From: an uncultured bacterium | GTDB lineage: Bacteria; Acidobacteriota; HRBIN11; JAKEFK01 | Length of the DNA: 64,000 bases | Direction: 5' to 3' | NCBI GenBank assembly: GCA_963777505.1 | Contig: CAVZQN010000004.1 | Coordinates: 384,001 to 448,000, forward strand | Shown here: one piece after another, positions 1 to 64,000 of the stretch | Numbering within the stretch: the first letter of the stretch is position 1 | Layout of the letters: each line of letters starts with the position of its first letter | Notes under the pieces: generated by a model | Told to the model about the DNA's origin: nothing | Seen by the model: the letters and a program-made list of their open reading frames with translations, nothing else | Databases searched by the model: none | Translations under genes and position numbers: made by a program

Positions 1-3000
1 ACAGCTACGTATGTTGGTGCGTCTGCTGTTGCTGTAGAACAATCGGTGGCTACTCCGATCGAACAGGAAGTGAACGGTGTGGAAGGAATGATTTACATGA
101 AATCTTCCAACACGAGTGATGGCCGAATGCAGCTTGATGTTAATTTCGAAGTCGGTACGAATCAGGATACTGCGAACGTTCTCACTCAAAACCGTGTTTC
201 CTCTGCACAAGCGCGTTTACCGCAGGAAGTGATTGCGCAAGGTGTTACTGTCAAGAAACAAAGTCCCAGCATTTTGATGGTTATTTCTGTCGGTTCACCG
301 AACCAAAGCTATGACGCGAACTTCCTGATCAACTATTGCAGTATTAATTTGCGGGATCAGCTTCTCCGAATTCCTGGAATTGCTCAGGTTGATCTTTTCG
401 GTGGCTCAGATTATGGAATGCGAGTATGGCTTCTTCCGGATAAGCTTGCCACTTTTCAGCTAACACCATCGGATGTGATTAATGCAATCAAGGAACAGAA
501 CCTTCAGGCTCCCGGAGGCCGAGTTGGCATGTCGCCTTCACCAAAAGATCAAGCGTTTACATACACTGTGAGTGCTCCTGGACGTCTTGTAACTCCGGCA
601 GAATTCAGCAATATCATCATCCGCGAAACGGAAACAGGCGCACAAGTCCGAATAAAAGATATAGGGAGAGTCGAGCTCGGTTCGCAGGACTATAACTCTT
701 TTGGAAGACTCAATGGAAAGCCGGCCGGCTCGATGGCAGTTTATCTTCTTCCGGGAGCGAATCAGCTTGAAGCATCCGAAACGATCTATGAAACGATGCG
801 CCATGCAAAGGAATTGTTTCCGCCCGATATGAATTATGAAATCGTTTATGATACAACTCCGGCCGTAGAAGCCTCGATTCACGAGATTGAGAAAACGTTT
901 GTTGAAGCTCTAATACTTGTCACGTTCGTTGTTTTCATCTTCCTCCAAAATGTTCGTGCAACCATCATTCCTCTCCTGACTGTTCCGGTTTCACTGATCG
1001 GGACTTTCATATTTTTTCCTATGCTTGGATTTTCTGTAAACACGTTATCGATGTTTGGTTTGGTGCTGGCAATTGGAATTGTTGTTGATGACGCAATTGT
1101 CGTAGTTGAAGCTGTTATGCACCACATTGAACATGGCATGGGTCCAAAGGAAGCGACACAGCAAGCGATGAAGGAAGTGTCTAGTGCGGTTATAGGAATT
1201 GCATTGATTCTTTGTGCTGTATTCATTCCTGTTGCTTTCTTGGGAGGCTTGACCGGTAGAATGTACCAGCAATTCGCTTTAACGATTGCGATCTCGGTTT
1301 TGCTTTCTGCTTTCAACGCACTATCGCTTACTCCTGCTCTTGTCAGCAATGCTTCTTAAACCAGCAAAACCCGGGCCTGCAAGGGGACCACTGGGGAAAT
1401 TCTTTGCTCTCTTTAATCGCGGGTTTGACAAAACCACGAAGGGATATGTCAGCGTTTCCAGGTTGCTTGTACGCAGAGCGATTCTGAGCATTGCGCTTAT
1501 TGGTGTGGTGATCGTTGGCGTAGGATTGCTCGGAAAGCAATTGCCTGCGGGTTTTATTCCTGAAGAAGATCAGGGCATTCTGGGTGTCAATGTGCAGCTT
1601 CCACCTGCAGCTTCCCTTGAGCGCACAAGCGCCGTGCTGGCGCAAGTCGAACAAATTATTGGCAAGACAGAAGGTGTTCAAGCTTTTACAACGATTGGCG
1701 GTTATGGTGTTGTCACAAGTACATATCAGCCGAATTTCGGCACTGTCTTTGCGCGATTGAAACCATGGGAAGAGCGCCAAACAGAGGAGCTGAAGATAAA
1801 AGGACTGATGGCAAATCTTCAGAAACAGTTCGCACAGATTCCTGAAGCAATCATTTTTCCATTCAACATTCCAACTATTTCAGGTTTTGGAGCTTCGGCT
1901 GGATTTAATTTTCTGTTGCAAGACAGAAGTGGAACGTTGAGCGTGCCGCAGCTGGGTGAGCAGACACGGATATTCCTTGAAGAAGCGCGCAAACGACCGG
2001 AAATTGGAAACTTATTTACCTCGTTTGATCCACGCTATCCGCAAGTCAAAGTGGAACTGGATCGTGAAAAGGCTCGCAAGCTGGGAGTTCCAGTGAATGA
2101 AGTTTTCCAGGCAATGTCATCCGTTTTGGGCGGCTCATATGTAAATGACTTTAATCGCTTCGGGCGGCTGTACCGCGTCTACGTTCAAGCGGAATCAGAT
2201 TATCGCCGCAAGCCTGAAAATATCGGCGAGATTTATGTGAAGAGTAAAACTACAGGAGACATGATTCCGTTATCAACCATGATGAATGTTACAACGGAAT
2301 CGGGTACAGAAATTACAACCCGTTTCAACTTATTCCGTTCTGTAGAAATCAATGGTGTACCCGGCGGTGGTTACACTTCAGGACAGGCTCTTGCAGCGTT
2401 GGAAGATACTTTCAACAAAAAGATGCCGAAGGAAATGGGTTTTGCATATAATCAGTTGTCTTATCAAGAAAAAGTAGCGCCTCCTGCCACCCCAACATTT
2501 ATCCTTGCGATTGTTTTCGTATTCCTTCTCCTGGCAGCCATGTATGAAAGCTGGAAACTTCCATGGGCTGTCTTGCTTGGATCGCCGCTCGTTGCCCTGG
2601 GAGCATTCTTTGGAGTATGGATGATGGGTTACGACAACAATGTTTATGTGCAGATCGGTTTGATCATGCTCATTGGTTTGGCGGCAAAGAATGCGATCTT
2701 GATTGTTGAGTTTGCAAAAGCCAAGCATGAAGAAGGAATGTCTGTTGAAGACGCAGCGCTGGAATCTGCCCGCCTTCGGTTCCGCCCCATTCTCATGACA
2801 GCTTTTGCCTTTATTCTGGGAGTTGTTCCGTTAATGCTTGCCAGCGGCTCCGGGTCCGGTGCTCAAAACGTGATGGGAACCGCTGTATTTTGGGGAATGT
2901 TGGTCGCCACTGTACTCGGTGTATTTCTGATTCCTGGAAATTTTGCATTCGTTCAGGCATTGGGAGCAAAAAAGCGCAAGCCTGTGCCGACCCCTGAGCC

Positions 3001-3034
3001 ACCCAAGCCAGCAGTCGCTCATGGAGAACACTGA
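1..3034 (+). CDS. RND efflux permease (AcrB/HAE1 family), 5'-truncated by the window edge, single frameshift near 1340
   Basis: Frame open from base 1 (TATYVGASAVAVEQSVATPIEQ); motifs GIVVDDAIVVVE, GLAAKNAILIVEFA and RFRPILMT; ORFs 46-1359 and 1286-3034 join as ...LSLTPAL/SAMLLKP if one base is removed at gctcttgtca. Confidence 0.93.
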
Positions 3035-3035
3035 G

Positions 3036-4478
3036 ATGAAATGGGTAATCGGTCTAATCGTAGTACTGACTCTGTCTCTTAGCGCTTGCAAACTTGGTCC
3101 TGATTACGTTCGTCCGCCTGTTAAACCACCTGATGCGTGGAAAGAGGACGTTCCACTTGATGCCACACTCGCAAATGTTCCATGGTTTGATCTTTTTCAG
3201 GATCCGCAATTGCAAGAATTAATCCGAATTGCTCTTGAAGAAAATAAAGATTTGAAAATTGCAGTCGAACGGATCGAAGAAGCGCGTGCTTTTTACGGAT
3301 TTCAAAAAGCAGATCTTTATCCACAGGTAGATGCTAACGCTTCGGCTGCAGGAGTGGAACTAAGCCATGACAGCGTCAGCAAAATACCGGAAGATATCGA
3401 TACATCAAAACCTCTATACCAGTTTAGTGCGAGCGTATTTTGGGAACTGGATTTTTTTGGAAGAATAAGGCGTGCAACCGAAGCGGAAAAAGCACTTTTG
3501 TTATCTACGGAAGAAGGACGACGATTTGCGGTAATCAGTATTGTTGCAGCGGTAGCGCAAGCGTATGTGGAACTGCGTGATCTGGATCTCAGATTGGAAA
3601 TTTCCCGCGGTACTCTGAAATCGCGCGAAGAGTACGTCGCACTCGCAAAACTTCGTTTCGAAGGTGGGAGGACTTCCGAACTGGATTGGAGACAGGCTGA
3701 GGCGGAATACTATCGAACTCTTGCAATTGTTCACGATTTTGAGGCACTCGTTGTGCAAAAGGAAAATGAAATATCTGTTCTGCTGGGACGCAATCCCTCG
3801 CTAATCATAAGAGGCCGCAGGATAGATGAAGAGATCGTGCCACCAGAAATTCCTGTTGGATTACCATCAACTCTTTTAGAGCGGCGGCCCGATATTCTTG
3901 AGGCGGAACAAATATTAATCTCATCGAATGCAAGAATTGGTGAAGCAAAGGCTCTACTTTTTCCACGCATCTCTCTCACCGGGTTCTTTGGTTTTGAAAG
4001 TACAGAGCTTGGAGATCTTGTAGAAGCGCCCGCGAGAGCATGGTCAATTGGCGCTAATCTGATTCAACCTATTTTCAACGCTGGAAAAAACCAACGCAGA
4101 GTTGAAGTAACGGAATCACAATTTCGCCAGACACTCTATGCATATGAATCTGTAATCATTCAGGCTTTCCGCGAAGTCGAAGATTCCTTGATCGATTTTC
4201 AAAAATCAGGGGAGCGCCGGCTTGCACAAACTGCGCGAGTTGTAGCTGAACGCAGAGTACTTGAACTTGCGGAGGTTCGCTACAGAGGCGGTGTCTCAGA
4301 TTATTTAGAAGTATTGGATTCACAGCGTTCTTTATTCGATGCAGAATTAGATTCTGTTCAAAGTATCAGTGATCAACTTGTATCATTGGTGCGTTTGTAC
4401 AAAGCATTGGGCGGTGGTTGGACTACTCCCAATGAAACAACGATGCCGGCGGAAGAACAATCCCCGGCAGCTCAATAG
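3036..4478 (+). CDS. Efflux outer-membrane factor lipoprotein (NodT/OprM family)
   Basis: ATG 3036, lipobox LSAC, motifs WELDFFGRIRR, LLERRPDILEAEQ and LYKALGGGW; follows the RND gene. Confidence 0.93.
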   Translation: MKWVIGLIVVLTLSLSACKLGPDYVRPPVKPPDAWKEDVPLDATLANVPWFDLFQDPQLQELIRIALEENKDLKIAVERIEEARAFYGFQKADLYPQVDANASAAGVELSHDSVSKIPEDIDTSKPLYQFSASVFWELDFFGRIRRATEAEKALLLSTEEGRRFAVISIVAAVAQAYVELRDLDLRLEISRGTLKSREEYVALAKLRFEGGRTSELDWRQAEAEYYRTLAIVHDFEALVVQKENEISVLLGRNPSLIIRGRRIDEEIVPPEIPVGLPSTLLERRPDILEAEQILISSNARIGEAKALLFPRISLTGFFGFESTELGDLVEAPARAWSIGANLIQPIFNAGKNQRRVEVTESQFRQTLYAYESVIIQAFREVEDSLIDFQKSGERRLAQTARVVAERRVLELAEVRYRGGVSDYLEVLDSQRSLFDAELDSVQSISDQLVSLVRLYKALGGGWTTPNETTMPAEEQSPAAQ

Positions 4479-4503
4479 CATTTTCGAATTAGGAGGTTTT
4501 GTA

Positions 4504-5062
4504 ATGAAGATTTTCAAAAAAGCAACTTTTGGCATTGTAGGCATCTTTTTAATGATGTTTGCCGGTGCTGCGTTAGCTCAGGATGTAAACACAGATCACG
4601 ATAAGGCTTTCGATTTCAAAACTCTGAAAACTTTTTCGGTAAAGGTTGGAACAGCATGGGGTAACCCTCTGGGTGAAAAACGTGTTGTTAGTGAAATAGA
4701 AACAGCGTTGACTCAAAAGAGGTTGGACAAAAGCGGCCGATGAAGCATCCGCAAATGCAATCGTTGTCCTTCATGGCGCAACAGAGGATAAGAAGGATCT
4801 GAATACATTCTATTCCGGTTACGGTGGCTATGGTGGTTATGGTTGGGGAGGCTGGGGCGGAATGTCTACCGCTCACACGACCGTTCATGAGTACAGAGTA
4901 GGCACTTTGGTAGTGGATATCTTTGACGCGAAATCCAAAGCACTTGTTTTTCGCGGTATTGCTCAGGACGAACTTTCAGATAAACCAGAAAAAAATCAGA
5001 AAAAAGCTCAAAAAGCCGCTGAGAAAATGTTTAAGGATTTTCCTCCCGGATCAAAATCCTAA
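4504..5062 (+). CDS. DUF4136-like periplasmic protein, frameshift near 4718
   Basis: RBS aggagg, signal peptide AALA-QD; joined frames read TQKGWTK...YGGYGGYGWGGW...EYRVGTLVVDIFDAKSKALVFRG...KMFKDFPP. Confidence 0.75.
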
Positions 5063-5074
5063 TAGTACACACCT

Positions 5075-5117
5075 AACCGCAGAGGCACTGAGCTCATTAC
5101 TTTGTGTCTCTGCGGTT
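5075..5117. repeat. Intergenic hairpin / REP-like palindrome
   Basis: aaccgcagaggcac...gtgtctctgcggtt inverted repeat; related copies at 18411-18466 and a half-copy near 20665-20686. Confidence 0.6.
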
Positions 5118-5124
5118 TCCTACC

Positions 5125-5160
5125 CTCCGTAATTCCGTAGATAGCTCCTTTATTCCGTGG
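5125..5160. promoter_or_regulatory. Tandem 16-bp palindromic operator/enhancer, copy A
   Basis: CTCCGTAATTCCGTAG-n4-CTCCTTTATTCCGTGG; same architecture at four other intergenic loci. Confidence 0.7.
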
Positions 5161-5258
5161 GAATCTGGTTCATTCTTTGAATCGCCAACTCAGGCTGCCC
5201 ATCTCCTAACTAACTCTAATACAACAACTTAGACAGCACGATTCTTGCGAATGTATGA

Positions 5259-5273
5259 TGGCACCTCGTTTGC
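5259..5273 (+). promoter_or_regulatory. sigma54 (-24/-12) promoter
   Basis: TGGCAC-CTCGT-TTGC, exact consensus; IHF-like core CAA-N4-TTA at about 5222-5231 lies between operator and promoter. Confidence 0.75.
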
Positions 5274-5286
5274 CAATTAGCAAAAC

Positions 5287-5613
5287 ATGATACTCATGAA
5301 TTTAAGAATAGTGCCGGTTCCTTATCGAACAGCTGAACTGATTGATGCTTTGCGACTGCACATGGGCCGGACACAAGTTCAACCTGGATGTATCCGATGC
5401 CGCATTAGCCAGGATTCAGAACAAAAGAACATCGTTCTTTATCAAGAGGAATGGAACACCTGGGAGGAACTTGATAAACACATTTGCTCTGATCGTTTTT
5501 CTTGGATTTTGGAATTGATGGAGCAGTCGAGCAATATGCCGGATCTCAATTTCTGTGACGTTCATGAAACTCGGGGAATTGAATACATCAAGAAATTACG
5601 CAAGGTGAACTAA
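5287..5613 (+). CDS. Antibiotic biosynthesis monooxygenase (ABM)/quinol monooxygenase-like protein
   Basis: 108 aa; pattern TQVQPGCIRC...LYQEEW...LDKHICS typical of the ABM fold. Confidence 0.7.
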   Translation: MILMNLRIVPVPYRTAELIDALRLHMGRTQVQPGCIRCRISQDSEQKNIVLYQEEWNTWEELDKHICSDRFSWILELMEQSSNMPDLNFCDVHETRGIEYIKKLRKVN

Positions 5614-5633
5614 AAGAATTTTGTGGAGAATAA

Positions 5634-6758
5634 GTGATGGAGTGTTCAAAAGCAGTAATTCCAAATCGATGTAAAAGAGAAATCATTAAAACTTTGATCC
5701 ATGATTTTTCAAAATGGCACAGTTTGTTCATTATTGTGCTCTTTTTTTTGTTGGCGCCATTTTCGTTATTCGCGTATGAGTTCAATGATTCACACTTTCA
5801 TTTGACCAGTTATATTCAGGAAGGGACAGACATTCATGAATTCGTAAAAATAATGGGAACGACTGTTGGCCGTTCTACTTTATTCGGAATTCCGTTGCAG
5901 CAGCAATGGGCCTACGGAAACACGGGCGATTTTGCTCCGACTTACTATCTTCAAACGGATGCTCCGCTTTATTACTACTCCTTTACAGATGCCCACATTG
6001 CGACGGCATATAAGTCTTTGAATCCCGAACAGCAGGCGCGTCTGGATCCGATGATTACCGGATTCAATCCTACAGACATGTATGCAGCTGATCATATCCG
6101 GCGCGTGCTTCAAACATTCCCTGGAGTGTTTACGGGCATCGGTGAATTTACTATTCACAAAGAGTTCGTCTCATCAAAAATTGCTGGTGATACTGCAAGC
6201 CTGACAAATCCGGCCTTAGACAAGATTCTGGACTTCGCAGCAGAAGCAGGGTTGGTTGCGATTCTTCACAACGATATCAATATGCCGTTTCCCAAACCGG
6301 ATCAGGAGCCATACATGCTCGTGCAATTAAAAGAGCTATTTATGCGGCATCCGAAAACGACAATCATCTGGGCCCACATTGGTCTGGGGAGAATTGTCCG
6401 TCCTGTAGACGAACAAGCTGCATTGATTGAACGTGCTCTCAACAACAAAGAAATGAGTCACGTTTACTTTGACATTTCATGGGACGAAGTAGCGAAATAC
6501 GCTGTTGCTACTCCCGAAGCTACAAAAACAGTCGCAGATTTGATCAATCGATTTCCGGACCGCTTCCTGTTTGGGACCGATGTGGTCGCGCCTAAAAACG
6601 TAAAAGCGATGACGGATGTGTTCCATATATATGATCCCGTCTGGAAGTTACTTACCAAAGAAGCAAGCCACAAAGTTCGGATCGGAAATTATGAGCGGCT
6701 ATTTAATGACGCCAGGACAAAAGTCAGAGCCTGGGAAAAAGTAAATATACGGAGATAA
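5634..6758 (+). CDS. Secreted amidohydrolase-superfamily metalloenzyme (start uncertain)
   Basis: Hydrophobic signal ending SLFA-YEF; DSHFH (HxH), GIGE, LHND, WAHIG and FGTD metal ligands. Confidence 0.82.
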   Translation: MMECSKAVIPNRCKREIIKTLIHDFSKWHSLFIIVLFFLLAPFSLFAYEFNDSHFHLTSYIQEGTDIHEFVKIMGTTVGRSTLFGIPLQQQWAYGNTGDFAPTYYLQTDAPLYYYSFTDAHIATAYKSLNPEQQARLDPMITGFNPTDMYAADHIRRVLQTFPGVFTGIGEFTIHKEFVSSKIAGDTASLTNPALDKILDFAAEAGLVAILHNDINMPFPKPDQEPYMLVQLKELFMRHPKTTIIWAHIGLGRIVRPVDEQAALIERALNNKEMSHVYFDISWDEVAKYAVATPEATKTVADLINRFPDRFLFGTDVVAPKNVKAMTDVFHIYDPVWKLLTKEASHKVRIGNYERLFNDARTKVRAWEKVNIRR

Positions 6759-6762
6759 ACAG

Positions 6763-8073
6763 ATGAGATATAGAGCCAAGTTTTCTTACATCAACATCGG
6801 GTGGCTGTGGGGATTCGTTTTAATATTTTTCCTCGCGCCATCCATATACGCAGAAGCAAATGAGGTCGAATCTTTTGATTTAGTGGCTTCTGCATCATTG
6901 GATGATGCTGCAGCGCAGGATGCTGAGACAGTTGAAGCAAAACCAAAATTTGATATTTACGGTTTTGCAATGTTGGACACCGGATATCAAACCGGACAAA
7001 ACGATCCGAATTGGTTTGATGTTGTAAGGCCGACAAAACTTCCTTCTTTTGACGATGAGTTTGGCGAAGATGGCCGCTGGTTCGCAGGAGTTCGTCAATC
7101 GCGTTTTGGTGCGAAGGCTTACTTCCCAACAGATCTTGGCGAATTAAGAACAACATTTGAATTCGAATTATTTGGTACAGGTGTAGATCAGGGACAGACG
7201 ACATTTCGTTTGCGACATGCATATGGTGAGCTAGGTCAATTTGGTGCAGGCCAATACTGGAGCCCGTTCATGGATATCGATGTGTTCCCAAATACGATTG
7301 AGTATTGGGGACCAACCGGAATGGTATTCTTTCGGAACGTTCAAGTACGCTGGATGCCGATCCAGGGTGATTCACGTTTGACGATAGCAGTTGAGCGGCC
7401 TGGTGCCAGTGCGGATGCCGGCTCCATCGCAGACCGTATCGAACTTCAAGGTGTTCGCGGACGATTTCCAGTGCCAGATATTTCTGCTGAGTACCGCTAT
7501 GGCGGAAATAGCTGGGGCTATGTCGAAGCGGCAGGAATTTTCAGAAAGATGTACATAGATGATACCAATACGGATGAATTTGATCTGGATCAGGATTTAA
7601 CCGGTTGGGGCATTAATTTAAGTTCAAACCTGAAATTCGGAAACGATACGCTTCGACTTCAATACGTTTTTGGTGAAGGCATTCAAAACTACATGAATGA
7701 TGCGCCGGTTGATGTTGGAGCGAAGAGCAATCCTGGAAACGTCGTAACGCCAGTTGAAGGTGAAGCGCTTCCACTTCAAGGACTCGTTATTTTTTATGAC
7801 CACACCTGGGGTGATGGTGACTGGACCACTTCAGTCGGCTATTCAATGATCGACATTGAAAATAGTGATCTGCAATTAGCAAGCGCTTTTAAGGCCGGTC
7901 ATTACGCAATCGGCAACCTTCTTTACTATCCCGCACCGAACGTGATGATGGGCGGCGAACTTCAATGGGGCCGCAGAGAAAACTTCGCTGATGGCTTTGA
8001 AGTCGATGATTTTCGCATTCAATTCTCATTCAAATATAACTTTTCGGTCTCTTTAGGAGGTAACGAATTATGA
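6763..8073 (+). CDS. DcaP-like outer-membrane porin
   Basis: Signal peptide; DIYGFAM, RQSRFG, FRLRHAYG and GQYWSPFMD motifs; amphipathic beta strands ending FSFKYNF. Confidence 0.8.
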   Translation: MRYRAKFSYINIGWLWGFVLIFFLAPSIYAEANEVESFDLVASASLDDAAAQDAETVEAKPKFDIYGFAMLDTGYQTGQNDPNWFDVVRPTKLPSFDDEFGEDGRWFAGVRQSRFGAKAYFPTDLGELRTTFEFELFGTGVDQGQTTFRLRHAYGELGQFGAGQYWSPFMDIDVFPNTIEYWGPTGMVFFRNVQVRWMPIQGDSRLTIAVERPGASADAGSIADRIELQGVRGRFPVPDISAEYRYGGNSWGYVEAAGIFRKMYIDDTNTDEFDLDQDLTGWGINLSSNLKFGNDTLRLQYVFGEGIQNYMNDAPVDVGAKSNPGNVVTPVEGEALPLQGLVIFYDHTWGDGDWTTSVGYSMIDIENSDLQLASAFKAGHYAIGNLLYYPAPNVMMGGELQWGRRENFADGFEVDDFRIQFSFKYNFSVSLGGNEL

Positions 8074-11000
8074 GCAGCGTAATGCGATATATAAAACAAC
8101 CATGGCTACTGCTGCTTGTAATAGCCATGTTTACAGTCACATCAGCACAAGCTCAAACCGCTGATGAGATTAATGCTGCACTGAAAGCAGCATATGACAA
8201 ATACTTGACTCTTCAAGAGGGTAAAAATGCTGACTATATTCCTGCACTTGCAAAAGTAGATCCAAATGTTTTTGGAATCGCGTTGGTGACAACCGATGGA
8301 AAGGTCTACACAACAGGAGACATTACGACCGAAGTATCGATCCAATCGATTTCTAAAGTTTTCACAATGGCTCAGGTGATTCAGGAACAAGGATTGGATC
8401 AAATCAGAAATACGATCGGTGTTGATGCAACAGGCGCGCGATTCAATTCGATCATCGCAGTCGAAGGAGTTCGCACAGTTGTTGGCACCGGAGCTCCGGA
8501 AATGAATCCGTTAGTAAATGCAGGCGCAATTTCATCGACCGGTATGGTAAAAGGAGCAAATGCCGATGAGATTTGGAACAAGATCATAGGAATTCATAAT
8601 GATTGTGCCGGGCGTCAGCTTACAGTACTGCAAGATGTTTACAAGTCTGAATCAGATTCGAATCAACGCAACCAGGCAATTGGCGCATTGATGCTTGCGT
8701 ATGGTTACATCAAGACCGATTGGGAACGTGCAGTGGATCTCTACACGCGGCAATGTTCTATCGGCGTGAATGCAAAAGATTTAGCATCAATGGCGGGAAC
8801 ACTCGCAAACGGCGGTAAAAATCCTGTAACTGGCAAACAAGTAATCGATGCGGAGAAAGTTCCAGGAGTACTTGCCGTAATGGCAACTGCAGGTTTGTAC
8901 GATGATTCGGGCAAGTGGCTTTTTGCAACAGGACTGCCTGCGAAAAGCGGAGTTGGTGGCGGCCTCATTGCTATATCACCAGGCAAATTCGGGATCGCGG
9001 TGATCTCTCCACCACTTGATGATGCAGGAAACAGCGTTAAAGCACAGAAAGCGATCACAGATATTTCAAATGCGTTAGACGGAAATCCATACGCAGTAAC
9101 CCCGGGTGATACTGCAGATATCCAGGGAGAGGTAAAACCAAAATTTGATATTTATGGTTTTGCAATGATGGATACCGGATATCAAAGCGGACAAAACGAT
9201 CCGAATTGGTTTGATGTTGTAAGGCCGACAAAACTTCCTTCTTTTGAAGATGAGTTTGGCGAAGATGGCCGCTGGTTCGCAGGAGTTCGTCAATCGCGTT
9301 TTGGTGCGAAGGCTTACTTCCCAACAGATCTTGGCGAATTAAGAACAACATTTGAATTCGAATTATTTGGTACCGGTGTAGATCAGGGACAAACGACATT
9401 TCGTTTGCGACATGCATATGGTGAGCTAGGTCAATTTGGTGCAGGCCAATACTGGAGCCCGTTCATGGATATCGATGTGTTCCCAAATACGATTGAATAT
9501 TGGGGACCAACCGGAATGGTGTTCTTTCGGAACGTTCAAGTACGCTGGATGCCAATCCAGGGTGATTCACGGTTGACGATTGCAGTTGAGCGGCCTGGTG
9601 CCAGTGCGGATGCCGGCTCTATCGCAGACCGTATCGAACTTCAAGGTGTTCGCGGACGATTTCCAGTGCCAGATATTTCTGCTGAGTACCGCTATGGCGG
9701 AAATAGCTGGGGCTATGTCGAAGCGGCAGGAATTTTCAGAAAGATGTACATAGATGATACCAATACGGATGAATTTGATCTGGATCAGGATTTAACCGGT
9801 TGGGGCATTAATTTGAGTTCAAACCTGAAATTCGGAAACGATACGCTTCGACTTCAATACGTTTTTGGTGAAGGCATTCAAAACTACATGAATGATGCGC
9901 CGGTTGATGTTGGAGCGAAGAGCAATCCTGGAAACGTAGTAACGCCAGTTGAAGGTGAAGCGCTTCCACTTCAAGGACTCGTTATTTTTTATGACCACAC
10001 CTGGGGTGATGGTGACTGGACCACTTCAGTCGGCTATTCAATGATCGACATTGAAAATAGTGATCTGCAATTAGCAAGCGCTTTTAAGGCCGGTCATTAC
10101 GCAATCGGTAACCTTCTTTACTATCCCGCACCGAACGTAATGATGGGCGGCGAACTTCAATGGGGCCGCAGAGAAAACTTCGCTGATGGCTTTGAAGTCG
10201 ATGATTTTCGTATTCAATTCTCATTCAAATATAACTTTTCGGTCTCTTTAGGAGGTCAATAACCATGAGCAGCTCAATATTAAAATTTGCAACAAGAACA
10301 TGGCTTCTGCTGCTTGTTGTTGCAATGTTTTCAGTAACGTCAGTTGCAGGCTCAAACACCGGATCAAATTAATAGTGCCTTGAAGGCAGCGTATGACAAG
10401 TATCAAAATTTGAAAGAAGGTAAGAATGCGGACTATATTCCTGCACTTGCCAAAGTAGATCCAAATGTTTTTGGAATCGCGTTGGTGACAACCGATGGAA
10501 AGGTTTATTCAACTGGCGATCTGAAGACTGAAGTATCGATCCAATCGATCTCAAAAGTTTTTACGATGGCGCAGGTGATTCAGGAACAGGGATTGGATCA
10601 AATCAGCAAAACGATTGGTGTTGATGCAACAGGCGCGCGATTCAATTCGATCATCGCTGTGGAAGCGGTCAAGACAGTAGTTGGTACGGGAGCACCGGAG
10701 ATGAATCCGTTAGTAAATGCAGGCGCAATTTCATCGACCGGTATGGTAAAAGGAAATTCTGCTGATGAGGTCTGGGCTAAGATCATCGGAATTCATAATG
10801 ATTTTGCTGGCCGACAGCTAACTGTTCTTCAGGATGTATACAAATCGGAGGCCGACACGAACCAGCGCAACCAGGCGATTGGCGCTCTCATGCTGGCTTA
10901 TGGATACATCAAGAATAATTGGCAGCAGGCGGTTGATCTTTACACGAAGCAGTGTTCGATTGGAGTTAACGCGAAAGATTTAGCCACAATGGCCGGTACG

Positions 11001-11300
11001 CTTGCTAATGGCGGAAAAAATCCAGTTACCGGGAAAGTAATTATTGATGCCGCAAAAGTGCCCGGTGTCCTTGCAGTTATGGCGACAGCTGGTTTATACG
11101 ATGATTCCGGCAAATGGCTTTTTGCAACAGGACTGCCTGCAAAGAGCGGAGTAGGGGGCGGCATTATTGCTGTGTCACCAGGGAAATTCGGAATCGCAGT
11201 GATCTCTCCACCACTTGATGATGCAGGAAACAGCGTTAAAGCACAGAAAGTGATCACAGATATTTCAAATGCGTTAGGCGGAAATCCTTACGCTACAAGG
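6939..11300 (+). repeat. Tandem duplication of a 2195-bp porin+glutaminase unit
   Basis: 6939-8061 matches 9134-10256 with only scattered substitutions; glutaminase starts 8070 and 10265 have the same 2195 offset. Confidence 0.9.
8070..10262 (+). CDS. glsA: Glutaminase A fused to a C-terminal DcaP-like porin
   Basis: Signal peptide (AQA-QT); glutaminase motifs YIPALA, SIQSISK, NPLVNAGAI, LPAKSGVGGG and SPPLDDAGNS; short linker; then a near-identical copy of the upstream porin in one uninterrupted 730-aa ORF. Confidence 0.85.
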   Translation: MSSVMRYIKQPWLLLLVIAMFTVTSAQAQTADEINAALKAAYDKYLTLQEGKNADYIPALAKVDPNVFGIALVTTDGKVYTTGDITTEVSIQSISKVFTMAQVIQEQGLDQIRNTIGVDATGARFNSIIAVEGVRTVVGTGAPEMNPLVNAGAISSTGMVKGANADEIWNKIIGIHNDCAGRQLTVLQDVYKSESDSNQRNQAIGALMLAYGYIKTDWERAVDLYTRQCSIGVNAKDLASMAGTLANGGKNPVTGKQVIDAEKVPGVLAVMATAGLYDDSGKWLFATGLPAKSGVGGGLIAISPGKFGIAVISPPLDDAGNSVKAQKAITDISNALDGNPYAVTPGDTADIQGEVKPKFDIYGFAMMDTGYQSGQNDPNWFDVVRPTKLPSFEDEFGEDGRWFAGVRQSRFGAKAYFPTDLGELRTTFEFELFGTGVDQGQTTFRLRHAYGELGQFGAGQYWSPFMDIDVFPNTIEYWGPTGMVFFRNVQVRWMPIQGDSRLTIAVERPGASADAGSIADRIELQGVRGRFPVPDISAEYRYGGNSWGYVEAAGIFRKMYIDDTNTDEFDLDQDLTGWGINLSSNLKFGNDTLRLQYVFGEGIQNYMNDAPVDVGAKSNPGNVVTPVEGEALPLQGLVIFYDHTWGDGDWTTSVGYSMIDIENSDLQLASAFKAGHYAIGNLLYYPAPNVMMGGELQWGRRENFADGFEVDDFRIQFSFKYNFSVSLGGQ

Positions 11301-11309
11301 CCGCGTTGA
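10265..11309 (+). CDS. glsA: Secreted glutaminase A, frameshift near 10343 at the end of the signal peptide
   Basis: ATG 10265 MSSSILKFATRTWLLLLVVAMFSVTS joins QAQTPDQ... if one base is removed; all glutaminase motifs intact. Confidence 0.88.
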
Positions 11310-11320
11310 ATTCATGCAGT

Positions 11321-11353
11321 AAGAGCGTGGGCAACAATGCCTGCGCTCTTTTT
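11321..11353 (+). terminator. Rho-independent terminator
   Basis: aagagcgtgggca-acaa-tgcctgcgctctt followed by a T-run. Confidence 0.7.
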
Positions 11354-11412
11354 CGGCATCAGTAATTTTGTCGGCTGGGATTAAACAGTTGAACAGAGAT
11401 AGGAGATTGTTT

Positions 11413-12915
11413 ATGAGGGTTCTCTCTGGATTCGGTTCGATATTTTTGCGTTATCTAGTCTGCATCGTTTTCTTTCTCGTTTTACCGCAATTTCTTTCGG
11501 CCCAGGCAGTCTTAATAACTTGTTCGTCCAAGGTAGGCGAGCGCCAATCGTGCCCTGCTGATACTTCGAGGGGTGTTGTTCTTGCTAAATCCTCAGGTGA
11601 GTCTGCCTGCCTGTTAGGGAAGACATGGGGCTACGATGATAAGGGCGTCTGGGTTTCGGACGGTTGTGTCGGTGAATTCATCGTTAAAGGAGGGTCGACA
11701 GAGCAACCGGAGAAGAAAGGGAAACCCGAATACATTCCCAACGCCGGGTTCCTTTTATATGAAGGCGAAAAGGGCGAAATATATATGAGGCTCTTTAGCT
11801 ATGTGCGTTACCTGAATCAGAAAGGTCTGGATCCGAACTATACTGACTTCTTCGGGAATACGTTCGAAGTAAAGCAACGCGAGGATGTTCAGTTAACCAA
11901 GTTCTTTCTGCCGTTTACCGGTTGGTTCTTGACTCCAAAGTTCCGCTACTACCTATATGTATGGTCAGCTAACACATCTCAAGGCGATGCAGCACAGGTG
12001 GTGGGCGCTGGCAACTTGAGTTACAGCTTCAACAGGCATGTGATTTTTGGTGGTGGAATTACCAGTCTTCCTTCTGTGCGAAGCACCGAGGGTCAATTCC
12101 CTTACTGGCACAGCGTAGACAATCGTCTTATTTCGGACGAGTTCTTCCGGGGCTCGTACACAAGCGGCTTTTGGCTCAAAGGAGAGATCTCCGCCGAATT
12201 GAAATATCAGGCGATGATCGGCAATAACCTGAGCACGCTCGGTGTGAGCGCAGCGCAACTGGACAACAAGCTCAATACATCCTCATTCATGCTCCAATGG
12301 TTGCCGACTACAGGTGAGTTCGGCCTTTACGGGACGTATGGCGATTACGACTTTCACGAAAACTTAGCTACACGGCTTGCAGGCCACTACACCCATAGTA
12401 CAGAGGATAGGCAGAGCCAGCCAGGTGCCAACAGCATTGAGAATAGCCAGATCCGGCTAACAGATGGAAGCGTTATCTTCACTCCCAATCTTTTCGGCGA
12501 TGGCATTACGGTTGAACAAGTTGACTACGACATGTCGAGCATTGATGCAGGACTGAAGTGGAAAGGTTTTGCGCTTGAAGGAGAGTACTACTGGCGCTGG
12601 TTAAGTGATTTCCAGGGAAGCAACATGGGAGGAATTGCCGACATCAACGATCACGGTTATCAGCTGCAATTTTCAGCAATGGTTATCCCTAAAGTCCTTC
12701 AGCCCTATATTGGCAGTTCTGGAATCTATGGCGACTTTGGTGATGCATCCGAGTTTCGAGCAGGCGTTAACTGGTATTTCATTGAGCAACGCGGACTCAG
12801 AGTGAATGCGGAATGGATTCATCTAAATAATTCTCCGGTTGGATACATAGCAGTTCCTTATCCAGTGGGTGGAAATGGAGACGTTTTCACCGCCGTTTTG
12901 GAGATGAATTTCTAA
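11413..12915 (+). CDS. Outer-membrane porin-like protein with N-terminal Cys-rich DUF3011-like domain
   Basis: RBS aggag; signal peptide; ITCSS..RQSC..C..GKTWGYD..GVWVSDGC.GEF domain; beta-rich body ending in Phe (LEMNF). Confidence 0.65.
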   Translation: MRVLSGFGSIFLRYLVCIVFFLVLPQFLSAQAVLITCSSKVGERQSCPADTSRGVVLAKSSGESACLLGKTWGYDDKGVWVSDGCVGEFIVKGGSTEQPEKKGKPEYIPNAGFLLYEGEKGEIYMRLFSYVRYLNQKGLDPNYTDFFGNTFEVKQREDVQLTKFFLPFTGWFLTPKFRYYLYVWSANTSQGDAAQVVGAGNLSYSFNRHVIFGGGITSLPSVRSTEGQFPYWHSVDNRLISDEFFRGSYTSGFWLKGEISAELKYQAMIGNNLSTLGVSAAQLDNKLNTSSFMLQWLPTTGEFGLYGTYGDYDFHENLATRLAGHYTHSTEDRQSQPGANSIENSQIRLTDGSVIFTPNLFGDGITVEQVDYDMSSIDAGLKWKGFALEGEYYWRWLSDFQGSNMGGIADINDHGYQLQFSAMVIPKVLQPYIGSSGIYGDFGDASEFRAGVNWYFIEQRGLRVNAEWIHLNNSPVGYIAVPYPVGGNGDVFTAVLEMNF

Positions 12916-12924
12916 GAAGGAAAT

Positions 12925-14259
12925 ATGTTTTGGGTCGAATTGATTCTATTCCTCGCATGCATCGTAGTTGGTGCGCGCATCGGAGGAATTGGACTTGGAA
13001 CAATTGCTGGTTTTGGTTTGATGGTGTTTGTGTTTGTGTTTCAGCTTCCGCCAGGTTCGCCTCCAGGTACAGTGCTTGGGATGATCATTGCAGTCATCAC
13101 TGCTCTTTCCGTAATGCAAGCAGCTGGTGGTCTTGATTATTTAGTACAAACGGCGGAAGGAATTTTGAAAAGTCGCCCGCGCCAGATTACAGTACTCGGT
13201 CCACTTGTTACATACATCCTGGTTTTTGCAGCGGGCACTCAGCATGTGGTTTATGCGCTGCTGCCGGTGATTGCCGAAGTATCGCGTCGCGCAGGAATTC
13301 GGCCGGAGCGTCCGATGTCCATCAGTGTGATCGCTTCACTTCAAGGTGTGATCGCATCGCCAGTATCAGCAGTAACAGTCGCTCTGGTAGGAGTGCTGGC
13401 GGTAAAGAATGTAGGTCTCCCGCAGATTCTGATGGTGATTATTCCATCCACATTACTGGGTGTAATGGCAGGAATCCTTTCTGTTTGGTGGACAGGAAAA
13501 GAGCTTGATAAGGATCCGGAATACTTGAAACGGCTTGCGGAAGGAAAAGTAAAGTCTGTTGAGCAAGCGCCTCCATTGGAAGGTCAGGCTCGCACGCGAG
13601 CGATTGGCTCCTGCATCGTATTTGTTCTCGCAATTCTTTCGGTTGTGGCCATTGGGTTATTTCCTGATTTACGGCCAACTTATCAGAAGGTTGTTGAAGA
13701 CGTCACAGAGACGGGCCAGGTTGAGATGGGCAGGGCAATCATGATTTTGATGCTTTGCGCAGCAGGTCTCATCATGGTTTTTTTTAAGGCGAGTCCAGAA
13801 GCCGCAGTGAAAGGAAGCATGATGAAAGGTGGTCTGGTCGCGCTCATTTCAATCCTTGGAGTTTCATGGTTGGGATCATCGTTTTTTGAAGCCAATCAAA
13901 ACATAATTGTGAATGCTATTTCTTCTACGATTCAATCACATCCATGGATTTTTTCTGTAGGCTTGTTCACTTTATCTATACTTTTATTCAGTCCAGCGGC
14001 CACCATTGCAATCCTTGCACCGGTTGGGATCGCTCTTGGTCTTGGTGCGCAGGAAATGATCGGTGCATATCCGTCAGTGAACGGACTTTTCTTTTTACCT
14101 ACATACGGCACAATTCTGGCTGCTGTTTCATTCGATCAATCGGGGACAACACGCATCGGAAAGTATTTGCTGAACCACAGTTTCATGATCCCGGGTATGG
14201 TGACAACTATTGTTGCAACTATCACGGCGTTGCTTTTGAGTTCAATCGTTTTCAAGTAA
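12925..14259 (+). CDS. Anaerobic C4-dicarboxylate transporter (DcuA/DcuB family)
   Basis: GARIGGIGLG, MQAAGGLDYLV, RPERPMS, FFLPTYG and FDQSGTTRIGKYLLNHSFMIPG motifs. Confidence 0.92.
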   Translation: MFWVELILFLACIVVGARIGGIGLGTIAGFGLMVFVFVFQLPPGSPPGTVLGMIIAVITALSVMQAAGGLDYLVQTAEGILKSRPRQITVLGPLVTYILVFAAGTQHVVYALLPVIAEVSRRAGIRPERPMSISVIASLQGVIASPVSAVTVALVGVLAVKNVGLPQILMVIIPSTLLGVMAGILSVWWTGKELDKDPEYLKRLAEGKVKSVEQAPPLEGQARTRAIGSCIVFVLAILSVVAIGLFPDLRPTYQKVVEDVTETGQVEMGRAIMILMLCAAGLIMVFFKASPEAAVKGSMMKGGLVALISILGVSWLGSSFFEANQNIIVNAISSTIQSHPWIFSVGLFTLSILLFSPAATIAILAPVGIALGLGAQEMIGAYPSVNGLFFLPTYGTILAAVSFDQSGTTRIGKYLLNHSFMIPGMVTTIVATITALLLSSIVFK

Positions 14260-14419
14260 ATAGGAAGTCAATATGAAAAATTACTATAATATTAATACTA
14301 ATATGATCAGTCCCAATTGCTGTTCTGCCCAGGACAAGTCTCGGGTGTAGAAAGATCTACTTGGGTAAAAACAGATTCCTGCCGAAGCATATTACGGCGT
14401 GCAAACAGCGCGCGCTTTT

Positions 14420-14532
14420 CATTGGCAATAGCTGCAAATGTTGCAAAATCCTATGAATTAGGACTGGCCAGGAGTAAGCGCCCAAAGGATTTAAAAATAC
14501 ATTCAGGATCATATTTACGATCCAATAATTAG
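14420..14532 (+). pseudogene. Degenerate remnant of a malic enzyme 3' end
   Basis: Encodes KSYELGLARSKRPKDLK then, frameshifted, IQDHIYDP; malic enzyme C-terminus is KAYELGLARIERPKDLKKSIQDYMYDPRY. Confidence 0.7.
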
Positions 14533-14567
14533 GAAAAATGCAGGAATTATTAAGAGGTGTTTCGATT

Positions 14568-15245
14568 ATGAAAAATTTACGAATATTGTTTTGGATACTG
14601 TCAGGGTTGTTTCTTGCTTCATCATCGGCATGGAGTCAGGATGCTCCGAAAGTCGAATTTAGCTTTACCCTTGGATGGACTTTTAGTGATGGTGTAAGCG
14701 GAGAGACTGTGGTTCTTGGTCCTGATGGAAACCTTTACGATCGAATTGATCCCAAGGATTCTTCCTCATGGGGATTTACCGGAGAATATTTTGTTACCGA
14801 CAATATCGGAGTTGGATTTCTCTTTAACCGTCAGAAAAGCAAACTCGAAGTAGGAGGAACTGCAACACGCGAAATCGGTGATTTAAATCTGGATAATTAT
14901 CATGGAACATTTTCTTATAACTTCGGCTCGTCTGATACGCGGGCTCGCCCATTTCTACAAATGGGTATTGGTGCCACACACTACGGAGAAGTGGGCTTCG
15001 AATTGAACGGGAATCAGGGCAATATCGACGGTTTGACAAAAGCGTCGGTCACAGTAGGTGGAGGGTTGAAGTTTTTCGCAACAAAAAACATTGGATTCAG
15101 GTTACAGGCCCGTCTGACACCAACGTACATTAGCACGGATGAAGATGGTTGGTGGTGTGACCCTTTCTGGGGTTGTTATACCGTTGGGAATGTACAGTAT
15201 TCAAACCAGATAGAAATGGGAGGTGGAATCAACATCCGATTCTGA
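14568..15245 (+). CDS. Small outer-membrane beta-barrel protein
   Basis: RBS gaggtg, signal peptide AWS-QD, alternating beta strands, C-terminal GGGINIRF. Confidence 0.75.
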   Translation: MKNLRILFWILSGLFLASSSAWSQDAPKVEFSFTLGWTFSDGVSGETVVLGPDGNLYDRIDPKDSSSWGFTGEYFVTDNIGVGFLFNRQKSKLEVGGTATREIGDLNLDNYHGTFSYNFGSSDTRARPFLQMGIGATHYGEVGFELNGNQGNIDGLTKASVTVGGGLKFFATKNIGFRLQARLTPTYISTDEDGWWCDPFWGCYTVGNVQYSNQIEMGGGINIRF

Positions 15246-15354
15246 ACGCTCCTGGAACACATGATGAAAAGCAGGGAAGTGGAAATCTGGTTGTGCAAGG
15301 ATCCTGTTATCAACATTCAACGCAGATACGGGATTCAACTATGGAGATTTTTAC

Positions 15355-15621
15355 ATGACAAAGACAAAAGCCAGTTTGATCATTCGTTATAACGATGGAA
15401 ATCAAGAAACTTTTGCATTTGGGCGAGACGAAGAAGATTCGTCCGTTGCAATGAGGGTTGAAGAAGCATTGAAATCAAATCTTTTATTCCTGGAATTAAA
15501 TGACCGTGTGATGATTGTTCCTTTCAGCAATATAAAAAGCATTGAAGTCGTTCCGAAGCCTAAGAGATTTCCACGAACCGCAATCCGTAATCTAGAATTG
15601 ATTCAGTCGGTGGAGGGTTGA
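15355..15621 (+). CDS. Hypothetical protein (88 aa)
   Basis: RBS ggag, plausible globular composition. Confidence 0.6.
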   Translation: MTKTKASLIIRYNDGNQETFAFGRDEEDSSVAMRVEEALKSNLLFLELNDRVMIVPFSNIKSIEVVPKPKRFPRTAIRNLELIQSVEG

Positions 15622-15689
15622 AATTTTTCGCAACAAGTAACTGTTCGATGTTTTTTAGTTGAAATTCAATTTGGAGAGCGTGCCAGTTT

Positions 15690-16736
15690 ATGTATAAAAC
15701 TGAAACTTTACTTTCCAGGAAATTGCGAGTGCGATATCCGGTGACGGATGGAAGCAGAATTGTTTTACGGACGGAAATGGATTGGGACAAGGATCTAGAG
15801 CCTGAATCCATTCGGGACAAAGGACAGACCTTCGTCTTTAATCTTGAATGCAAAAAACCGTTCTTGTATTTCAAAGTCGGATTGCGAACAGGAGATCAGT
15901 TTCAATGGTCTGTCGGACCCAATTTGCTGGTTCTCATGACGCCTCAAAGCACGAATGATGTATATCCCTTTTTCAATTCACCAGAATCTGGCTCATTTAC
16001 TGAAGTACTAGAATTTGATTCAAATATTCTAGATCGCAAACATCTTTTACGCGTCTATTTGCCGCCGGGATATCATGAGAATACTCTCCAGTCTTATCCA
16101 ATCCTTTATATGCAAGATGGGAAGAATTTGTTTTTCCCGGAAGAAGCTTTTCTTGGAAGCGAATGGGGTGTGGATGACTCGCTATCGCTGTTAAATTCAA
16201 TGACGGCTATCGATCGTGTGATCGTAGTAGGCATCTGGTCGCATGATCGTTTTCTTGACTACACCAAACCGGGATATGAAAAATACGGGCAAGCCGTTGT
16301 GGAAGAAATCATTCCGGTGGCTAAGAGCCGGCTTCGCTTGCTTGAAGGCCCAAGAGAAACCGCTGTGATGGGCTCTTCTCTTGGGGGAGTCGTATCCTTT
16401 TATATGGCGTGGCAATGGCCGGAAGTTTTTGGTGTAGGGTTTTGCTTATCAAGTACATTTTCATATCAGGATGATCTGATTGATCGAGTCCTTTCTGAAC
16501 CGCTGCCGAAATCGAAATTCTATATTGATAGCGGATGGCCTGGAGATAACTATGAGGTGACGCTCGCAATGGCGATGGCCCTTAATGAGCGCGGCTTCCT
16601 CCCAGGCAGAGATTTCTTGCACGTGGTGTTCCCGTTGGCATTACATGATGAGAAATCGTGGGGAGACCGGCTTCACCTTCCGTTGCAACTTTTCCTGGGA
16701 AAAACATCGACAGCAACCCGTAGACGCAAGTCCTGA
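15690..16736 (+). CDS. Alpha/beta-hydrolase esterase (enterochelin esterase/Fes-like)
   Basis: VYLPPGY, YPILYMQDG, nucleophile elbow GSSLGG, HDEKSW. Confidence 0.85.
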   Translation: MYKTETLLSRKLRVRYPVTDGSRIVLRTEMDWDKDLEPESIRDKGQTFVFNLECKKPFLYFKVGLRTGDQFQWSVGPNLLVLMTPQSTNDVYPFFNSPESGSFTEVLEFDSNILDRKHLLRVYLPPGYHENTLQSYPILYMQDGKNLFFPEEAFLGSEWGVDDSLSLLNSMTAIDRVIVVGIWSHDRFLDYTKPGYEKYGQAVVEEIIPVAKSRLRLLEGPRETAVMGSSLGGVVSFYMAWQWPEVFGVGFCLSSTFSYQDDLIDRVLSEPLPKSKFYIDSGWPGDNYEVTLAMAMALNERGFLPGRDFLHVVFPLALHDEKSWGDRLHLPLQLFLGKTSTATRRRKS

Positions 16737-16784
16737 ATTCTTGCAATACAGAAACCGCTTCGCGTTCAATGCATTAAATCTAAG

Positions 16785-18392
16785 ATGACAAAAAAAGGTT
16801 TTGAAATTCTGCGTGATAAAGAATTGTACAAGTCCATTTCTTTTTCGCGCAAAGAAAGGGATGAGCTTGGCCTGACCGGGCTATTACCTTACGCCGTTGT
16901 TAGTCAGCAACAGTTAGTGGAACGCGTAATGGAATCACTAAGACGCCAACCAGAAGATATCGACAAATATATGTCGCTGTCCTCCCTTCAAGAACGGAAT
17001 GAGCGCCTTTTTTACCGCGTAGTCATGGATTACATTGAAGAAATCTTACCGTTAATCTACACGCCTACAGTAGGGCAGGCTTGCAAGAAATTTTCTCATA
17101 TTTCCAGAGAGCCGAAAGGCTTCTTTATTACGCCTGATGATAAAAACAAGATTAGAAAAATTCTTGATAACTGGGGGTCAAGCGACATAAGAGTGATTGT
17201 TGTAACGGACGGCCAGCGCATTTTAGGTTTGGGTGACCTGGGTGCGAATGGAATGGGAATACCGATCGGAAAGCTGGCATTGTACAGTGCATGCGGCGGC
17301 ATTCCGCCGCGCCATTGTTTGCCAGTCATGTTGGATGTAGGAACCAATAACCAGGAGCTTTTGGATGATTTTCTCTACCTTGGTTATCCGCACAAACGGA
17401 TTGAAGGAAAAGAGTACTTTGATCTGGTTGAAGAGTTTGTAACTGCCGTACAAGAAAAATATCCAAACGCCTTAATTCAGTTTGAAGATTTCTTAACTCC
17501 TAACGCATATGCGCTTTTGAATAAATACAGGAACCGGGTACTTTGTTTTAACGACGACATTCAAGGCACTGCCGCAGTAGCTGTGGCAGGCGTCTATGCT
17601 TCCACAAGAATTACGAAACTGAAGTTTTCCGATTTACGAATCATGTTTTTGGGAGCTGGTTCTGCCGCAACAGGTATAGCAGATTTAATGGTTAGCGCTT
17701 TTCAGCAAGAAGGACTTACTAAGGAAGAATCGGTTAACCATTTATGGTTTGTGGATGTAAACGGACTGGTTGTGTCAGGCAGAAACGATCTTATGGAACA
17801 TAACATTCCCTATGCCCACAAGTATGAGCAACTAAATTTTGTTGATGCTATTGATGCCATCAAGCCGCAGGTTTTGATTGGCGCTACCGGTGCGCCTGGT
17901 ACATTCACAAAAGAAGTAATCGAACATATGAGCGCAATCAATGATCGAGCAGTTATTTTTGCACTTTCGAATCCAACTTCAAAAGCGGAGTGTACGGCCG
18001 AGCAAGCCTATACCTGGAGTAAAGGCAAAGCTGTTTTTTCTAGTGGAAGTCCTTTTGGCAAAATCACGTATCAGGGTAAAGATTTTCGTCCAGGTCAGGG
18101 GAATAATGCTTACGTTTTTCCGGGAATAGGTCTGGGTGCTGTAACTTGCCATGCGCGAATCATCCCTGATGAATTTTTCTTGACTGCTGCCCGTACTCTA
18201 GCTCAATTGGTTGAAGAAAAAGATATACAACAAGGCTCACTTTATCCGCCTTTGACAGACCTCAGAAAAATATCACTCGAAATTGCAGTGAGCGTTTCGG
18301 AAAAAGCTTACGAATTAGGATTAGCAAGAATTGAACGGCCAAAAGATTTGAAGAAAAGCATTCAGGATTATATGTATGACCCGCGTTATTGA
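16785..18392 (+). CDS. maeA: NAD-dependent malic enzyme
   Basis: IYTPTVG, VTDGQRILGLGDLG, QFEDF, FNDDIQGT, GAGSA, LSNPT and QGNN motifs. Confidence 0.95.
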   Translation: MTKKGFEILRDKELYKSISFSRKERDELGLTGLLPYAVVSQQQLVERVMESLRRQPEDIDKYMSLSSLQERNERLFYRVVMDYIEEILPLIYTPTVGQACKKFSHISREPKGFFITPDDKNKIRKILDNWGSSDIRVIVVTDGQRILGLGDLGANGMGIPIGKLALYSACGGIPPRHCLPVMLDVGTNNQELLDDFLYLGYPHKRIEGKEYFDLVEEFVTAVQEKYPNALIQFEDFLTPNAYALLNKYRNRVLCFNDDIQGTAAVAVAGVYASTRITKLKFSDLRIMFLGAGSAATGIADLMVSAFQQEGLTKEESVNHLWFVDVNGLVVSGRNDLMEHNIPYAHKYEQLNFVDAIDAIKPQVLIGATGAPGTFTKEVIEHMSAINDRAVIFALSNPTSKAECTAEQAYTWSKGKAVFSSGSPFGKITYQGKDFRPGQGNNAYVFPGIGLGAVTCHARIIPDEFFLTAARTLAQLVEEKDIQQGSLYPPLTDLRKISLEIAVSVSEKAYELGLARIERPKDLKKSIQDYMYDPRY

Positions 18393-18395
18393 AAT
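18310..18395 (+). repeat. 86-bp direct repeat copy 1 (malic enzyme 3' end)
   Basis: Repeated at 19094-19179 with one mismatch. Confidence 0.92.
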
Positions 18396-18657
18396 CTCTA
18401 CCGGCAGATTAACCGCGAAGACGCAAAGTTAATTGAGAAATAATTCATTCTTGGCGACTTGGCGGTATGAGTTACTTTGTATTCAGATCTTGCAACGATT
18501 AAGATCATGAGCAGGATCACGATTACGATGAAAAAAATATTGACGAACAAAGACAACCGTCACTGCTTGAAAACGAATCAATTTTCGCGTTAGACCAAAG
18601 TCCAATAGTCCCTTCGTACGAATTAGTAGGATAATTTGTTCACGACGGAGGTGCAAA

Positions 18658-18975
18658 ATGGCAAATGCATTGAAAAAAGCAGCGGTGAAAAGAGCAGTGA
18701 AGAAAAGGGTTGTAAAGAAAGCCATTAAGCGAGCAGCTGTAAAAAAAGCGCTCAGGAGAAAAGCGTTAAAGCGAGCAGCTTTAAAGAAAGCTCTGAGGAG
18801 AAGAGCAATAAAGAAAGCAGCTTTAAAGAAAGCTCTAAGAAGAAGAGCCGTTCAGCGAGCAGCTTTAAAGAAAGCCCTCAAGAGAAGAGCTGTACAGAAC
18901 ATCATCAGGAAAGCTGCTCTAAAAAAAGGAATTAAGAGAAATGCTCTTCAGAAAGCAATTTTGAAAGGTGTGTAG
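18658..18975 (+). CDS. Highly basic K/R/A-rich histone H1-like protein
   Basis: RBS ggagg; 44 of 105 residues K/R, no D/E; about 14-aa repeat AALKKALRRRA; followed by a terminator. Confidence 0.75.
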   Translation: MANALKKAAVKRAVKKRVVKKAIKRAAVKKALRRKALKRAALKKALRRRAIKKAALKKALRRRAVQRAALKKALKRRAVQNIIRKAALKKGIKRNALQKAILKGV

Positions 18976-19002
18976 TATCTTTCAAACCCAACTCTGAAAT
19001 GT

Positions 19003-19032
19003 ATGCCTGTCAAACTGACGGGCATTTTTTTT
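19003..19032 (+). terminator. Rho-independent terminator
   Basis: atgcctgtca-aac-tgacgggcat followed by a T-run. Confidence 0.75.
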
Positions 19033-19093
19033 AAATTTACATGTGAATTTGATCGATAAACGGCTACCAATATGACTCTGTTCATTTTCTTTA

Positions 19094-19179
19094 ACGAATT
19101 AGGATTAGCAAGAAGTGAACGGCCAAAAGATTTGAAGAAAAGCATTCAGGATTATATGTATGACCCGCGTTATTGAAAT
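19094..19179 (+). repeat. 86-bp direct repeat copy 2 (malic enzyme 3' end)
   Basis: acgaattaggattagcaagaa...gacccgcgttattgaaat. Confidence 0.92.
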
Positions 19180-19204
19180 GTTCTTCATTGTATTAGGGGG
19201 AAAA

Positions 19205-20659
19205 ATGACACTGCGTACTTTGCATCTTTCATTTGCATTGGTTCTTTCGTTAATTCTCACAGTCCAAGAAACTGCTGGTGCTGATGAGGCGCAACCAAAA
19301 GAGACTGCGCGTCCTGCCATTAGTCAAAAATGGACAGGTGATCTCGATGGAATGGTAAATCGCCGGGTAATTCGCGTTCTTACACTCTATAACAAGACAA
19401 TGTATTTTCTGGACAAAGACACTCAGAAAGGAATTGTTTATGACGCGATGAAGGCATTTGAAGAAGATGTGAACAAGACACGCAAAACAGGCAACATGCG
19501 CGTTCATGTCGTATTCATTCCTGTAAGCTACGAGGAACTCTTGACCGCTTTAGCCGAAGGACGTGGGGATATCGCTTGCGCGAACATGACAGTCACCGAC
19601 GTCCAAAAGAAACTTATCGATTTCACCAATCCAATTCTGAAAGGCGTTAAAGAAATACTTATTTCTGGACCTACATCACCTGCAATTACATCGCTTCAGG
19701 ACCTTTCAGGCAAAGACATTTTCATCCACAAAACGAGCAGCTATTACGATAGCCTCATGAAACTAAATGAACAGTTCAAGCTAGAAGGTAAAACGGAAGT
19801 CACAATTAAACACGCGCCGGAAGAACTCACTGACGAAGACTTGCTCGAAATGCTCAATGCTGGATTGATTGAGTTCACGATACTTGATGATCATCTTGCA
19901 AACTTCTGGAAGCAAGTACTTCCAAAAATTACGCTTCATCCCGACATCGCACTTCGTAGCGGAGGAGAAATTGCATGGGCAATCCGGAAGGACAGTCCTC
20001 TGTTAATGAAAGAACTAAATCAGTTTATTCAGTCTCATGGCAAGGGAACAACGTTTGGAAACGTAACCTTCCAGAAATATTTGAAAACAACGAAATTTGT
20101 AAAGAATGCTGCTTCAGACACAGAACGCGAGAAATTTTTTGAGCTTGTAAAATTATTTGAGAAGTATTCTGGACAATATAATGTGGATACACTTCTCATG
20201 GTAGCCCAGGGTTATCAAGAATCGCAGTTGAACCAAAATGTGAAAAGTCCTGTCGGAGCGATCGGAGTCATGCAAATCATGCCAGCCACCGGAAAAGATC
20301 TGAAAGTTGGCGACATCAGCCAGGTTGAAGCAAATATCCATGGTGGCGTCAAATATATGAGATTCATGATTGATCGATATTACAAAGACGAACCGATGAC
20401 TGACCTGGACAAAGGTCTATTTACATTTGCCTCTTATAATGCCGGTCCGGCCAGAATCCGAACTCTCCGCAAAGAAGCCGAAAAAAGAGGATTAAATCCC
20501 AACGTTTGGTTTAATAATGTCGAACGTGTTGTTTCAGAAAAAGTTGGACGCGAAACAGTTACGTATGTAAGCAATATTTATAAGTATTACATTTCTTATA
20601 AACTCATAGTCGAAGAGCAGCAAGAAAGGGACAAAATCAAAAAAGGGTCAAAGAATTAA
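19205..20659 (+). CDS. MltF-like lytic transglycosylase (solute-binding domain + SLT domain)
   Basis: WTGDLDGM..RRVIRVL, GRGDIA, GYQES, GAIGVMQ, ASYNAG and ETVTYV motifs. Confidence 0.88.
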   Translation: MTLRTLHLSFALVLSLILTVQETAGADEAQPKETARPAISQKWTGDLDGMVNRRVIRVLTLYNKTMYFLDKDTQKGIVYDAMKAFEEDVNKTRKTGNMRVHVVFIPVSYEELLTALAEGRGDIACANMTVTDVQKKLIDFTNPILKGVKEILISGPTSPAITSLQDLSGKDIFIHKTSSYYDSLMKLNEQFKLEGKTEVTIKHAPEELTDEDLLEMLNAGLIEFTILDDHLANFWKQVLPKITLHPDIALRSGGEIAWAIRKDSPLLMKELNQFIQSHGKGTTFGNVTFQKYLKTTKFVKNAASDTEREKFFELVKLFEKYSGQYNVDTLLMVAQGYQESQLNQNVKSPVGAIGVMQIMPATGKDLKVGDISQVEANIHGGVKYMRFMIDRYYKDEPMTDLDKGLFTFASYNAGPARIRTLRKEAEKRGLNPNVWFNNVERVVSEKVGRETVTYVSNIYKYYISYKLIVEEQQERDKIKKGSKN

Positions 20660-20684
20660 CGTCCTCAACTTTGTGTTTTTGCGG

Positions 20685-22766
20685 TTATTGAAAGTCCCGG
20701 GCAAAGGATTCATTCCATGTGCGTTCACGAATCTTTTTGCCATTTTCAAAAATACGGCGAGTGACTTTCACGCGAAAATTCTTTTCATCTGATTTCACTT
20801 CCAGTGATGTACGCAATTCAAGCCGCCTTCCATTTTTGAACTGAATATCATTTCCACCTTCACCTTCAAAACGTGAATCAGCTGGATTCATTTTATTCGT
20901 TTGATATGAAAATGTTTGGAAGTATTTGAGTGTGCCTTGCGGAAGCGAACTCGAATACTCTCCGGTCCAGGTAATTCTTTTGATCCCTGTATGCAAATCT
21001 TCTTTTACAACTAAAGATTCCGGCCATTTATATGTCAAATCCTTTGCATCGGGACGTTGTTCTTGCGGTTCGGGCTTCGCAAAATTCGGAACCTTTGTTT
21101 TTGCTTCCGGTATGATAGGCAAAATGACTGCTGAGTTTGATCCTGGATAAAGACGTGTGGTCATCATGGAAGGAGTAGGCCAGAGCATCGGCCAAAGTGC
21201 ATTCGAAATCGCGAGACGGATCCTATGGCCCGGATGAAATGTCCAGGTTGTGAAATGCATTTCAAATTCAATGTCATACACTTTTCCGGGTTCAAGCGGC
21301 TCAGGATTCAAACGCGAGTTCCGTTGCGATCCATTCAAGGCTCCGCCAGCCACCATTGAAACAGTTCCGTCCGGATGCACATCTTCCAGTTTTGCCATCC
21401 AATGCGCGAGTGGTGCATCTGCTGAAACGCGAAGTTGTACTTTTGGTAATCCGATGATTTCTATTTTTTTATCAAGCCGTTCAGTATCAAATGTAAGACT
21501 GCAAGCATCAGAACCGCGCATATCAGCAGTCAATTCACCCCACCATAATCCTGCTTCCATCCCGCATGCCGGATCATATTTCAGTTGTTCAAATTCAGTG
21601 GAGTTCGATGATTGTTCATCAAGCTTTTTTGATAGTGAAGGATAAAAGGAAGTCCACTGAGTGCGTGTGATCGGCCAATCTTCATAACGCCAGTGACCGG
21701 GTGTCATTTCTAAAGTTTTATCGGGCGGATGCGCGTCGCGGACAAATACTGCGAGTCGTGGTTCATTCAAGATTCCTGTATCTTTGCCTTTTAACCAATG
21801 ATCCCACCATCGAATTGCATTTTGCCGCCATTCATAATTTGGTCCTGGCGTTCCATGATCAGGCCAGCTGTGGTTCCACGGTCCCATTTCTGCTTTTACA
21901 GGAACTTTTAAATATTCCAGCATGCGTGGAACGAAGTCACGATAACCATCCAGAAGTCCACCGATTAAATAAACAGGGATTTTGATTCTGTCTTGATTGA
22001 ATCGCAGCGAATTTTTTCGCCAGAATTCTCCATCACGTTGTTGTTTGAAGTACGTGAAATGCCAAGGTGTGCTGTTGAATCGATTCTCAAAATATTCTTC
22101 GTCTACCTTGTAATCGGGCGGTTGAGGAAGATACACATCGTTTTCCATGTAAACCATGTATTCTTCTCCATGAAAAATTCCATCGATATAGTGAATATCA
22201 TCATGATAAAGATCATCGGTGGCATGGGCCGCGATGATTGTTTTCAAAGCAGGAGGCTGCCGCATTGCAATTTGTATTGAATTAAACCCTCCCCAAGACA
22301 GACCCCACATTCCAACGTTGCCATTACTGAAAGGCTTGCGTGAGAGTTGATCGATAATTTCGACACCATCATTTAGTTCTTCTTCCGAATATTCCCGCCA
22401 TGGCCATTTTCCGTTAGAAGCGCCTGTTCCACGAATATCTACTTTTGCAACGACATAGCCTCTTCTTGCGAAATAAGCGATCACAGGATAATCGCGTGCA
22501 TAAATCAAATCATCTTTACGATAAGGCAAATATTCCAGCACAACTGGAAATTTTTCGTTTGGATTGATTGGTTTAGGAATGTAATACGTTACTGAAAGCC
22601 GGATTCCATCCTTCATAGTCAACCAATCTTCTTGAACTCCAAATTCGTAAATAGGTTGAGAAGTACCAGCAAACAGTGTTGATGAAAAAAGAAATACGAG
22701 CAGGAATATTAGCACGCGACCTAGTGTTCCAGACTTTTTGCAAAGTTGCAATCCGCCAGGATGCAC
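20685..22766 (-). CDS. CocE/NonD family hydrolase (peptidase S15-like), probably secreted
   Basis: MKDGIRLS, PYRK, DIRGTGAS, GLSWGG and GPWNH motifs; C-terminal PepX-like domain. Confidence 0.9.
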   Translation of the reverse strand: MHPGGLQLCKKSGTLGRVLIFLLVFLFSSTLFAGTSQPIYEFGVQEDWLTMKDGIRLSVTYYIPKPINPNEKFPVVLEYLPYRKDDLIYARDYPVIAYFARRGYVVAKVDIRGTGASNGKWPWREYSEEELNDGVEIIDQLSRKPFSNGNVGMWGLSWGGFNSIQIAMRQPPALKTIIAAHATDDLYHDDIHYIDGIFHGEEYMVYMENDVYLPQPPDYKVDEEYFENRFNSTPWHFTYFKQQRDGEFWRKNSLRFNQDRIKIPVYLIGGLLDGYRDFVPRMLEYLKVPVKAEMGPWNHSWPDHGTPGPNYEWRQNAIRWWDHWLKGKDTGILNEPRLAVFVRDAHPPDKTLEMTPGHWRYEDWPITRTQWTSFYPSLSKKLDEQSSNSTEFEQLKYDPACGMEAGLWWGELTADMRGSDACSLTFDTERLDKKIEIIGLPKVQLRVSADAPLAHWMAKLEDVHPDGTVSMVAGGALNGSQRNSRLNPEPLEPGKVYDIEFEMHFTTWTFHPGHRIRLAISNALWPMLWPTPSMMTTRLYPGSNSAVILPIIPEAKTKVPNFAKPEPQEQRPDAKDLTYKWPESLVVKEDLHTGIKRITWTGEYSSSLPQGTLKYFQTFSYQTNKMNPADSRFEGEGGNDIQFKNGRRLELRTSLEVKSDEKNFRVKVTRRIFENGKKIRERTWNESFARDFQ

Positions 22767-22909
22767 ATACCGGATCAGTCCATCTTACTAACGGCATAAA
22801 CGCCGAGGGTTTCCGGAGTTAGATTGCCACGTTATATGAACACTGAATGAACAAACAGTGACCTTTTTTATTGCCGGTGCTATATTTAGAAAATAGGAGT
22901 GTAAGCCAT

Positions 22910-23563
22910 ATGAACCGCATTGGTAATGAAGATGAATGGTTTGCAAAGAACGAGCGCACCTTAATCGAAGATCTCAAGAGGGAGCGTCAACGTCGCGAGC
23001 AAAGAGTTGCTGACGCCTTAAATCAAGAAGAAGGACAGCGTCGAAAAGAGTTGCACTGGATGAAATGTCCTAAGTGTGGTTCAAGTATGGCGGAAGAGTC
23101 TCTGCAAGAGAATGCTAAGATCGATCGCTGTTCGCGATGTGGTGGACTTTTCTTTGATCGGGGTGAACTGGAAGACTTTTTACTGTATTCACCCGAAAAG
23201 CGAAAAGGATTTCGGATTGGGATCATTCATCTCGTTTTGCCATCCTGGAAATCAAAAGACATGGACAGGGAAAAGATATTAAAAGACTTTGTCGAAGATA
23301 GAGATCGCCGCAAAAAACAAGTGGCTGAGTGGGTCTCATCGGAAGAAGGCAAAAAGCAAAAAGAATTACATTGGATGAAGTGTCCTAAAGACGGATCGGA
23401 TTTAGAAGAAACGAATGTCATGCATGGCTTGCTTGTGGATGATTGCACTCTTTGCCGCGGTGTCTTTTTGGATTATGGAGAGCTGGAGTCGATCAGTAAT
23501 CTGACAGAAGATGATCGTAAAGACATTCGAGAGCGCATCCTGAGTCTTTCAATCTCAAAATGA
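22910..23563 (+). CDS. Protein with two zf-TFIIB-like zinc ribbons
   Basis: RBS aggag; KELHWMKCPKCG..DRCSRCGG and KELHWMKCPKDG..DDCTLCRG. Confidence 0.8.
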   Translation: MNRIGNEDEWFAKNERTLIEDLKRERQRREQRVADALNQEEGQRRKELHWMKCPKCGSSMAEESLQENAKIDRCSRCGGLFFDRGELEDFLLYSPEKRKGFRIGIIHLVLPSWKSKDMDREKILKDFVEDRDRRKKQVAEWVSSEEGKKQKELHWMKCPKDGSDLEETNVMHGLLVDDCTLCRGVFLDYGELESISNLTEDDRKDIRERILSLSISK

Positions 23564-23566
23564 GTG
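23533..23566 (+). repeat. 34-bp direct repeat copy 1 (3' end of zinc-ribbon gene)
   Basis: gcgcatcctgagtctttcaatctcaaaatgagtg, identical at 26853-26886. Confidence 0.92.
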
Positions 23567-23623
23567 GCAGTTGATCGTACTACAACAATAGTATTATAGT
23601 AAGTATAAACATAAGTCACTTTT

Positions 23624-24610
23624 TCAGTGGTTGGCTTGATTGGCCAAGGCATCACGGCATCTGTCAAACGCCTCGTTTAGTGCAGCTCCATCCACTGCAT
23701 CGTGAGCTCCGATGGCGATGATCCGCGTCCCTGGTTGTCGGCCATTCCATTCATCTCCAACTTCGATATCAACTCGCTTACCAACAACCTGAAGGATTAC
23801 GCGGCGGCCTGGTACTTCAGCCGCGTGAATCACACCTTTGCATCGGTAGATACTGGCCGGAAGCTTGCGCGCTGTTTGCCGAAGAAGTTCCAATGAAAGA
23901 AGCTCGTCCGTTTCGTAGCTCCACGTACTGAAGACCTGATGGTCATGTAGAGGTGTGCTGTCGAGACGTGATGGATCAAACCGGCCGACAGACAACAAAA
24001 TTTCCAGAGGCACATTTCCGCCGGATGCTTGAACGAGCCGATAACGATGGAATCTATCATCGAGCCATGCCTTGATTCGATCGATCTCATCCGGCGTAAC
24101 GAGATCGACCTTGTTCAGGATGAGCATATCTGCGAACGCCACCTGGCGAAGCTTCAGTTCCATCATCTCTGGTGCTGCGAATATCTGCTCCGCATCCACG
24201 ACGCACATGATGCTGTCTAATCTGATGCGGTCGCGCATGCCTTCGTCCAGAAACGCAAGCGCAATGCCGGACGGGTCGGCCACGCCACTGGCCTCAAGCA
24301 GGATGTATTCGGGCTGCTCGGGGCGTGCTATTACCTGGGTTACCGCAGCGACCAAATCGTCGCGGATATTGCAGCAGACACAGCCGTTGGCCAGATTGAT
24401 GACATCCCCCTCGCTTTCGACTCCGACAACAAGCTCGGCATCGATGTTGATCGAACCGAAGTCGTTTACCAACACCGCGACCCGAAGGCCGTGATCGCCG
24501 GCAAGAATGCGATTCAACAGCGTTGTCTTGCCAGCGCCAAGAAAGCCGGTAAGCACCGTCAAGGGGATCGGCGCCGGTTTGTCCTTAGGGGAATAGTTAA
24601 AGACTTGCAT
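23624..24610 (-). CDS. CobW/COG0523 family metal-chaperone GTPase
   Basis: GFLGAGKTT, VNDFG, GCVCC, EASG and NKVD motifs; CobW_C segment YRCKG. Confidence 0.92.
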   Translation of the reverse strand: MQVFNYSPKDKPAPIPLTVLTGFLGAGKTTLLNRILAGDHGLRVAVLVNDFGSINIDAELVVGVESEGDVINLANGCVCCNIRDDLVAAVTQVIARPEQPEYILLEASGVADPSGIALAFLDEGMRDRIRLDSIMCVVDAEQIFAAPEMMELKLRQVAFADMLILNKVDLVTPDEIDRIKAWLDDRFHRYRLVQASGGNVPLEILLSVGRFDPSRLDSTPLHDHQVFSTWSYETDELLSLELLRQTARKLPASIYRCKGVIHAAEVPGRRVILQVVGKRVDIEVGDEWNGRQPGTRIIAIGAHDAVDGAALNEAFDRCRDALANQANH

Positions 24611-25067
24611 TCGAACTTCCTTTCGCGGCGTCGTCTGGCTGCCCTGCGATCATGCTATCGCCAACTTGGGCGAGTTGATACTTATAGGTGCAGATGGCGA
24701 AGAGGGTCGCCACGAGAAGAACGATTTTCCAAAGGACAAAGTCGAGTTCAGCACCGCGATCGAACAGGATGACCACAGCGAGGGCACTGACAAAAAACAG
24801 ACTTAGCTCACCTATAAACACTAGCAGGTGTCCCAGGACAACGTTGCGCTGAAACTGCAATTTGGGCCGCAGTCGAAACGCAAACCAATGAGCAACTTGC
24901 ATGAGAATGACCACGATGGTGGTCAGAACGAAGTCCTTTGAGCTGGCGCCTTCCGTACTCGGGGAGAGCAGCCGCCGGTATATGGGAAGTCCATTCCACA
25001 TAATGGCCTGCGATCCCGCCGCCTCTGTGAGAATCAAACACCAAAAGAGGATTTTGTTGCGCGTCAC
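24597..25067 (-). CDS. Hypothetical membrane protein (about 4 TM)
   Basis: Four hydrophobic segments; closely linked between the MBL and CobW genes. Confidence 0.6.
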   Translation of the reverse strand: MTRNKILFWCLILTEAAGSQAIMWNGLPIYRRLLSPSTEGASSKDFVLTTIVVILMQVAHWFAFRLRPKLQFQRNVVLGHLLVFIGELSLFFVSALAVVILFDRGAELDFVLWKIVLLVATLFAICTYKYQLAQVGDSMIAGQPDDAAKGSSNASL

Positions 25068-25072
25068 CGGCT

Positions 25073-26613
25073 TTATTGTTCCTCAAGTTTGTCGATGATT
25101 TGCTGGATTTTCTCCTGCTCGGCTGTGAGTTTTGCCTTTGTCTCGCGGAGCTTTTTCTGGATGACTTGGCGGACATCAATCTTGAAGCCGCTCGGGAAAT
25201 TGCGCTGCGGTTCGCGATACATGTCGGACGGATAGTACTTCTTTGGGTCAATCTCCCGTTCGCGGACGGCTGGCTCCTGCATGTCGGCGACCGTATGCCG
25301 AGGATTCGGGAATCTGACCTCCAGATTCGAAGGACTCAGATCGAACAGGCCGACGGCATCTCTCGGACTCGGGCGAGCCATGTTGCCGGCTTCAGGGATC
25401 GCAGCCTTGCGAGTCCAAACAGCATCTTTGGTGACGTTGACGACCACTATGTCGGGCGCACCGAATTGGAAGAATCCGCTGTAATGGATGCGAATCCCGG
25501 CTAGGATTTCCGGGATCAATTCCTCGTCGTAACTCAGGTGTGTGACCATCGCGAGTCGCGGCTGAATCTTATTGAACATGTACCCGATCGCGTAATGTGG
25601 GCTGTGCGCCTGATCGATCGTCGTGTTAACAATGATGGGCGGCATGCCGAACTTCAACGCCTGGAGATTGGCTGTGTCAGGCTGGACTTCAGTGACGAAC
25701 ACGTCTACGCCCTTGGCGAGTTCCATCGAGAGCTCGTCCGGCCGCCCGTCACCGGTCCAAACGAATGATAGTCCGTTCCAATCGAGCCGATAGGCCGAGG
25801 CGCCGTCCTTGGTGTGCGATCGCCGCCAGTGGCGGATGACTACGCCATCCTTGTCGTAGCAAACCCCATTGTCGTCGCGGAAATCGAATTCGTTCACCTC
25901 GACTTCGTATCCGTCGCCAATCGGGCTGGCGTTGAAAGAGTCTGTGTGCCAATGAGTCATCATTTTCATGCCCTCGATCATCGTCTTGATGCCATCCTTT
26001 GGTGTCCGGCCCGATGGTCCATGGACGCGCAACGGCTTCCAGCGCCCCATCCACGGAGCGAAGGCGAAAAGGTAGGGAAGGTCCGCGTAGTGATCGACAT
26101 GGAGATGGGTGAAGAAAATATCGTTAACCGTCTGCAACGGCACAGCCATCGCGATGATGTTCCGCATGCAGCCTGAGCCGAAATCAAAGAAAAATCGCTT
26201 GCCGTTACCCAGTTCGACCATGATGCAGGTGCCTGCCTGCGCGCGTGTGACCGGGATCGGCGTACTGCCAATGAAGGAGATCCGCATTTCATCGGGGCCG
26301 ATCCGCTCTTGACCCGGGTAATAGATGTTGTTGCTGACGAGATAGGGAGTGGGCCGATAATACGCCGGTAAAGTGATTCCGCCGCCCGGCACGCCACCGT
26401 AAGGGTTCTGTGCTTTTATTTCGCCTGGTGTCGTTTCAGCCGCCTGCGACGCCGACGCAGCACCTACCCGTTATTATTGCGGCGGCTCCAGCGAGCACCC
26501 ACTTTCTTGAGCGCATCGCGTCGACTCATCGTCGGTCGCTGACCAGCATCAGCTTGATTACTCACAGTCTGTTCTTTGCTTGCCTCATCTTTCGGAAATC
26601 GATCGTTACTCAT
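25073..26613 (-). CDS. Tat-exported MBL-fold metallohydrolase (RNase Z/arylsulfatase AtsA-like), frameshift(s) at about 26460-26510
   Basis: THLHVDH motif, FFFDFGSG, WTGDG; upstream RBS gaaggagg and ATG 26613 encode ...SRRDALK followed, after frameshift, by VLAGAAAIITG..ASQA. Confidence 0.8.
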
Positions 26614-26852
26614 TCGTGCCCTCCTTCTTCTTTATCTGGTGCTGTTTTGTTAGCTCCCGGTCATCCGATATCCCGAGTTCGCAATGTTGACTTGAATCTG
26701 TTTTGCGGGCGCAGTCAATATTGCCTGCGACGTGTAAATCGTACCATCTGGAAACGTTGAAAAAATAATGTTCAGACTCACTGAATCTTTCGGGCTATCA
26801 ATAACAGTAAAAATGACTGACGATCGGATCGCCGTTTACATCAAATTGTCCG

Positions 26853-26886
26853 GCGCATCCTGAGTCTTTCAATCTCAAAATGAGTG
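26853..26886 (+). repeat. 34-bp direct repeat copy 2
   Basis: Identical to 23533-23566. Confidence 0.92.
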
Positions 26887-26893
26887 AATACCC

Positions 26894-27997
26894 CTAGAAA
26901 CTCCAACCGAAAGATGTGTTGACGCTAAGGTTATTGTTGATTCCTCCGGGCGGTGGTCTGTTATCGTAGTTATTTGTGAAACCAATTTTCCAATAGAAGT
27001 CCATAACCATGTCCCATTTCCAATCGAAATCGGCATCGATTCGGAGTCGCCCTGGATCAGACAGACTGGGAAATACAAGAACATTTGTATTGAGCGATGA
27101 GCCACGAAAACGGTACGTTGAGAAAACTAAACCTCCTAAAGCCTCGGCATTATTTCTGTCTTGTTCATCAATAGAATAATTCTCATTCGTGTAAACCAGG
27201 CCACCAAGAACCCCCCAGATGGTGCGGTTCGTTTCGATAAGACTTCTCACGACACCTCCTCCAACTGTCGATCTCAAATCGAGATCCAGTTGCTTGTCAC
27301 TGAGTAGAGCACCTAAAACAAACGCTTCCCACCTTTTGTTTAAGACTCGCTCCGCCGTGATTTGCAATTCTTGCCGTGATGTTCTCTCTGCACCCGGTTC
27401 CCTGCTGAACTGAGAGGAAAAATTCAGATTCCCGGAATACTTCGGTTTCTGAAATGAACCGGAGAAATTGATATTACTTTGAGTCCTGCTATTCGCGGAT
27501 GTATATCCAGCACCTGCATCTATCGATATGTTCATACGAGAAAGAAAAGAACGCCCAATCACTCGAATGGAAATCACATTGGTGATTGGCAAATCGATTT
27601 GTCCACCACTGTTCAGAACAATACGAAGTGTAGAATCCGGAATCTCATAATTCAGATCGGCCGGAATAACGCCAACGTAAAAGTCATTGTCCTTAGTCTG
27701 AAATTCGTATTGCGCAATACTCTGAACGCGAATGACCTTCTCCCAATCGAGTTTCATAGTGTCAGCTACACGATCGGACTTGAAATGAAGAATCCCAAAT
27801 ACCATTTTCTTAATTTCCCCTGTATTCCGGTCGCCATTTTTCATAATAACAACATCATTGTTGTGCTCCAGCTTGATGGTTTCATCTTTCTTTTCAGTCT
27901 GTGCGATTAACAAGGAGGGTATAAACAAAAAATAAAGTGTGAATATTGACGAAATGACGCGGGAAATTGCCATGAATTTCATCTGCTCGGAATGCAT
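26894..27997 (-). CDS. DUF481-like outer-membrane beta-barrel
   Basis: Signal peptide, DVVIMKNGDR.TGEIK N-domain, C-terminal SFGWSF. Confidence 0.75.
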   Translation of the reverse strand: MHSEQMKFMAISRVISSIFTLYFLFIPSLLIAQTEKKDETIKLEHNNDVVIMKNGDRNTGEIKKMVFGILHFKSDRVADTMKLDWEKVIRVQSIAQYEFQTKDNDFYVGVIPADLNYEIPDSTLRIVLNSGGQIDLPITNVISIRVIGRSFLSRMNISIDAGAGYTSANSRTQSNINFSGSFQKPKYSGNLNFSSQFSREPGAERTSRQELQITAERVLNKRWEAFVLGALLSDKQLDLDLRSTVGGGVVRSLIETNRTIWGVLGGLVYTNENYSIDEQDRNNAEALGGLVFSTYRFRGSSLNTNVLVFPSLSDPGRLRIDADFDWKWDMVMDFYWKIGFTNNYDNRPPPGGINNNLSVNTSFGWSF

Positions 27998-28001
27998 TCT
28001 T

Positions 28002-28268
28002 CTACCGGCGGAAGTACAAAATGTACCCGTCTGCTTGATACAGTTCCCAACCTTGAGCTGCTTGATCGTTCACAATTTTTTCAATTGTTTTCATTCGACC
28101 CTGTTCGGCATCGGACTGAGTCCGCAGTTCTGTCATTCCTGTCAGGGAAATTACTTGATATTGGTAACGTTTGGCGCTTTCTACCGGACGGTTCAAGAAC
28201 CCACCAAGGAGGAAAGCACTGAACACGAGAATCAAAAGTATGGAATTCTTCTGAATTATGCTTTTCAT
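28002..28268 (-). CDS. Small secreted protein (DUF4177-like)
   Basis: YQYQVI...NDQAAQGWEL...LYFRR pattern. Confidence 0.6.
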   Translation of the reverse strand: MKSIIQKNSILLILVFSAFLLGGFLNRPVESAKRYQYQVISLTGMTELRTQSDAEQGRMKTIEKIVNDQAAQGWELYQADGYILYFRR

Positions 28269-28387
28269 AGTTCGCTTCTCTCTTTTTTGTTACGTATCGG
28301 ATAGACAGCTCACTTTCGGCGCAGTTCTTGAATGTAGACTGCGTAAGAATTACACACACAAATCGAACAGCTCAGGCAGTACCTGAA

Positions 28388-29146
28388 CTACAATACAGTG
28401 ACCTGATAACCGTTGCTTACACGCAAATAATACGTTTCCCCGCAGACCTGGTAGTTTTGACCGTTAACGTTTTTTTCCTGGCAACCTGAAGGAAGCGTCG
28501 TGATAATCGCTCCGGCAGGTGGTGGAACGACTTGATATACAACCTGGCCTTCGTTATAAGCCTGCGTATAAAAGGCGTTATCATGATAATAGTATGATGA
28601 TCCACTCACTACAACTGTAGTAGATTGTGTTGGTGGTTTGGCCAGCATCGTTCCAATTGCAATGCCACCGATAACACCTGCTGCAACCTTCCAGCCTTCG
28701 TAGTCATTGTAGTATTCACCACGGTATGCACCGCCATATCTGCCGTCTACCTCACCAGATGCATAGACTCCTCCTCTGCGCCCTGCAGCCGCTACTCCTT
28801 CTTCACCAACAGCAACTGCTCCACGGCGTGTAACAGCAGCGGCTCCGTCTTCACCGGCAACAGCAACGCCACGGGGTCCTCTCGCTACGTCGACATCTTC
28901 GCCTGAATAGTTACGATTTACATTTGTATCGCGGTTCACATTCACATTTGTATTTCGGTTTACATTTGTATTCCGATTTACATTCGTGTTCCTATTTGAC
29001 CGTCGAACAGAGGAACCTGATGTGGATCGTGTCGATGAAGTTCGGGCAGATTTCTGACCTCCGCCACCTGATCTCCTTTGTGCCTCAGCAAAGGAAACTT
29101 CCATGAAAACAAAACCAATGATTAGAATTGAAAGTAGCTTATTCAT
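28388..29146 (-). CDS. Secreted DUF6515-like protein with low-complexity NRNTNV repeats
   Basis: Signal peptide; AIGTML, YQVVPPPAGAIITTLPSGC..YQVCGETYY. Confidence 0.65.
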   Translation of the reverse strand: MNKLLSILIIGFVFMEVSFAEAQRRSGGGGQKSARTSSTRSTSGSSVRRSNRNTNVNRNTNVNRNTNVNVNRDTNVNRNYSGEDVDVARGPRGVAVAGEDGAAAVTRRGAVAVGEEGVAAAGRRGGVYASGEVDGRYGGAYRGEYYNDYEGWKVAAGVIGGIAIGTMLAKPPTQSTTVVVSGSSYYYHDNAFYTQAYNEGQVVYQVVPPPAGAIITTLPSGCQEKNVNGQNYQVCGETYYLRVSNGYQVTVL

Positions 29147-29961
29147 TGCTGATTCTCCTGTGTTTGTGTATTTGCTCCCGCAGGCTTCTCTTCCATTGGT
29201 ACACGGCCAATGATTTTTATTTTGTTATAGTCTGCCGGCGGTTGATGGGAAAACTTGTTTTCTGCAAGCTGCGGCGCAAAATTCCAATTTAGGTATGTTA
29301 TCGCAATTTTAGGCGATCCGTAATCCAACTTATAAGTGAGTTCTAATTTGCATGGCAAAGCTTGATCGCCAGCCGCAATCCAGATTCTCCAATCCAGGAT
29401 AGGATTCTGCAACGCGAGTTGATGACAAGACTTGCCATCAACTTTGTCGAGTTTCACGTATTTTCCCGTTGTGTCCGGACCAATAAAAGCCTCGTAAGGT
29501 GTGCTATAGAAAATGTCGGCCACCGGTGTCGGAACATTGAGTGTGTCGCTTATGTAATCCAGGGCTTCATCAATGGTTGGCGGCGTCTTCGTGCGCGCGT
29601 AAACCTTTTCTTTGTCAGATTGTAAAGTTATAGTCTTACCATCGTACCAAAGTAACAAATCACGGGACTTATCGGGAGCTTGACTGATGACATGACTCCA
29701 GAATCCATCCGGACGCCTGACGGCAATTTCTCGTGAAACTTTAGCCTGCACCTTTTTCCCTGATTCACGAATCTTGTCATGAACCTCCTTTGTGTTTAAA
29801 GTGAAACTCTTTGCGTTCGCAAGAAAATCGCTCATCTGATGCAACAATTTATCCGCTTTTTCATCTACATTTTGGGTTGGCTTCGTTTGTTGTGCAGTAG
29901 TAACATTTGCGACAAGAGATGCCGCACAAATGAATACTAAAAGAAAAGGAAGTTTTTTCAT
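29143..29961 (-). CDS. DUF2092 family periplasmic protein
   Basis: LLHQMSDFL, RRPD, WYDGKTITL, PPTIDEAL, DWRIWI and LPCKL motifs. Confidence 0.8.
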   Translation of the reverse strand: MKKLPFLLVFICAASLVANVTTAQQTKPTQNVDEKADKLLHQMSDFLANAKSFTLNTKEVHDKIRESGKKVQAKVSREIAVRRPDGFWSHVISQAPDKSRDLLLWYDGKTITLQSDKEKVYARTKTPPTIDEALDYISDTLNVPTPVADIFYSTPYEAFIGPDTTGKYVKLDKVDGKSCHQLALQNPILDWRIWIAAGDQALPCKLELTYKLDYGSPKIAITYLNWNFAPQLAENKFSHQPPADYNKIKIIGRVPMEEKPAGANTQTQENQQ

Positions 29962-29995
29962 TATCTAATCCTCCATTCTATATTCTCATCACCAT

Positions 29996-30721
29996 TCAGG
30001 TTTTTGATTGATTTGCTATCAGCCACCGTTCGTGATGTTTTCGAAGAGAAGCTATCGCTTCATCTGCGCTGTTTAAACACACAGCAATTGAAATATCGTC
30101 AGGATTGGCTAACTGTGGTGCGCTGCTGAGCATGTGTTTACTTGCCCATTCAACGAGATCACTCCACATCTTTCCGATGAAGATCAGAGGGGTATCTTTT
30201 ATGTGGCGTACTTGAAGAAGTTGCCACACCATTGCAGCCTCAAGTAAAGTACCGATTCCTCCGGGAGTTACAACAAAAGCGTCAGAAGCTAAAACAAAAT
30301 GATGAAGGCGTGTAAAAAATGTTTGGTGCTGATAGACTTTCTGAACAAATGGATTGACTTCTTGTTCAAATGGCAGATCAATCCTGATTCCAATGGAAGC
30401 ATTCTGCGCTGCGGAAGTTGCGCCTTCGTTCGCGGCAAGCATCAAACCAGGGCCGCCTCCAGTAACTACATCGCATCCCATTTCAGTTAAGGCTCCTGCC
30501 AATCTTTTTACTTCTTCAAATGCAAACGTATCCGGTCCCATTCTTGCTGATCCAAAAATCGTGACGCGGTATCGTTCTTGTTTCGATGGACGCAGCCGCG
30601 TTAGATTGTTAACAATCTCCCACAGACCAAGAACAGAATTTACGAGGACTTGCTTGACTCCGTCTTCATCAGAAAGGCTCACCATTTGTGAACTGCTTTG
30701 TGCTGAATCATCAGCTTTCAT
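29996..30721 (-). CDS. LOG family protein (nucleoside monophosphate phosphoribohydrolase-like)
   Basis: VTIFGSAR, TGGGPGLM, LPFEQ and PGGIGTL motifs. Confidence 0.88.
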   Translation of the reverse strand: MKADDSAQSSSQMVSLSDEDGVKQVLVNSVLGLWEIVNNLTRLRPSKQERYRVTIFGSARMGPDTFAFEEVKRLAGALTEMGCDVVTGGGPGLMLAANEGATSAAQNASIGIRIDLPFEQEVNPFVQKVYQHQTFFTRLHHFVLASDAFVVTPGGIGTLLEAAMVWQLLQVRHIKDTPLIFIGKMWSDLVEWASKHMLSSAPQLANPDDISIAVCLNSADEAIASLRKHHERWLIANQSKT

Positions 30722-30754
30722 CTGTAAACTCCAATCAGTTTCACAAATTCATTT

Positions 30755-31258
30755 CTATAACGGAATTTGTGCAGCGATTTGTGCTTCGATTTGCATATCA
30801 ATCTGATTTTCGAGCAGCAGCAAACGAAGCGCTTGTTTCGCTGTAAGCACTGTGCCGAGCTCCTTGACGTAGGCTCTTTTCATTTCTTGTCTCTGCAATT
30901 GAACCTGCATAACGCGATTGATCAGTTCTGTCGCCTTTTCAGCGGAAAGTCCGGATTGTTGATTCACATAATCGGCTATAAGTGCCAACCGTGTATCGTT
31001 GATTTTTTTCACTTCTGCTTCGTATTTGTCGTAAATCGGCCAGAACGCGCGGGATTGTTCAGATGTTACCGAAATAGCTTTCTTGATAATTTCTCGTTTT
31101 TGGTTTCTTAAGTTAGATCGTTGCAACTGCTGAACAGCATCGTTATATGCTTGAACAGCATTGTTGTAATTCTGCATAGTGTCATCAGATGAAGTTTGGG
31201 CGTCAATGCATGCGATAAAAATTAAAAGGCCACAAATAAGAGTTATGATCTGTTTCAC
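30755..31258 (-). CDS. Secreted helical hypothetical protein
   Basis: RBS gaggagg, signal peptide, FWPIYDKYE motif, C-terminal QIPL. Confidence 0.65.
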   Translation of the reverse strand: MKQIITLICGLLIFIACIDAQTSSDDTMQNYNNAVQAYNDAVQQLQRSNLRNQKREIIKKAISVTSEQSRAFWPIYDKYEAEVKKINDTRLALIADYVNQQSGLSAEKATELINRVMQVQLQRQEMKRAYVKELGTVLTAKQALRLLLLENQIDMQIEAQIAAQIPL

Positions 31259-31284
31259 TCTTCAGCCTCCTCGTTTGACTGTTG

Positions 31285-32874
31285 TTACGTCTTCCAAATC
31301 GTGACTAAAGCCTGCGCGATTATGATTTTTATGATGATTGCTCCGGGGTACACCATTGCATATGAGACTTCAACGCGTTCAGAGGGCACAGCTTTTGAAG
31401 CGTACGAGATAATTGCCGCATTGCCAGCAAGACCAGATGTGATTCCAAAAAGATCATCAAATGGGATGCGCATTATAAAATGGCCGATCAAAAGGGGGAT
31501 GAATACAAGCGGAATGAGAATAATTGCAGCCATAATTACCAGACTCATTCCTGTTAATTGAAGTGTGGTTACAAACTTTTCACCTGAGCTCATTCCAATC
31601 TGTGCAAGAAAAAGCGAAACACCAAAATTACGAAGAATCACATTCGCAGAAAGCGGCATAGTCCAGGATATCGGCCCGGTGCGGCCCAATCTTCCAAGGA
31701 TCAACGCAACAATGAGTACTCCAGCGGGGATGCCAAGTTTCAGGCTTCCAATCCCTGGAAGTGGAATCGGAATAATGCTGACAAAAACTCCAAGCACCAT
31801 TCCGATACCAAGTGCAACATAGCTAAATTCGGTAGTACTTCGAATTGAATCTCCGAAAAATTTTCGAATTGTTTCAAAATGTTGGCGGTCACTTAACAAT
31901 CCAATGCGATCACCAAATTCAATAGTTACATCTGAATTTGCAATTAGATCGCTATCTCCGCGCCGAACCTGGACAACGTTTGCTTCTATTCCATCCGGAA
32001 ATCTAATTTCGGAAAGCCGCCTCCCGATTACATTTTGTTTCGATGCAAACACACGCAAGTAATCAAGATGTGTCCGGTCTTTTACGATTTTGCCATGTGA
32101 CTTTTCACCGATCATCGCACAGGCCGTATCTAGAGCCGAAGTATCTTCACTTCCTAAAAACAATATGTCGCTTCCGGAAAGAACATATTCAGCTCTGGGA
32201 ATTTGATTTTTATCTTTAGTGCGGATAGCTAGTATTTTTACAGTAGATGGAAGATCCTTCGTTAAATCTGAAATGCTCATGCCTGCAACAGCAGATGATT
32301 CGACTTCAATCGTCTTAAGCTGCGTTTGCGCAAAATTGTCGGTCTTTGGTTTGACAAAGAGCTGCATGAAATACATTCCGAGTATCGTGCCGAGAAGTCC
32401 GACTGGAAAAGCCACACTGTAACCAACGGCCGGGTCATTACTTTTTGCAGCATCAATCGCTGACATTACAGCGGCAGCGGTAGTTGTTGCGCCCGCGAAT
32501 AGTCCCGCCATATACGTAATTGGAGTCGAGGTAAACTTCATTACGACAATTGTCATTACGGTAGTCGCAATGAGTGCGATTAATGCAAGAATGTTGTAAC
32601 GAATACCTATCGCGCTGGTCAATCCAGCAAAAAATTGTTTGCCGTAAGAAATGCCAATTCCGTAAAGGAACAGCACGATCCCAAGTGTGCCGATAATAGC
32701 CGGAGGTTGGCTGGCTGGACTAATAGCGCCTATTGCCAGTCCGGCAAACAAGACAGCTCCTACGCCAAGCGAAAAGCCCTTTATATTGATGTGGCCGATT
32801 GCGTATCCAAGAGCGATCACAAAGAACAACGCGAGCATCGGTTGTTGTTCCAGAAATTTGGCAACAGCTTCCAT
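31285..32874 (-). CDS. AspT/YidE/YbjL family antiporter with TrkA_C domains
   Basis: LGVGAVLFAGL, FLYGIG, central RCK_C domains, duplicated membrane domain ending YAMVYP. Confidence 0.9.
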   Translation of the reverse strand: MEAVAKFLEQQPMLALFFVIALGYAIGHINIKGFSLGVGAVLFAGLAIGAISPASQPPAIIGTLGIVLFLYGIGISYGKQFFAGLTSAIGIRYNILALIALIATTVMTIVVMKFTSTPITYMAGLFAGATTTAAAVMSAIDAAKSNDPAVGYSVAFPVGLLGTILGMYFMQLFVKPKTDNFAQTQLKTIEVESSAVAGMSISDLTKDLPSTVKILAIRTKDKNQIPRAEYVLSGSDILFLGSEDTSALDTACAMIGEKSHGKIVKDRTHLDYLRVFASKQNVIGRRLSEIRFPDGIEANVVQVRRGDSDLIANSDVTIEFGDRIGLLSDRQHFETIRKFFGDSIRSTTEFSYVALGIGMVLGVFVSIIPIPLPGIGSLKLGIPAGVLIVALILGRLGRTGPISWTMPLSANVILRNFGVSLFLAQIGMSSGEKFVTTLQLTGMSLVIMAAIILIPLVFIPLLIGHFIMRIPFDDLFGITSGLAGNAAIISYASKAVPSERVEVSYAMVYPGAIIIKIIIAQALVTIWKT

Positions 32875-32887
32875 GCTTATTCAAACT

Positions 32888-32902
32888 GCAAAGAATGAGC
32901 CA
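32888..32902 (-). promoter_or_regulatory. sigma54 promoter, leftward
   Basis: Minus strand TGGCTC-ATTCT-TTGC. Confidence 0.6.
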
Positions 32903-32954
32903 GAACAAGGCGTTCCTTCTGCGACAATCAAGGCGACCATGAATCAGGTTCCAA

Positions 32955-32990
32955 CTCCGTAATTACGGAGCACAATACGCTATTCCGTAG
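32955..32990. promoter_or_regulatory. Tandem palindromic operator, copy B
   Basis: Perfect palindrome CTCCGTAATTACGGAG-n4-ATACGCTATTCCGTAG. Confidence 0.72.
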
Positions 32991-33031
32991 ATTTGCTCCG
33001 AGGATACCTCGAGGGGCTGTGTATCTTTCGC

Positions 33032-33046
33032 AGGCATAAATCTTGC
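33032..33046 (+). promoter_or_regulatory. sigma54 promoter, rightward
   Basis: AGGCAT-AAATC-TTGC (GG-N10-GC). Confidence 0.55.
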
Positions 33047-33064
33047 CGTAGTAAACTCAGTTCA

Positions 33065-33742
33065 ATGAGCGAAAAGCATTCATTTTGGATCAACGCGGCA
33101 ACGATTTCCGGAAGACTGGGTCCCGTAGGCCGTCTCAACGAAATCCTCTTTGGCTTGATTATGGTGCTGACATTTACTTGTTCAATCAGTGCCGCAACAG
33201 CCGGTCGCGAAGAGGTTTCTACAATCTTATGGTCTGCCCTCGGTTGCAATGTTGCCTGGGGTCTTGTGGATTCGTTCATGTATCTGTTTTCTGTTTTGCT
33301 CGAAAGAGGAGAGACGTTTAGCAGTATTCGAAGCATTCGAAATGCAACCACAGAGTCGAGTGCAAACGAAGCAGTGAAAGACGCAATGTCTCCCTTTTTA
33401 TCGCAGATCTTAAAGAAAGAACACCTGACCCATCTCAGCAGCGAAATAAAGAGTTTGCCCGAACCCCCGTTGAAGACTTTTTTAACATGGCGCGATTTTC
33501 GTTACGCTGCAGCAATTTTTCTTTTGGTTTTCTTATCAACGTTCCCTGTTACAATCCCTTTCATCTTTATCAAAGAAGTTCCGATTGCAATACGTGTTTC
33601 TAATGGAATTGCATTGCTTTCGCTTTTTCTTACCGGTGTATATTTGGCTAAGCAAACAGGAAGACAAAAGTTAATATTTGGACTTTCCTTTGCATTCCTC
33701 GGAGCAGTATTAGTAAGCATTACAATGGCGCTAGGCGGATGA
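33065..33742 (+). CDS. VIT1/CCC1-like membrane protein
   Basis: RLNEILFGLIMVLTFT, GCNVAWGLVD and VFLSTFP..IPF motifs; ATG 33065. Confidence 0.7.
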   Translation: MSEKHSFWINAATISGRLGPVGRLNEILFGLIMVLTFTCSISAATAGREEVSTILWSALGCNVAWGLVDSFMYLFSVLLERGETFSSIRSIRNATTESSANEAVKDAMSPFLSQILKKEHLTHLSSEIKSLPEPPLKTFLTWRDFRYAAAIFLLVFLSTFPVTIPFIFIKEVPIAIRVSNGIALLSLFLTGVYLAKQTGRQKLIFGLSFAFLGAVLVSITMALGG

Positions 33743-34353
33743 AAAATATTCGACCCTTACTTGTATTCTGTGTAGCTTTGATTTTGCCCATTTCAATCTA
33801 TGGGGAAGAAATAAACTCATGGGAATTTGCTGCAATAACCAACCTTTACATGCTTCCCGATGTTACATATTTGAATCCGGTAATTTCAGCAGACAAAAGT
33901 TTGTTACATTTGGAAGCAAGATACAACTATGAGGATTTGGAAACCGGATCTATCTTTGTTGGCTATAACTTTCAAACCGGAACTTCACTTGAATTCAGTT
34001 TTACGCCGATTATCGGTGGGGTATTTGGGAATTCAAACGGAATCGCTCCTGGATTTTCATTTGAGTTGAACTACGGAAATTTGAGCATCTCCAGCGAAGG
34101 GGAATACTTTTTCAGTTCAGACGAAAAAGAATCCAATTTCTTCTACAGTTGGTCAGAAATTACTTATTCTCCTGCTGATTGGATTTGGTTTGGTGTGGCA
34201 GGACAACGCACACGTGCTTACGAAACGGATTTGGAAATCCAACGTGGTCTTCTTCTGGGATTCGGTAAAGAAAATATTTCTGTAACCGGTTATGTGATGA
34301 ATCTAGGCTGGGATGATCCATTCGGAATGATAAGCGTGGAATACAGTTTTTGA
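33739..34353 (+). CDS. Hypothetical outer-membrane beta-barrel protein
   Basis: Signal peptide, LEARYNYE, C-terminal VEYSF. Confidence 0.65.
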   Translation: MKNIRPLLVFCVALILPISIYGEEINSWEFAAITNLYMLPDVTYLNPVISADKSLLHLEARYNYEDLETGSIFVGYNFQTGTSLEFSFTPIIGGVFGNSNGIAPGFSFELNYGNLSISSEGEYFFSSDEKESNFFYSWSEITYSPADWIWFGVAGQRTRAYETDLEIQRGLLLGFGKENISVTGYVMNLGWDDPFGMISVEYSF

Positions 34354-34365
34354 TTGGGTGAATCA

Positions 34366-34516
34366 TAGCCCACGGCGTAAGCCGGGGGTAAAAGGATTGA
34401 TGTACGAACCAGATCGATTCAAGCGGGCGAAAGACTATTGCTATGAAACTCTTACGCTCGCTTTTACGGGCTAAATCATTACATGCATACTTACCCCCGG
34501 CTTACGCCGAGGGCTA
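34366..34516. repeat. REP/MITE-like element with 26-bp terminal inverted repeats
   Basis: tagcccacggcgtaagccgggggtaa ... ttacccccggcttacgccgagggcta (1 mismatch), between convergent genes. Confidence 0.75.
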
Positions 34517-34525
34517 GAAACAAAA

Positions 34526-35173
34526 TTATTTTCTCTGTACGTACAAACTGATAAGGCGGGCTACCATCACCGCTAAATAAAGTTGTCCTGCAACTGCTTC
34601 AACAACAGCAACCGAGCGAGCGACATCGCTGACTGGAACGATATCACCATAACCAAGCGTTGCCAGAGTTACAAAACTAAAGTAGATCGCGTTTGGGATT
34701 TGAAAATTACCATTTGTTACGCCTTCCACCAGTAAAGACCCGGGCGAAAATCTTTCGAGAATCCAATAAAAATGCCCTAAGAAAATACCGGCCAATAAAT
34801 ATGCACTGAGTGCGGCATAGATGTGTTCACTGTCCACTTCTTTAGCTTGTAAAGTGAATCGTAGTGCAGAAACGGCAGCGAGTAATGCAACCACCGTTCC
34901 GATTGTCGACGTACCTAAGGAAATTCTCAATTCGATCCAATTACCGCTAAGTTGAACCAGCAAAATCAGAAAAAGAATAACTAAAAGCAGTTTTCTCGCG
35001 AGTCCTGAAGTAATCGGTAAAATTCCCGCGAGTAAATTAAAAGCAAACAGGAATGGTAGAGCACGCTCGATTCGCAAGGCAGAAAATAAAGGGACTGCAA
35101 CGATAGAACACAAGAGCGAGAAGAAGAGGGTTCTATAGCGATGGTTTAAATATGCATTGATCAGCGCATTCAT
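34526..35173 (-). CDS. Potassium channel family protein (Ion_trans_2)
   Basis: YFSFVTLATLGYGDIVP selectivity filter. Confidence 0.9.
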   Translation of the reverse strand: MNALINAYLNHRYRTLFFSLLCSIVAVPLFSALRIERALPFLFAFNLLAGILPITSGLARKLLLVILFLILLVQLSGNWIELRISLGTSTIGTVVALLAAVSALRFTLQAKEVDSEHIYAALSAYLLAGIFLGHFYWILERFSPGSLLVEGVTNGNFQIPNAIYFSFVTLATLGYGDIVPVSDVARSVAVVEAVAGQLYLAVMVARLISLYVQRK

Positions 35174-35207
35174 TGTGAACGTTTACGATCTTAATCGTAC
35201 TTTTGGT

Positions 35208-35687
35208 TTATTGCGCTGCTACGACTTCGTATCCGCCAGCTACTTGTCGATAATATGTATCTCCGCATAGCTGAAATGATTTTCCATTGTAGTTCTGCAC
35301 CACACATCCTGCCGGAAGTTGAGTGACAACTGCGCCAAATGGTGCAGGTACGACTTGATAAACCACGGAAGTACCATCGAATACTTCTGCTAAATAGATA
35401 TTGTTCTCGTAGTAATAGCGGCTACCTTTGACCATCACGGGTACTGCGCTTGAAGGTGCATATTCCAAAATTGTACCGATCGGAATTGCGGGTTCAACCG
35501 GAGTCGTTCCAGCCCATCCACTATAATCAGAATAGTAGCCTCCAACCACCACTGTTCCGTAACCACCGTAGTTTGCTGCTTGTGAGCCTGCTAAGTTTCC
35601 CGAACGCATTTGACGCACACCGGCAAACAATCCATGAGTCATGCTGAACAAAATCACGATAAAAAACAAACGTTTTAGCTGAATCAT
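35208..35687 (-). CDS. Secreted DUF6515-like protein
   Basis: YQVVPAPFGAVVTQLPAGC..FQLCGDTYY; paralogue of 28388-29146. Confidence 0.65.
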   Translation of the reverse strand: MIQLKRLFFIVILFSMTHGLFAGVRQMRSGNLAGSQAANYGGYGTVVVGGYYSDYSGWAGTTPVEPAIPIGTILEYAPSSAVPVMVKGSRYYYENNIYLAEVFDGTSVVYQVVPAPFGAVVTQLPAGCVVQNYNGKSFQLCGDTYYRQVAGGYEVVAAQ

Positions 35688-35698
35688 TTTGAACCCTC

Positions 35699-36466
35699 CT
35701 ATGGATTGTTGGATGTTTGTGTCTGTTGTGAGCCAACTCTTTCAAGAATTGGAATCCGCACGTAACCATCTGGAATTACAGCATCGAATGCATTCTTTTT
35801 TAGTTCCGGTTTCAAATTCCATTTGCTGAAAGTAATTCTATAAAAAGAAATCCCTTTGTCTGCTTTATATTTCATTTCTAATTTGCAAGGAAGCGAATCT
35901 TTATCGTTAATCCATAGCTGCCAATCAACGGAGGGGTTTGTATAGCTCAGGTGACTGCAAGATGAGCCGTCAATAACTTCTTTGCCTGTAAACCCGCCCT
36001 TTGTCTGCTCATCCATAAATGCGTCATAGGGAGAGCTGTAAAGGACATCTGACATTGGGAGATCCAGGTTCAAACGTTGTGCGAGCATATCCAAGGTTTC
36101 ATCAATTGTTGAAGGCATTTCGTGTTGAACGTAAATTCGTTTTTCGCGGGAAATTCCTGTCAGAAGTTTGCCATCATACCAGAATTCAAAATCTCGATCG
36201 CCTTTGTATTTCGTCCAGAAGCCATTCGGTCTCAGAACCATCACATCGCGTGTTACATTCAATTGGACTTTCTGTCCGTTTGGTTTCACACGGTCATGAA
36301 ATTCGATCGTACTGAAACTAAATGACGGAGCCTGCGCGAGTTTGAGGCTCATCGCTTTCAGAATGGTCTTTCCTTTAGCATCATCGGAAGTCTGTGATGG
36401 TGCAGCGCCAACGGCAAGCACAATGACTATAGATAGCAGTGGAATCAAATTCAGTACTCTTTTCAA
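35699..36466 (-). CDS. DUF2092 family periplasmic protein
   Basis: RPNGFW, WYDGK, PSTIDE, DWQLWI and LPCKL motifs. Confidence 0.8.
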   Translation of the reverse strand: MKRVLNLIPLLSIVIVLAVGAAPSQTSDDAKGKTILKAMSLKLAQAPSFSFSTIEFHDRVKPNGQKVQLNVTRDVMVLRPNGFWTKYKGDRDFEFWYDGKLLTGISREKRIYVQHEMPSTIDETLDMLAQRLNLDLPMSDVLYSSPYDAFMDEQTKGGFTGKEVIDGSSCSHLSYTNPSVDWQLWINDKDSLPCKLEMKYKADKGISFYRITFSKWNLKPELKKNAFDAVIPDGYVRIPILERVGSQQTQTSNNP

Positions 36467-36475
36467 AACTTACTC

Positions 36476-36739
36476 CTATTGATTACAGTCAGCCAGTGCC
36501 CAACCTCCGCGCAATTTGCTGTTATTGCAGTATGTTTTGCCGACTGTTCCTGCCGTATTCAAGTATTCAAGGATACTTTCACAGGTCTCTTCTTCGCCAG
36601 GAGTCACTGTACAGTGTCCCTGATAACCATCACGCACAAAACAGCAATCGGCTGTTGTTTCTTCTGTTTCTTGTGATCCTAAAAATCCCGGGAGCAACAA
36701 GATGAGAAAAATCATCGCGATCGAAAAATATTTTTTCAT
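36476..36739 (-). CDS. Small secreted Cys-rich protein
   Basis: RBS aaggag; signal peptide; six Cys in an about 65-aa mature part. Confidence 0.65.
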   Translation of the reverse strand: MKKYFSIAMIFLILLLPGFLGSQETEETTADCCFVRDGYQGHCTVTPGEEETCESILEYLNTAGTVGKTYCNNSKLRGGWALADCNQ

Positions 36740-36772
36740 ATTCTCTCCTTTCATGAACATGTTCGTTTTAGG

Positions 36773-36883
36773 GTTCCTTCCCCTTGGATAAGGGGGAGGT
36801 TAGGAGGGGGTTGAAGTAATTTCCTAAGTAGAAAACTCAATCAACCCCCCTCTAACTCCCCCCTTATCCAAGGGGGGAGAATC
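36773..36883. repeat. Palindromic MITE-like repeat, copy 1
   Basis: ccccttggataaggggg...ccccttatccaagggggg; inverted copy at 42817-42928. Confidence 0.85.
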
Positions 36884-36901
36884 GCTAAACATTCCTTTGT
36901 C

Positions 36902-39018
36902 TCATATATTCGGTTTCTTAATACCGTTCAGAGTTTTGACTACCTCTAACAAATTTCCAGTTTTGTAAAAATCCACAGCGATTAAGTTTGGCATCAAGCG
37001 TCGTTGTTGTTGGCATTCCTGCGCACGTTTGAGAAGAAATTCATAAGAGTTCACGATTTGTGCATTGCTCGGTTTTGGGGTCGGCGTGGTATCAATCCAA
37101 TGGTTCATCAAGAACAACGATCCGGATGTTCCGCCACGATTCGGAATGCAGGAGAATTCCTTTGTATCATGAAATGAGTAAGGCGTTTCTTGCATTGATT
37201 CAAATACTTGATGATACCATTCCACACCTTTACTGTTGTTTTCAGCAAAAACGATAACTCGTTCATCACTAGCAATCATTTCTCGCAAAGTGGGCCATGG
37301 TGGTGCAACAGGACCTCGATAAACAAAGTCGATCAGGCCGCTTTCCTTGAAGGCTGCTTCGATGCTTTCCGGCTTAACGCCTTCATCCTGATTGATGATA
37401 ATGATGACTTCATTCGGATTTGCAATCAGGAATTCTCGCATTTTCTCCAGTACAGGCAACAGCTTTGCAGACCCAAGTTCGCAAAAACCATGACATAAAT
37501 AAATTCCCACATCCTCTTCGCCGCTTCCGATCAGCCGGTCACGGATCCGCATAGCAGCTTCAACTCCTTCTTTGCCAAGAGCCGCTTCATATTTTTTCTT
37601 CGCTAAACCCTCATCCTCCAGGACTGTTTTCACTTTGTCCTGAACAGGTGAACCATAGTGAGTGTCAATCAAGAATGCTCGAATCCCATCTTGAAGTTGC
37701 ATTTGTATTTGTCTTTCATGATTGGGAAACATCCAGCCGGTTATTTCTGCAGCCGACATGGCATTATGCGCGGCAGCAAACACAACTTCATTAAGCCGGC
37801 GGTCGCACAATTCCTCATATCCATTACAAGCATCGATTCTGTTAGGCACATCTGTGCTGGCGTCACTGCGAAATAATATGTACGAGCTTAACCCTATAAG
37901 TATGATTGCAAGAGCCGCTACAACTGTGGTTCGAGCACGATGTTTTTGCGTCACTTCTTTTCGAGCAGGTCGTTTTATTTCCGGAAGCGAACGCAGAGCG
38001 AGACGGAAAAATTCTCGAAGGCCGATAAAGAAAATCAACATTCCTGTAATCAGGTGATGGATGATCATTGCTATTGAAGGGAAAAAAATCATAAATGTTC
38101 CGGCACTCAACAATAACGAAATAATCAAAACACGCTTCACAGTGCTTTTTTCCGTTTCACGAAACCACTGATCGATCGTGTTGACGATCTCAGTAATTTT
38201 TACATGCTCGAACAAAGAGCTGACTGCTGCGCTCAGAACCAGGCCGACCATTCCTAATACGAGTGCCCACGTCATCAATCCACCAAGAAACGACTGCCAC
38301 AAACCGTTCAGCGCATCACCAATTAAAGGATCACGCGCATACAATGCAAGAACATTCCCTCCAAATCGAATGCTCAACCACAACAGCAGTGCTCCCACTG
38401 CAAGAGAGATACCCAGGCGAAGCATTGCTAGTCTTTTTTCGTTCGCTAATGAAACACTGATGATTCCCAAATAAGATGCCAGATAAAAGGAAAGCGATCG
38501 CTCCGAGCCGAAGCCTGCGGATCATTCGTAGAACTTTACTGAACGTATTTCCACCTGGCATTTCATTCAATGATGTTAATAGCGTGTTGAATCGAGCAGG
38601 AATCTTATCTGCCAACTGTGGATGATTTACAAACGCACTTCGAAGAATGATGCCGGTATCAGCTACAGTGAGTGAAATGTTCTTGCTGGTTTCTGATAGC
38701 AACGTCTTGATGACTGATACGAGCTGCACGCCGGATCATGGCACGAAACGGTGCTGAAGAGACAATCGGTTGAGTTGTACCAATGAGAATGGGACGAAAG
38801 GCGATCAAATCGCGATTTTTTTCGATCAAGCCGTCAGCGATACGCGTAGCGATTAACCTCGCAACACCTTCATGCCTGAGACTTTCCGCTGTGCGATCAG
38901 CGAAAGCTCCAGAATTATATAGAGCTCTTCCGATGTACCCCAATAACATCCCAGCGATGATTGTCAGGACAGCCAGAATGCCAATGATTCCTGCAATCAA
39001 TGGACGTGTCCGATTCAT
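36902..39018 (-). CDS. Multi-TM membrane protein with C-terminal PI-PLC X-like phosphodiesterase domain; frameshifts near 38700 and 38470
   Basis: CNGYEELCDRRLNEV..AAHNAMS, QLQDGIR, LCHGFCELG, NPNEV and PNLIAVDFY; three overlapping ORFs join by single-base removals. Confidence 0.75.
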
Positions 39019-39067
39019 ATTAAATATTTTTCTTTTCGCGGGCGGATCTTAGACCCGTGCCCGCCGT

Positions 39068-39973
39068 TTAATTGCTTTCAATGAAAGTGCGAATATCTTT
39101 CGCAACTTCAGCTGGGAGTTCCCATTGAACAGTATGACCAGCACCTGGATACGATCTAAACTGAGCAGATTGAATTCCTGCGCGCAATCGATCCTGATCA
39201 GCTTTAACGAAAACCTGATCCTGTTCACCCCAGAGTATTAATGTTGGTGTGCTGATACTTGCCAACCGGCTGCTGTTATCTTCAGATAAGACTAACTTCA
39301 TATCCGCTTTCCACACATTCGGTGGTGTTGCGGCACGTTCGTAATCCGATTTGGTTCGCATCACATCAGGAATCGGTAAAATTGTGGTCGTTTCGTTCCA
39401 TTTCGCCAACACTGCCGGATCGGAAAGACCTTTTTGAGTTTGTACGGCTCCATATAAACGGTCATATTTCTCATTCTCAATTCCTTTGTCCGATGAAGAA
39501 ATCAAAATTAATTTCTGTAATCGCGATGGATGATCAACGGCAATGCGCTGAGCGATAAAGCTTCCCATGGAATGACCGACAATTGTAGCGGTATCGATCT
39601 TTAGAGAATCCATAAACGCAATCACATCACTTTCATAATCTTCGACAGTGAAGCAGCATTCCGGATTGCTTGATTGTCCATGACCACGAAGATCCATCGC
39701 AAATACACGGTAAGTGTCCAACAGTTCAGGACCCACAAGATACCAATCCCGGCTTGAACTTCCCGGACCATGAATGAAGATGATTGCTTTTCCATCCTGC
39801 ACTCCGACATCGTGATACTTCAGAACCACTCCAGTTTTTAGGTTCACATCTTTCTTGGCATACTCATTTTTCCAACTATTTTCGATAGGACCGTAGCCTG
39901 CTATCATTCCGCCTGTTGCCGCACAACCGCAGCAAAAAAGTGTTACACAAATTAGTATTGCTAGAAGTCTCAT
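39068..39973 (-). CDS. Alpha/beta hydrolase, probable lipoprotein
   Basis: Signal ending CCGC, DLRGHG, GHSMG, WGEQD and AGH motifs. Confidence 0.88.
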   Translation of the reverse strand: MRLLAILICVTLFCCGCAATGGMIAGYGPIENSWKNEYAKKDVNLKTGVVLKYHDVGVQDGKAIIFIHGPGSSSRDWYLVGPELLDTYRVFAMDLRGHGQSSNPECCFTVEDYESDVIAFMDSLKIDTATIVGHSMGSFIAQRIAVDHPSRLQKLILISSSDKGIENEKYDRLYGAVQTQKGLSDPAVLAKWNETTTILPIPDVMRTKSDYERAATPPNVWKADMKLVLSEDNSSRLASISTPTLILWGEQDQVFVKADQDRLRAGIQSAQFRSYPGAGHTVQWELPAEVAKDIRTFIESN

Positions 39974-40028
39974 ATTCCTCCTGTTTCGCTTAATCCTATC
40001 GTAAGAAGGAAAGCGCTTTCTATTACGT

Positions 40029-40043
40029 GCAAATCAAGAGCCA
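40029..40043 (-). promoter_or_regulatory. sigma54 promoter, leftward
   Basis: Minus strand TGGCTC-TTGAT-TTGC. Confidence 0.6.
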
Positions 40044-40142
40044 GATTCAGTAGAGTTTTAATAAATAAGCTAAGCTCCATGAGAGCAGTAAGTTACAATG
40101 AACTCCTAATAATTTGAACTGAAGGTTGTCAATGATAAAAAA

Positions 40143-40178
40143 CCACGAAATTGAGTAGGAGACTCCGGTATTTCGGAG
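40143..40178. promoter_or_regulatory. Tandem palindromic operator, copy E
   Basis: CCACGAAATTGAGTAG-n4-CTCCGGTATTTCGGAG. Confidence 0.65.
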
Positions 40179-40206
40179 AATAATTATCAAAGGTCCAAAT
40201 TCTATT

Positions 40207-42804
40207 ATGAACCGGAAAGCAATTCTTTTTGCGCTGCTTGCGGCTACATTGCTATATCGTGGATCTTTTTTCTTTGAAATTTTTGCACGCAACAGTATTT
40301 TCGCCGGAATTCAATGGTCCATTAAGAACCAGACTCTTGTTGCGAAAAAAATAAAACAGACGGATCCATTTGGACGTCCTACGGCTGCAGGTTGGGCGGG
40401 CATTCAGGTTGGAGACCAGATCGTTGAGATCAAAGAATCGAATGGAAATTCGTTTCCTATTCGAAGTCTGAATGATTTTGGTGATGCGATCAGAAAGGTA
40501 CGCGACACCCATGCGCCATCATTCGTTGTTCTTCGAAAAAATCCTTCTGGCATAGATGAACGGATCGAGTTGGTAATCAAATCGCGGCCGGCTGGTGTGC
40601 AAGATCTGAAAGCGTCTTTGCTCACAATTTTCTGGACATCACTTTTACCTCTGGTAGCAATTGTCACTGCCTTTTTCATCGGGTTCAGCAAGCCACAAGA
40701 GAATCATGCATTTCTTGCCAGCCTTTTATTTTTAAGTTTTTCAGCAATCATAACAATCGATATTTATTTGCTTCCGCCAGGCTTACGCGAATTCAGCCGT
40801 TTGTACGAAACGGCATGCATCATTTTCCTGCCTTATCTATTCATGAGATTTTTTCTTCTGTTTCCATCCTCATCATGGATTGAACGCAAATTCCCATGGC
40901 TTAAAACCGCCTTTCTTATATTTACTACACTCTTGTTGATCGTAAGGCTTTTCTCTGAATATTTCCTTCACACTTCGTTTGAACGCTATGCGGAATTTCA
41001 GGAAGCAATCGCGCCGGTCTGGCCAGTATTGAATGTTGGGTGGTTCTCAATGCTGGGAATCGGGGTCATTTCATTGTTAATGAATACTTTTCGCCGGCAG
41101 AGTTTAGATGAAAGGCGGAAGATGCTGATTCTTTTATCAGGTGTTGCCTTGGGAGTTCTTCTTCCCGGTGCGCTGATTCTGTTCATGATTCGCACTGGCT
41201 CTAATTCCATTTTCTTGTTTAGTGCGATCGCTCTATGTGTCACTGCATTTCCTGCGGCCTTTGCGTATGTTGTGATCCGGCATCGTGTGCTTGGAATTCA
41301 GTTGCTATTGCGAAGAGGATTGCAATACCTGCTGATCTCCCGCACATTTTGGATTCTTGAGGCGATTATAATTTTCCTGATTTTGTATTTTGTTGTACTG
41401 CCTGTGTTGATGCCGCTGGTTCCAGGGATTCCCGCTTTTTTGCGTCTGATTCTAGTTGGTGCGCTGACATTGTTGGCCTACTACGGAATTCGTAGGATCA
41501 ATCGGCCGATTATGGAATCGCTCGACAAACGTTTCTTCCGTCAAGCGTACGATGCCCGCGAAATTTTAACCGATCTGAGTCATGCTGTCGGACGTTTCGC
41601 AGCGAGCCCGGCTCAACTTCTTGAACTTGTGACTGACAAAATTTCCCGCTCTTTGCATCCCGATCCTGTAGCAGTTTTCCTCAAGGGTTACGATATTGCT
41701 CCGGATGAAGAAGGAAAAGCCCGCCTTTACCGGATGAAAGAAGATCGTTACTTCTGTGTCTGGATTCAAAAAGGAACACAGACTCCTGCATCTTCCGAAT
41801 ACAAATTGCCTCAAGACGCATTTATTTCGCAACAACTTGAAAAACTTCAAGAACCACAAGCCATGGAAGTTGATCTGGATGATTCCGATCTCCATACAAG
41901 GCTCCTTTTACCTTTATATATGGAAGGAAGATCTATTGGATTCTTCAGCCTTGGAGAAAAACTTTCAGAAGAGCCTTACTCGTCTGAAGATAAAAATTTG
42001 CTTTTAACGGTTGCACAACAAACAGCCATTGCTTTGCATTACTCGAAGCTCATCATGGAAGTGGCGGATCAAGAAAAAACGAAGCGTGAAATTGAAATCG
42101 CAAAACAGGTGCAAGCCCAATTGTTTCCACAAATTTTTCCACCAGTTTTGAATCTTGACTACACCGGATATTGCAGAGCCGCACGAAGTATTGGTGGGGA
42201 CTATTATGACTTCTTAAATCTTGGGCATAACATTCTGGGAATCGGTCTCGGAGATATTTCAGGAAAAGGAATTTCTGCAGCTTTATTAATGTCATCACTT
42301 CAGGCACTTCTGCGCAGCAATGCGCCGGAAAAAGGAAATGCTCTTGATCATTTATTTCAAAAGATGAATGTCCTTCTTTGCAGCTCCGCTTCAAAAGGAA
42401 AGTATGCAACATTTTTTTATTGTGTTTTCGACGGCGAGCATCGATCTATTGTTTATGTAAATGCAGGACACTTACCTCCAATGGTTTTTCGCAAGAATGG
42501 TGATGTGTTGCGTTTGAAAACCGGGGGAATGGTTTTAGGCATGCTTCCGGAAGTCACTTACTCAAAGGAACAGGTTGAATTACGCAGCGGAGATGTGCTT
42601 GTAATTTTTTCAGATGGCGCTTCTGAAGCGATGAATATCAATGATGAAGAGTTCGGTGAGGAGAGACTGATTGAACTTGTAAAGCCAAACCTTGAGAAGT
42701 CATCGGTTGAGATCAAAGACTTGATTCTAGCGGGCATAGAAAAGTTTGTCGGCCACGCTGATCAACATGACGACCTCACACTTGTGGTAGCCTGTGTAAC
42801 CTAA
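40207..42804 (+). CDS. Membrane SpoIIE/PP2C-family phosphatase (PDZ-like, multi-TM, GAF-like, PP2C)
   Basis: AGIQVGDQI (PDZ-like), GGDYYD, GDISGKG, NAGH, FSDG and DDLT motifs. Confidence 0.88.
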   Translation: MNRKAILFALLAATLLYRGSFFFEIFARNSIFAGIQWSIKNQTLVAKKIKQTDPFGRPTAAGWAGIQVGDQIVEIKESNGNSFPIRSLNDFGDAIRKVRDTHAPSFVVLRKNPSGIDERIELVIKSRPAGVQDLKASLLTIFWTSLLPLVAIVTAFFIGFSKPQENHAFLASLLFLSFSAIITIDIYLLPPGLREFSRLYETACIIFLPYLFMRFFLLFPSSSWIERKFPWLKTAFLIFTTLLLIVRLFSEYFLHTSFERYAEFQEAIAPVWPVLNVGWFSMLGIGVISLLMNTFRRQSLDERRKMLILLSGVALGVLLPGALILFMIRTGSNSIFLFSAIALCVTAFPAAFAYVVIRHRVLGIQLLLRRGLQYLLISRTFWILEAIIIFLILYFVVLPVLMPLVPGIPAFLRLILVGALTLLAYYGIRRINRPIMESLDKRFFRQAYDAREILTDLSHAVGRFAASPAQLLELVTDKISRSLHPDPVAVFLKGYDIAPDEEGKARLYRMKEDRYFCVWIQKGTQTPASSEYKLPQDAFISQQLEKLQEPQAMEVDLDDSDLHTRLLLPLYMEGRSIGFFSLGEKLSEEPYSSEDKNLLLTVAQQTAIALHYSKLIMEVADQEKTKREIEIAKQVQAQLFPQIFPPVLNLDYTGYCRAARSIGGDYYDFLNLGHNILGIGLGDISGKGISAALLMSSLQALLRSNAPEKGNALDHLFQKMNVLLCSSASKGKYATFFYCVFDGEHRSIVYVNAGHLPPMVFRKNGDVLRLKTGGMVLGMLPEVTYSKEQVELRSGDVLVIFSDGASEAMNINDEEFGEERLIELVKPNLEKSSVEIKDLILAGIEKFVGHADQHDDLTLVVACVT

Positions 42805-42816
42805 GGAATATTTTCG

Positions 42817-42928
42817 GATTCTCCCCCCTTGGATAAGGGGGGAGTTAGAGGGGGGTTGATAGAGTTTCGTATTTGGAAATTCTTTTTCAACCCCCTCCTA
42901 ACCTCCCCCTTATCTAAGGGGGAGGAAC
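42817..42928. repeat. Palindromic MITE-like repeat, copy 2 (inverted relative to copy 1)
   Basis: Reverse complement of 36773-36883 with a diverged central loop. Confidence 0.85.
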
Positions 42929-42968
42929 AGGATTATTCTCTTTTAAATTTCTAATAGGGGAAATATCA

Positions 42969-44789
42969 ATGAAATCGATGCCATCAACACCGGAAGTCGC
43001 AAAAAAGATTGCAATCTCTTTGGGCCGCTCTTCATTGTTCCTTGGGATGGACCCAAAATTGTTAGGTGAGATCGCAACTAAAGCAAACCTAGTGCAACTG
43101 GATCCTGGAGAATTTCTAACTCGGGAGGGAGAAACTCCGGATGCTTTCTTTGTGCTGATTAATGGCCAGGCCTCGGTCTTAATCCAACAAAAAGAAAAGA
43201 AAGAAGATGCGGAGATTGCGCAACTTGGCCCGGGAGATACAGCCGGTGAAATTGCCTTACTTCTTTCACAACCATATGGTGCATCTGTAAAGGTAACCAG
43301 TCGTGTTGTTGCTGCACGTTATGATGCAAAGTTTTTTGACAAAATGGCTGAAGAGATTCCAGCTTTCGGAATGATGCTTGCAAAATCAATTGGCATGCGG
43401 TTTCAAAAATTGTTTCGGATGATTCCCGTGCCGGAACACAACATCGAAGACGGCAGTCCTTCGGAACAGATTGTCAAACTTTTGCCGATTGAATTCATGA
43501 GAAGGCATCGAGTTCTTCCAATCAAAAAAGAAGGGAACAATTTAACTCTTGGTTTCGTGGATGAACCCTCCAGTTCCGTTCTTCAGAGTGTCCGAAATTA
43601 TCTAACCGGTATGGAGCTTTTACCGGTTAGAATCGATTCTGCGTTATTCGAATCGACTTTGCGGGCACGTTCCGGCGCCGCTGACAAACCGCAACCCGCA
43701 GCAGTTCAGAAAAAAGAATCCACGCCACTTTCACTGGAACAACTTCTGCGATCGATGATCACGGAAGGAGCATCGGATCTTCATCTTTCGGCAGGACAAC
43801 GTCCCCGGTGGCGAATCGATGGTCAGATGCAGGAAATTGTTGATACACCCATGTTGGAGGCCAACACAGTCTTCGAACTTTTGATTCCTTTGATTGATCG
43901 CCGATTCAAAACGCAGTTTGAGGATACCAACGATACTGATTTTGCTTATACACTTGGAGAAGGAGCCCGATTCCGCGTCAATCTTTTTCGAAATGCGAAT
44001 GGATCTAGCGCTGTCTTTCGTCATATTCCTTTGCAGATTCCAACCCTGGAACAACTCGGCATGCCTGATGTCGTTCGGCGGTTCTGCGAAGAACCAAAAG
44101 GGCTGATTTTGGTTACTGGACCTACTGGCAGCGGAAAATCAACGACTCTCGCAGCAATGGTTGATTTGCTGAATAAAAGCCGGAGAGATCACATCATTAC
44201 ACTGGAAGATCCGATTGAATTTGTTCATCCAAGTCAAAGTGCATTGATCAATCAGCGCGAGGTTGGTGCTCATACGGCATCTTTTGCGCGAGCACTTCGC
44301 GCCGCTTTGCGTGAGGATCCTGATATTGTTCTTGTTGGGGAAATGCGCGATCTTGAAACCATTTCGATGGCTCTGGAAACTGCCAATACAGGACATCTCG
44401 TACTGGGAACACTGCACACATCAACTGCTGTAATGACAGTGGACCGCATTGTTAACCTCTTTCCAGCGGATCAACAAAATCAAATTCGCTCCACACTTTC
44501 TGATGTGCTGCGAGGCGTAATCTGCCAGAATCTCTGCCGGCGTATTGGAGGAGGACGCGTTGCGGCTTTAGAAGTTCTTGTTGTAAATCACGCTGTTTCC
44601 AGTTTGATCCGTGAAGGGAAGACAATACAAATTCCAAATATTATGCAGACAGGAAAGGCGCTGGGGAATCAACTCCTGAATGATTCTCTGGTGAATTTGG
44701 TTCAAACACAAAAAGTAGAATACGAAGAAGCGCTGAGCAAAGCCGTAGACAAAGCAGATATCGCAAAACGTTTGAAGCGTACTCCATAA
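42969..44789 (+). CDS. pilT: PilT-family ATPase with N-terminal cNMP-binding and T2SSE_N/MshEN-like domains
   Basis: ASDLHL, GPTGSGKSTT, EDPIE, ALREDPD and TGHLVLGTLHT; N-terminal LTREGE..LGPGDTAGE (cNMP) and MRRHRVLPI (T2SSE_N). Confidence 0.85.
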   Translation: MKSMPSTPEVAKKIAISLGRSSLFLGMDPKLLGEIATKANLVQLDPGEFLTREGETPDAFFVLINGQASVLIQQKEKKEDAEIAQLGPGDTAGEIALLLSQPYGASVKVTSRVVAARYDAKFFDKMAEEIPAFGMMLAKSIGMRFQKLFRMIPVPEHNIEDGSPSEQIVKLLPIEFMRRHRVLPIKKEGNNLTLGFVDEPSSSVLQSVRNYLTGMELLPVRIDSALFESTLRARSGAADKPQPAAVQKKESTPLSLEQLLRSMITEGASDLHLSAGQRPRWRIDGQMQEIVDTPMLEANTVFELLIPLIDRRFKTQFEDTNDTDFAYTLGEGARFRVNLFRNANGSSAVFRHIPLQIPTLEQLGMPDVVRRFCEEPKGLILVTGPTGSGKSTTLAAMVDLLNKSRRDHIITLEDPIEFVHPSQSALINQREVGAHTASFARALRAALREDPDIVLVGEMRDLETISMALETANTGHLVLGTLHTSTAVMTVDRIVNLFPADQQNQIRSTLSDVLRGVICQNLCRRIGGGRVAALEVLVVNHAVSSLIREGKTIQIPNIMQTGKALGNQLLNDSLVNLVQTQKVEYEEALSKAVDKADIAKRLKRTP

Positions 44790-44794
44790 GAAAC

Positions 44795-44865
44795 AACGGA
44801 TGCCACGGATTCACACGGATGAACGTGTTTATCCGTGGTTGATTAAATCTGTGTTGATCTGTGGT
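44795..44865. repeat. Short acggat-type repeat/hairpin between convergent genes
   Basis: acggat x3 followed by atccgtgg/atctgtg inverted copies. Confidence 0.55.
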
Positions 44866-44877
44866 AAAAAATGAAAT

Positions 44878-45381
44878 CTACTTTTTTCCTGGCGGGAAAT
44901 CTGCAAACATTTTTGCGACTGCCTTGGTGATGGTCGTCTGCATCTTCGCCAGATCGGTTTTCACAGTATCCTGAGCTGTACCTCTCCAGACCAGAGCATT
45001 TTTCGCAGAACCTACAAGATCCACTACTAAAGTGCCGACCTTAACTGGTTCGTGTTTCTTTTTCTGATCTCCCCATTCGCCCACAGAATAGCCCGCTTGA
45101 TCTGCTTTCACTTCCGTTTCTGTTGAGCCATGATAAGTCACAAATAGATCGGGAGCTTTATCGGTTTTTGTGAAGCCTTTCGCGATCAATTGTTTTTCGA
45201 TTTCTGCAATGATCATCTTGTTAACTTCTGGCCGGGTTGCTGGCGTTCCTGGTTTCCAGTTAAATGTCTTTAAGTAAGGAAAATGGATCCGTGGATCAAA
45301 TTCAACATCTACAGTTTGTCCAAAAACAATATTAGGAAACACAGCTAAGAGAAATAAAACTATCAGTTTGTACATCCTCAC
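44878..45381 (-). CDS. DUF4136-like periplasmic protein
   Basis: GTLVVDL..LVWRG..KMFADFPP; paralogue of 4504-5062. Confidence 0.75.
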   Translation of the reverse strand: MRMYKLIVLFLLAVFPNIVFGQTVDVEFDPRIHFPYLKTFNWKPGTPATRPEVNKMIIAEIEKQLIAKGFTKTDKAPDLFVTYHGSTETEVKADQAGYSVGEWGDQKKKHEPVKVGTLVVDLVGSAKNALVWRGTAQDTVKTDLAKMQTTITKAVAKMFADFPPGKK

Positions 45382-45397
45382 GATACCTCCTGTGAGA

Positions 45398-46888
45398 TCA
45401 TTTGCTTGTCATAGAAAAGATGGATGCTTTCCACGGTGATTCATCCATATATAGTCCACGCGCATGTAGATCGTTGCCATCACGCTCGTAAACTGCAGTA
45501 CCGAGCAAATCCTGAAGACGCCAATTTCTGTCAGCGATTTCCGGGAATGGCAGCCGGACGTAACACTGACTCTGGTTAGGAGCATAGTTGACTACGGTGA
45601 GCAGTTTTCTTCCATTCTCTCCCTGCCATGCGAAGGCCACAAAACAATCCCATGTCCAGTTTCCTTCCCAGGCAGGTACACATCCAAGTAATTGCCAGTC
45701 ACCCTGACGAACAATAGGCTCACGCAGTACTGCAAGCAACCGCTCATAAAATTGCTTGAGTGTTTCATCGACATCTTCTTCTGGTGCTCGAACAAGATGA
45801 GGCGAGATACGCTTCTTTCGGCCTTCGAACTGACCTTGATGAAAGAAACGCAATCCAGAAGACAGAAAAGTGATGACGGCGGCAGCTTGATGAACATCCG
45901 GAGAAAAAGTAGTGGCCGCACGCGGCTCATCATGATTTTCCAGAAAGCGAGCCATCTTCTTTTGATAATCAAGGCCAGCGTGGAAGTGTTCACGCACAGG
46001 TTTCGAATGACCTTCGCGCAAGCGATCATAAAGGCGTTTGTCGTATGTGTAATCGAATCCTTGTTGTTGAAGGTCCCATTCGAGGTCCCAATAAACTTCA
46101 GCCATGAAAGTGAAATCCTTTACTTGCTCTCGCACGAGCTCTGTAGCTTTCGGCCAGAATGGCTGAGGTGTAATCCCCCATGTTCGTTTAAACACTTCGG
46201 GCAATATCAGCATCGCCATATCGCAGCGCACACCGTCACACTGTCCTGCAATTTTCAGAAGTTCCGTGATCATTGCTTCCTGTGTGGCTGAGTTGCCGTA
46301 GTTGAGTTGAAGAGTGTCGGGCCAACCGGGAAAATATGGATCGCGTCCATGAGCAAATATCATGCGATCCTTAACGCGATTAACGTAAGTGAAGTTTTTG
46401 GGTTCTCGCGAAAGATCTTCTTCAGTTCCGGCGATAAAAAATTCGGGATGTTCCTCCACCCAGGGGTGATCCATGCCAGTGTGGTTTGGAACAAAATCGA
46501 GCATCAATTTTAGGCCGCGCTTTTTAAGTCGTTTGCGTAGTTTAGCTAGAGCCGCGTCTCCACCTAAAGCTTGATGAACTGTATAACCTGTGATCGCAAA
46601 TCCAGATCCTTCAATGTCTTCTTCACGAAGGTCTGACAATGTCTCTTCGAATTCTTTGCGCCATTCCGGATCGGTGCGCGATACGCGCTGCCCTGCCAGA
46701 CCAGTCTGCCATACACTCAGTAACCAGACCCAGTCAAAACCTCTTTCTTTAACAAGATCTAACTCGGAATCGGGAATGTCATCTAAAGTCGCGGTCCGGC
46801 CCAACTCTCGCGACAATTGTGTGAGCAATACACGCGTATTCATTTGGTAGAGCAACGGATGTTGATTGGTTTTAATCTTCTTTGGCAT
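45398..46888 (-). CDS. Alpha-amylase family glycoside hydrolase (GH13)
   Basis: DFVPNH, GVRCDMAM, AEVYW and ENHD conserved regions. Confidence 0.9.
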   Translation of the reverse strand: MPKKIKTNQHPLLYQMNTRVLLTQLSRELGRTATLDDIPDSELDLVKERGFDWVWLLSVWQTGLAGQRVSRTDPEWRKEFEETLSDLREEDIEGSGFAITGYTVHQALGGDAALAKLRKRLKKRGLKLMLDFVPNHTGMDHPWVEEHPEFFIAGTEEDLSREPKNFTYVNRVKDRMIFAHGRDPYFPGWPDTLQLNYGNSATQEAMITELLKIAGQCDGVRCDMAMLILPEVFKRTWGITPQPFWPKATELVREQVKDFTFMAEVYWDLEWDLQQQGFDYTYDKRLYDRLREGHSKPVREHFHAGLDYQKKMARFLENHDEPRAATTFSPDVHQAAAVITFLSSGLRFFHQGQFEGRKKRISPHLVRAPEEDVDETLKQFYERLLAVLREPIVRQGDWQLLGCVPAWEGNWTWDCFVAFAWQGENGRKLLTVVNYAPNQSQCYVRLPFPEIADRNWRLQDLLGTAVYERDGNDLHARGLYMDESPWKASIFSMTSK

Positions 46889-46902
46889 TATTCAGGCCTT
46901 CA

Positions 46903-49641
46903 TTACTTTTTTACTGACTGCTCTCCGGTCACTTGTTCCCTCATGATTCGCGCCATAAGGATCTCGCGTTCAGTGTCCAGCAGATACTTAGCGTCAACAC
47001 GGCCAAAAAAATCCATCAGTGGAGCGACAAGACTAGTCCATCCGGTTTGGTGACTTGCCCCAAGCCCAGCCCCGTTGTCGCCATGAAAATATTCATAAAA
47101 TAGGATCAAATCGCGCCAATGAGGATCTTCCTGAAACTTGGATGTACCTCCATAGACCGGACGTTTTCCATTAGCATCTCTCAGGAAGATGCCTGCTAAG
47201 CGCCGCGAGATTTCCTTCGACACTTCAAACAACGTCATGTATTTGCCGGAACCAGTCGGACATTGCACTTTGAAATCGTCGCCATAAAAAGAGTAAAGGT
47301 TCACCAACGCTCGGATGATCAGAATATTCACCGGCATCCATACTGGACCACGCCAATTAGAATTTCCTCCGAACATTCCTGTATTCGATTCCGCCGGCAG
47401 ATACTGTACCTTGAACTCCTCATGTCCAACCCAAAACGTAAATGGATGATCAAGGTGGTATTTTGAAAGTGACCGAATTCCATGTGGCCCCAAGAACTCA
47501 TTTTCATCAAGTAAGTAACCAAGCACACGCTCCAGTTTTTTCTTGTTGAGAATTGACAAGAGGCGTCTTCCTTTGTATCCAATGAAACCTGTGTCCGTCG
47601 GCATCACTTGGGAGGCTAACTGTGGATGACGTTTCCGGAAAAGGTCGATCATTTCCAGCAGTTTTGGATGTTGTGTCAGGATATCCTGGTGGAATACAGT
47701 AGATGCACAAAGTGGAAGAAGACCCACCATCGATCTCACTTTCAAACGGACCGGCTGACTGTTTGGTGCCCGCAGCAGATCATAGAAGAAACCATCCTGT
47801 TCATCCCACATTTCATCGTGATTCTCACCGATGCGGTCCATTGCATAAGAAATCCAAAGGAAATGCTGTATGAACTTGAAAGCGATTTCTTCATACATCG
47901 CGTCATAATCGCTTAAAATAACTGACATCTCCAACATGCACTGGCAATAAAACGCCATCCACGCCGTACCATCCGCCTGCTCAAGCGATCCACCTGTTGG
48001 AAGTTGCGAACTACGGTCGAATACTCCAATGTTATCCAGACCAAGAAAGCCACCGGCGAAAACATTGCGGCCAGACGGATCCTTCCGGTTCACCCACCAA
48101 TTAAAATTGAGCATCAATCCCTGAAAGGATCGTTCCAGAAAGCGGATGTCTGCCCTGCCTAGCGTTTGCTCCATCTTATACAGGTAGATTGTTGCCCATG
48201 CATGAACCGGTGGATTTACATCGCTAAAGTTCCATTCGTAAGCGGGAATTTGTCCATTGGGATGGAAATAGAGACCGCGCAACATGAGCAGCAATTGCTC
48301 TTTGGCAAAATCGAAGTCGACCAATGCAAGACTGATAGTATGAAACGCAAGGTCCCATGCTGCATACCATGGGTATTCCCATTTGTCCGGCATCGAGATG
48401 ACATCCGCATTCAACATGTGAAACCATTCCGTATTGCGAACATCGCTGCGGGCAGATTCCAACAGGGGATGACTTTTGTGTTCACTTAACCACTTCTCCA
48501 GATCGAAGTAGTAGAACTGCTTGCCCCACATCATACCCGCTAGCGCCTGCCGATGGACTCGTCGTTCATCTTCAGTCAGCGATTGCGGCGTAATCCGCGT
48601 ATAAAATTCGTCTGCGTCCGCAATCCCGTTTTTAAATGCCTTCTCAAAACTGCCAAAAGGATCGCTTGCTTTCGACTTGGTCAGACGCAGACGGATCGTT
48701 TTGCTTCCACCTGCAGGCACATTAAGCACATAGTGCGCCGCAGCTTTGGTTCCAACCTTGTTGGGATTTACTGCTCCTTTCTCTCCGGAAATGATGTAGC
48801 GGTGAAATGCATCCTTTACATAAGGAGATATATTGGGCTGATTCCATAAACTCTGTGCATTACTTTCGTTTTCAGTAAATAGAAGTTCCGGCGCTTCATC
48901 GCAATACAACGAGTATTCGCCAAGCTCATGATGTGATGTGGAGATCATGCCCGGCGCCTGTTCACGAATCGACGGCTTTGGATCACCATTGCCCCAGGAC
49001 CATGTGTTCCTGAACAAAAGTGTGGGTAACACACGAAGCCGTGCGGCTTCCGGTCCACGGTTGTGAACGGTTACACGAATCAGGATGTCTTCTGGTTCTT
49101 GCTTGGTGTACTCAACGAACACGTCAAAGTAACGATTGTCATCAAATATGCCTGTATCAAGCAACTCATATTCGAACTCCTCTCGCGATCGCCGATTTTT
49201 TTCAAGAAGGTTTTGATATGGAAATTCACGCTGCGGATACTTGTATAAATACTTCATGTACGAGTGCGTAGGAGTACTATCGATGTAAAAGTAATACTCT
49301 TTGACGTCTTCACCATGGTTCCCTTCACTGTTGGTTAGACCGTAAAGGCGTTCTTTCAGAATTGGATCCTTTTCGTTCCACATCGCGAGTGAAAAACAGA
49401 GCTTTTGCTTGTCATCCGAAATTCCGCCCAATCCATCTTCACCCCATCGATATGCACGCGAGCGCGACTGCTCATGCGAGAAATAGTCCCAGGCATTGCC
49501 GTTCTCACTATAGTCTTCGCGAACTGTTCCCCACTGCCTTTCGCTAAGATAAGGACCCCATTTCTTCCAGGGGATTCCTTTCTCACGCGCATCATTTAAC
49601 CGCTTTTGTTCTACTACATCGATAGATTTTGGGTCAGCCAT
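46903..49641 (-). CDS. MGH1-like glycoside hydrolase (GH63-like glucosidase)
   Basis: WGPYLSERQWGTVREDYS, MPDKWEYPWYAAWDLAFH, GGNSNWRGP and GASHQTGWT motifs. Confidence 0.92.
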   Translation of the reverse strand: MADPKSIDVVEQKRLNDAREKGIPWKKWGPYLSERQWGTVREDYSENGNAWDYFSHEQSRSRAYRWGEDGLGGISDDKQKLCFSLAMWNEKDPILKERLYGLTNSEGNHGEDVKEYYFYIDSTPTHSYMKYLYKYPQREFPYQNLLEKNRRSREEFEYELLDTGIFDDNRYFDVFVEYTKQEPEDILIRVTVHNRGPEAARLRVLPTLLFRNTWSWGNGDPKPSIREQAPGMISTSHHELGEYSLYCDEAPELLFTENESNAQSLWNQPNISPYVKDAFHRYIISGEKGAVNPNKVGTKAAAHYVLNVPAGGSKTIRLRLTKSKASDPFGSFEKAFKNGIADADEFYTRITPQSLTEDERRVHRQALAGMMWGKQFYYFDLEKWLSEHKSHPLLESARSDVRNTEWFHMLNADVISMPDKWEYPWYAAWDLAFHTISLALVDFDFAKEQLLLMLRGLYFHPNGQIPAYEWNFSDVNPPVHAWATIYLYKMEQTLGRADIRFLERSFQGLMLNFNWWVNRKDPSGRNVFAGGFLGLDNIGVFDRSSQLPTGGSLEQADGTAWMAFYCQCMLEMSVILSDYDAMYEEIAFKFIQHFLWISYAMDRIGENHDEMWDEQDGFFYDLLRAPNSQPVRLKVRSMVGLLPLCASTVFHQDILTQHPKLLEMIDLFRKRHPQLASQVMPTDTGFIGYKGRRLLSILNKKKLERVLGYLLDENEFLGPHGIRSLSKYHLDHPFTFWVGHEEFKVQYLPAESNTGMFGGNSNWRGPVWMPVNILIIRALVNLYSFYGDDFKVQCPTGSGKYMTLFEVSKEISRRLAGIFLRDANGKRPVYGGTSKFQEDPHWRDLILFYEYFHGDNGAGLGASHQTGWTSLVAPLMDFFGRVDAKYLLDTEREILMARIMREQVTGEQSVKK

Positions 49642-49704
49642 GATTCCTCCAATTTTTCCGAAGACACTTCTTGAATTTTAGGTGAAGTATTTTGCTACTG
49701 ATGT

Positions 49705-49719
49705 GCAAGTCTGAGGCCA
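49705..49719 (-). promoter_or_regulatory. sigma54 promoter, leftward
   Basis: Minus strand TGGCCT-CAGAC-TTGC. Confidence 0.6.
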
Positions 49720-49817
49720 GAATATGAAATGACATCAGGGAGCGTGCTAACTATTTTAATTCTAATAGCTTGGCTACTATCAAAACGCCACGAATGTATT
49801 CCGGATAATTAACTTGA

Positions 49818-49853
49818 CCACGGGATAGAGTAGCAGCCTCCGCTATTACGGAG
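49818..49853. promoter_or_regulatory. Tandem palindromic operator, copy C
   Basis: CCACGGGATAGAGTAG-n4-CTCCGCTATTACGGAG. Confidence 0.7.
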
Positions 49854-49915
49854 GTTGCTAATACAATAAAACCAGCATCTCTTGCGGCATCCTCGAGGAA
49901 CATTTTTTGATTTCA

Positions 49916-49930
49916 TGGCACATTAGTTGC
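49916..49930 (+). promoter_or_regulatory. sigma54 promoter, rightward
   Basis: TGGCAC-ATTAG-TTGC, exact consensus. Confidence 0.75.
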
Positions 49931-49949
49931 TCTCTCAGGAGGCCAGGTT

Positions 49950-50036
49950 ATGATCTCACTAAAGCCTTCCGTCAATTGGCTTTTGATTTTTATACCCATC
50001 ACACTCGCACTTGAATACGTAAGCACACTTACGTGA
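49950..50036 (+). pseudogene. 28-codon ORF resembling the N-terminus of a Ca2+/H+ exchanger (CAX)
   Basis: RBS aggagg; MISLKPSVNWLLIFIPITLALEYVSTLT*. Confidence 0.45.
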
Positions 50037-50054
50037 TACAAATAAAAGGAAGCA

Positions 50055-53000
50055 ATGGGCTCGGGGCACAGTTCAGTAGAATTTAGTCGAACACAAGGAA
50101 TCCTTTCTGCTACAGCTCTTGGTGGAAACGTAATCCTTGGACTGGGCGTTTTTGTAGCAGGCGGGCAACTTGTACTGCAAACTGGCGGTGATGCGCCTCT
50201 TGTTTTTTGCGTTGCCGCACTCCTTTTCCTTCCATTCATTTTTAGCTGCGTTCAACGCAGTTCCGGAGCGGCATCAAGTGCCAGCTTTTATGCCGCTGCT
50301 CGCTCATCCGGCTCTTCATTACGATTGTTTTTTACAACATGGCTGATGCTCGCAGGTTATGTAACATTGGGAGCACTCCTGGCTTATGGCGCTGCATTAC
50401 GCGCAAACACTGGCCTGGAACGGGTCCTCGGCTTAGAAGTTGGGATCGAACTGGTTCTCTTTCTGATTGTTGCAATCGCTTTCGTCAAGGAGCTCTTCAC
50501 AAAAGTTGAAGGGTGGCGAAGCAGAACAATAATGTTTTGGACTTGTGCGCTTTTTCTCATGGTGCTGGCCGTTTTAGCATCTCTTGCGCGATTTCGAACG
50601 GGCGCCAGTATTCCAAAGATACAACCTCTGCAACATTGGCTAATCGGCGTTTCCATGCTGGCTTCCACTCTCTGGAGCATCGATATCGTTTTGAACTATC
50701 GCGGACAATTCAGGAATCCTAATCGCACAATTACCTTGAGTCTAATAATCATATTTGTGGGCGGAAGTCTTTTAAGTGCTCTAACGTCTGTAGAAGTCTT
50801 GCGCAATCCTTCTTTATTGATGCAAAACTGGCTCGAAGTACTTACCTGGAATGAAAGCCGCCTAGAGTTGCTGGTTCTAATTGCGGGTTTTTTGATCTGT
50901 GTTTCCGGTCTTTTGCGTGCGATGACTCGCATCACACGCCTTCTTGGATCGATGATTTTGGATGGTGCGCTGCCGAAATCAAATGATACTGGAAGAAGTC
51001 TTCAATACTATTCAGGGATATTGGTTGTTCTTCTTGCATCGTCCGCAATTTTTCTTTCAATATCGTATCTACTTCTCATTTCAGGTTTCGCGGCCCTGGT
51101 GGCTATGGTGCTTTATCTACAACCGTTGCTGAAAAAGGATCTGTCCCGAATCGTGCAGATTTCGCTTCCATTCCATCCTTTGATCCCAATGTTATCGATC
51201 GCAATGTCGATTTTCTTAATGTGGATTCTTCCCCTTCAAAATCTGTTCATACTTGGAATCTGGTTAATCGCAGGCGCAATCCTCTATTTCAGTTATGCAC
51301 GGAAAAAGATGTTACCCGCAATGCAACAAGAGCATGTATTTACCGCTCAAGGAGCCAAGCCATCGACTGAAGTATATCGAGTGTTGGCCTGTTTGAGTAA
51401 CGATGAAATAAACGAAAGTTTGGTATTGATTGGGTCCTCAATTGCTGCTTCAAAAAATGGAGAGCTTTTGGTTTTACGTATTCTGGAGACATCAGAATTT
51501 GTTCCAATGGAGTTACAACAGAGACGTGGAAAAACCGAATGGGATCGAATCCAGGATCAATTGCAAAAGCATCAATTGTCCGGGCGGGTTACAGTACCCG
51601 TTGTTCGAATGGCTCCAGATTCAATCTCAGGAATTAAAGCAACAATAAGAGAATTCGCGCCGGATTTTATTTTGGTAGAGTGGCCCGAAGAACCTGTTGA
51701 ACGAGTGCGCAAAAATCGATTGCAAAGTCTGTTGCAGTTAACTGCCCGGCCTCTTGGAATTCTAAAAGGTCAAATCAGTGAAAAGCCCAAAAAGCTGACA
51801 GTTGCATGCGGAAGCAGTGCCCACACGATTCAGGCAATACAGCTTGGAGAAGCGATTGCATCCGCAAATGAATCCACAATTGAAGCTTTGAGGATTTTCA
51901 AAAGAGCCGAATCTGATCAAATCGCAAAAGAGACAATTCAATCAGCGATCGATCAATCCGAAACAAAAATTCCTCCAAAAATAGTTGTTCATGCAGAAAA
52001 CGATCTTGAAGAAGGAATCCTGAAACAGGCAGAAACCAGCGATCTGCTTTTATTGGGAGCATCGGATGACCCAATTTCCGGACGGCCATTGCCCGATGGG
52101 CAGTCCATGGAGATCGCTCGCCAAAGAAAACAAGCCACTCTTATTGTGAAAAGCAAAGAAGAGTCAGGCAGGTTTCTGGTACGGCAGATGCTGGCTCAAT
52201 TGACAAATCGAGTGACGGCTCTAACACCGAAAGAACGATCGGAATTGTTGAGTCAATTAAGAGTTGGACTGCAAGCCCGCACAGATTTTTATTTGATGGT
52301 CGCTCTCGCAGCATCAATTGCGATTACGGGACTGATCATGAATGACGGCAGCATAGTTTTAGGAGCTATGCTCGTTTCACCATTAATGAGTCCTATTGTT
52401 GGAATTGCATGTGGAATTGCTTTAGGCAACCTTGATCTGATGCGACGTTCAAGTGCATCTACCTTTAAAGGCATGTTTCTTGTACTGGGTGTGGGCGTGC
52501 TGATGACATTTATTCTTCCAACCGGAGAGCCTACAGACCAAATTCTGTCCCGAACTCATCCCGGGATTTATGATTTGCTGGCTGCTCTTGCAGCGGGAGC
52601 TGCGGGTGCTTATTCGCTTGGCAGACGACCGGTTGCAGGCGCGCTTCCAGGAGTTGCTATGTCGCTTTCGCTGGAGCCTCCTCTTGCTACTGCCGGTTAT
52701 GGATTGAGTACTTCCCAATTTTGGATTACAGGCGGAGCGCTCTTGCTTTTCTTAACGAACCTGGCTGCGATTGTACTTTCGGGTGTTGGAGTCTATATAT
52801 TGCTCGGACTGCGTCCCCCAAAAAAATCTGGTGTATCGATTGTCGGGAAAGCGGTTGCCAGCGTGATTCTTGTTACTCTCATTCTGATTGTTCCGCTTGG
52901 ACTTGGCACTTATAGTGCGGTACAAAAGGGCCATCTTAAGTTCCAGATAGAATCGCAATTTCGAGATGCGGCTTTGCATGAACGTTTTGAACTACTGAAA

Positions 53001-53192
53001 TTGAAAATCTCAGAACATGAAAACGGTTTCTTAATTCATCCCACGGTGCTCGCATCAGAAGAAGTGACTTCAGAAAAAATTGAAAAGTTTCGAAAGGCTA
53101 TTGAACAGAAAGTAGGATCGCCGATTCAGATTGACGCAATAATCCTGCAAACAAAACGGATTGAATCCCCATCAACAAACAAGAAGGAATGA
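50055..53192 (+). CDS. Fusion of APC amino-acid permease-like domain, USP-like domains and DUF389
   Basis: N-terminal 12-TM-like region (PFHPLIP), central RVLACL and DLLLLGAS (USP), C-terminal GAMLVSPLMSPI, QILSRTHP, AGALPGVA and LFLTNL (DUF389). Confidence 0.78.
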   Translation: MGSGHSSVEFSRTQGILSATALGGNVILGLGVFVAGGQLVLQTGGDAPLVFCVAALLFLPFIFSCVQRSSGAASSASFYAAARSSGSSLRLFFTTWLMLAGYVTLGALLAYGAALRANTGLERVLGLEVGIELVLFLIVAIAFVKELFTKVEGWRSRTIMFWTCALFLMVLAVLASLARFRTGASIPKIQPLQHWLIGVSMLASTLWSIDIVLNYRGQFRNPNRTITLSLIIIFVGGSLLSALTSVEVLRNPSLLMQNWLEVLTWNESRLELLVLIAGFLICVSGLLRAMTRITRLLGSMILDGALPKSNDTGRSLQYYSGILVVLLASSAIFLSISYLLLISGFAALVAMVLYLQPLLKKDLSRIVQISLPFHPLIPMLSIAMSIFLMWILPLQNLFILGIWLIAGAILYFSYARKKMLPAMQQEHVFTAQGAKPSTEVYRVLACLSNDEINESLVLIGSSIAASKNGELLVLRILETSEFVPMELQQRRGKTEWDRIQDQLQKHQLSGRVTVPVVRMAPDSISGIKATIREFAPDFILVEWPEEPVERVRKNRLQSLLQLTARPLGILKGQISEKPKKLTVACGSSAHTIQAIQLGEAIASANESTIEALRIFKRAESDQIAKETIQSAIDQSETKIPPKIVVHAENDLEEGILKQAETSDLLLLGASDDPISGRPLPDGQSMEIARQRKQATLIVKSKEESGRFLVRQMLAQLTNRVTALTPKERSELLSQLRVGLQARTDFYLMVALAASIAITGLIMNDGSIVLGAMLVSPLMSPIVGIACGIALGNLDLMRRSSASTFKGMFLVLGVGVLMTFILPTGEPTDQILSRTHPGIYDLLAALAAGAAGAYSLGRRPVAGALPGVAMSLSLEPPLATAGYGLSTSQFWITGGALLLFLTNLAAIVLSGVGVYILLGLRPPKKSGVSIVGKAVASVILVTLILIVPLGLGTYSAVQKGHLKFQIESQFRDAALHERFELLKLKISEHENGFLIHPTVLASEEVTSEKIEKFRKAIEQKVGSPIQIDAIILQTKRIESPSTNKKE

Positions 53193-53199
53193 CCATCAA

Positions 53200-53838
53200 A
53201 TGAAAGAAATAAACAAAATATTCCAGAACAATCAAACATGGGCTGCACAAAAGTTAAAAACCGATCCGCAATATTTTAAGAAATTATCCAAAGGACAAAA
53301 TCCAAAATTACTCTACATCGGATGTTCGGATAGCAGAGTTGCTGCAGAAGAGTTGATGGGATTGCAGCCTGGTGAAATTTTCGTTCAAAGAAATATCGCG
53401 AACCTTGTGGTGAGTACTGACAATAATCTCAATGCTGTTGTGCAATATGCCGTTGAGCATTTGAAAGTAAAACACATCATCGTTTGCGGCCATTATGATT
53501 GTGGCGGAGTGAAAGCTGCCTTACATCCCAGTGATATGGGACAACTGAATAGCTGGTTACAAACACTACGTGATGTATTCCGTTTGCATCAGGCAGAATT
53601 GAATAGCATTCAGAATGCCCGCGAGCGATTTGACAGATTAGTGGAATTGAATGTGACAGAACAATGCATCAACCTCATCAAAATTGATCACGTTCAGCGT
53701 TCCTGGTACAAAACAGGATTCCCTAAAGTTCACGGCTGGGTATTTGATGTGCGCACAGGTGTTTTGAAAGACCTGCGTATAAAGCTGGAAGAAGTATTTG
53801 GCGAGATCCGAACGATTTATGATTTAAAGCCGGTTTGA
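53200..53838 (+). CDS. can: Beta-class carbonic anhydrase
   Basis: CSDSR, RNIAN and GHYDCGG motifs. Confidence 0.93.
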   Translation: MKEINKIFQNNQTWAAQKLKTDPQYFKKLSKGQNPKLLYIGCSDSRVAAEELMGLQPGEIFVQRNIANLVVSTDNNLNAVVQYAVEHLKVKHIIVCGHYDCGGVKAALHPSDMGQLNSWLQTLRDVFRLHQAELNSIQNARERFDRLVELNVTEQCINLIKIDHVQRSWYKTGFPKVHGWVFDVRTGVLKDLRIKLEEVFGEIRTIYDLKPV

Positions 53839-53840
53839 AA

Positions 53841-53984
53841 GTTTGTAGTAAGTTTGTAGTAAGGCACGCTGGCGAATCTGCCGAAGGCAGATGAGGCAGT
53901 GCCGTGTAGTCAGCTCACGGCACTGTCTCGCATACGCTCGACTGCGTGCCTTACTACAAACAGCCAGCGTACCTAACTACAAAC
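53841..53984. repeat. GTAG-type REP/MITE-like nested palindrome
   Basis: gtttgtagtaaggcacgc ... gcgtgccttactacaaac perfect 18-bp inverted repeat with internal hairpins and duplicated ends. Confidence 0.75.
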
Positions 53985-55116
53985 ATTTTATTAATACGAT
54001 TGTTCTATCATCAGATTGCGGTGCCGATCCGACGAATGCTTCCAACGCACTCTGAATTTCTGGAAGGATTTGGTCCGGTGACTTCTGTGCATTGCTTTTT
54101 AAAATGTCCTTCAACCGCTCATCTCCAAATTCCTGATCCTCGACATTGAACCCTTCAGTAATGCCATCGGTGTAAAGCAAGATTACATCTCCATGATCGA
54201 TTTCAATCTGTTCTTGTGTACATTGCATCGATTCCATGATTCCCACGACAGATCCGGTTGGGCTCAATTCAAAAATATCGTCTTGACTCGCTCTATACCA
54301 GTATGGGGGATTGTGTCCGCAGTTTACATACGTAAGGAGCCTTTTTTCCGGATCAATTTCTACATAAAAAACAGTGACGAACATGCCTCGGGCTGCATCT
54401 GCGCAGATCAAAGCGTTGGACTGAGTGAAAATTTCGGCAGGAGTGAGTGATGTTTGTGCTTTTGCTCGCACAATGCTTCGGATCGAAGCCATGAACAATG
54501 CTGCCGGCATACCTTTGCCCGAAACATCTGCAATAACAATTCCCTGACGGTCTTTACTTCGAATAAAGTCGTAATAATCACCGCTGACTTCGCGCGCCGG
54601 CTGCCAGTTCGCTGCAAACTCCCATCCCGGAATTTGTGGCATGTTGAGTGGAATCAACTGCGATTGGACGCGATATGCCATTTCACGTTCTCGTTTATGA
54701 GCGCGAGCCAGTTCCTCATTTTTCTCCGCCAGACTGCGACGCAACTGATCCATACTCAGGTGTGTATTGATACGCGCCAGCAATTCATGCGGATTAAAAG
54801 GTTTTCCAACATAATCCACCGCACCAACTTCAAAGCCGGAAACGATGTCAGCCGTTTCTGTTTTGGCTGTCAGGAAAATAATCGGAATGTTGCGCAAGGT
54901 TTCTGACTTTTTGATTTGCCGGCAGGTTTCAATACCATCAAGTTCCGGCATCATCACATCCAGCAGTATCAGATCTGGCTGAACTTTTTCCAGCACCTGG
55001 AGTGCTTGTTTCCCATTGGTCGCGATACTCAGTTGGTATCCTTTTTCCTTGAGAATTCCAGACAATATCTGAATGTTCGCGGGTGTGTCATCGACAATCA
55101 GAATGCGTTCGTTCAT
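53977..55116 (-). CDS. Response regulator receiver + PP2C phosphatase (RsbU-like)
   Basis: ILIVDD, LLDVMMP, KPF; SGDYYD, ADVSGKG, YTDG and DDRT motifs. Confidence 0.92.
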   Translation of the reverse strand: MNERILIVDDTPANIQILSGILKEKGYQLSIATNGKQALQVLEKVQPDLILLDVMMPELDGIETCRQIKKSETLRNIPIIFLTAKTETADIVSGFEVGAVDYVGKPFNPHELLARINTHLSMDQLRRSLAEKNEELARAHKREREMAYRVQSQLIPLNMPQIPGWEFAANWQPAREVSGDYYDFIRSKDRQGIVIADVSGKGMPAALFMASIRSIVRAKAQTSLTPAEIFTQSNALICADAARGMFVTVFYVEIDPEKRLLTYVNCGHNPPYWYRASQDDIFELSPTGSVVGIMESMQCTQEQIEIDHGDVILLYTDGITEGFNVEDQEFGDERLKDILKSNAQKSPDQILPEIQSALEAFVGSAPQSDDRTIVLIKCL

Positions 55117-55175
55117 AACTTAACAATGATAAACTAAGATTTCGATTTACTGCAAAGAATGAGAACACTCAACAA

Positions 55176-55970
55176 ATGAAAATATTGAAGTCAATAAAAG
55201 TGAAGTTTTTGCCTGGAACATTGGTTGTTGCGATGATTTTTTGTGTCCCTTTAACTCTCATCGCTCAACAGTCTCCTGCAACTCCGCAAGCACAGACAAC
55301 CATTAATCCGATTGAACCTGTTGCACTTGAAACACTCCAACGCATGAGTGATCTTCTGAAGAACGCCACGAAAATCACTTTTACAGCAAACACAACACGC
55401 GAACAGCCAGCCACAACCGGGCAACTGCTGGAGTTTTTTTACACTTCACGCGTGTCACTGGTTCGACCAAATCTATTTCGAGTCGACGTTGAAGGAGACA
55501 TCTGGACTGCGAGCATCTGGTACGATGGAAAAAAAATAACCTTAATGGATCCAAGAACAACTTTTTATGCACAAGCGGATGCTCCACCTACAATCGATGA
55601 CACAGTAATGTTTCTTGTTGAGAAATTTCAAGCACCTTTACCCCTGGCAGTGCTTCTGATGTCTGACATATCAAAAAAAGCTGTTGAAGGGTTAAAAACC
55701 GGCTTCGAAGCCGGAGTTGTTATGGTTAATGGAATCAAGTGCCGCCAGCTTGCCTTTACAGAAGTCGAAGCTGACTGGCAACTTTGGATTGAAGATGGCC
55801 CCAATCCTCTTCCACGGAGATTATCGGTAACCTACAAAAAGATGGAAGGATCCCCTCGCGTATCGATTTCGTTTTCGGATTGGAATTTGGATGCCGTGAT
55901 TCCTGCTAATACTTTCGTTTTTAACAAGCCAGAGGGAGCTACAAAAGTGGATGTGAAGCCAGTTCAGTAA
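55176..55970 (+). CDS. DUF2092 family periplasmic protein
   Basis: LQRMSDLL, RPN, WYDGK, PPTIDD, DWQLWI and PLPRRL motifs. Confidence 0.8.
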   Translation: MKILKSIKVKFLPGTLVVAMIFCVPLTLIAQQSPATPQAQTTINPIEPVALETLQRMSDLLKNATKITFTANTTREQPATTGQLLEFFYTSRVSLVRPNLFRVDVEGDIWTASIWYDGKKITLMDPRTTFYAQADAPPTIDDTVMFLVEKFQAPLPLAVLLMSDISKKAVEGLKTGFEAGVVMVNGIKCRQLAFTEVEADWQLWIEDGPNPLPRRLSVTYKKMEGSPRVSISFSDWNLDAVIPANTFVFNKPEGATKVDVKPVQ

Positions 55971-55989
55971 TCGCACATCAAAGGAGACT

Positions 55990-56465
55990 ATGAAAAAGTT
56001 ATTGTTATTTTTTTTAGCTTGTTCTTGATTGCCTTGTGTGTAATTCCGGCAGATGCGTGGGTTGCGTCTGGAGGCGCTTACAATGGTGCGGCTGTTGGTC
56101 CACGTGGCGGATCGGTTTACGGCCCGAATGGGGGTGGCGTTGGAGCACGTCCCTATGGAGGATGTTGCTCTGGAGGTTATAACGGTTATAACGTTGCAGG
56201 CCCCAGTGTTGCTACTGCTAAAGGTGGAGCAGCTCCAGCGGACGGAAGTGTTACAAAATCATCCGTGCCTGGGACAACCTTTTTCGTAGCACCGGAACCG
56301 ACTGGGCCAAAGGCCGCCATTGGTACGATTCTTTATAGCTTACCAAATGGATGCATCTCCACATTTACGAATGGTATTTCTTATTATCAGTGTGGTAACG
56401 ACTACTACCGAACTTTTTATCAGGCAGGTACGCTCGTATACGAAGTTGTTCCGAAACCGTATTGA
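55990..56465 (+). CDS. Secreted DUF6515-like protein, frameshift in a T-run near 56010
   Basis: RBS aaggag, MKKLLLFF joins SLFLIALCVIPADA-W; C-terminal AIGTILYSLPNGC..YYQCGNDYY..YEVV. Confidence 0.6.
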
Positions 56466-56526
56466 TACTCTTACCTTGCTTCGACATCACAATTGTTTTT
56501 CCATCCTCCGGATTATCTGGCCCCAG

Positions 56527-56562
56527 CCACGGAAATACGGAGTTTGCTACTTTATTCCGTAG
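56527..56562. promoter_or_regulatory. Tandem palindromic operator, copy D
   Basis: CCACGGAAATACGGAG-n4-CTACTTTATTCCGTAG. Confidence 0.7.
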
Positions 56563-56602
56563 GTAGATCGACCTCGTCCTCCAATTCTCGACGTGCTCGG
56601 AC

Positions 56603-56617
56603 TGGCACGAGCCTTGC
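56603..56617 (+). promoter_or_regulatory. sigma54 promoter
   Basis: TGGCAC-GAGCC-TTGC, exact consensus. Confidence 0.75.
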
Positions 56618-56706
56618 CTAAATCGAAGGAGGAAGAACTCTATATCCAATAATCCTGACCCGAGGAATCGTAATTGTTCTAAGTTATTCGTTAATGGAGA
56701 ACAACA

Positions 56707-58323
56707 ATGGAAAAGGATGAAGAAGTTAAGACGCCTGAAAATATTGAAGATCCGCTTGGTCGCACAGACCAGCTGACTTCGCAAGAGATTCCACCTGGAG
56801 TGGATCGTCGAACTTTTATGATGCGAAGCGCTGTCGTTGGAGCTACAGCGGTCATTACAGGCCGCTATCTGTCTGCAGAGGAAAAGACAAAAAGAGCAAC
56901 AGGAACACCGCCGAAATTAGATCCCACTCTCAATGTGGTGAAGAAGGGTAAAGGTCCAGTGATGACGACTCTGGAAGAATTCTACAAAGTTGGACCAGGC
57001 CCATCAAGTTCGCACACAATCGGTCCGATGCGAATTACGTATGATTTCTATCAACGTTGCACAAAACTTCCAGCGGATCAACTCGCCAAAGCAACAGCAT
57101 TGAAAGTTCACTTGTTCGGCAGCCTCAGTGCCACGGGCAAGGGTCATGGCACGGAACGCGCAGCGCTTGCGGGTGTGGTAGGCAAAGAACCGGCAACAGT
57201 CGATCCCGCATTTCTGGATGGCTTGCGCGACAACCCAAATCAAACTTTCCCGGTCAAGCTTGGCACATCAACAATCAACGTTACTTTGAAAGATGTTGTT
57301 TACGATGCCGAAAAGGGTGACTTTAAACACCCGAACACGATGACTGCAAAACTCCTTGCTGGAAACGATGTTCTGCTTGAGCAGGAATATTACTCTGTGG
57401 GCGGAGGATTTATTGAGTGGAAAGGGTACACACCTCCGAAGAAAAATCCGCCAAAGTATCCTTATGCAACGATGAAGGAACTGCGAGAACACGCAGAGAA
57501 AAACAAGTTGTCGATTGCGCAAGTCATTCTTGCGAATGAGATGGCAATCACTGGAAAAAGTGAACAGGAAATTTATGCTTTCATCGACAAGATCACCGGT
57601 GCAATGGTTGCGATCGTAAAGTCAGGGCTTGGTGCTCCGGAAGATTCCGTGCTCCCAGGGCCGATCAAACTGAAAAGCAAAGCAGCGACCGTGTACAGAC
57701 GCGCGATGGACGAGTCTTACCAGTCCGATCGCGGGATTGGTGCGTTGTCCGCGTATGCATTGGCTGGATCTGAAGAAAACGGACGAGGTCATCTTGTAGT
57801 TACCGCACCGACTGGAGGATCCGCTGGAGTTTTACCAGCTCTTGTCTACGGTTTGGGTGAAGGCGGACGAAAGCTTTCACAGGACAAAATCCGGCAGGGG
57901 ATGCTTGCTGCAGCAGCAATCGGATATTTGTGTAAGCACAATGCGACCTTTCTGCTGCCGAAGGCGGATGCCAGGCAGAAATCGGTGTTGCATCAGGAAT
58001 GGCTGCTGCATTAGTCGCAACTGCCCATGACTCGAGTCCCAGGGTCGTTGAGAATGCAGCGGAATCGGCAATCGAACATCATCTAGGAATGACATGCGAT
58101 CCAGTTGCTGGATACGTTCAAATCCCATGTATTGAGCGCTGTGCATTCGGCGCCGTCAAAGCGTGGACTGCTTACGCAATAGCTAGCAATGAACTTGAAT
58201 CCCAACATCGCGTAACTTTGGACGAAACGATCACAGCATTAGCTCAGACCGCGAAGGACATGAACACCAAGTACAAGGAAACAAGCGAAGCTGGACTTGG
58301 CCCTTTCCGTAACTCTCTGCTGA
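56707..58323 (+). CDS. sdaA: Fe-S L-serine ammonia-lyase (single chain) with Tat-like N-terminus; frameshifts near 57950 and 58300
   Basis: GPGPSSSHTIGPM, GSLSATGKGHGT, YYSVGGGF, VTAPTGGSAG, (A)EGGCQAE, GMTCDPVAGYVQIPCIER and YKETSEAGL; DRRTFM twin-arginine motif. Confidence 0.88.
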
Positions 58324-58371
58324 TTGAGTTGTCCGGTTCGAAAACGTTAGTAGCAATAACTCGGAGGATTT

Positions 58372-59310
58372 ATGGTTCAAAAAACCGGAACTGGAAAATA
58401 CGAACAACTTCTTGTGAGATGTCAGAGTCTTGAACCCATTCCAACCGCAGTCGCACATCCTTGTGAAGCTTCCGCTTTAGAAGGTGCAGTTGAGGCAGGT
58501 GAAAAGGGACTGATCAAACCAATTCTAGTGGGGCCTGCTTCCAAGATTCAAGAAATTGCGAAATCCTTGAAAATCGATCTCGGTGGAATCCAAATCGTGG
58601 ATGCTTCGCATAGTCATGAATCTGCTACGAAAGCAGTGCAGTTAGTTCGTGAAGGAAAAGCGGAGCTGCTCATGAAAGGCAGCCTGCATACGGATGAGCT
58701 CATGTCCGCGATTGTTTCTCGTGAAGGTGGACTTCGCACGGGGCGTCGCATCAGTCATGTATTTGTTATGGATGTTCCCACCTATCACAAAGTTTTAATC
58801 GTTACTGATGCAGCAATCAACATCGCTCCGACATTGGAAGATAAAGTAGATATCCTTCAAAACGCAATCGATCTAGCCATCTCACTCGGTCTGGAAAAAC
58901 CGAAAATTGCAATTCTTGCTGCAGTGGAAACAGTGACATCCAAAATGCCCGCGACAATTGATGCAGCAGCACTATGCAAGATGGCGGATCGCAAACAAAT
59001 CACAGGCGCCATTCTGGATGGACCGCTGGCATTTGATAATGCGATCAGCAAACAAGCTGCAGAAACAAAAGGAATTAAATCCGAGGTTGCTGGTGATCCT
59101 GACATTCTTCTTGCGCCGGATTTAGAATCTGGAAACATTCTGGCGAAACAACTCAGTTTTCTTGCAAACGCTGATAGTGCGGGCCTTGTCCTTGGAGCAA
59201 AAGTACCTGTAATTCTTACAAGTCGTGCCGACAGTGTTCGATCCCGAATCGCAAGTTGTGGCGTCGCTATGCTTGCGGCGCATGCAAGACGTCAAGCAGT
59301 TGCAAAGTGA
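58372..59310 (+). CDS. Phosphate acetyl/butyryltransferase
   Basis: LMKGSLHT, TDAAINIAP, DGPLAFDNA, GNILAK and LTSRAD motifs. Confidence 0.92.
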   Translation: MVQKTGTGKYEQLLVRCQSLEPIPTAVAHPCEASALEGAVEAGEKGLIKPILVGPASKIQEIAKSLKIDLGGIQIVDASHSHESATKAVQLVREGKAELLMKGSLHTDELMSAIVSREGGLRTGRRISHVFVMDVPTYHKVLIVTDAAINIAPTLEDKVDILQNAIDLAISLGLEKPKIAILAAVETVTSKMPATIDAAALCKMADRKQITGAILDGPLAFDNAISKQAAETKGIKSEVAGDPDILLAPDLESGNILAKQLSFLANADSAGLVLGAKVPVILTSRADSVRSRIASCGVAMLAAHARRQAVAK

Positions 59311-59319
59311 GGTGATTTT

Positions 59320-62300
59320 ATGGCTGCCAAGAATCGTATGACGATTGATGCAAATGAGGCTGCGGCCTCCGTTGCATTTCGATTCAGTGAAGTGATCGCA
59401 ATTTATCCGATTACTCCAAGTTCTCCAATGGCGGAAGTTTGTGATGAATGGGCCAATAAAAAGAAAACGAATCTCTGGGGAGTAATCCCTGAAATAGCTG
59501 AAATGCAATCAGAAGGCGGTGCTGCAGGAGCTGTTCATGGTGCTCTGCAAGCAGGTGCATTGTCAACTACGTTCACCGCTTCTCAAGGCTTGCTGTTGAT
59601 GATCCCCAATATGTACAAAATTGCAGGGGAGTTGTCACCGTTCGTGATGCATGTCACTGCTCGTACATTGGCAACACATGCACTTTCGATTTTTGGCGAT
59701 CATTCGGATGTGATGGCCTGCCGCCAAACAGGGTTTGCACTTTTATGTTCAAACTCAGTGCAGGAAGCGCACGACCTCGCGGCGATTTCGCACGCCGCCA
59801 CGTTGGAGTCTCGCATTCCTTTCATGCATTTCTTCGATGGCTTTCGTACTTCACATGAAGTCGCAAAGATTGAAACACTGAGCGATGACGATCTGCGAAG
59901 CCTTATTTCGGAAGCAAACATTGAAGCGCATCGCAAGCGCGCTCTGACACCAGATCATCCGTTGCTTCGTGGCACAGCTCAGAATCCGGATGTTTTCTTT
60001 CAAGCGCGTGAAGCCGCAAATCTTTTTTATAATGCCTGCCCGGACATCGTTCAACGCTTGATGAACAAGTTCGCAGAACTCACTGGACGTTCCTATAAAC
60101 TTTTCGAATACGTCGGACATCCTGAAGCCGAACGTGTGATCGTCATCATGGGATCTGGCGCGGAAACAGTACACGAAACTGTAGAACATTTAGTAAATCA
60201 AGGGGAGAAAATTGGTTTACTCAAAGTTCGGCTCTACAGGCCTTTTGTGCGAGCCGCATTCATCGCCGCATTGCCTCGCAGTGTACAGAACATTGCAGTA
60301 CTGGATCGGACTAAAGAGCCAGGGGCTCTGGGTGATCCACTCTACCTGGATGTAATGACTGCCCTCGCTGAAGCACGTGCGGAAGGTGAATCATCATTCA
60401 AGACGGAACCGCGAGTCATCGCAGGCCGATATGGACTTTCATCGAAAGAGTTTACTCCCGCGATGGTGAAATCTGTTTTTGATGAGTTAGGAAAAAAGGA
60501 TGCTCGCCGCCACTTTACAATCGGTATCAAAGACGATGTGACTCACACTTCATTGGATTGGGATCCCTCGTTTCGAACCGAGGCGAACGATGTATCAAGA
60601 TCATTGTTTTATGGCCTTGGTGCCGATGGAACGGTTGGCGCAAACAAGAACTCAATCAAAATTATCGGCCAGGAAACTGAACGTTATGTGCAAGGTTACT
60701 TTGTTTATGATTCAAAAAAATCGGGAGCGATTACAATTTCGCACTTGCGTTCGAGTCCGCGCCCGATCCGTTCGGCATATCTAATCGATCTTGCCAGTTT
60801 CGTAGCCTGTCATCAATTCGAGTTCATTGATAAGTTCGATTTGCTTGAATATGCGGCGCCAGGTGCTGCATTTTTGTTGAATGCTCCAGGTGATGCAGAA
60901 AAAGTTTGGGATCAACTTCCTCGCGAAATGCAGCAGCAAATGATTGAGAAAAAGCTCCGGTTTTATGCAATTGATGCCTATACATTGGCAAAGCAAGTAG
61001 GAATGGGTGGAAGGATTAACACGATTATGCAAACTTGCTTTTTTGCTATCTCCGGAATTTTGCCGCGCGATGAAGCAATCACTCACATTAAGAAAGCGAT
61101 TGAAAAAACGTATGGGAAACGGGGTCCTGAAGTTGTTAAACGGAACTGGGAAGTAGTAGACCAATCGTTGGCGCATCTTCATGAAATTCCAGTACCTGCG
61201 GCAATCAGTGCTACACGAAATCGTCCACCGATTGTTTCCGAAAAAGCGCCCGATTTTGTTCAGAAGATCACAGCAGTCATGCTTGCTGGTAAAGGCGACA
61301 TGCTTCCGGTGAGCGCTTTTCCAGTTGATGGCACATGGCCAACAGCAACTGCGAAGTGGGAGAAGCGGAATCTCGCACTTGAAATTCCAGTATGGGATTC
61401 AAAGGTATGTATTCAATGCAACCAGTGTGCGCTGGTTTGTCCGCATGCTGCGATCCGCGCAAAGGTATATGACGGCGCATCTCTCGATGATTCACCATCA
61501 GCATTCAAATCCACTGCCTATAGAGGAAATGAATACAAAGGGAAGATGTTTACAATCCAGGTTGCGCCAGAGGATTGCACCGGCTGCAACTTATGTGTGA
61601 ATGTTTGTCCCGCAAAAGATAAAACAAATCCTAAACACAAAGCGATCAATATGGAAGCTCAAGCTCCGATACTCGATTCGGAGCGCATTAACTATGATTT
61701 TTTCCTTAACCTTCCTGAAATGGAACGAACCGATATTGTGAAACTTGATCATAAAGGTTCACAGTTCATGGAACCACTTTTTGAGTACTCCGGAGCTTGC
61801 AATGGTTGCGGTGAAACGCCGTATCTCAAAATGCTGACCCAGCTTTTCGGTGACAGGTTGCTGATTGCCAATGCCACCGGTTGCTCATCTATATATGGTG
61901 GGAATTTGCCAACCACACCTTACACCACAAACCGGGATGGAAGAGGGCCGGCATGGTCCAACTCACTTTTCGAAGATAACGCTGAGTTTGGTTTCGGTTT
62001 TCGCCTAGCTCTTGATGCTCACATCAAAGCGGCTCGTGTGCTTTTAGAACGGCTCGGTTCACAGATCGGTGACACTCTTACTTCAGAATTGCTTGGTGCG
62101 GATCAAACGAACGATGCAGGGATCAATGCGCAACGCGACAGAGTGAAAGCGTTACAAAGCAAACTGACCGGTATTCAGTCTGCGGAAGCGAGACGACTAG
62201 AAACACTATCCGATTATCTTGTGAAGAAGAGTGTATGGCTTGTTGGTGGCGATGGATGGGCTTACGACATCGGTTACGGCGGACTGGATCACGTAATTGC

Positions 62301-62937
62301 GAACCATCGGGACGTCAATATTCTTGTGATGGATACCGAAGTTTACTCCAACACCGGAGGTCAACAATCAAAAGCAACTCCGCTTGGTGCTTCCGCTAAG
62401 TTTGCGGCGTCTGGAAAACCGGTAGGTAAGAAAGACCTTGGTGCATTGGCAAACATGTACGGACATGTGTATGTTGCGCGCATTGCATTCGGTGCAAAGA
62501 TGGCGCAAACCACACAAGCATTCTTAGAAGCCGAGTCCTATCCCGGACCTTCATTGATTATTGCGTACAGTCATTGTATTGCGCACGGTTACGACATGGC
62601 GCAAGGTGTTGCACAACAAAAGTTGGCTGTATCTTCAGGTGTTTGGCCACTCTATCGTTTCGACCCCAGACGGTTGGTTAAAGGTGAGCCACCCTTGAAT
62701 CTGGACTACGGTCCACCCAAAGGAAATGTTGCTGAATACATGCAGAATGAATCGCGCTTTCGAATGATTGAACGCGCAGATCCTGAACGTTACAAACATT
62801 TCCTTAAAGAATCTCAAGCCGCGGCACAACGCAGATATGCAGTGTATCAACAACTCGCTGGAATTACCGTTCCTGTTATCGAACCAAAAACCGAGGAAGC
62901 CGCATCACCGAATTCGCCAGCGAAGGAGGTTAAATGA
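59320..62937 (+). CDS. nifJ: Pyruvate:ferredoxin (flavodoxin) oxidoreductase
   Basis: YPITPS, QSEGGAAG, two ferredoxin motifs (CIQCNQC, CTGCNLC), GGDGWAYDIG and YSNTGGQ. Confidence 0.96.
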   Translation: MAAKNRMTIDANEAAASVAFRFSEVIAIYPITPSSPMAEVCDEWANKKKTNLWGVIPEIAEMQSEGGAAGAVHGALQAGALSTTFTASQGLLLMIPNMYKIAGELSPFVMHVTARTLATHALSIFGDHSDVMACRQTGFALLCSNSVQEAHDLAAISHAATLESRIPFMHFFDGFRTSHEVAKIETLSDDDLRSLISEANIEAHRKRALTPDHPLLRGTAQNPDVFFQAREAANLFYNACPDIVQRLMNKFAELTGRSYKLFEYVGHPEAERVIVIMGSGAETVHETVEHLVNQGEKIGLLKVRLYRPFVRAAFIAALPRSVQNIAVLDRTKEPGALGDPLYLDVMTALAEARAEGESSFKTEPRVIAGRYGLSSKEFTPAMVKSVFDELGKKDARRHFTIGIKDDVTHTSLDWDPSFRTEANDVSRSLFYGLGADGTVGANKNSIKIIGQETERYVQGYFVYDSKKSGAITISHLRSSPRPIRSAYLIDLASFVACHQFEFIDKFDLLEYAAPGAAFLLNAPGDAEKVWDQLPREMQQQMIEKKLRFYAIDAYTLAKQVGMGGRINTIMQTCFFAISGILPRDEAITHIKKAIEKTYGKRGPEVVKRNWEVVDQSLAHLHEIPVPAAISATRNRPPIVSEKAPDFVQKITAVMLAGKGDMLPVSAFPVDGTWPTATAKWEKRNLALEIPVWDSKVCIQCNQCALVCPHAAIRAKVYDGASLDDSPSAFKSTAYRGNEYKGKMFTIQVAPEDCTGCNLCVNVCPAKDKTNPKHKAINMEAQAPILDSERINYDFFLNLPEMERTDIVKLDHKGSQFMEPLFEYSGACNGCGETPYLKMLTQLFGDRLLIANATGCSSIYGGNLPTTPYTTNRDGRGPAWSNSLFEDNAEFGFGFRLALDAHIKAARVLLERLGSQIGDTLTSELLGADQTNDAGINAQRDRVKALQSKLTGIQSAEARRLETLSDYLVKKSVWLVGGDGWAYDIGYGGLDHVIANHRDVNILVMDTEVYSNTGGQQSKATPLGASAKFAASGKPVGKKDLGALANMYGHVYVARIAFGAKMAQTTQAFLEAESYPGPSLIIAYSHCIAHGYDMAQGVAQQKLAVSSGVWPLYRFDPRRLVKGEPPLNLDYGPPKGNVAEYMQNESRFRMIERADPERYKHFLKESQAAAQRRYAVYQQLAGITVPVIEPKTEEAASPNSPAKEVK

Positions 62938-63929
62938 ATCTCAACACAACGTACCTAGGAATTCAGCTGCCCCACCCACTGATTGTTGGTTCGGGGCCGC
63001 TTGGTGACGATATCGATATTGTCAGGGAACTTGAGGATGGAGGTGCTGCAGCTCTCGTATTGCGATCGCTATACGAAGAAGAGATCAAAGGCGAACAGAT
63101 GAAAGCGTTCTTCGATATTGAAAGCCATGAAGAATCCTTTGCCGAAGCAACGAGTTATTCTCCGGATCCTGAATCAGCCTTTGGACCAGATGAGTATCTT
63201 GAACACTTGCGGCGGGTGAAGAATGCGGTGCGCATCCCTGTGATCGCATCCTTGAATGGAATGTCACTTGGCGGTTGGACTTCGTATGCAAGCCTGATGG
63301 AGCAAGCAGGAGCTGATGCGTTGGAACTAAATATCTATCATGCCGCTAGTGATCCCACTTTGAGTAGTGCAGAGGTAGAGCGACAGGTGATCGAAATTGT
63401 GCGTGAAGTGAAACGGACGGTTCGTATTCCAGTTGCTGTTAAGCTGTCGCCTTTGTTAACTGCATTTGCAAACTTCGCTCTTCAACTGGATGCGGCAGGA
63501 ACTGATGGAATTATTCTTTTTACGCGTTTTTATCAGGCTGATATTGATCCAATCGAACTCGAGGTTGTTCGTACACTCGAACTCTCCAACTCTTCGGAGC
63601 TTCGTCTTAGACTCCGGGGTACCGCAGTTCTGTCAGGTCGTGTCAAAGCTTCGCTTGCAATTACTGGTGGTGTTCATACGGCACTGGATGTGATCAAGTC
63701 AACGATGGCAGGCGCGCATGTCACGCAGTTGGTATCAGCTCTTCTGCAAAATGGTCCAGGTCATTTGCGTACTTTGTTAAGCGATATCAAAGGATGGATG
63801 GAAGAGAACGAGTGGAGTTCACTGAATGAAATGCGCGGCAACATGAGCTACCAACGTGTTCCCAATCCGGCCGACTATGAGCGGCAAATTTTTAGGAGTA
63901 TGTTTGCGGCAAGAAATTACCATGGATGA
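62934..63929 (+). CDS. Dihydroorotate dehydrogenase-like FMN protein (PFOR-associated)
   Basis: TYLGIQL.HPLI, SLYEE, IPVIASLNG, ALELN, PVAVKLSP and TGGVH motifs. Confidence 0.88.
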   Translation: MNLNTTYLGIQLPHPLIVGSGPLGDDIDIVRELEDGGAAALVLRSLYEEEIKGEQMKAFFDIESHEESFAEATSYSPDPESAFGPDEYLEHLRRVKNAVRIPVIASLNGMSLGGWTSYASLMEQAGADALELNIYHAASDPTLSSAEVERQVIEIVREVKRTVRIPVAVKLSPLLTAFANFALQLDAAGTDGIILFTRFYQADIDPIELEVVRTLELSNSSELRLRLRGTAVLSGRVKASLAITGGVHTALDVIKSTMAGAHVTQLVSALLQNGPGHLRTLLSDIKGWMEENEWSSLNEMRGNMSYQRVPNPADYERQIFRSMFAARNYHG

Positions 63930-64000
63930 GCGGACCGCGGACATCTTGTCCGCATTAGGGATCGCAGGCATCTTGCCTGCAAAAAAAATTGCGGACTGGA
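63930..64000. repeat. REP-like hairpins, truncated by the window edge
   Basis: gcggacatcttgtccgc and gcaggcatcttgcctgc tandem palindromes. Confidence 0.55.

Follow-up and report, generated by a model that had tools for sequence, protein, structure and literature searches.

Gene content of the glutaminase locus

We analysed a window of 64,000 nucleotides from the genome of a soil member of the Acidobacteriota; its genes and predicted control elements are listed in Table 1. All genes named in the initial annotation were found in the window by Pfam and NCBIfam. Two glutaminases (GlsA1 and GlsA2) are encoded in a cassette with an Amidohydro_2 hydrolase, a DcaP-family channel, a DUF3011 porin and a Dcu carrier. 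The HxH, H and D ligand columns of the amidohydrolase are conserved in an alignment of homologues, and its AF2 model (pLDDT 86.5) matched only generic amidohydrolase TIM barrels in Foldseek. Among 72 related loci, a DcaP gene lies immediately 5' of GlsA in 50, the OMP_b-brl gene is frequently found 3' of GlsA, and in most the cassette begins with the DUF3011 porin gene. Language-model features suggest, as no more than a lead, that the product of this gene is Porin_O_P-like. The Dcu gene starts 9 nt past the porin gene. It adjoins the cassette in just two of the 72 other loci (L042 and L064), and no inner-membrane carrier is conserved beside the cassette in these loci. Dcu carriers are not known to import glutamate.

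Table 1. Genes and predicted control elements in the analysed window.
Feature	Position	Strand	Evidence and remarks
Palindrome (1 mismatch), enhancer-like region of glutaminase operon	5125-5140	+
13-mer TTTATTCCGTGGG, same region	5149-5161	+
Sigma-54 type -24/-12 promoter of glutaminase operon	5259-5273	+	TGGCAC-N5-TTGC
Small ABM-domain protein	5287-5613	+	Pfam ABM, 28.2 bits; first ORF past promoter
Amidohydro_2 metal hydrolase	5634-6758	+	Pfam; predicted exported
DcaP-family outer-membrane channel (DcaP1)	6763-8073	+	Pfam PF19577, 63.8 bits
GlsA glutaminase 1 + DcaP barrel, single ORF	8070-10262	+	Pfam, NCBIfam, YbaS alignment
GlsA glutaminase 2	10265/10344-11309	+	NCBIfam; signal peptide broken by extra T at 10344
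Porin with N-terminal Cys-rich DUF3011 (lectin-like) domain	11368-12915	+	Pfam; C-terminal ...MNF
DcuA/DcuB-family C4-dicarboxylate carrier	12925-14259	+	Pfam, 418 bits; NF006927, 487.7 (cut-off 369)
Terminator-like hairpin, probable operon end	14396-14416	+	Consensus scan only
Small OMP_b-brl outer-membrane protein	14538-15245	+	Pfam
Malic enzyme	16785-18392		Pfam
AspT/YidE carrier	31285-32874	-	Sigma-54 promoter 32902-32888; perfect palindrome 32955-32970
Ion_trans_2 (K+) channel	34526-35173	-	Pfam
Alpha/beta-hydrolase (S33-like) lipoprotein	39068-39973	-	Sigma-54 promoter 40043-40029; perfect palindrome 40163-40178
Perfect palindrome	49838-49853	+	Ahead of APC-DUF389/carbonic-anhydrase genes
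Sigma-54 promoter	49916-49930	+	Ahead of APC-DUF389/carbonic-anhydrase genes
APC-like permease-DUF389 membrane protein	50055-53192	+	Pfam, NCBIfam; 1045 aa
Beta-carbonic anhydrase	53161-53838	+	Pfam, NCBIfam
Palindrome (2 mismatches), dehydratase control region	56527-56542	+
13-mer TTTATTCCGTAGG, dehydratase control region	56551-56563	+
Sigma-54 promoter of dehydratase	56603-56617	+
Fe-S L-serine dehydratase	56707-58323	+	Pfam, NCBIfam; Tat-type signal
Pta	58372-59310	+	Tightly packed behind dehydratase; no export signal
PFOR	59320-62937	+	Tightly packed behind dehydratase; no export signal
DHOD-like protein	62934-63929	+	Tightly packed behind PFOR; no export signal

Fusion of a glutaminase with an outer-membrane barrel

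GlsA1 had been recognised as a signal-bearing glutaminase, but the in-frame DcaP-type barrel in the same ORF had been missed. The ORF encodes, in this order, a signal peptide, the GlsA domain (residues 51-337), a linker and the DcaP barrel (residues 408-723). The PF19577 scores of the two DcaP domains of the cassette are 61.5 and 63.8 bits, and a low-confidence model of the fusion (pLDDT 62) matched both YbaS and the DcaP structure 6EUS in Foldseek, with a TM-score of 0.79 to the latter. Among the best 120 GlsA1 homologues 70 are at least 700 aa long, and 68 of these 70 carry the GlsA motif close to their N-terminus. The fusion is in frame in 5 of the 72 related loci and recurs in independent assemblies. 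In the available text on its crystal structure, the N-terminus of DcaP is periplasmic (bioRxiv 10.1101/306035). One GlsA appears to be joined covalently to a DcaP barrel, on its periplasmic side. Since such a barrel reaches the outer membrane only by crossing the inner membrane, the fused glutaminase must cross as well.

Export signals on normally cytoplasmic enzymes

The view that both GlsA enzymes, the Amidohydro_2 hydrolase and the Fe-S L-serine dehydratase carry export signals was borne out, as all have N-terminal leaders that are absent from cytoplasmic relatives and conserved in homologues. Compared to E. coli YbaS, GlsA1 is longer by about 28 residues at the N-terminus (residue 31 aligns with YbaS residue 4), and its leader is basic, then hydrophobic, and ends in A-Q-A. 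The signal peptide of GlsA2 is encoded from the ATG at 10265, and the one extra T that breaks the frame is absent from an independent soil-metagenome contig, so that the frame is restored there. The amidohydrolase has a hydrophobic N-terminus directly upstream of the HxH metal motif. Judged by a crude rule of our own for N-termini, a signal-like start is present in 80 of 83 copies of GlsA and in 38 of 46 copies of the amidohydrolase from the 72 related loci, compared to none of the 10 controls (malic enzyme 0/3, Pta 0/6, PFOR 0/1). The leaders are conserved whereas adjacent N-terminal residues vary, and SPase-I and lipobox sites occur as alternatives behind the same hydrophobic core. These signals are real, conserved features of the sequences, and the enzymes are accordingly predicted, on this basis, to be exported.

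The dehydratase leader consists of D-R-R-T-F-M-M, 12 uncharged residues, a basic residue and L-S-A, and the SDH_beta domain begins at residue 91. Both the RRxF motif and an uncharged stretch of 12 or more residues were found in 120 of 120 homologues, with cleavage sites that are SPase-I-like in 112 and lipobox-like in 3. More divergent homologues (L042, L077) have different leaders that are again of the twin-arginine, hydrophobic and cleavage type, some with a lipobox; ten other serine dehydratases in the phylum sample begin straight at the catalytic domain. The Tat model TIGR01409 scored 16.6 bits on the dehydratase against a cut-off of 16.7; of 71 full-length homologues, only 5 were matched by it at E≤0.05. 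Pfam TAT_signal returned no match. TatC is present in the genome. The claim of a twin-arginine-type signal stands. In this assembly the gene is broken by two single-base frameshifts, one near 57945 and one near 58300. A 98%-identical homologue (P0122) is in frame at the first of these, and the frameshifts differ between near-identical assemblies; those in GlsA2 and the dehydratase look like assembly indels. It would be unusual for a soil bacterium to keep an oxygen-labile 4Fe-4S enzyme of this kind in its periplasm. The dehydratase is the sole SDH_alpha match in the genome.

A shared sigma-54 promoter and palindrome

The sigma-54 motif was matched 7 times in the window, against 2.8 matches expected (2 of 100 shuffles reached 7). 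Five of the 7 matches are intergenic and at most 400 nt 5' of an ORF on the same strand, a placement for which 4.4% of positions qualify (binomial 3e-6). A palindrome, CTCCG-N6-CGGAG, is located 53-135 nt upstream of sigma-54 promoters, and the promoters bearing it are the 6 best of the 48 sigma-54 sites. Perfect copies number four in the 5.2-Mb genome, which is close to random expectation (an estimate of about 5), and it is their placement alone that is significant: all four lie inside or beside the window and are followed within 135 nt by a sigma-54 site, as are 3 of the 99 one-mismatch copies in the genome. The palindrome appears to be an enhancer-like site common to these promoters. The enhancer-binding protein is probably, judging by position only, an activator with a GAF domain whose gene lies some 9 kb upstream of the window; this protein has a GAF sensor and no NtrC-type receiver, and its operon includes a SulP-STAS gene. 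It should be noted that the dehydratase palindrome, with 2 mismatches, is in itself at chance level, as 7 of the 48 sigma-54 sites reach 2 mismatches. The 13-mer occurs in the genome only at the glutaminase operon and the dehydratase promoter (56551).

A seventh promoter with the palindrome was found on another contig (C8), ahead of a signal-peptide aspartase (NF008909, 640 against a cut-off of 510), a type II asparaginase (TIGR00520, 431 against 314) and a Porin_O_P protein. The signal peptide is kept in 117 of 120 aspartase homologues, and this operon fits extracytoplasmic deamination. By contrast, no palindrome/sigma-54 site was found at the malic enzyme or at the genes of 19-28 kb and 40-49.6 kb, and the K+ channel, with two gaps (about 340 and 440 nt) between it and the nearest regulon promoter, is an uncertain member. 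The region had been described as one coordinated module of 52 kb. Several operons are indeed tied by the shared site, but since the malic enzyme and many genes in between lack it, the module is better described as a real but patchy regulon.

Conservation in related genomes

Conservation of the co-regulation elsewhere had been set beforehand as a point on which the proposal could fail. The proposal was not refuted there: of the 40 sigma-54 sites in the 72 related loci, 27 are accompanied by the palindrome, perfect or with a single mismatch, and the pairing is found ahead of the cassette and of the dehydratase in other Acidobacteriota. Twelve of these palindromes precede the cassette, three precede the dehydratase directly and two have it further downstream. 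Dehydratase genes with the palindrome and promoter were seen in L012 and L025 (both perfect) and in L026 (1 mismatch). Such pairs also precede an activator gene, ABM ORFs (L025, L032, L041) and OMP_b-brl, which is the first ORF behind them at four places (L003, L011, L022, L038); no such site was seen ahead of the OMP_b-brl copy in the window. In 11 of 32 related loci, a promoter of this sigma-54 type is located 20-90 nt ahead of the gene with which the cassette begins.

The claimed co-occurrence of the enzymes holds for some loci and is loose at the genome level. A serine dehydratase is found at most 10 kb from the cassette in 8 of the 72 loci, in several cases with divergent transcription of the dehydratase or with a DcaP/DUF3011-type barrel of its own behind it. 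The dehydratase-Pta-PFOR order recurs in one locus (L043), Pta is near the cassette in 6 loci, and AspT-family genes (44-46% identity) are near it in L013, L015, L029 and L055. Of the 121 genomes in the phylum sample, 3 have the cassette enzyme and 2 have a Tat-type dehydratase, the overlap being this genome only. Five genomes with both cassette and dehydratase are without a close signal-peptide aspartase.

A putative regulon for periplasmic deamination

The gene content, the fusion, the conserved signals and the promoter/enhancer architecture, with its conservation in other genomes, are read directly from the sequences. On this basis we consider it reasonably probable that the greater part of a sigma-54 regulon is encoded in the window, and that this regulon is for the periplasmic deamination of Gln, Asn/Asp and Ser, and for uptake and use of their carbon skeletons. 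The GAF activator, in response to a presumptive signal, would recognise CTCCG-N6-CGGAG and drive the regulon operons. Outer-membrane channels (two of DcaP type, the DUF3011 porin and the Porin_O_P protein of C8) would admit these amino acids, either free or derived from exported peptidases. The two GlsA enzymes, the Tat-signal dehydratase, the signal-peptide aspartate ammonia-lyase and the type II asparaginase, with the specificities predicted from their families, would then release ammonia in the periplasm, and the Amidohydro_2 protein may be a further exported enzyme of this group. Glutamate, fumarate and pyruvate would be imported by the inner-membrane carriers Dcu, AspT/YidE and APC-DUF389, the pairing of carriers and products being putative, and their carbon skeletons oxidised or fermented, with PFOR and Pta handling pyruvate in the cytoplasm. 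As PFOR and Pta are cytoplasmic, pyruvate would need re-import, and no pyruvate carrier was identified. Their place inside the regulon indicates carbon catabolism, and the pay-off may be a gain of both carbon/energy and nitrogen.

Alternatively, amide and amino nitrogen might be stripped outside the cell upon nitrogen limitation and the ammonium taken up, with the carbon skeletons being secondary. The predicted sigma-54 dependence of the promoters would agree with this, as would the periplasmic glutaminase-asparaginase of Pseudomonas, which, in the accessible text of PMC7962211, is tied to sigma-54/AauR and liberates usable ammonia. Nevertheless, we regard nitrogen scavenging as an unlikely main function, because the activator has a GAF sensor instead of an NtrC-type receiver, no amtB, glnA or glnK is present among the annotated ORFs behind the 7 regulon promoters, and the regulon includes PFOR, Pta and the Dcu carrier.

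Even less probable, in our view, is that periplasmic ammonia serves mainly in pH homeostasis or acid resistance, with NH3 trapping incoming protons and with help from carbonic anhydrase, the AspT-type antiporter and the K+ channel. In favour of this reading, a periplasmic location is predicted for several enzymes that release ammonia, a beta-carbonic anhydrase gene lies in a regulon operon, and the SulP-STAS gene belongs to the operon of the activator. As far as the available text of PMC5695133 goes, acid resistance is indeed a function of the cytoplasmic GlsA of E. coli and Brucella. The cassette of L003 is trailed by an aminotransferase-fold gene and AspT-family genes, which we take to resemble AspD/AspT. 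Against this, neither a Gad/Adi/Cad-type decarboxylase nor a GadC-like partner was found among the annotated ORFs of the window, and the PF03641 'lysine decarboxylase' match is presumably a LOG-family protein. A sigma-54 promoter with a GAF activator is no known acid-response circuit, the presence of PFOR and Pta among the regulon genes speaks for carbon catabolism, and the K+ channel lies behind the two gaps described above.

Lastly, it is highly improbable that the N-terminal extensions are mis-called starts, membrane anchors or regulatory tails of cytoplasmic enzymes clustered through shared ancestry of the neighbours: the Tat HMM is borderline, the signal rule crude, several genes are frameshifted in this assembly and the dehydratase shares an operon with cytoplasmic PFOR and Pta, but no glutaminase that is one protein with an outer-membrane barrel can remain in the cytoplasm, the signals persist amid varying adjacent residues and with alternative SPase-I/lipobox sites behind the same core, the frameshifts differ between near-identical assemblies, and the pairing of palindrome and sigma-54 site is far beyond chance and conserved across genomes.

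Comparison with known systems

The proposed regulon for periplasmic deamination would be a variant of the Campylobacter and Pseudomonas periplasmic deamidase schemes. In Campylobacter jejuni and Helicobacter pylori (AnsB^s, GGT; DcuAB/DctA/Peb), deamidation likewise takes place in the periplasm and the acidic products enter via Dcu-type and other carriers. According to the available text of PMC4178425, a Sec signal added to the otherwise cytoplasmic AnsB creates the trait in C. jejuni, enabling asparagine use via periplasmic deamidation and DcuAB uptake, and pyruvate/fumarate metabolism is supplied with aspartate and, via SdaA, with serine. In our system, however, glutamine would be handled by GlsA, which has the serine-dependent glutaminase fold and is fused to a porin in one copy, rather than by GGT; aspartase and Fe-S serine dehydratase are signal-bearing, whereas they are cytoplasmic in C. 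jejuni; dedicated channels of the outer membrane are co-encoded; and one sigma-54 enhancer site ties the operons.

The latter feature recalls AnsB/PGA and AatJQMP of Pseudomonas, where, in the accessible text of PMC7962211, acidic amino-acid uptake and periplasmic deamidation are under the same AauR/RpoN control, with sigma-54 promoters, an enhancer-binding protein and an inverted-repeat site. The Pseudomonas enzyme is of the type II asparaginase family instead of GlsA, the regulator is a two-component response regulator with TTCGG-N4-CCGAA as its site instead of a GAF activator (assigned by position) with CTCCG-N6-CGGAG, and no ABC importer is found here.

Both glutaminases belong to the enzyme family of E. 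coli YbaS (also named GlsA1 there) and Brucella GlsA, with scores of 410.6 and 413.3 for NF009020 'glutaminase A' (cut-off 395) and a match to the YbaS structure 1U60 (8.6e-78) in which the S-x-x-K motif is aligned. In the part of PMC5695133 available, YbaS acts in the cytoplasm together with the GadC antiporter, in glutamine-dependent acid resistance (AR2_Q), whereas the enzymes of the window have signal peptides, a porin fusion and sigma-54 control, and no GadC-type partner was seen in the window. The channels match Acinetobacter baumannii DcaP (PDB 6EUS) through PF19577, and the available texts of bioRxiv 10.1101/306035 and 10.1101/2025.07.02.662759 describe for DcaP a periplasmic N-terminal extension and a pore preferring carboxylates; in the fusion, an enzyme of roughly 310 residues takes the place of the N-terminal coiled coil of DcaP. 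Finally, the dehydratase has the SDH_beta and SDH_alpha domains of SdaA/TdcG-type Fe-S L-serine dehydratases (TIGR00720), from which it differs in having about 85-90 additional residues at the N-terminus, with the twin-arginine signal among them. Our literature search found no description of such a signal on an Fe-S L-serine dehydratase. The homologue P0123 scores 409 for TIGR00720 (cut-off 345), and the cysteines and the C-terminal ...TLC are conserved.

Glutaminases with predicted export signals

The two glutaminase copies of the cassette were assigned to the GlsA family with PF04960 scores of 334 and 339 bits (cut-off 27) and NF009020 (glutaminase A) scores of 410.6 and 413.3 (cut-off 395). 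These two signal-bearing genes are the only PF04960 matches in the genome, where no cytoplasmic copy was found. S93 and K96, which we take to be the catalytic residues (Ser-x-x-Lys) of GlsA, show no variation among 27 fusion proteins, and in the alignment with the YbaS structure 1U60 they match its S-I-S-K. Hydrolysis of glutamine by both copies is predicted from this match to family and motif. The leader of GlsA1 consists of a basic and then a hydrophobic stretch followed by A-Q-A, and the alignment of GlsA1 with cytoplasmic E. coli YbaS (8.6e-78) begins only at residue 31. GlsA2 has a leader of the same type, inside which the reading frame is broken. A contig assembled from an unrelated soil sequencing run, a single contig with a depth of 2.4, has one base fewer at the break and places leader and enzyme in one frame.

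GlsA1 is encoded in an ORF that runs from the glutaminase domain into a DcaP-type porin barrel without an intervening stop codon. The PF19577 scores were 61.5 bits for the barrel of this fusion and 63.8 bits for the separate DcaP1 (cut-off 27). Among the best 120 database homologues, 70 are at least 700 aa long, and in 68 of these the GlsA motif is located near the N-terminus, behind a signal peptide; in the 72 related loci, the fusion is strictly in frame in five. Judged by these sequences, the fusion is not an accident of assembly. AF2 modelling of the 730-aa fusion yielded a mean pLDDT of 62 from a low-diversity alignment of 27 rows, and the model serves for fold labels only; with Foldseek it matched YbaS (TM 0.75) and, for the 16-stranded DcaP barrel, 6eus_A (TM 0.79, E 1.3e-17). 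The N-terminal periplasmic coiled coil of DcaP-type porins was not encountered: the fusion has its GlsA domain in this place, and the N-terminal part of DcaP1 is only a short acidic linker of ~30 residues without a coiled coil. The DcaP N-terminus is described as facing the periplasm (bioRxiv 10.1101/306035), which would place the glutaminase below the pore. Since the fused barrel must leave the cytoplasm, the enzyme attached to it must leave as well. No other single observation argues as strongly as the porin fusion for a GlsA outside the cytoplasm.

The initial annotation had assigned export-type leaders to both glutaminases, the amidohydrolase and the serine dehydratase. These leaders were borne out, and they are kept in homologues. 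For the glutaminases and the amidohydrolase this was examined in 72 loci of species representatives, obtained by scanning genome contigs. We applied a crude signal rule of our own, which asks for a basic n-region, a hydrophobic core of 9 uncharged residues and a small-x-small site. The rule was passed by 80 of 83 GlsA copies, including those of cultured Iodobacter, and by 38 of 46 amidohydrolase copies, the failing copies of the latter being mostly frameshifted MAG genes. None of the control proteins encoded by the same loci passed (malic enzyme 0/3, Pta 0/6, PFOR 0/1). The N-terminus of the Amidohydro_2 protein of the window is hydrophobic and immediately precedes the HxH motif. Its model (pLDDT 86.5) shows a generic amidohydrolase barrel with conserved metal ligands, for which Foldseek returned generic amidohydrolase barrels only (TM 0.5-0.7). 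As leads to the substrate, a PDB sequence search gave nothing better than E 0.9, and the ESM Atlas gave only clusters of the same family.

A serine dehydratase with a twin-arginine leader

The dehydratase gene is split by two single-base shifts. A 98%-identical protein encoded in another assembly keeps its frame at the first break and has a break elsewhere. In total, the window contains at least five single-base frameshifts in genes that are otherwise intact, namely those for AcrB, a DUF4136 lipoprotein, GlsA2 and, twice, the dehydratase. These breaks look like long-read consensus errors rather than gene decay, because independent, nearly identical sequences read through in frame at two of the sites and because the breaks are spread over several genes. 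It is due to the split that the first dehydratase fragment scored only 231 against TIGR00720 (cut-off 345). The 89%-identical full-length homologue P0123 scored 409, and the family was matched by all 71 full-length homologues.

Tat leaders combine an S/T-R-R-x-F-L-K-like motif with a core of low hydrophobicity, a c-region that contains a basic residue, and A-x-A at the cleavage site. The dehydratase leader, which reads D-R-R-T-F-M-M, 12 uncharged residues and R-Y-L-S-A, has the RRxF-type motif, the weakly hydrophobic core, the basic c-region residue and a putative cleavage site, and the catalytic domains begin at residue 91. Among the homologues listed, RRxF followed by at least 12 uncharged residues was present in 120 of 120, an SPase-I-like site in 112 and a lipobox in 3. 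The TIGR01409 profile scored 16.6 bits on the dehydratase (cut-off 16.7) and was matched at E≤0.05 by 5 of the 71 full-length homologues; the Pfam TAT_signal profile gave no match on the dehydratase. TatC is encoded in the genome (233 bits), and Tat-dependent export of the dehydratase is predicted from its leader. In ten ordinary SDHs from a 121-genome sample of the phylum, nothing precedes the catalytic domain. A genome-wide search for SDH_alpha matched only the Tat-signal dehydratase, and no cytoplasmic copy was found. More divergent homologues carry different leaders of the same build, some of them with a lipobox. Two divergent Tat-type dehydratases, from loci L042 and L077 of other genomes, have a Cys-rich C-x2-C...C-x2-C stretch before the twin-arginine motif.

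Positions of features in the window, in the surrounding genome and in related loci
Feature	Position	Detail
DcaP1 gene	6763-8073	
GlsA1-DcaP2 fusion ORF	8070-10262	GlsA domain, residues 51-337; DcaP barrel, residues 408-723
GlsA2 start codon	10265	ATG
42-nt repeat	18727-18890	between malic-enzyme and SLT-SBP_bac_3 genes
DUF2092/DUF6515 pair	29143-29961/28388-29146	
DUF2092/DUF6515 pair	35699-36466/35208-35687	
SpoIIE-type phosphatase	40207-42804	of the two phosphatases, one with GAF domains and one with a receiver domain
T2SSE-type ATPase	42969-44789	N-terminal cNMP-binding and MshEN domains
SpoIIE-type phosphatase	53977-55116	see entry for 40207-42804
DUF2092/DUF6515 pair	55176-55970/56019-56465	
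Serine dehydratase	56707-58323 (+)	true stop 58321-58323
Frameshift sites	1286-1359; 4743-4862; 10344; ~57945; ~58300	10344 in GlsA2; last two in the dehydratase
Possible frameshift site	38331-38729/36902-38470	
Perfect palindromes	C4:382496-433838	all four of the genome
TatC gene	C4:520629-521264	
Upstream region L089	C4:372001-384000	
GAF-Sigma54_activat gene	L089:1836-3434 (-)	
Aminotransferase-fold gene and AspT-family carriers	L003:7027-12108	
Cys-rich dehydratase leader	L042:~17900-18100	
Cys-rich dehydratase leader	L077:~1300-1500	

An operon with further enzymes predicted to be exported, and the cassette in other genomes

An operon on another contig of the same genome, C8, encodes an aspartate ammonia-lyase (NF008909 score 640, cut-off 510) whose alignment to the profile begins at residue 38, behind a textbook signal peptide. 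It further encodes a type II asparaginase (TIGR00520 score 431, cut-off 314), likewise with a signal peptide, Porin_O_P and a DUF2252 protein. A signal-like N-terminus is kept in 117 of the 120 aspartase homologues listed. Five genomes with both cassette and dehydratase contained no close signal-peptide aspartase, only paralogues at 45-59%, and the C8 operon is therefore no universal member of the system.

The layout of the cassette in related loci was mapped by tblastn. The usual order in the 72 loci is DUF3011-porin, Amidohydro_2, DcaP and GlsA, with GlsA directly after the DcaP gene in 50 of them. The order in the window is ABM, Amidohydro_2, DcaP1, GlsA1-DcaP2, GlsA2, DUF3011-porin and Dcu, with a terminator-like hairpin at the end. 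The DUF3011 protein is a predicted porin with a Cys-rich, lectin-like head (PMC5484111). Dcu belongs to the operon of the window, behind a 9-nt gap, and adjoins the cassette in only 2 of the 72 other loci, and AspT-family genes are found near it in 4. The flanks of 15 loci (86 ORFs) were variable, with neither a regulator nor an inner-membrane carrier that recurs next to the cassette. The dehydratase is located within 10 kb of the cassette in 8 of the 72 loci; in several it is either transcribed away from the cassette or has a DcaP/DUF3011-type barrel of its own behind it. Among the 121 phylum genomes, the cassette enzyme was present in 3, the Tat-type SDH in 2 and both only in this genome, which is too few for a test of co-occurrence. 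Across genomes, linkage of the components is not obligatory. Among database homologues of DcaP, the Tat-type dehydratase and the signal-peptide aspartase, several have longest contigs of the same length (for example 114616, 6395, 17804 and 11582), a hint that these genes may be neighbours on contigs of other metagenomes. In one related locus, L003, an aminotransferase-fold gene and AspT-family carriers lie downstream of the cassette, a set that resembles the AspD/AspT aspartate:alanine proton-motive cycle.

A palindrome shared by sigma-54 promoters

The -24 GG/-12 GC pattern of sigma-54 promoters has seven matches in the window, five of which are intergenic and less than 400 nt upstream of an ORF on the same strand (binomial 3e-6). 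The palindrome CTCCG-N6-CGGAG, with at most one mismatch, occurs six times in the window against 1.03 expected occurrences, and none of 100 shuffles reached six. Genome-wide there are four perfect copies, which by our estimate is about the number expected by chance; all four are clustered in a single region (see Table), each 53-135 nt upstream of a sigma-54 site. Of the 99 one-mismatch copies in the genome, another 3 lie beside such a site. When the 48 sigma-54-pattern sites of the genome were ranked by their best upstream palindrome, the top six belonged to an operon that lies shortly before the window and has a GAF-type sigma-54 activator gene as its last member, the glutaminase operon, AspT/YidE, an alpha/beta-hydrolase lipoprotein, APC-DUF389 with carbonic anhydrase behind it, and the operon on C8. 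The dehydratase-Pta-PFOR promoter has a two-mismatch palindrome, which on its own is at chance level. The dehydratase and glutaminase operons have a common layout of a 16-mer, 8 nt and the 13-mer TTTATTCCGTRGG, the 13-mer being found nowhere else in the genome. The operon of the GAF-Sigma54_activat gene is headed by two adjacent palindromes and a sigma-54 site; the activator is a candidate regulator by position only, and its binding to the palindrome is predicted. This minus-strand operon of L089, the stretch just upstream of the window, also encodes small exported proteins, a 651-aa protein without family, DUF3300, DUF2950 and SulP-STAS proteins. Beside it, truncated at the start of the region analysed, is an ORF that combines SDF (GltP/DctA-like) with SBP_bac_3 domains. 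DUF2950/DUF3300 and SulP genes are also located near the cassette in the related loci L073, L022 and L035.

In the related loci, the strict pattern (-12 TTGCW) gave one site in 1.36 Mb, and a relaxed scan showed that the -12 element in high-GC loci is mostly GTGC. Forty sigma-54-pattern sites with at least 60 nt of upstream sequence were available in the 72 loci of other genomes. Within 250 nt upstream of them, the best palindrome was perfect at 20 sites, mostly ~100 nt away, and had one mismatch at 7, two at 6, three at 5 and four at 2. The initial annotation had named a lack of conserved co-regulation in other genomes as grounds for refuting its proposal; the palindrome, with at most one mismatch at 27 of the 40 sites, speaks against such a lack. 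These 27 sites precede the cassette (12 sites), the dehydratase gene itself (3), an ORF that is followed at some distance by the dehydratase gene (2; the ORF in locus L011 encodes an OMP_b-brl protein), other OMP_b-brl proteins (3), ABM proteins (3), a sigma-54 activator (1) and ORFs without known family (2); one site is at a locus edge without an ORF.

The proposal of one coordinated module spanning some 52 kb held in part. Regulon promoters are distributed over this region, and no palindrome or sigma-54 site was found at the malic enzyme gene, in the peptidase/CobW block (19-28 kb) or in the SpoIIE/T2SSE/glycosidase block (40-49.6 kb). The K+ channel, which had been counted as a member, is separated from the nearest regulon promoter by two long gaps, and its link to the regulon is doubtful. 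A T2SSE-type ATPase and two SpoIIE-type phosphatases are encoded in the window, and the palindrome is absent at all three genes.

A putative pathway of periplasmic deamination

The most economical reading of these data is a three-step scheme of periplasmic deamination, for which we infer export, specificities, carrier roles, the regulator and the signal. Amino acids and amides would enter through the co-encoded outer-membrane channels and would lose ammonia in the periplasm, glutamine yielding glutamate, asparagine yielding aspartate and then fumarate, and serine yielding pyruvate. The carboxylates would then be imported, C4 acids by Dcu and others possibly by AspT/YidE and APC-DUF389 as further candidate carriers, for use by PFOR and Pta. 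Our wider proposal is tentative, and we hold it to be slightly on the doubtful side of an even balance. It states that Acidobacteriota keep a conserved periplasmic deaminase compartment, in which one GAF-type sigma-54 activator acts through CTCCG-N6-CGGAG; in which GlsA, class-II aspartase and the Tat-type 4Fe-4S L-serine dehydratase, families regarded as strictly cytoplasmic, are all exported; and in which GlsA is tethered to its own channel, such that its substrate is deamidated on pore entry and nitrogen is stripped before transport across the inner membrane.

Acid buffering and nitrogen scavenging are each possible as a main or side benefit, and both rank below the catabolic reading. As for acid buffering, the system differs from E. 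coli AR2_Q (YbaS with GadC) in that both GlsA copies, the only ones matched in the genome, encode signal peptides; no GadC-like gene was seen among the ORFs of the window. The catabolic reading has a parallel in Campylobacter jejuni, in which asparagine and glutamine become available for DcuAB-dependent use through a Sec signal on AnsB and through GGT in the periplasm (PMC4178425). The principle of periplasmic deamidation is already known. In the present system, the periplasmic location of the deamidase is predicted from conserved signals and the porin fusion, and its coupling to a carrier such as Dcu is putative. There is also a likeness to the Pseudomonas AnsB/AauR/RpoN circuit (PMC7962211). 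The literature searched, which covered few subscription journals, described no signal-bearing GlsA, GlsA-porin fusion, Tat-signal serine dehydratase, exported aspartase or this enhancer.

If the predictions hold, the textbook location of three enzymes central to amino-acid catabolism, GlsA, AspA and Fe-S SdaA, would have exceptions, the range of Tat cargo would be extended by one class, and the enzyme-porin fusion would show substrate channelling at the outer membrane as it occurs in nature. They would likewise give the Acidobacteriota a concrete, testable regulon, for which the DNA site is defined, seven promoters are mapped and a regulator is proposed, and the conserved cassette would supply a defined physiological context for the Amidohydro_2 enzyme and the DUF3011-porin. 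Acidobacteriota are an abundant soil phylum, and their use of organic nitrogen bears on the release of ammonium in soil.

Genomic setting and additional features

The genome comprises 5.23 Mb in 14 contigs and is 95.9% complete; names on close homologues were Acidobacteriota, Blastocatellia and Pyrinomonadaceae. The 48 ORFs of the window were mapped with Pfam and the key ORFs also with NCBIfam, and all genes named in the initial annotation were recovered. An Rfam scan of the window gave no family at its threshold. No sequencing run contained more than 0.17 of the words searched, and assembly of four runs yielded short contigs only, which are informative just for the parts they cover. An intergenic 42-nt unit is repeated 3.9 times with 81% matches, and on the minus strand every unit includes a small hairpin with a run of T behind it. 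Lastly, the window contains three paralogous gene pairs in which a DUF2092 periplasmic protein gene comes first and one for a Gly/Asn-rich DUF6515 protein second. Two of these pairs lie behind regulon promoters, and the third immediately precedes the dehydratase promoter.

Follow-up and report, generated by a model that had tools for sequence, protein, structure and literature searches.

A glutaminase A-DcaP-type porin fusion recurs in soil bacteria and may act as a glutamine sink below the channel

Introduction

What would a bacterium do with an amide-hydrolyzing enzyme and an outer-membrane channel encoded as one polypeptide? The question is raised by the 64,000-nucleotide stretch of DNA analyzed here (hereafter, the window), in which the ORF list and its translation give a single open frame of 730 aa with an ATG start (8070-10262, + strand) that runs from a signal peptide through a glutaminase A domain and a 13-aa linker into a DcaP-type 16-strand porin. 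This arrangement (a single 730-aa ORF with signal peptide, glutaminase, linker of ~13 aa and porin) had been set out in the original prediction and is borne out by the translation together with matches to Pfam and NCBIfam profiles. The same prediction had remarked that such an architecture was not known from characterized proteins, and literature searches for a glutaminase-porin fusion found no paper describing one. We propose, with a probability of roughly two in three, that the product is a Sec-exported glutaminase::DcaP-porin chimera of tandem-duplication origin, whose periplasmic enzyme would lie below the channel and act as a glutamine sink.

Architecture of the fusion protein

The signal peptide (8070-8153, +; residues 1-28, ending in TSAQA before a Q) was delimited by eye from the translation, without a predictor; it has a basic N-region, a hydrophobic core and an AQA end, and an N-terminus of the same kind is found in 25 of 25 aligned fusions. 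The glutaminase A domain that follows (8154-9095, +; residues 29-342) is of the GlsA/YbaS type. It matches the Pfam Glutaminase family PF04960 over residues 51-337 (E 8.6e-100; 334 bits against a cut-off of 27), the NCBIfam glutaminase A profile NF009020 at equivalog level (410.6 bits against 395), the TIGR03814 profile (333.2 against 255.4) and E. coli YbaS (GlsA1, PDB 1U60) over residues 31-339 (E 8.6e-78). Positions 66/69, 117 and 259/260 of YbaS align with S93/K96, N150 and K292/S293 of the fusion, which we take to be the residues of a serine-lysine catalytic core. These five residues are invariant among 25 fusions, the Ser-x-x-Lys, Asn and Lys-Ser core thus being kept; the roles of the corresponding YbaS residues reportedly come from the work of Brown et al. 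in 2008. The two motifs named beforehand, SxxK and LPAKSGVGGG, are indeed present, as SISK at 93-96 and at 289-298, respectively. The domain reads as complete, with its catalytic motifs intact, and is predicted to hydrolyze glutamine. Despite the alignment to 1U60 across the whole domain, it differs from YbaS by a 6-residue insertion at 134-139, a signal peptide and a covalent tie to an outer-membrane barrel, whereas E. coli YbaS is a free, cytoplasmic protein. In 12 Vicinamibacterales loci, fused and free glutaminase domains can be told apart at only two columns of the alignment, neither of them shared with the genus of the window, so the fused domain bears no visible specialization.

The linker (VTPGDTADIQGEV; 9096-9134, +; residues 343-355) is variable and of low complexity, the span between the NPY and IYGF motifs ranging from 13 to 26 aa among 85 fusion proteins. 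It is predicted to be disordered, with pLDDT < 50 at residues 340-352 of the AF2 barrel model. The remainder of the frame (9135-10262, +, stop codon included; residues 356-730, from K356) encodes a DcaP-type 16-strand barrel, as assigned from PF19577, AF2 and Foldseek. Pfam DcaP PF19577 matches residues 408-723 (E 1e-16 and 61.5 bits, the cut-off being 27; the free porin upstream scores 63.8 bits), and a comparison of the barrel with PDB sequences gave no match at E ≤ 0.001. The barrel model is of high quality (pLDDT 92.1, pTM 0.88), its strand count of 16 being our own reading of the DSSP string, and it superposes best on DcaP: Foldseek ranks 6eus_A first (E 2e-22, TM 0.77/0.86, rmsd 3.0, identity 19%), the matches that follow being ten orders of magnitude weaker and the classical 16-strand trimeric porins reaching TM values of about 0.5-0.6. 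The AF2 model of the full-length fusion is poor (pLDDT 64.1) and does not show where the enzyme lies with respect to the barrel.

DcaP of Acinetobacter baumannii (6EUS) is described as a channel of 16 strands that forms trimers and bears a periplasmic appendage at its N-terminus, attached through a disordered linker of ~10 residues (bioRxiv 10.1101/306035). That appendage is a 49-residue coiled coil, whereas the one borne by the fusion is a 35-kDa enzyme; the coiled coil is absent from the fusion, and the glutaminase occupies its position. The suggestion that the enzyme had replaced the DcaP extension nonetheless fails, as the free porins of this DcaP subfamily carry a low-complexity tail of ~0-45 aa with no coiled coil, and in free porin and fusion alike the PF19577 match reaches back only to profile position 115 of 410. 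In the barrel alignment, R46 is invariant and R68, R71, R106, R108, R148 and R153 are nearly so (numbering from fusion residue 340), a pattern that is only suggestive of a preference for anionic carboxylates; characterized DcaP porins prefer anionic di- and tricarboxylates (bioRxiv 10.1101/306035).

Gene neighborhood and origin of the fusion

The fusion gene belongs to a same-strand run whose first gene encodes an ABM-domain protein (5287-5613, +; PF03992, E 2.1e-6), followed by an Amidohydro_2 protein with an N-terminal hydrophobic segment (5634-6758, +; PF04909, E 1.4e-13), which is found in 66 of 80 loci. A promoter-like site (5230-5259) and a terminator-like site (14396-14416) were noted; such sites are overall not above chance. 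Immediately upstream of the fusion lies P1, a free DcaP-type porin of 436 aa (6763-8073, +) that has a signal peptide of its own and an acidic extension of 29 aa. Its barrel is 99.2% identical to the fused barrel in amino acids and 98.4% in nucleotides, and its N-terminus is homologous to the free porins of two relatives (G002 and P0093). Downstream lies G2, the mature part of a free glutaminase A (10344-11309, +; 321 aa, TTG start, without signal peptide in frame), with a Pfam glutaminase match at E 2.3e-101, 413.3 bits against 395 for NF009020 and 88.9% amino-acid identity to the fused domain. The signal-peptide frame of G2 (10265-10372, +) runs from an ATG at 10265 to a stop at 10372, out of frame with the mature part. 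An alignment of G2 with the fused domain of the window (G1) and the two copies of a same-genus genome (G001) identifies an extra G at 10343 as a 1-nt insertion; in G001, the signal peptide of the downstream glutaminase is in frame, and one is present in every other fused or free glutaminase inspected, G2 of the window being the exception. Of the two stand-alone genes that had been said to flank the fusion, the porin (6763-8073) stands as described, whereas the glutaminase calls for one correction: its signal peptide is put out of frame by the extra G at 10343, which had been missed. The accompanying idea of oligomers with the free glutaminase is weakened in the window genome because G2 is frameshifted.

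Two further genes follow on the same strand. One encodes a protein with an N-terminal DUF3011 domain (11368-12915, +; PF11218, E 4.4e-12, residues 50-110; in 60 of 80 loci) and an outer-membrane-like C-terminal part, presumably a barrel to judge from its ...LEMNF end. The other encodes an inner-membrane dicarboxylate transporter of the DcuA/DcuB family (12925-14259, +; PF03605, E 4e-125; NF006927, 487.7 bits against 369), which adjoins the cluster in only 3 of the 80 loci.

The order porin, fusion, glutaminase is that of a tandem direct repeat (6939-11293, +): blastn self-comparison aligns 6939-9094 with 9134-11293 at a period of 2,195 bp and an identity of 90.4%, homology picking up again at 9134, the end of the linker. 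Per 100-bp window, identity is 94-100% in the porin parts and 69-93% in the glutaminase parts. Among the 82 loci compared, the window alone has such an arrangement. The linkers of fusions resemble the tails of free-porin extensions. The fusion arose within a conserved porin and glutaminase gene cluster. The ancestor would have been an adjacent porin-glutaminase gene pair; its tandem duplication would have fused the glutaminase gene, at its 3′ end, with the porin gene, at its low-complexity 5′ extension. The window would keep the full product of this duplication (porin, fusion, glutaminase), and the upstream porin would since have been lost in the genus-mate.

Recurrence in other genomes

A one-off architecture is ruled out, as the glutaminase-to-porin junction is present in 85 of the 120 best-listed protein clusters, which come from JGI, ENA and NCBI for those bearing the junction; 66 of the 85 are at least 700 aa long. 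Identity to the query is 60-74% among deeply diverged fusions, and the architecture is widespread among genomes from soil metagenomes, where its JGI label is "glutaminase A". Closer to the window, G001 has the same fusion in one open frame at 86% identity, a second relative from another assembly (P0001) is 98% identical, with 11 differences (2 of them in the linker) and the same in-frame junction, and a third (P0017) also carries that junction. Because independent assemblies (G001, P0001 and 85 of the 120 best-listed clusters) carry it, the junction is real, and the sequences compared indicate that the fusion is not an assembly accident. Between the window and G001, G1 shows 92.7% amino-acid identity with 30% of four-fold sites changed, and the barrel 83.9% with 47% changed; both halves are complete and under purifying selection. 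Across 82 loci, a porin gene is directly followed by a separate glutaminase gene in 45, which belong to several phyla, and the fused form precedes a free glutaminase in 7, plus 6 in which the fusion has a disrupted porin part.

Proposed topology and function

Since the barrel is a match to DcaP, a channel with a periplasmic N-terminus (bioRxiv 10.1101/306035), the enzyme is expected to be suspended in the periplasm beneath the pore, and its original placement at the periplasmic mouth is retained as the best reading. The fusion would be exported by Sec and its barrel inserted in the outer membrane with the N-terminus periplasmic as in DcaP, so that each porin subunit would hold one glutaminase domain directly below the channel. 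Incoming glutamine, or a close amide, would be deamidated at once to glutamate and ammonium; the periplasmic substrate would stay low and the net influx through the passive pore would stay maximal, as expected of a reaction-driven sink. The products would be imported by inner-membrane carriers, among them, in the genus of the window, the Dcu-family transporter encoded two genes downstream. A role as a glutamine sink below the pore is likely, by analogy with known systems.

Several observations speak against this best reading. Glutamine, a zwitterion, is at odds with the anion preference of characterized DcaP channels; the actual substrate may be a different amide, or the channel may handle the product instead. 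Only a small minority of the clusters have the Dcu transporter alongside. Tethering is not required, since most relatives (45 of 82 loci) use two separate genes. Glutaminases of this family form D2 tetramers (PMC8130709), a symmetry at variance with a three-fold porin, and the possible free partner is frameshifted in the window. A more ambitious version, which we consider possible but doubtful, is a recurrently evolved outer-membrane metabolon: repeated duplications would make the enzyme::porin chimera, with the window preserving the intermediate (porin, fusion, glutaminase). Selection would keep the fusion for its three tethered domains, which would convert a passive trimeric pore into a reaction-driven, one-way intake of glutamine, and the free paralogue, always retained, would complete these domains into canonical oligomers.

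Alternative explanations

The fusion may be real but neutral, a tolerated by-product of an unstable porin-glutaminase duplication in which the tethered enzyme acts like a free one with no kinetic gain. In the porin tree, fused and free barrels are intermingled, with at least 6 changes forced by starred branches, and the AU test rejects a single clade of fused barrels (p 4.9e-11), a grouping chosen with the tree already in view; this scatter fits frequent gain and loss. It agrees with neutrality, as do fused and free glutaminase domains that are hardly distinguishable, a free glutaminase downstream in 14 of the 14 fused loci examined and the unfused majority of relatives. We nevertheless judge neutrality unlikely in view of the persistence of the fusion over the deep divergence described above (60-74% identity to the query; 66 long clusters among the best-listed 120), a linker length held to 13-26 aa, strong purifying selection on both halves and the expectation that such a direct repeat, unless kept, should soon collapse through recombination.

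A role in pH homeostasis rather than nutrition, with ammonia freed just inside the pore consuming periplasmic protons much like the glutamine-dependent acid resistance known from E. coli, is quite improbable. Its appeal lies in the equivalog-level assignment of the domain to glutaminase A of the YbaS type, YbaS conferring acid resistance via ammonia release (PMC3641589). The holders of the fusion are soil bacteria, which would suit such a role, but the conserved partners of the cluster (the amidohydrolase and the second outer-membrane protein) point to substrate processing. Moreover, the E. coli system operates in the cytoplasm together with the antiporter GadC; a scan of cluster genes identified no GadC-type antiporter, and a scan of genes adjoining the cluster no pH-related regulator.

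Surface display of the enzyme, with the barrel as an autotransporter-like translocator, had been offered as an alternative and now seems very improbable. The order of an N-terminal passenger-like domain and a C-terminal barrel superficially matches classical autotransporters, but the barrel is a 16-strand DcaP-like porin rather than a 12-strand autotransporter barrel, the N-terminus of DcaP is periplasmic (bioRxiv 10.1101/306035), the short low-complexity linker is predicted to be disordered and has no pore-filling helix, and the free paralogues have Sec signal peptides only and are therefore periplasmic. A classical (type Va) autotransporter was rejected on the 16-strand porin fold, the disordered 13-aa linker and the lack of a helix before the first strand.

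Equally far-fetched is an assembly or sequencing artifact, whether through loss of a stop codon to an indel or through a chimera of two strains. In its favor, the assembly has, within 11 kb, no fewer than two 1-nt insertions that look suspicious (one splitting AcrB at ~1286-1359, the other at 10343 in the signal peptide of G2), and P1 and the fused barrel (P2) differ by only 1.6% in nucleotides as two co-assembled strains would, so that the gene order could be chimeric. Against it, the in-frame junction recurs in the other genomes and clusters listed above (G001, P0001, P0017, 85 of the best-listed 120), and the fused barrel lacks the signal peptide of its own that simple read-through of two genes would retain; any artifact would therefore be confined to the presence of P1 as an additional porin and would leave the fusion untouched.

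Known systems and significance

The proposed glutamine sink has partial counterparts. Cyc2 of iron oxidizers likewise consists of a signal peptide, an N-terminal catalytic domain and a 16-strand porin, and its catalytic domain is proposed to be periplasmic, at the barrel opening (bioRxiv 10.1101/228056); the comparison is one of layout, with no sequence kinship expected. The Cyc2 domain is a small monohaem cytochrome for electron transfer, that of the fusion a full-size hydrolase whose substrate is a freely diffusing solute. Pseudomonads deamidate in the periplasm with AnsB and couple this step to the import of glutamate through AatJQMP (PMC7962211), which parallels the proposed deamidation of glutamine in the periplasm followed by glutamate import. 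Yet AnsB belongs to the asparaginase family and is soluble, with no porin link, and the inner-membrane partner proposed for the fusion is a Dcu-family carrier (3 of 80 loci). The sucrose porin ScrY is also a channel with a periplasmic N-terminal appendage, one that has been proposed to be a periplasmic "sink" for incoming substrate (bioRxiv 10.1101/306035); it is a sucrose-binding coiled coil, whereas the appendage of the fusion is an enzyme.

The glutaminase-porin fusion is a real, recurrent, yet unstudied design in soil bacteria. Its annotation as "glutaminase A", or split between two names, hides an outer-membrane protein. After Cyc2, it adds a second example of a catalytic domain on the N-terminus of a 16-strand porin, and the two together suggest the barrel N-terminus as a general docking point for periplasmic modules. 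Porins are usually regarded as sieves that act passively, and the way in which oligotrophic soil bacteria draw scarce solutes through them is a question of practical weight. A hydrolase at the periplasmic mouth of a porin offers a natural and genetically simple test of whether flux rises when the enzyme that consumes the solute sits where the pore ends, with fused and split versions of both proteins available in related genomes and, in the window, a free porin beside the fused gene along with a free glutaminase copy that has its signal peptide out of frame. Under the metabolon reading, if it is correct, the outer membrane would gain its first described case of hydrolase-coupled vectorial uptake.

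Anatomy of the Fusion Gene

The fusion gene (8070-10262, + strand) is a single open reading frame (ORF) of 730 aa, and translation of this ORF together with Pfam and NCBIfam searches confirms the original prediction that it holds a signal peptide, glutaminase motifs, a linker and a porin. The signal-peptide-like N-terminus (residues 1-28, ending in AQA) was judged by eye, and the translation reads SISK (Ser-x-x-Lys motif, residues 93-96), LPAKSGVGGG (residues 289-298) and the linker VTPGDTADIQGEV (residues 343-355), with alternating strands abundant in the C-terminal half. Pfam assigns residues 51-337 to Glutaminase (PF04960, E 8.6e-100) and residues 408-723 to DcaP (PF19577, 61.5 bits against a cut-off of 27). 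The fusion also passes the glutaminase A equivalog model of NCBIfam (410.6 against a cut-off of 395), and the full length of its enzyme half is aligned by the E. coli glutaminase A, YbaS (1u60, E 8.6e-78). The residues that we take to be catalytic in the glutaminase family, namely S93/K96, N150 and K292/S293 in fusion numbering, do not vary across 25 aligned full-length fusions. Both halves are thus members of their families at the profile level, as is the barrel at the fold level; the coiled coil that counts toward membership among DcaP proteins is absent from the fusion.

Fold and Topology of the Barrel

The barrel modeled by itself (55-row alignment) gave a confident structure (pLDDT 92.1, pTM 0.88) with 16 long strands, preceded by 13 disordered residues. 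The AF2 model of the full-length fusion was poor (pLDDT 64.1, pTM 0.48; 25-row alignment A1) and was left out of both the reading of domain arrangement and the fold search. The top Foldseek match of the barrel is DcaP of Acinetobacter baumannii (6eus_A; E 2e-22, TM 0.77/0.86, rmsd 3.0 Å), and the classical 16-strand trimeric porins come next, ten orders of magnitude behind. Docking of the glutaminase domain (alignment A4, 45 rows) on the barrel (A3, 55 rows) scored 0.00 in both runs (mark 0.32), which weighs neither for nor against an interface.

DcaP is reported to be a trimer that prefers anionic substrates; its N-terminus is periplasmic and bears a coiled coil of 49 residues, attached through a disordered linker of 10 (bioRxiv 10.1101/306035). 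Given the even number of modeled strands and the homology to DcaP, the N-terminal enzyme of the fusion should by analogy lie on the periplasmic side, where the short linker would hold it directly under the barrel. The enzyme had been proposed to take the place of the DcaP extension. Its N-terminal position on the barrel agrees with this proposal, but, unlike DcaP, the porin subfamily of the fusion has no N-terminal coiled coil to replace: the Pfam match begins at profile position 115, and in free members of the subfamily the extension is just a low-complexity stretch (about 0-45 aa), the ends of which the fusion linkers resemble.

The Fusion as a Real Gene

A search of sequencing runs returned four, none of them an RNA run and each with only 0.05-0.06 of the sampled words; the run pieces at 90% likeness were short, none had at least 31 letters on both sides of 9090-9140, and the nearest starts at 9134. 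The junction recurs in other assemblies. In the genus-mate G001, a genome identical to the public locus L007 in the genes of the fusion locus, the fusion is one open frame with 86% identity. P0001, a protein from a separate assembly, matches the fusion at 98% identity, and its 11 differences, two of which fall within the linker, leave the junction read through. Furthermore, 85 of the 120 best clusters of a protein search, drawn from JGI, ENA and NCBI data, run without a break from the glutaminase C-terminus through a linker of 13-26 aa into the first barrel strand, and 66 of these 85 reach at least 700 aa. Because independent assemblies share the in-frame junction, these sequence comparisons exclude an artefact as the source of the glutaminase-porin fusion itself. 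An artefact limited to the presence of the extra upstream porin is conceivable. The fusion is a real, recurrent enzyme-porin design.

Neighboring Genes and the Tandem Repeat

Stand-alone genes for a porin and a glutaminase had been described on either side of the fusion. The upstream one holds: P1 (6763-8073) encodes a free DcaP-type porin of 436 aa that has a signal peptide of its own and an acidic extension of 29 aa. The downstream gene G2 (10344-11309), a second glutaminase A, does not stand as described, since a single surplus base at 10343 (G after a TCA codon) puts its signal peptide (ATG at 10265 to stop at 10372) in a different frame from the mature enzyme. The copy of G2 in the genus-mate is intact, and the lesion is either a real one, giving a pseudogene or a non-secreted form, or an assembly indel. 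A similar case is found at the window start, where an efflux pump gene of the AcrB/AcrD/AcrF type is broken into two overlapping frames (46-1359 and 1286-3034, Pfam positions 62-487 and 484-1020), apparently by a 1-nt insertion within non-homopolymer sequence of the overlap (1286-1359); this lesion too is either a real pseudogene or an assembly indel.

Together, P1, the fusion and G2 form one direct tandem repeat (6939-9094 versus 9134-11293, period 2,195 bp, 90.4% identity by self-comparison), along which identity is very uneven. P1 and the fused barrel share 98.4% of their nucleotides (6939-8060 versus 9134-10255), with changes at 9 of 171 four-fold sites (5%), whereas the fused glutaminase domain and G2 differ at 70 of 148 (47%), like orthologues of the window genome and its genus-mate. 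As the barrels are nearly identical and the adjacent glutaminase copies as diverged as orthologues, the sequences indicate that the barrels were homogenized recently, by gene conversion or re-duplication, and that the glutaminase duplication is old. The identity boundary is sharp at the barrel edges, as is typical of a gene-conversion tract confined to the barrel.

Origin of the Fusion

In unfused genomes the gene order is porin then glutaminase, so that a glutaminase-to-porin fusion needs a duplication. A tandem duplication would join the 3′ end of the glutaminase gene to the 5′ extension of the porin gene and yield the order porin, fusion, glutaminase, which is the arrangement seen in the window. 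The N-terminus of P1 is homologous to those of two free porins, one from a family-mate (G002) and one from a named Acidobacteriota genome (P0093, 83% identity, the nearest free porin with a name), which argues that P1 is the ancestral free gene; the genus-mate has lost it.

The porin tree places the window family in a single clade (SH-aLRT 97); across the tree, fused barrels are interspersed with free ones. The AU test rejected a single clade of fused barrels (p 4.9e-11), a grouping chosen once the tree was known; the test omitted P1 of the window and the locus L082, which duplicates L007. In the glutaminase tree, a single clade (SH-aLRT 93) unites the upstream copies of Vicinamibacterales, and the fused and free copies of the window genus group together (100). 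Gene conversion can blur both trees, and it is evident here because P1 and the fused barrel differ at 5% of four-fold sites versus 47% between species. On these sequences, the fusion would have arisen either at least twice or once, with a history blurred by transfer and conversion.

Gene Cluster and Distribution

Matches of about 2.15 kb covering query residues 1-729 look like fusions, but ORF analysis resolved most of them into two genes, a porin and then a distinct glutaminase; the spread of the fusion over many phyla, first suggested by a genome scan, was likewise overturned by ORF analysis of the loci. Counting complete domains only, 45 of 82 loci have a porin gene then a separate glutaminase gene, in cultured Flavobacterium (including F. 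aquidurense), Steroidobacter and Peristeroidobacter and in Gemmatimonadales, Thermoanaerobaculia, Zixibacteria and others. A fusion followed by a free glutaminase occurs in 7 of the 82, and 6 more loci, all from long-read soil genomes, have this order with the porin part interrupted. The order porin, fusion, glutaminase was found in the window only. In a sample of 301 genomes of the window's phylum, a match at E ≤ 1e-60 occurs in 19 (a tally that includes the unpublished genome G153), and the fused form occurs only in the window's genome and its genus-mate. The rpoB family model TIGR02013 had no match in the window's genome, which is rated 95.9% complete. In a Cellvibrionales metagenome genome (L011:3448-5811) the order is reversed, glutaminase then porin; the two genes are unfused, lie 3 bp apart and both encode a signal peptide.

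The window genes from 5287 to 14259 lie on one strand with gaps of at most 59 bp, between a promoter-like site and a terminator-like site of kinds not above chance in the region. Across 80 loci, the porin/glutaminase pair is accompanied by a secreted Amidohydro_2 protein at 66, by a DUF3011-plus-outer-membrane protein at 60 and by the Dcu-family transporter that comes next in the window cluster at only 3. No PDB sequence relatives were found for the amidohydrolase or the DUF3011 protein, and the Atlas yielded only “putative amidohydrolase” clusters. In the window, the product of the DUF3011 gene (11368-12915, 515 aa) begins with a Cys-containing DUF3011 domain, and its C-terminus ends like an outer-membrane barrel (...LEMNF); with this barrel predicted from sequence, it would be another outer-membrane protein of the cluster to carry an N-terminal module.

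Other domain combinations occur in the representative library. P0192 (672 aa), a second fusion within the cluster membership, joins Amidohydro_2 to Glutaminase, which suggests that the two enzymes are functionally linked. P0123, a 521-aa porin relative, has a CarboxypepD_reg domain ahead of a DcaP-type barrel, several other porin relatives carry N-terminal extensions of 100-145 aa, and P0131 and P0138 (about 610-670 aa) have two tandem glutaminase domains. The amidohydrolase::glutaminase and CarboxypepD_reg::DcaP-barrel combinations hint that cluster members and the barrel N-terminus may have been recombined more widely.

Comparison with Known Systems and Proposed Function

The nearest known design is Cyc2, which consists of a signal peptide, an N-terminal monohaem cytochrome proposed to sit at the periplasmic opening of the barrel, and a 16-strand porin (bioRxiv 10.1101/228056); where Cyc2 has a monohaem cytochrome, the fusion has a full-size hydrolase in the same position. 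The databases label the fusion only “glutaminase A.” In the openly available literature, no paper was found on a glutaminase-porin fusion or on a full-size hydrolase at that position, in keeping with the original prediction that this architecture is not known from characterized proteins.

By sequence, an intact, predicted-secreted glutaminase A and a DcaP-like porin form one chain under purifying selection, with the enzyme at the porin's predicted periplasmic end, and the gene cluster pairs porin and glutaminase across phyla. Substrate entering via the pore would be deamidated at its exit, which would keep the periplasmic concentration low and passive influx maximal, and the resulting glutamate and ammonium would then be imported. 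By analogy, such a glutamine sink is plausible: the same logic is known for soluble deamidases of the periplasm that work together with acidic amino-acid transporters (PMC7962211), and a “sink” has been proposed for the extension of ScrY (bioRxiv 10.1101/306035). This reading has weak points. DcaP-type pores favor anions; most relatives are unfused; and the enzyme domain looks alike whether fused or free, with only 2 discriminating columns among 12 Vicinamibacterales loci, neither of them common to the window genus. The D2 tetramer reported for the glutaminase family does not match the three-fold symmetry of a porin (PMC8130709). A free glutaminase is kept downstream in 14 of 14 fused loci examined, a set picked by match score, which favors loci with extra copies, and it could serve as an oligomer partner of the tethered domains.

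The sink mechanism is directly testable. The glutaminase-porin fusion is a recurrent yet uncharacterized architecture, and the window alone preserves the duplication state that would create it.
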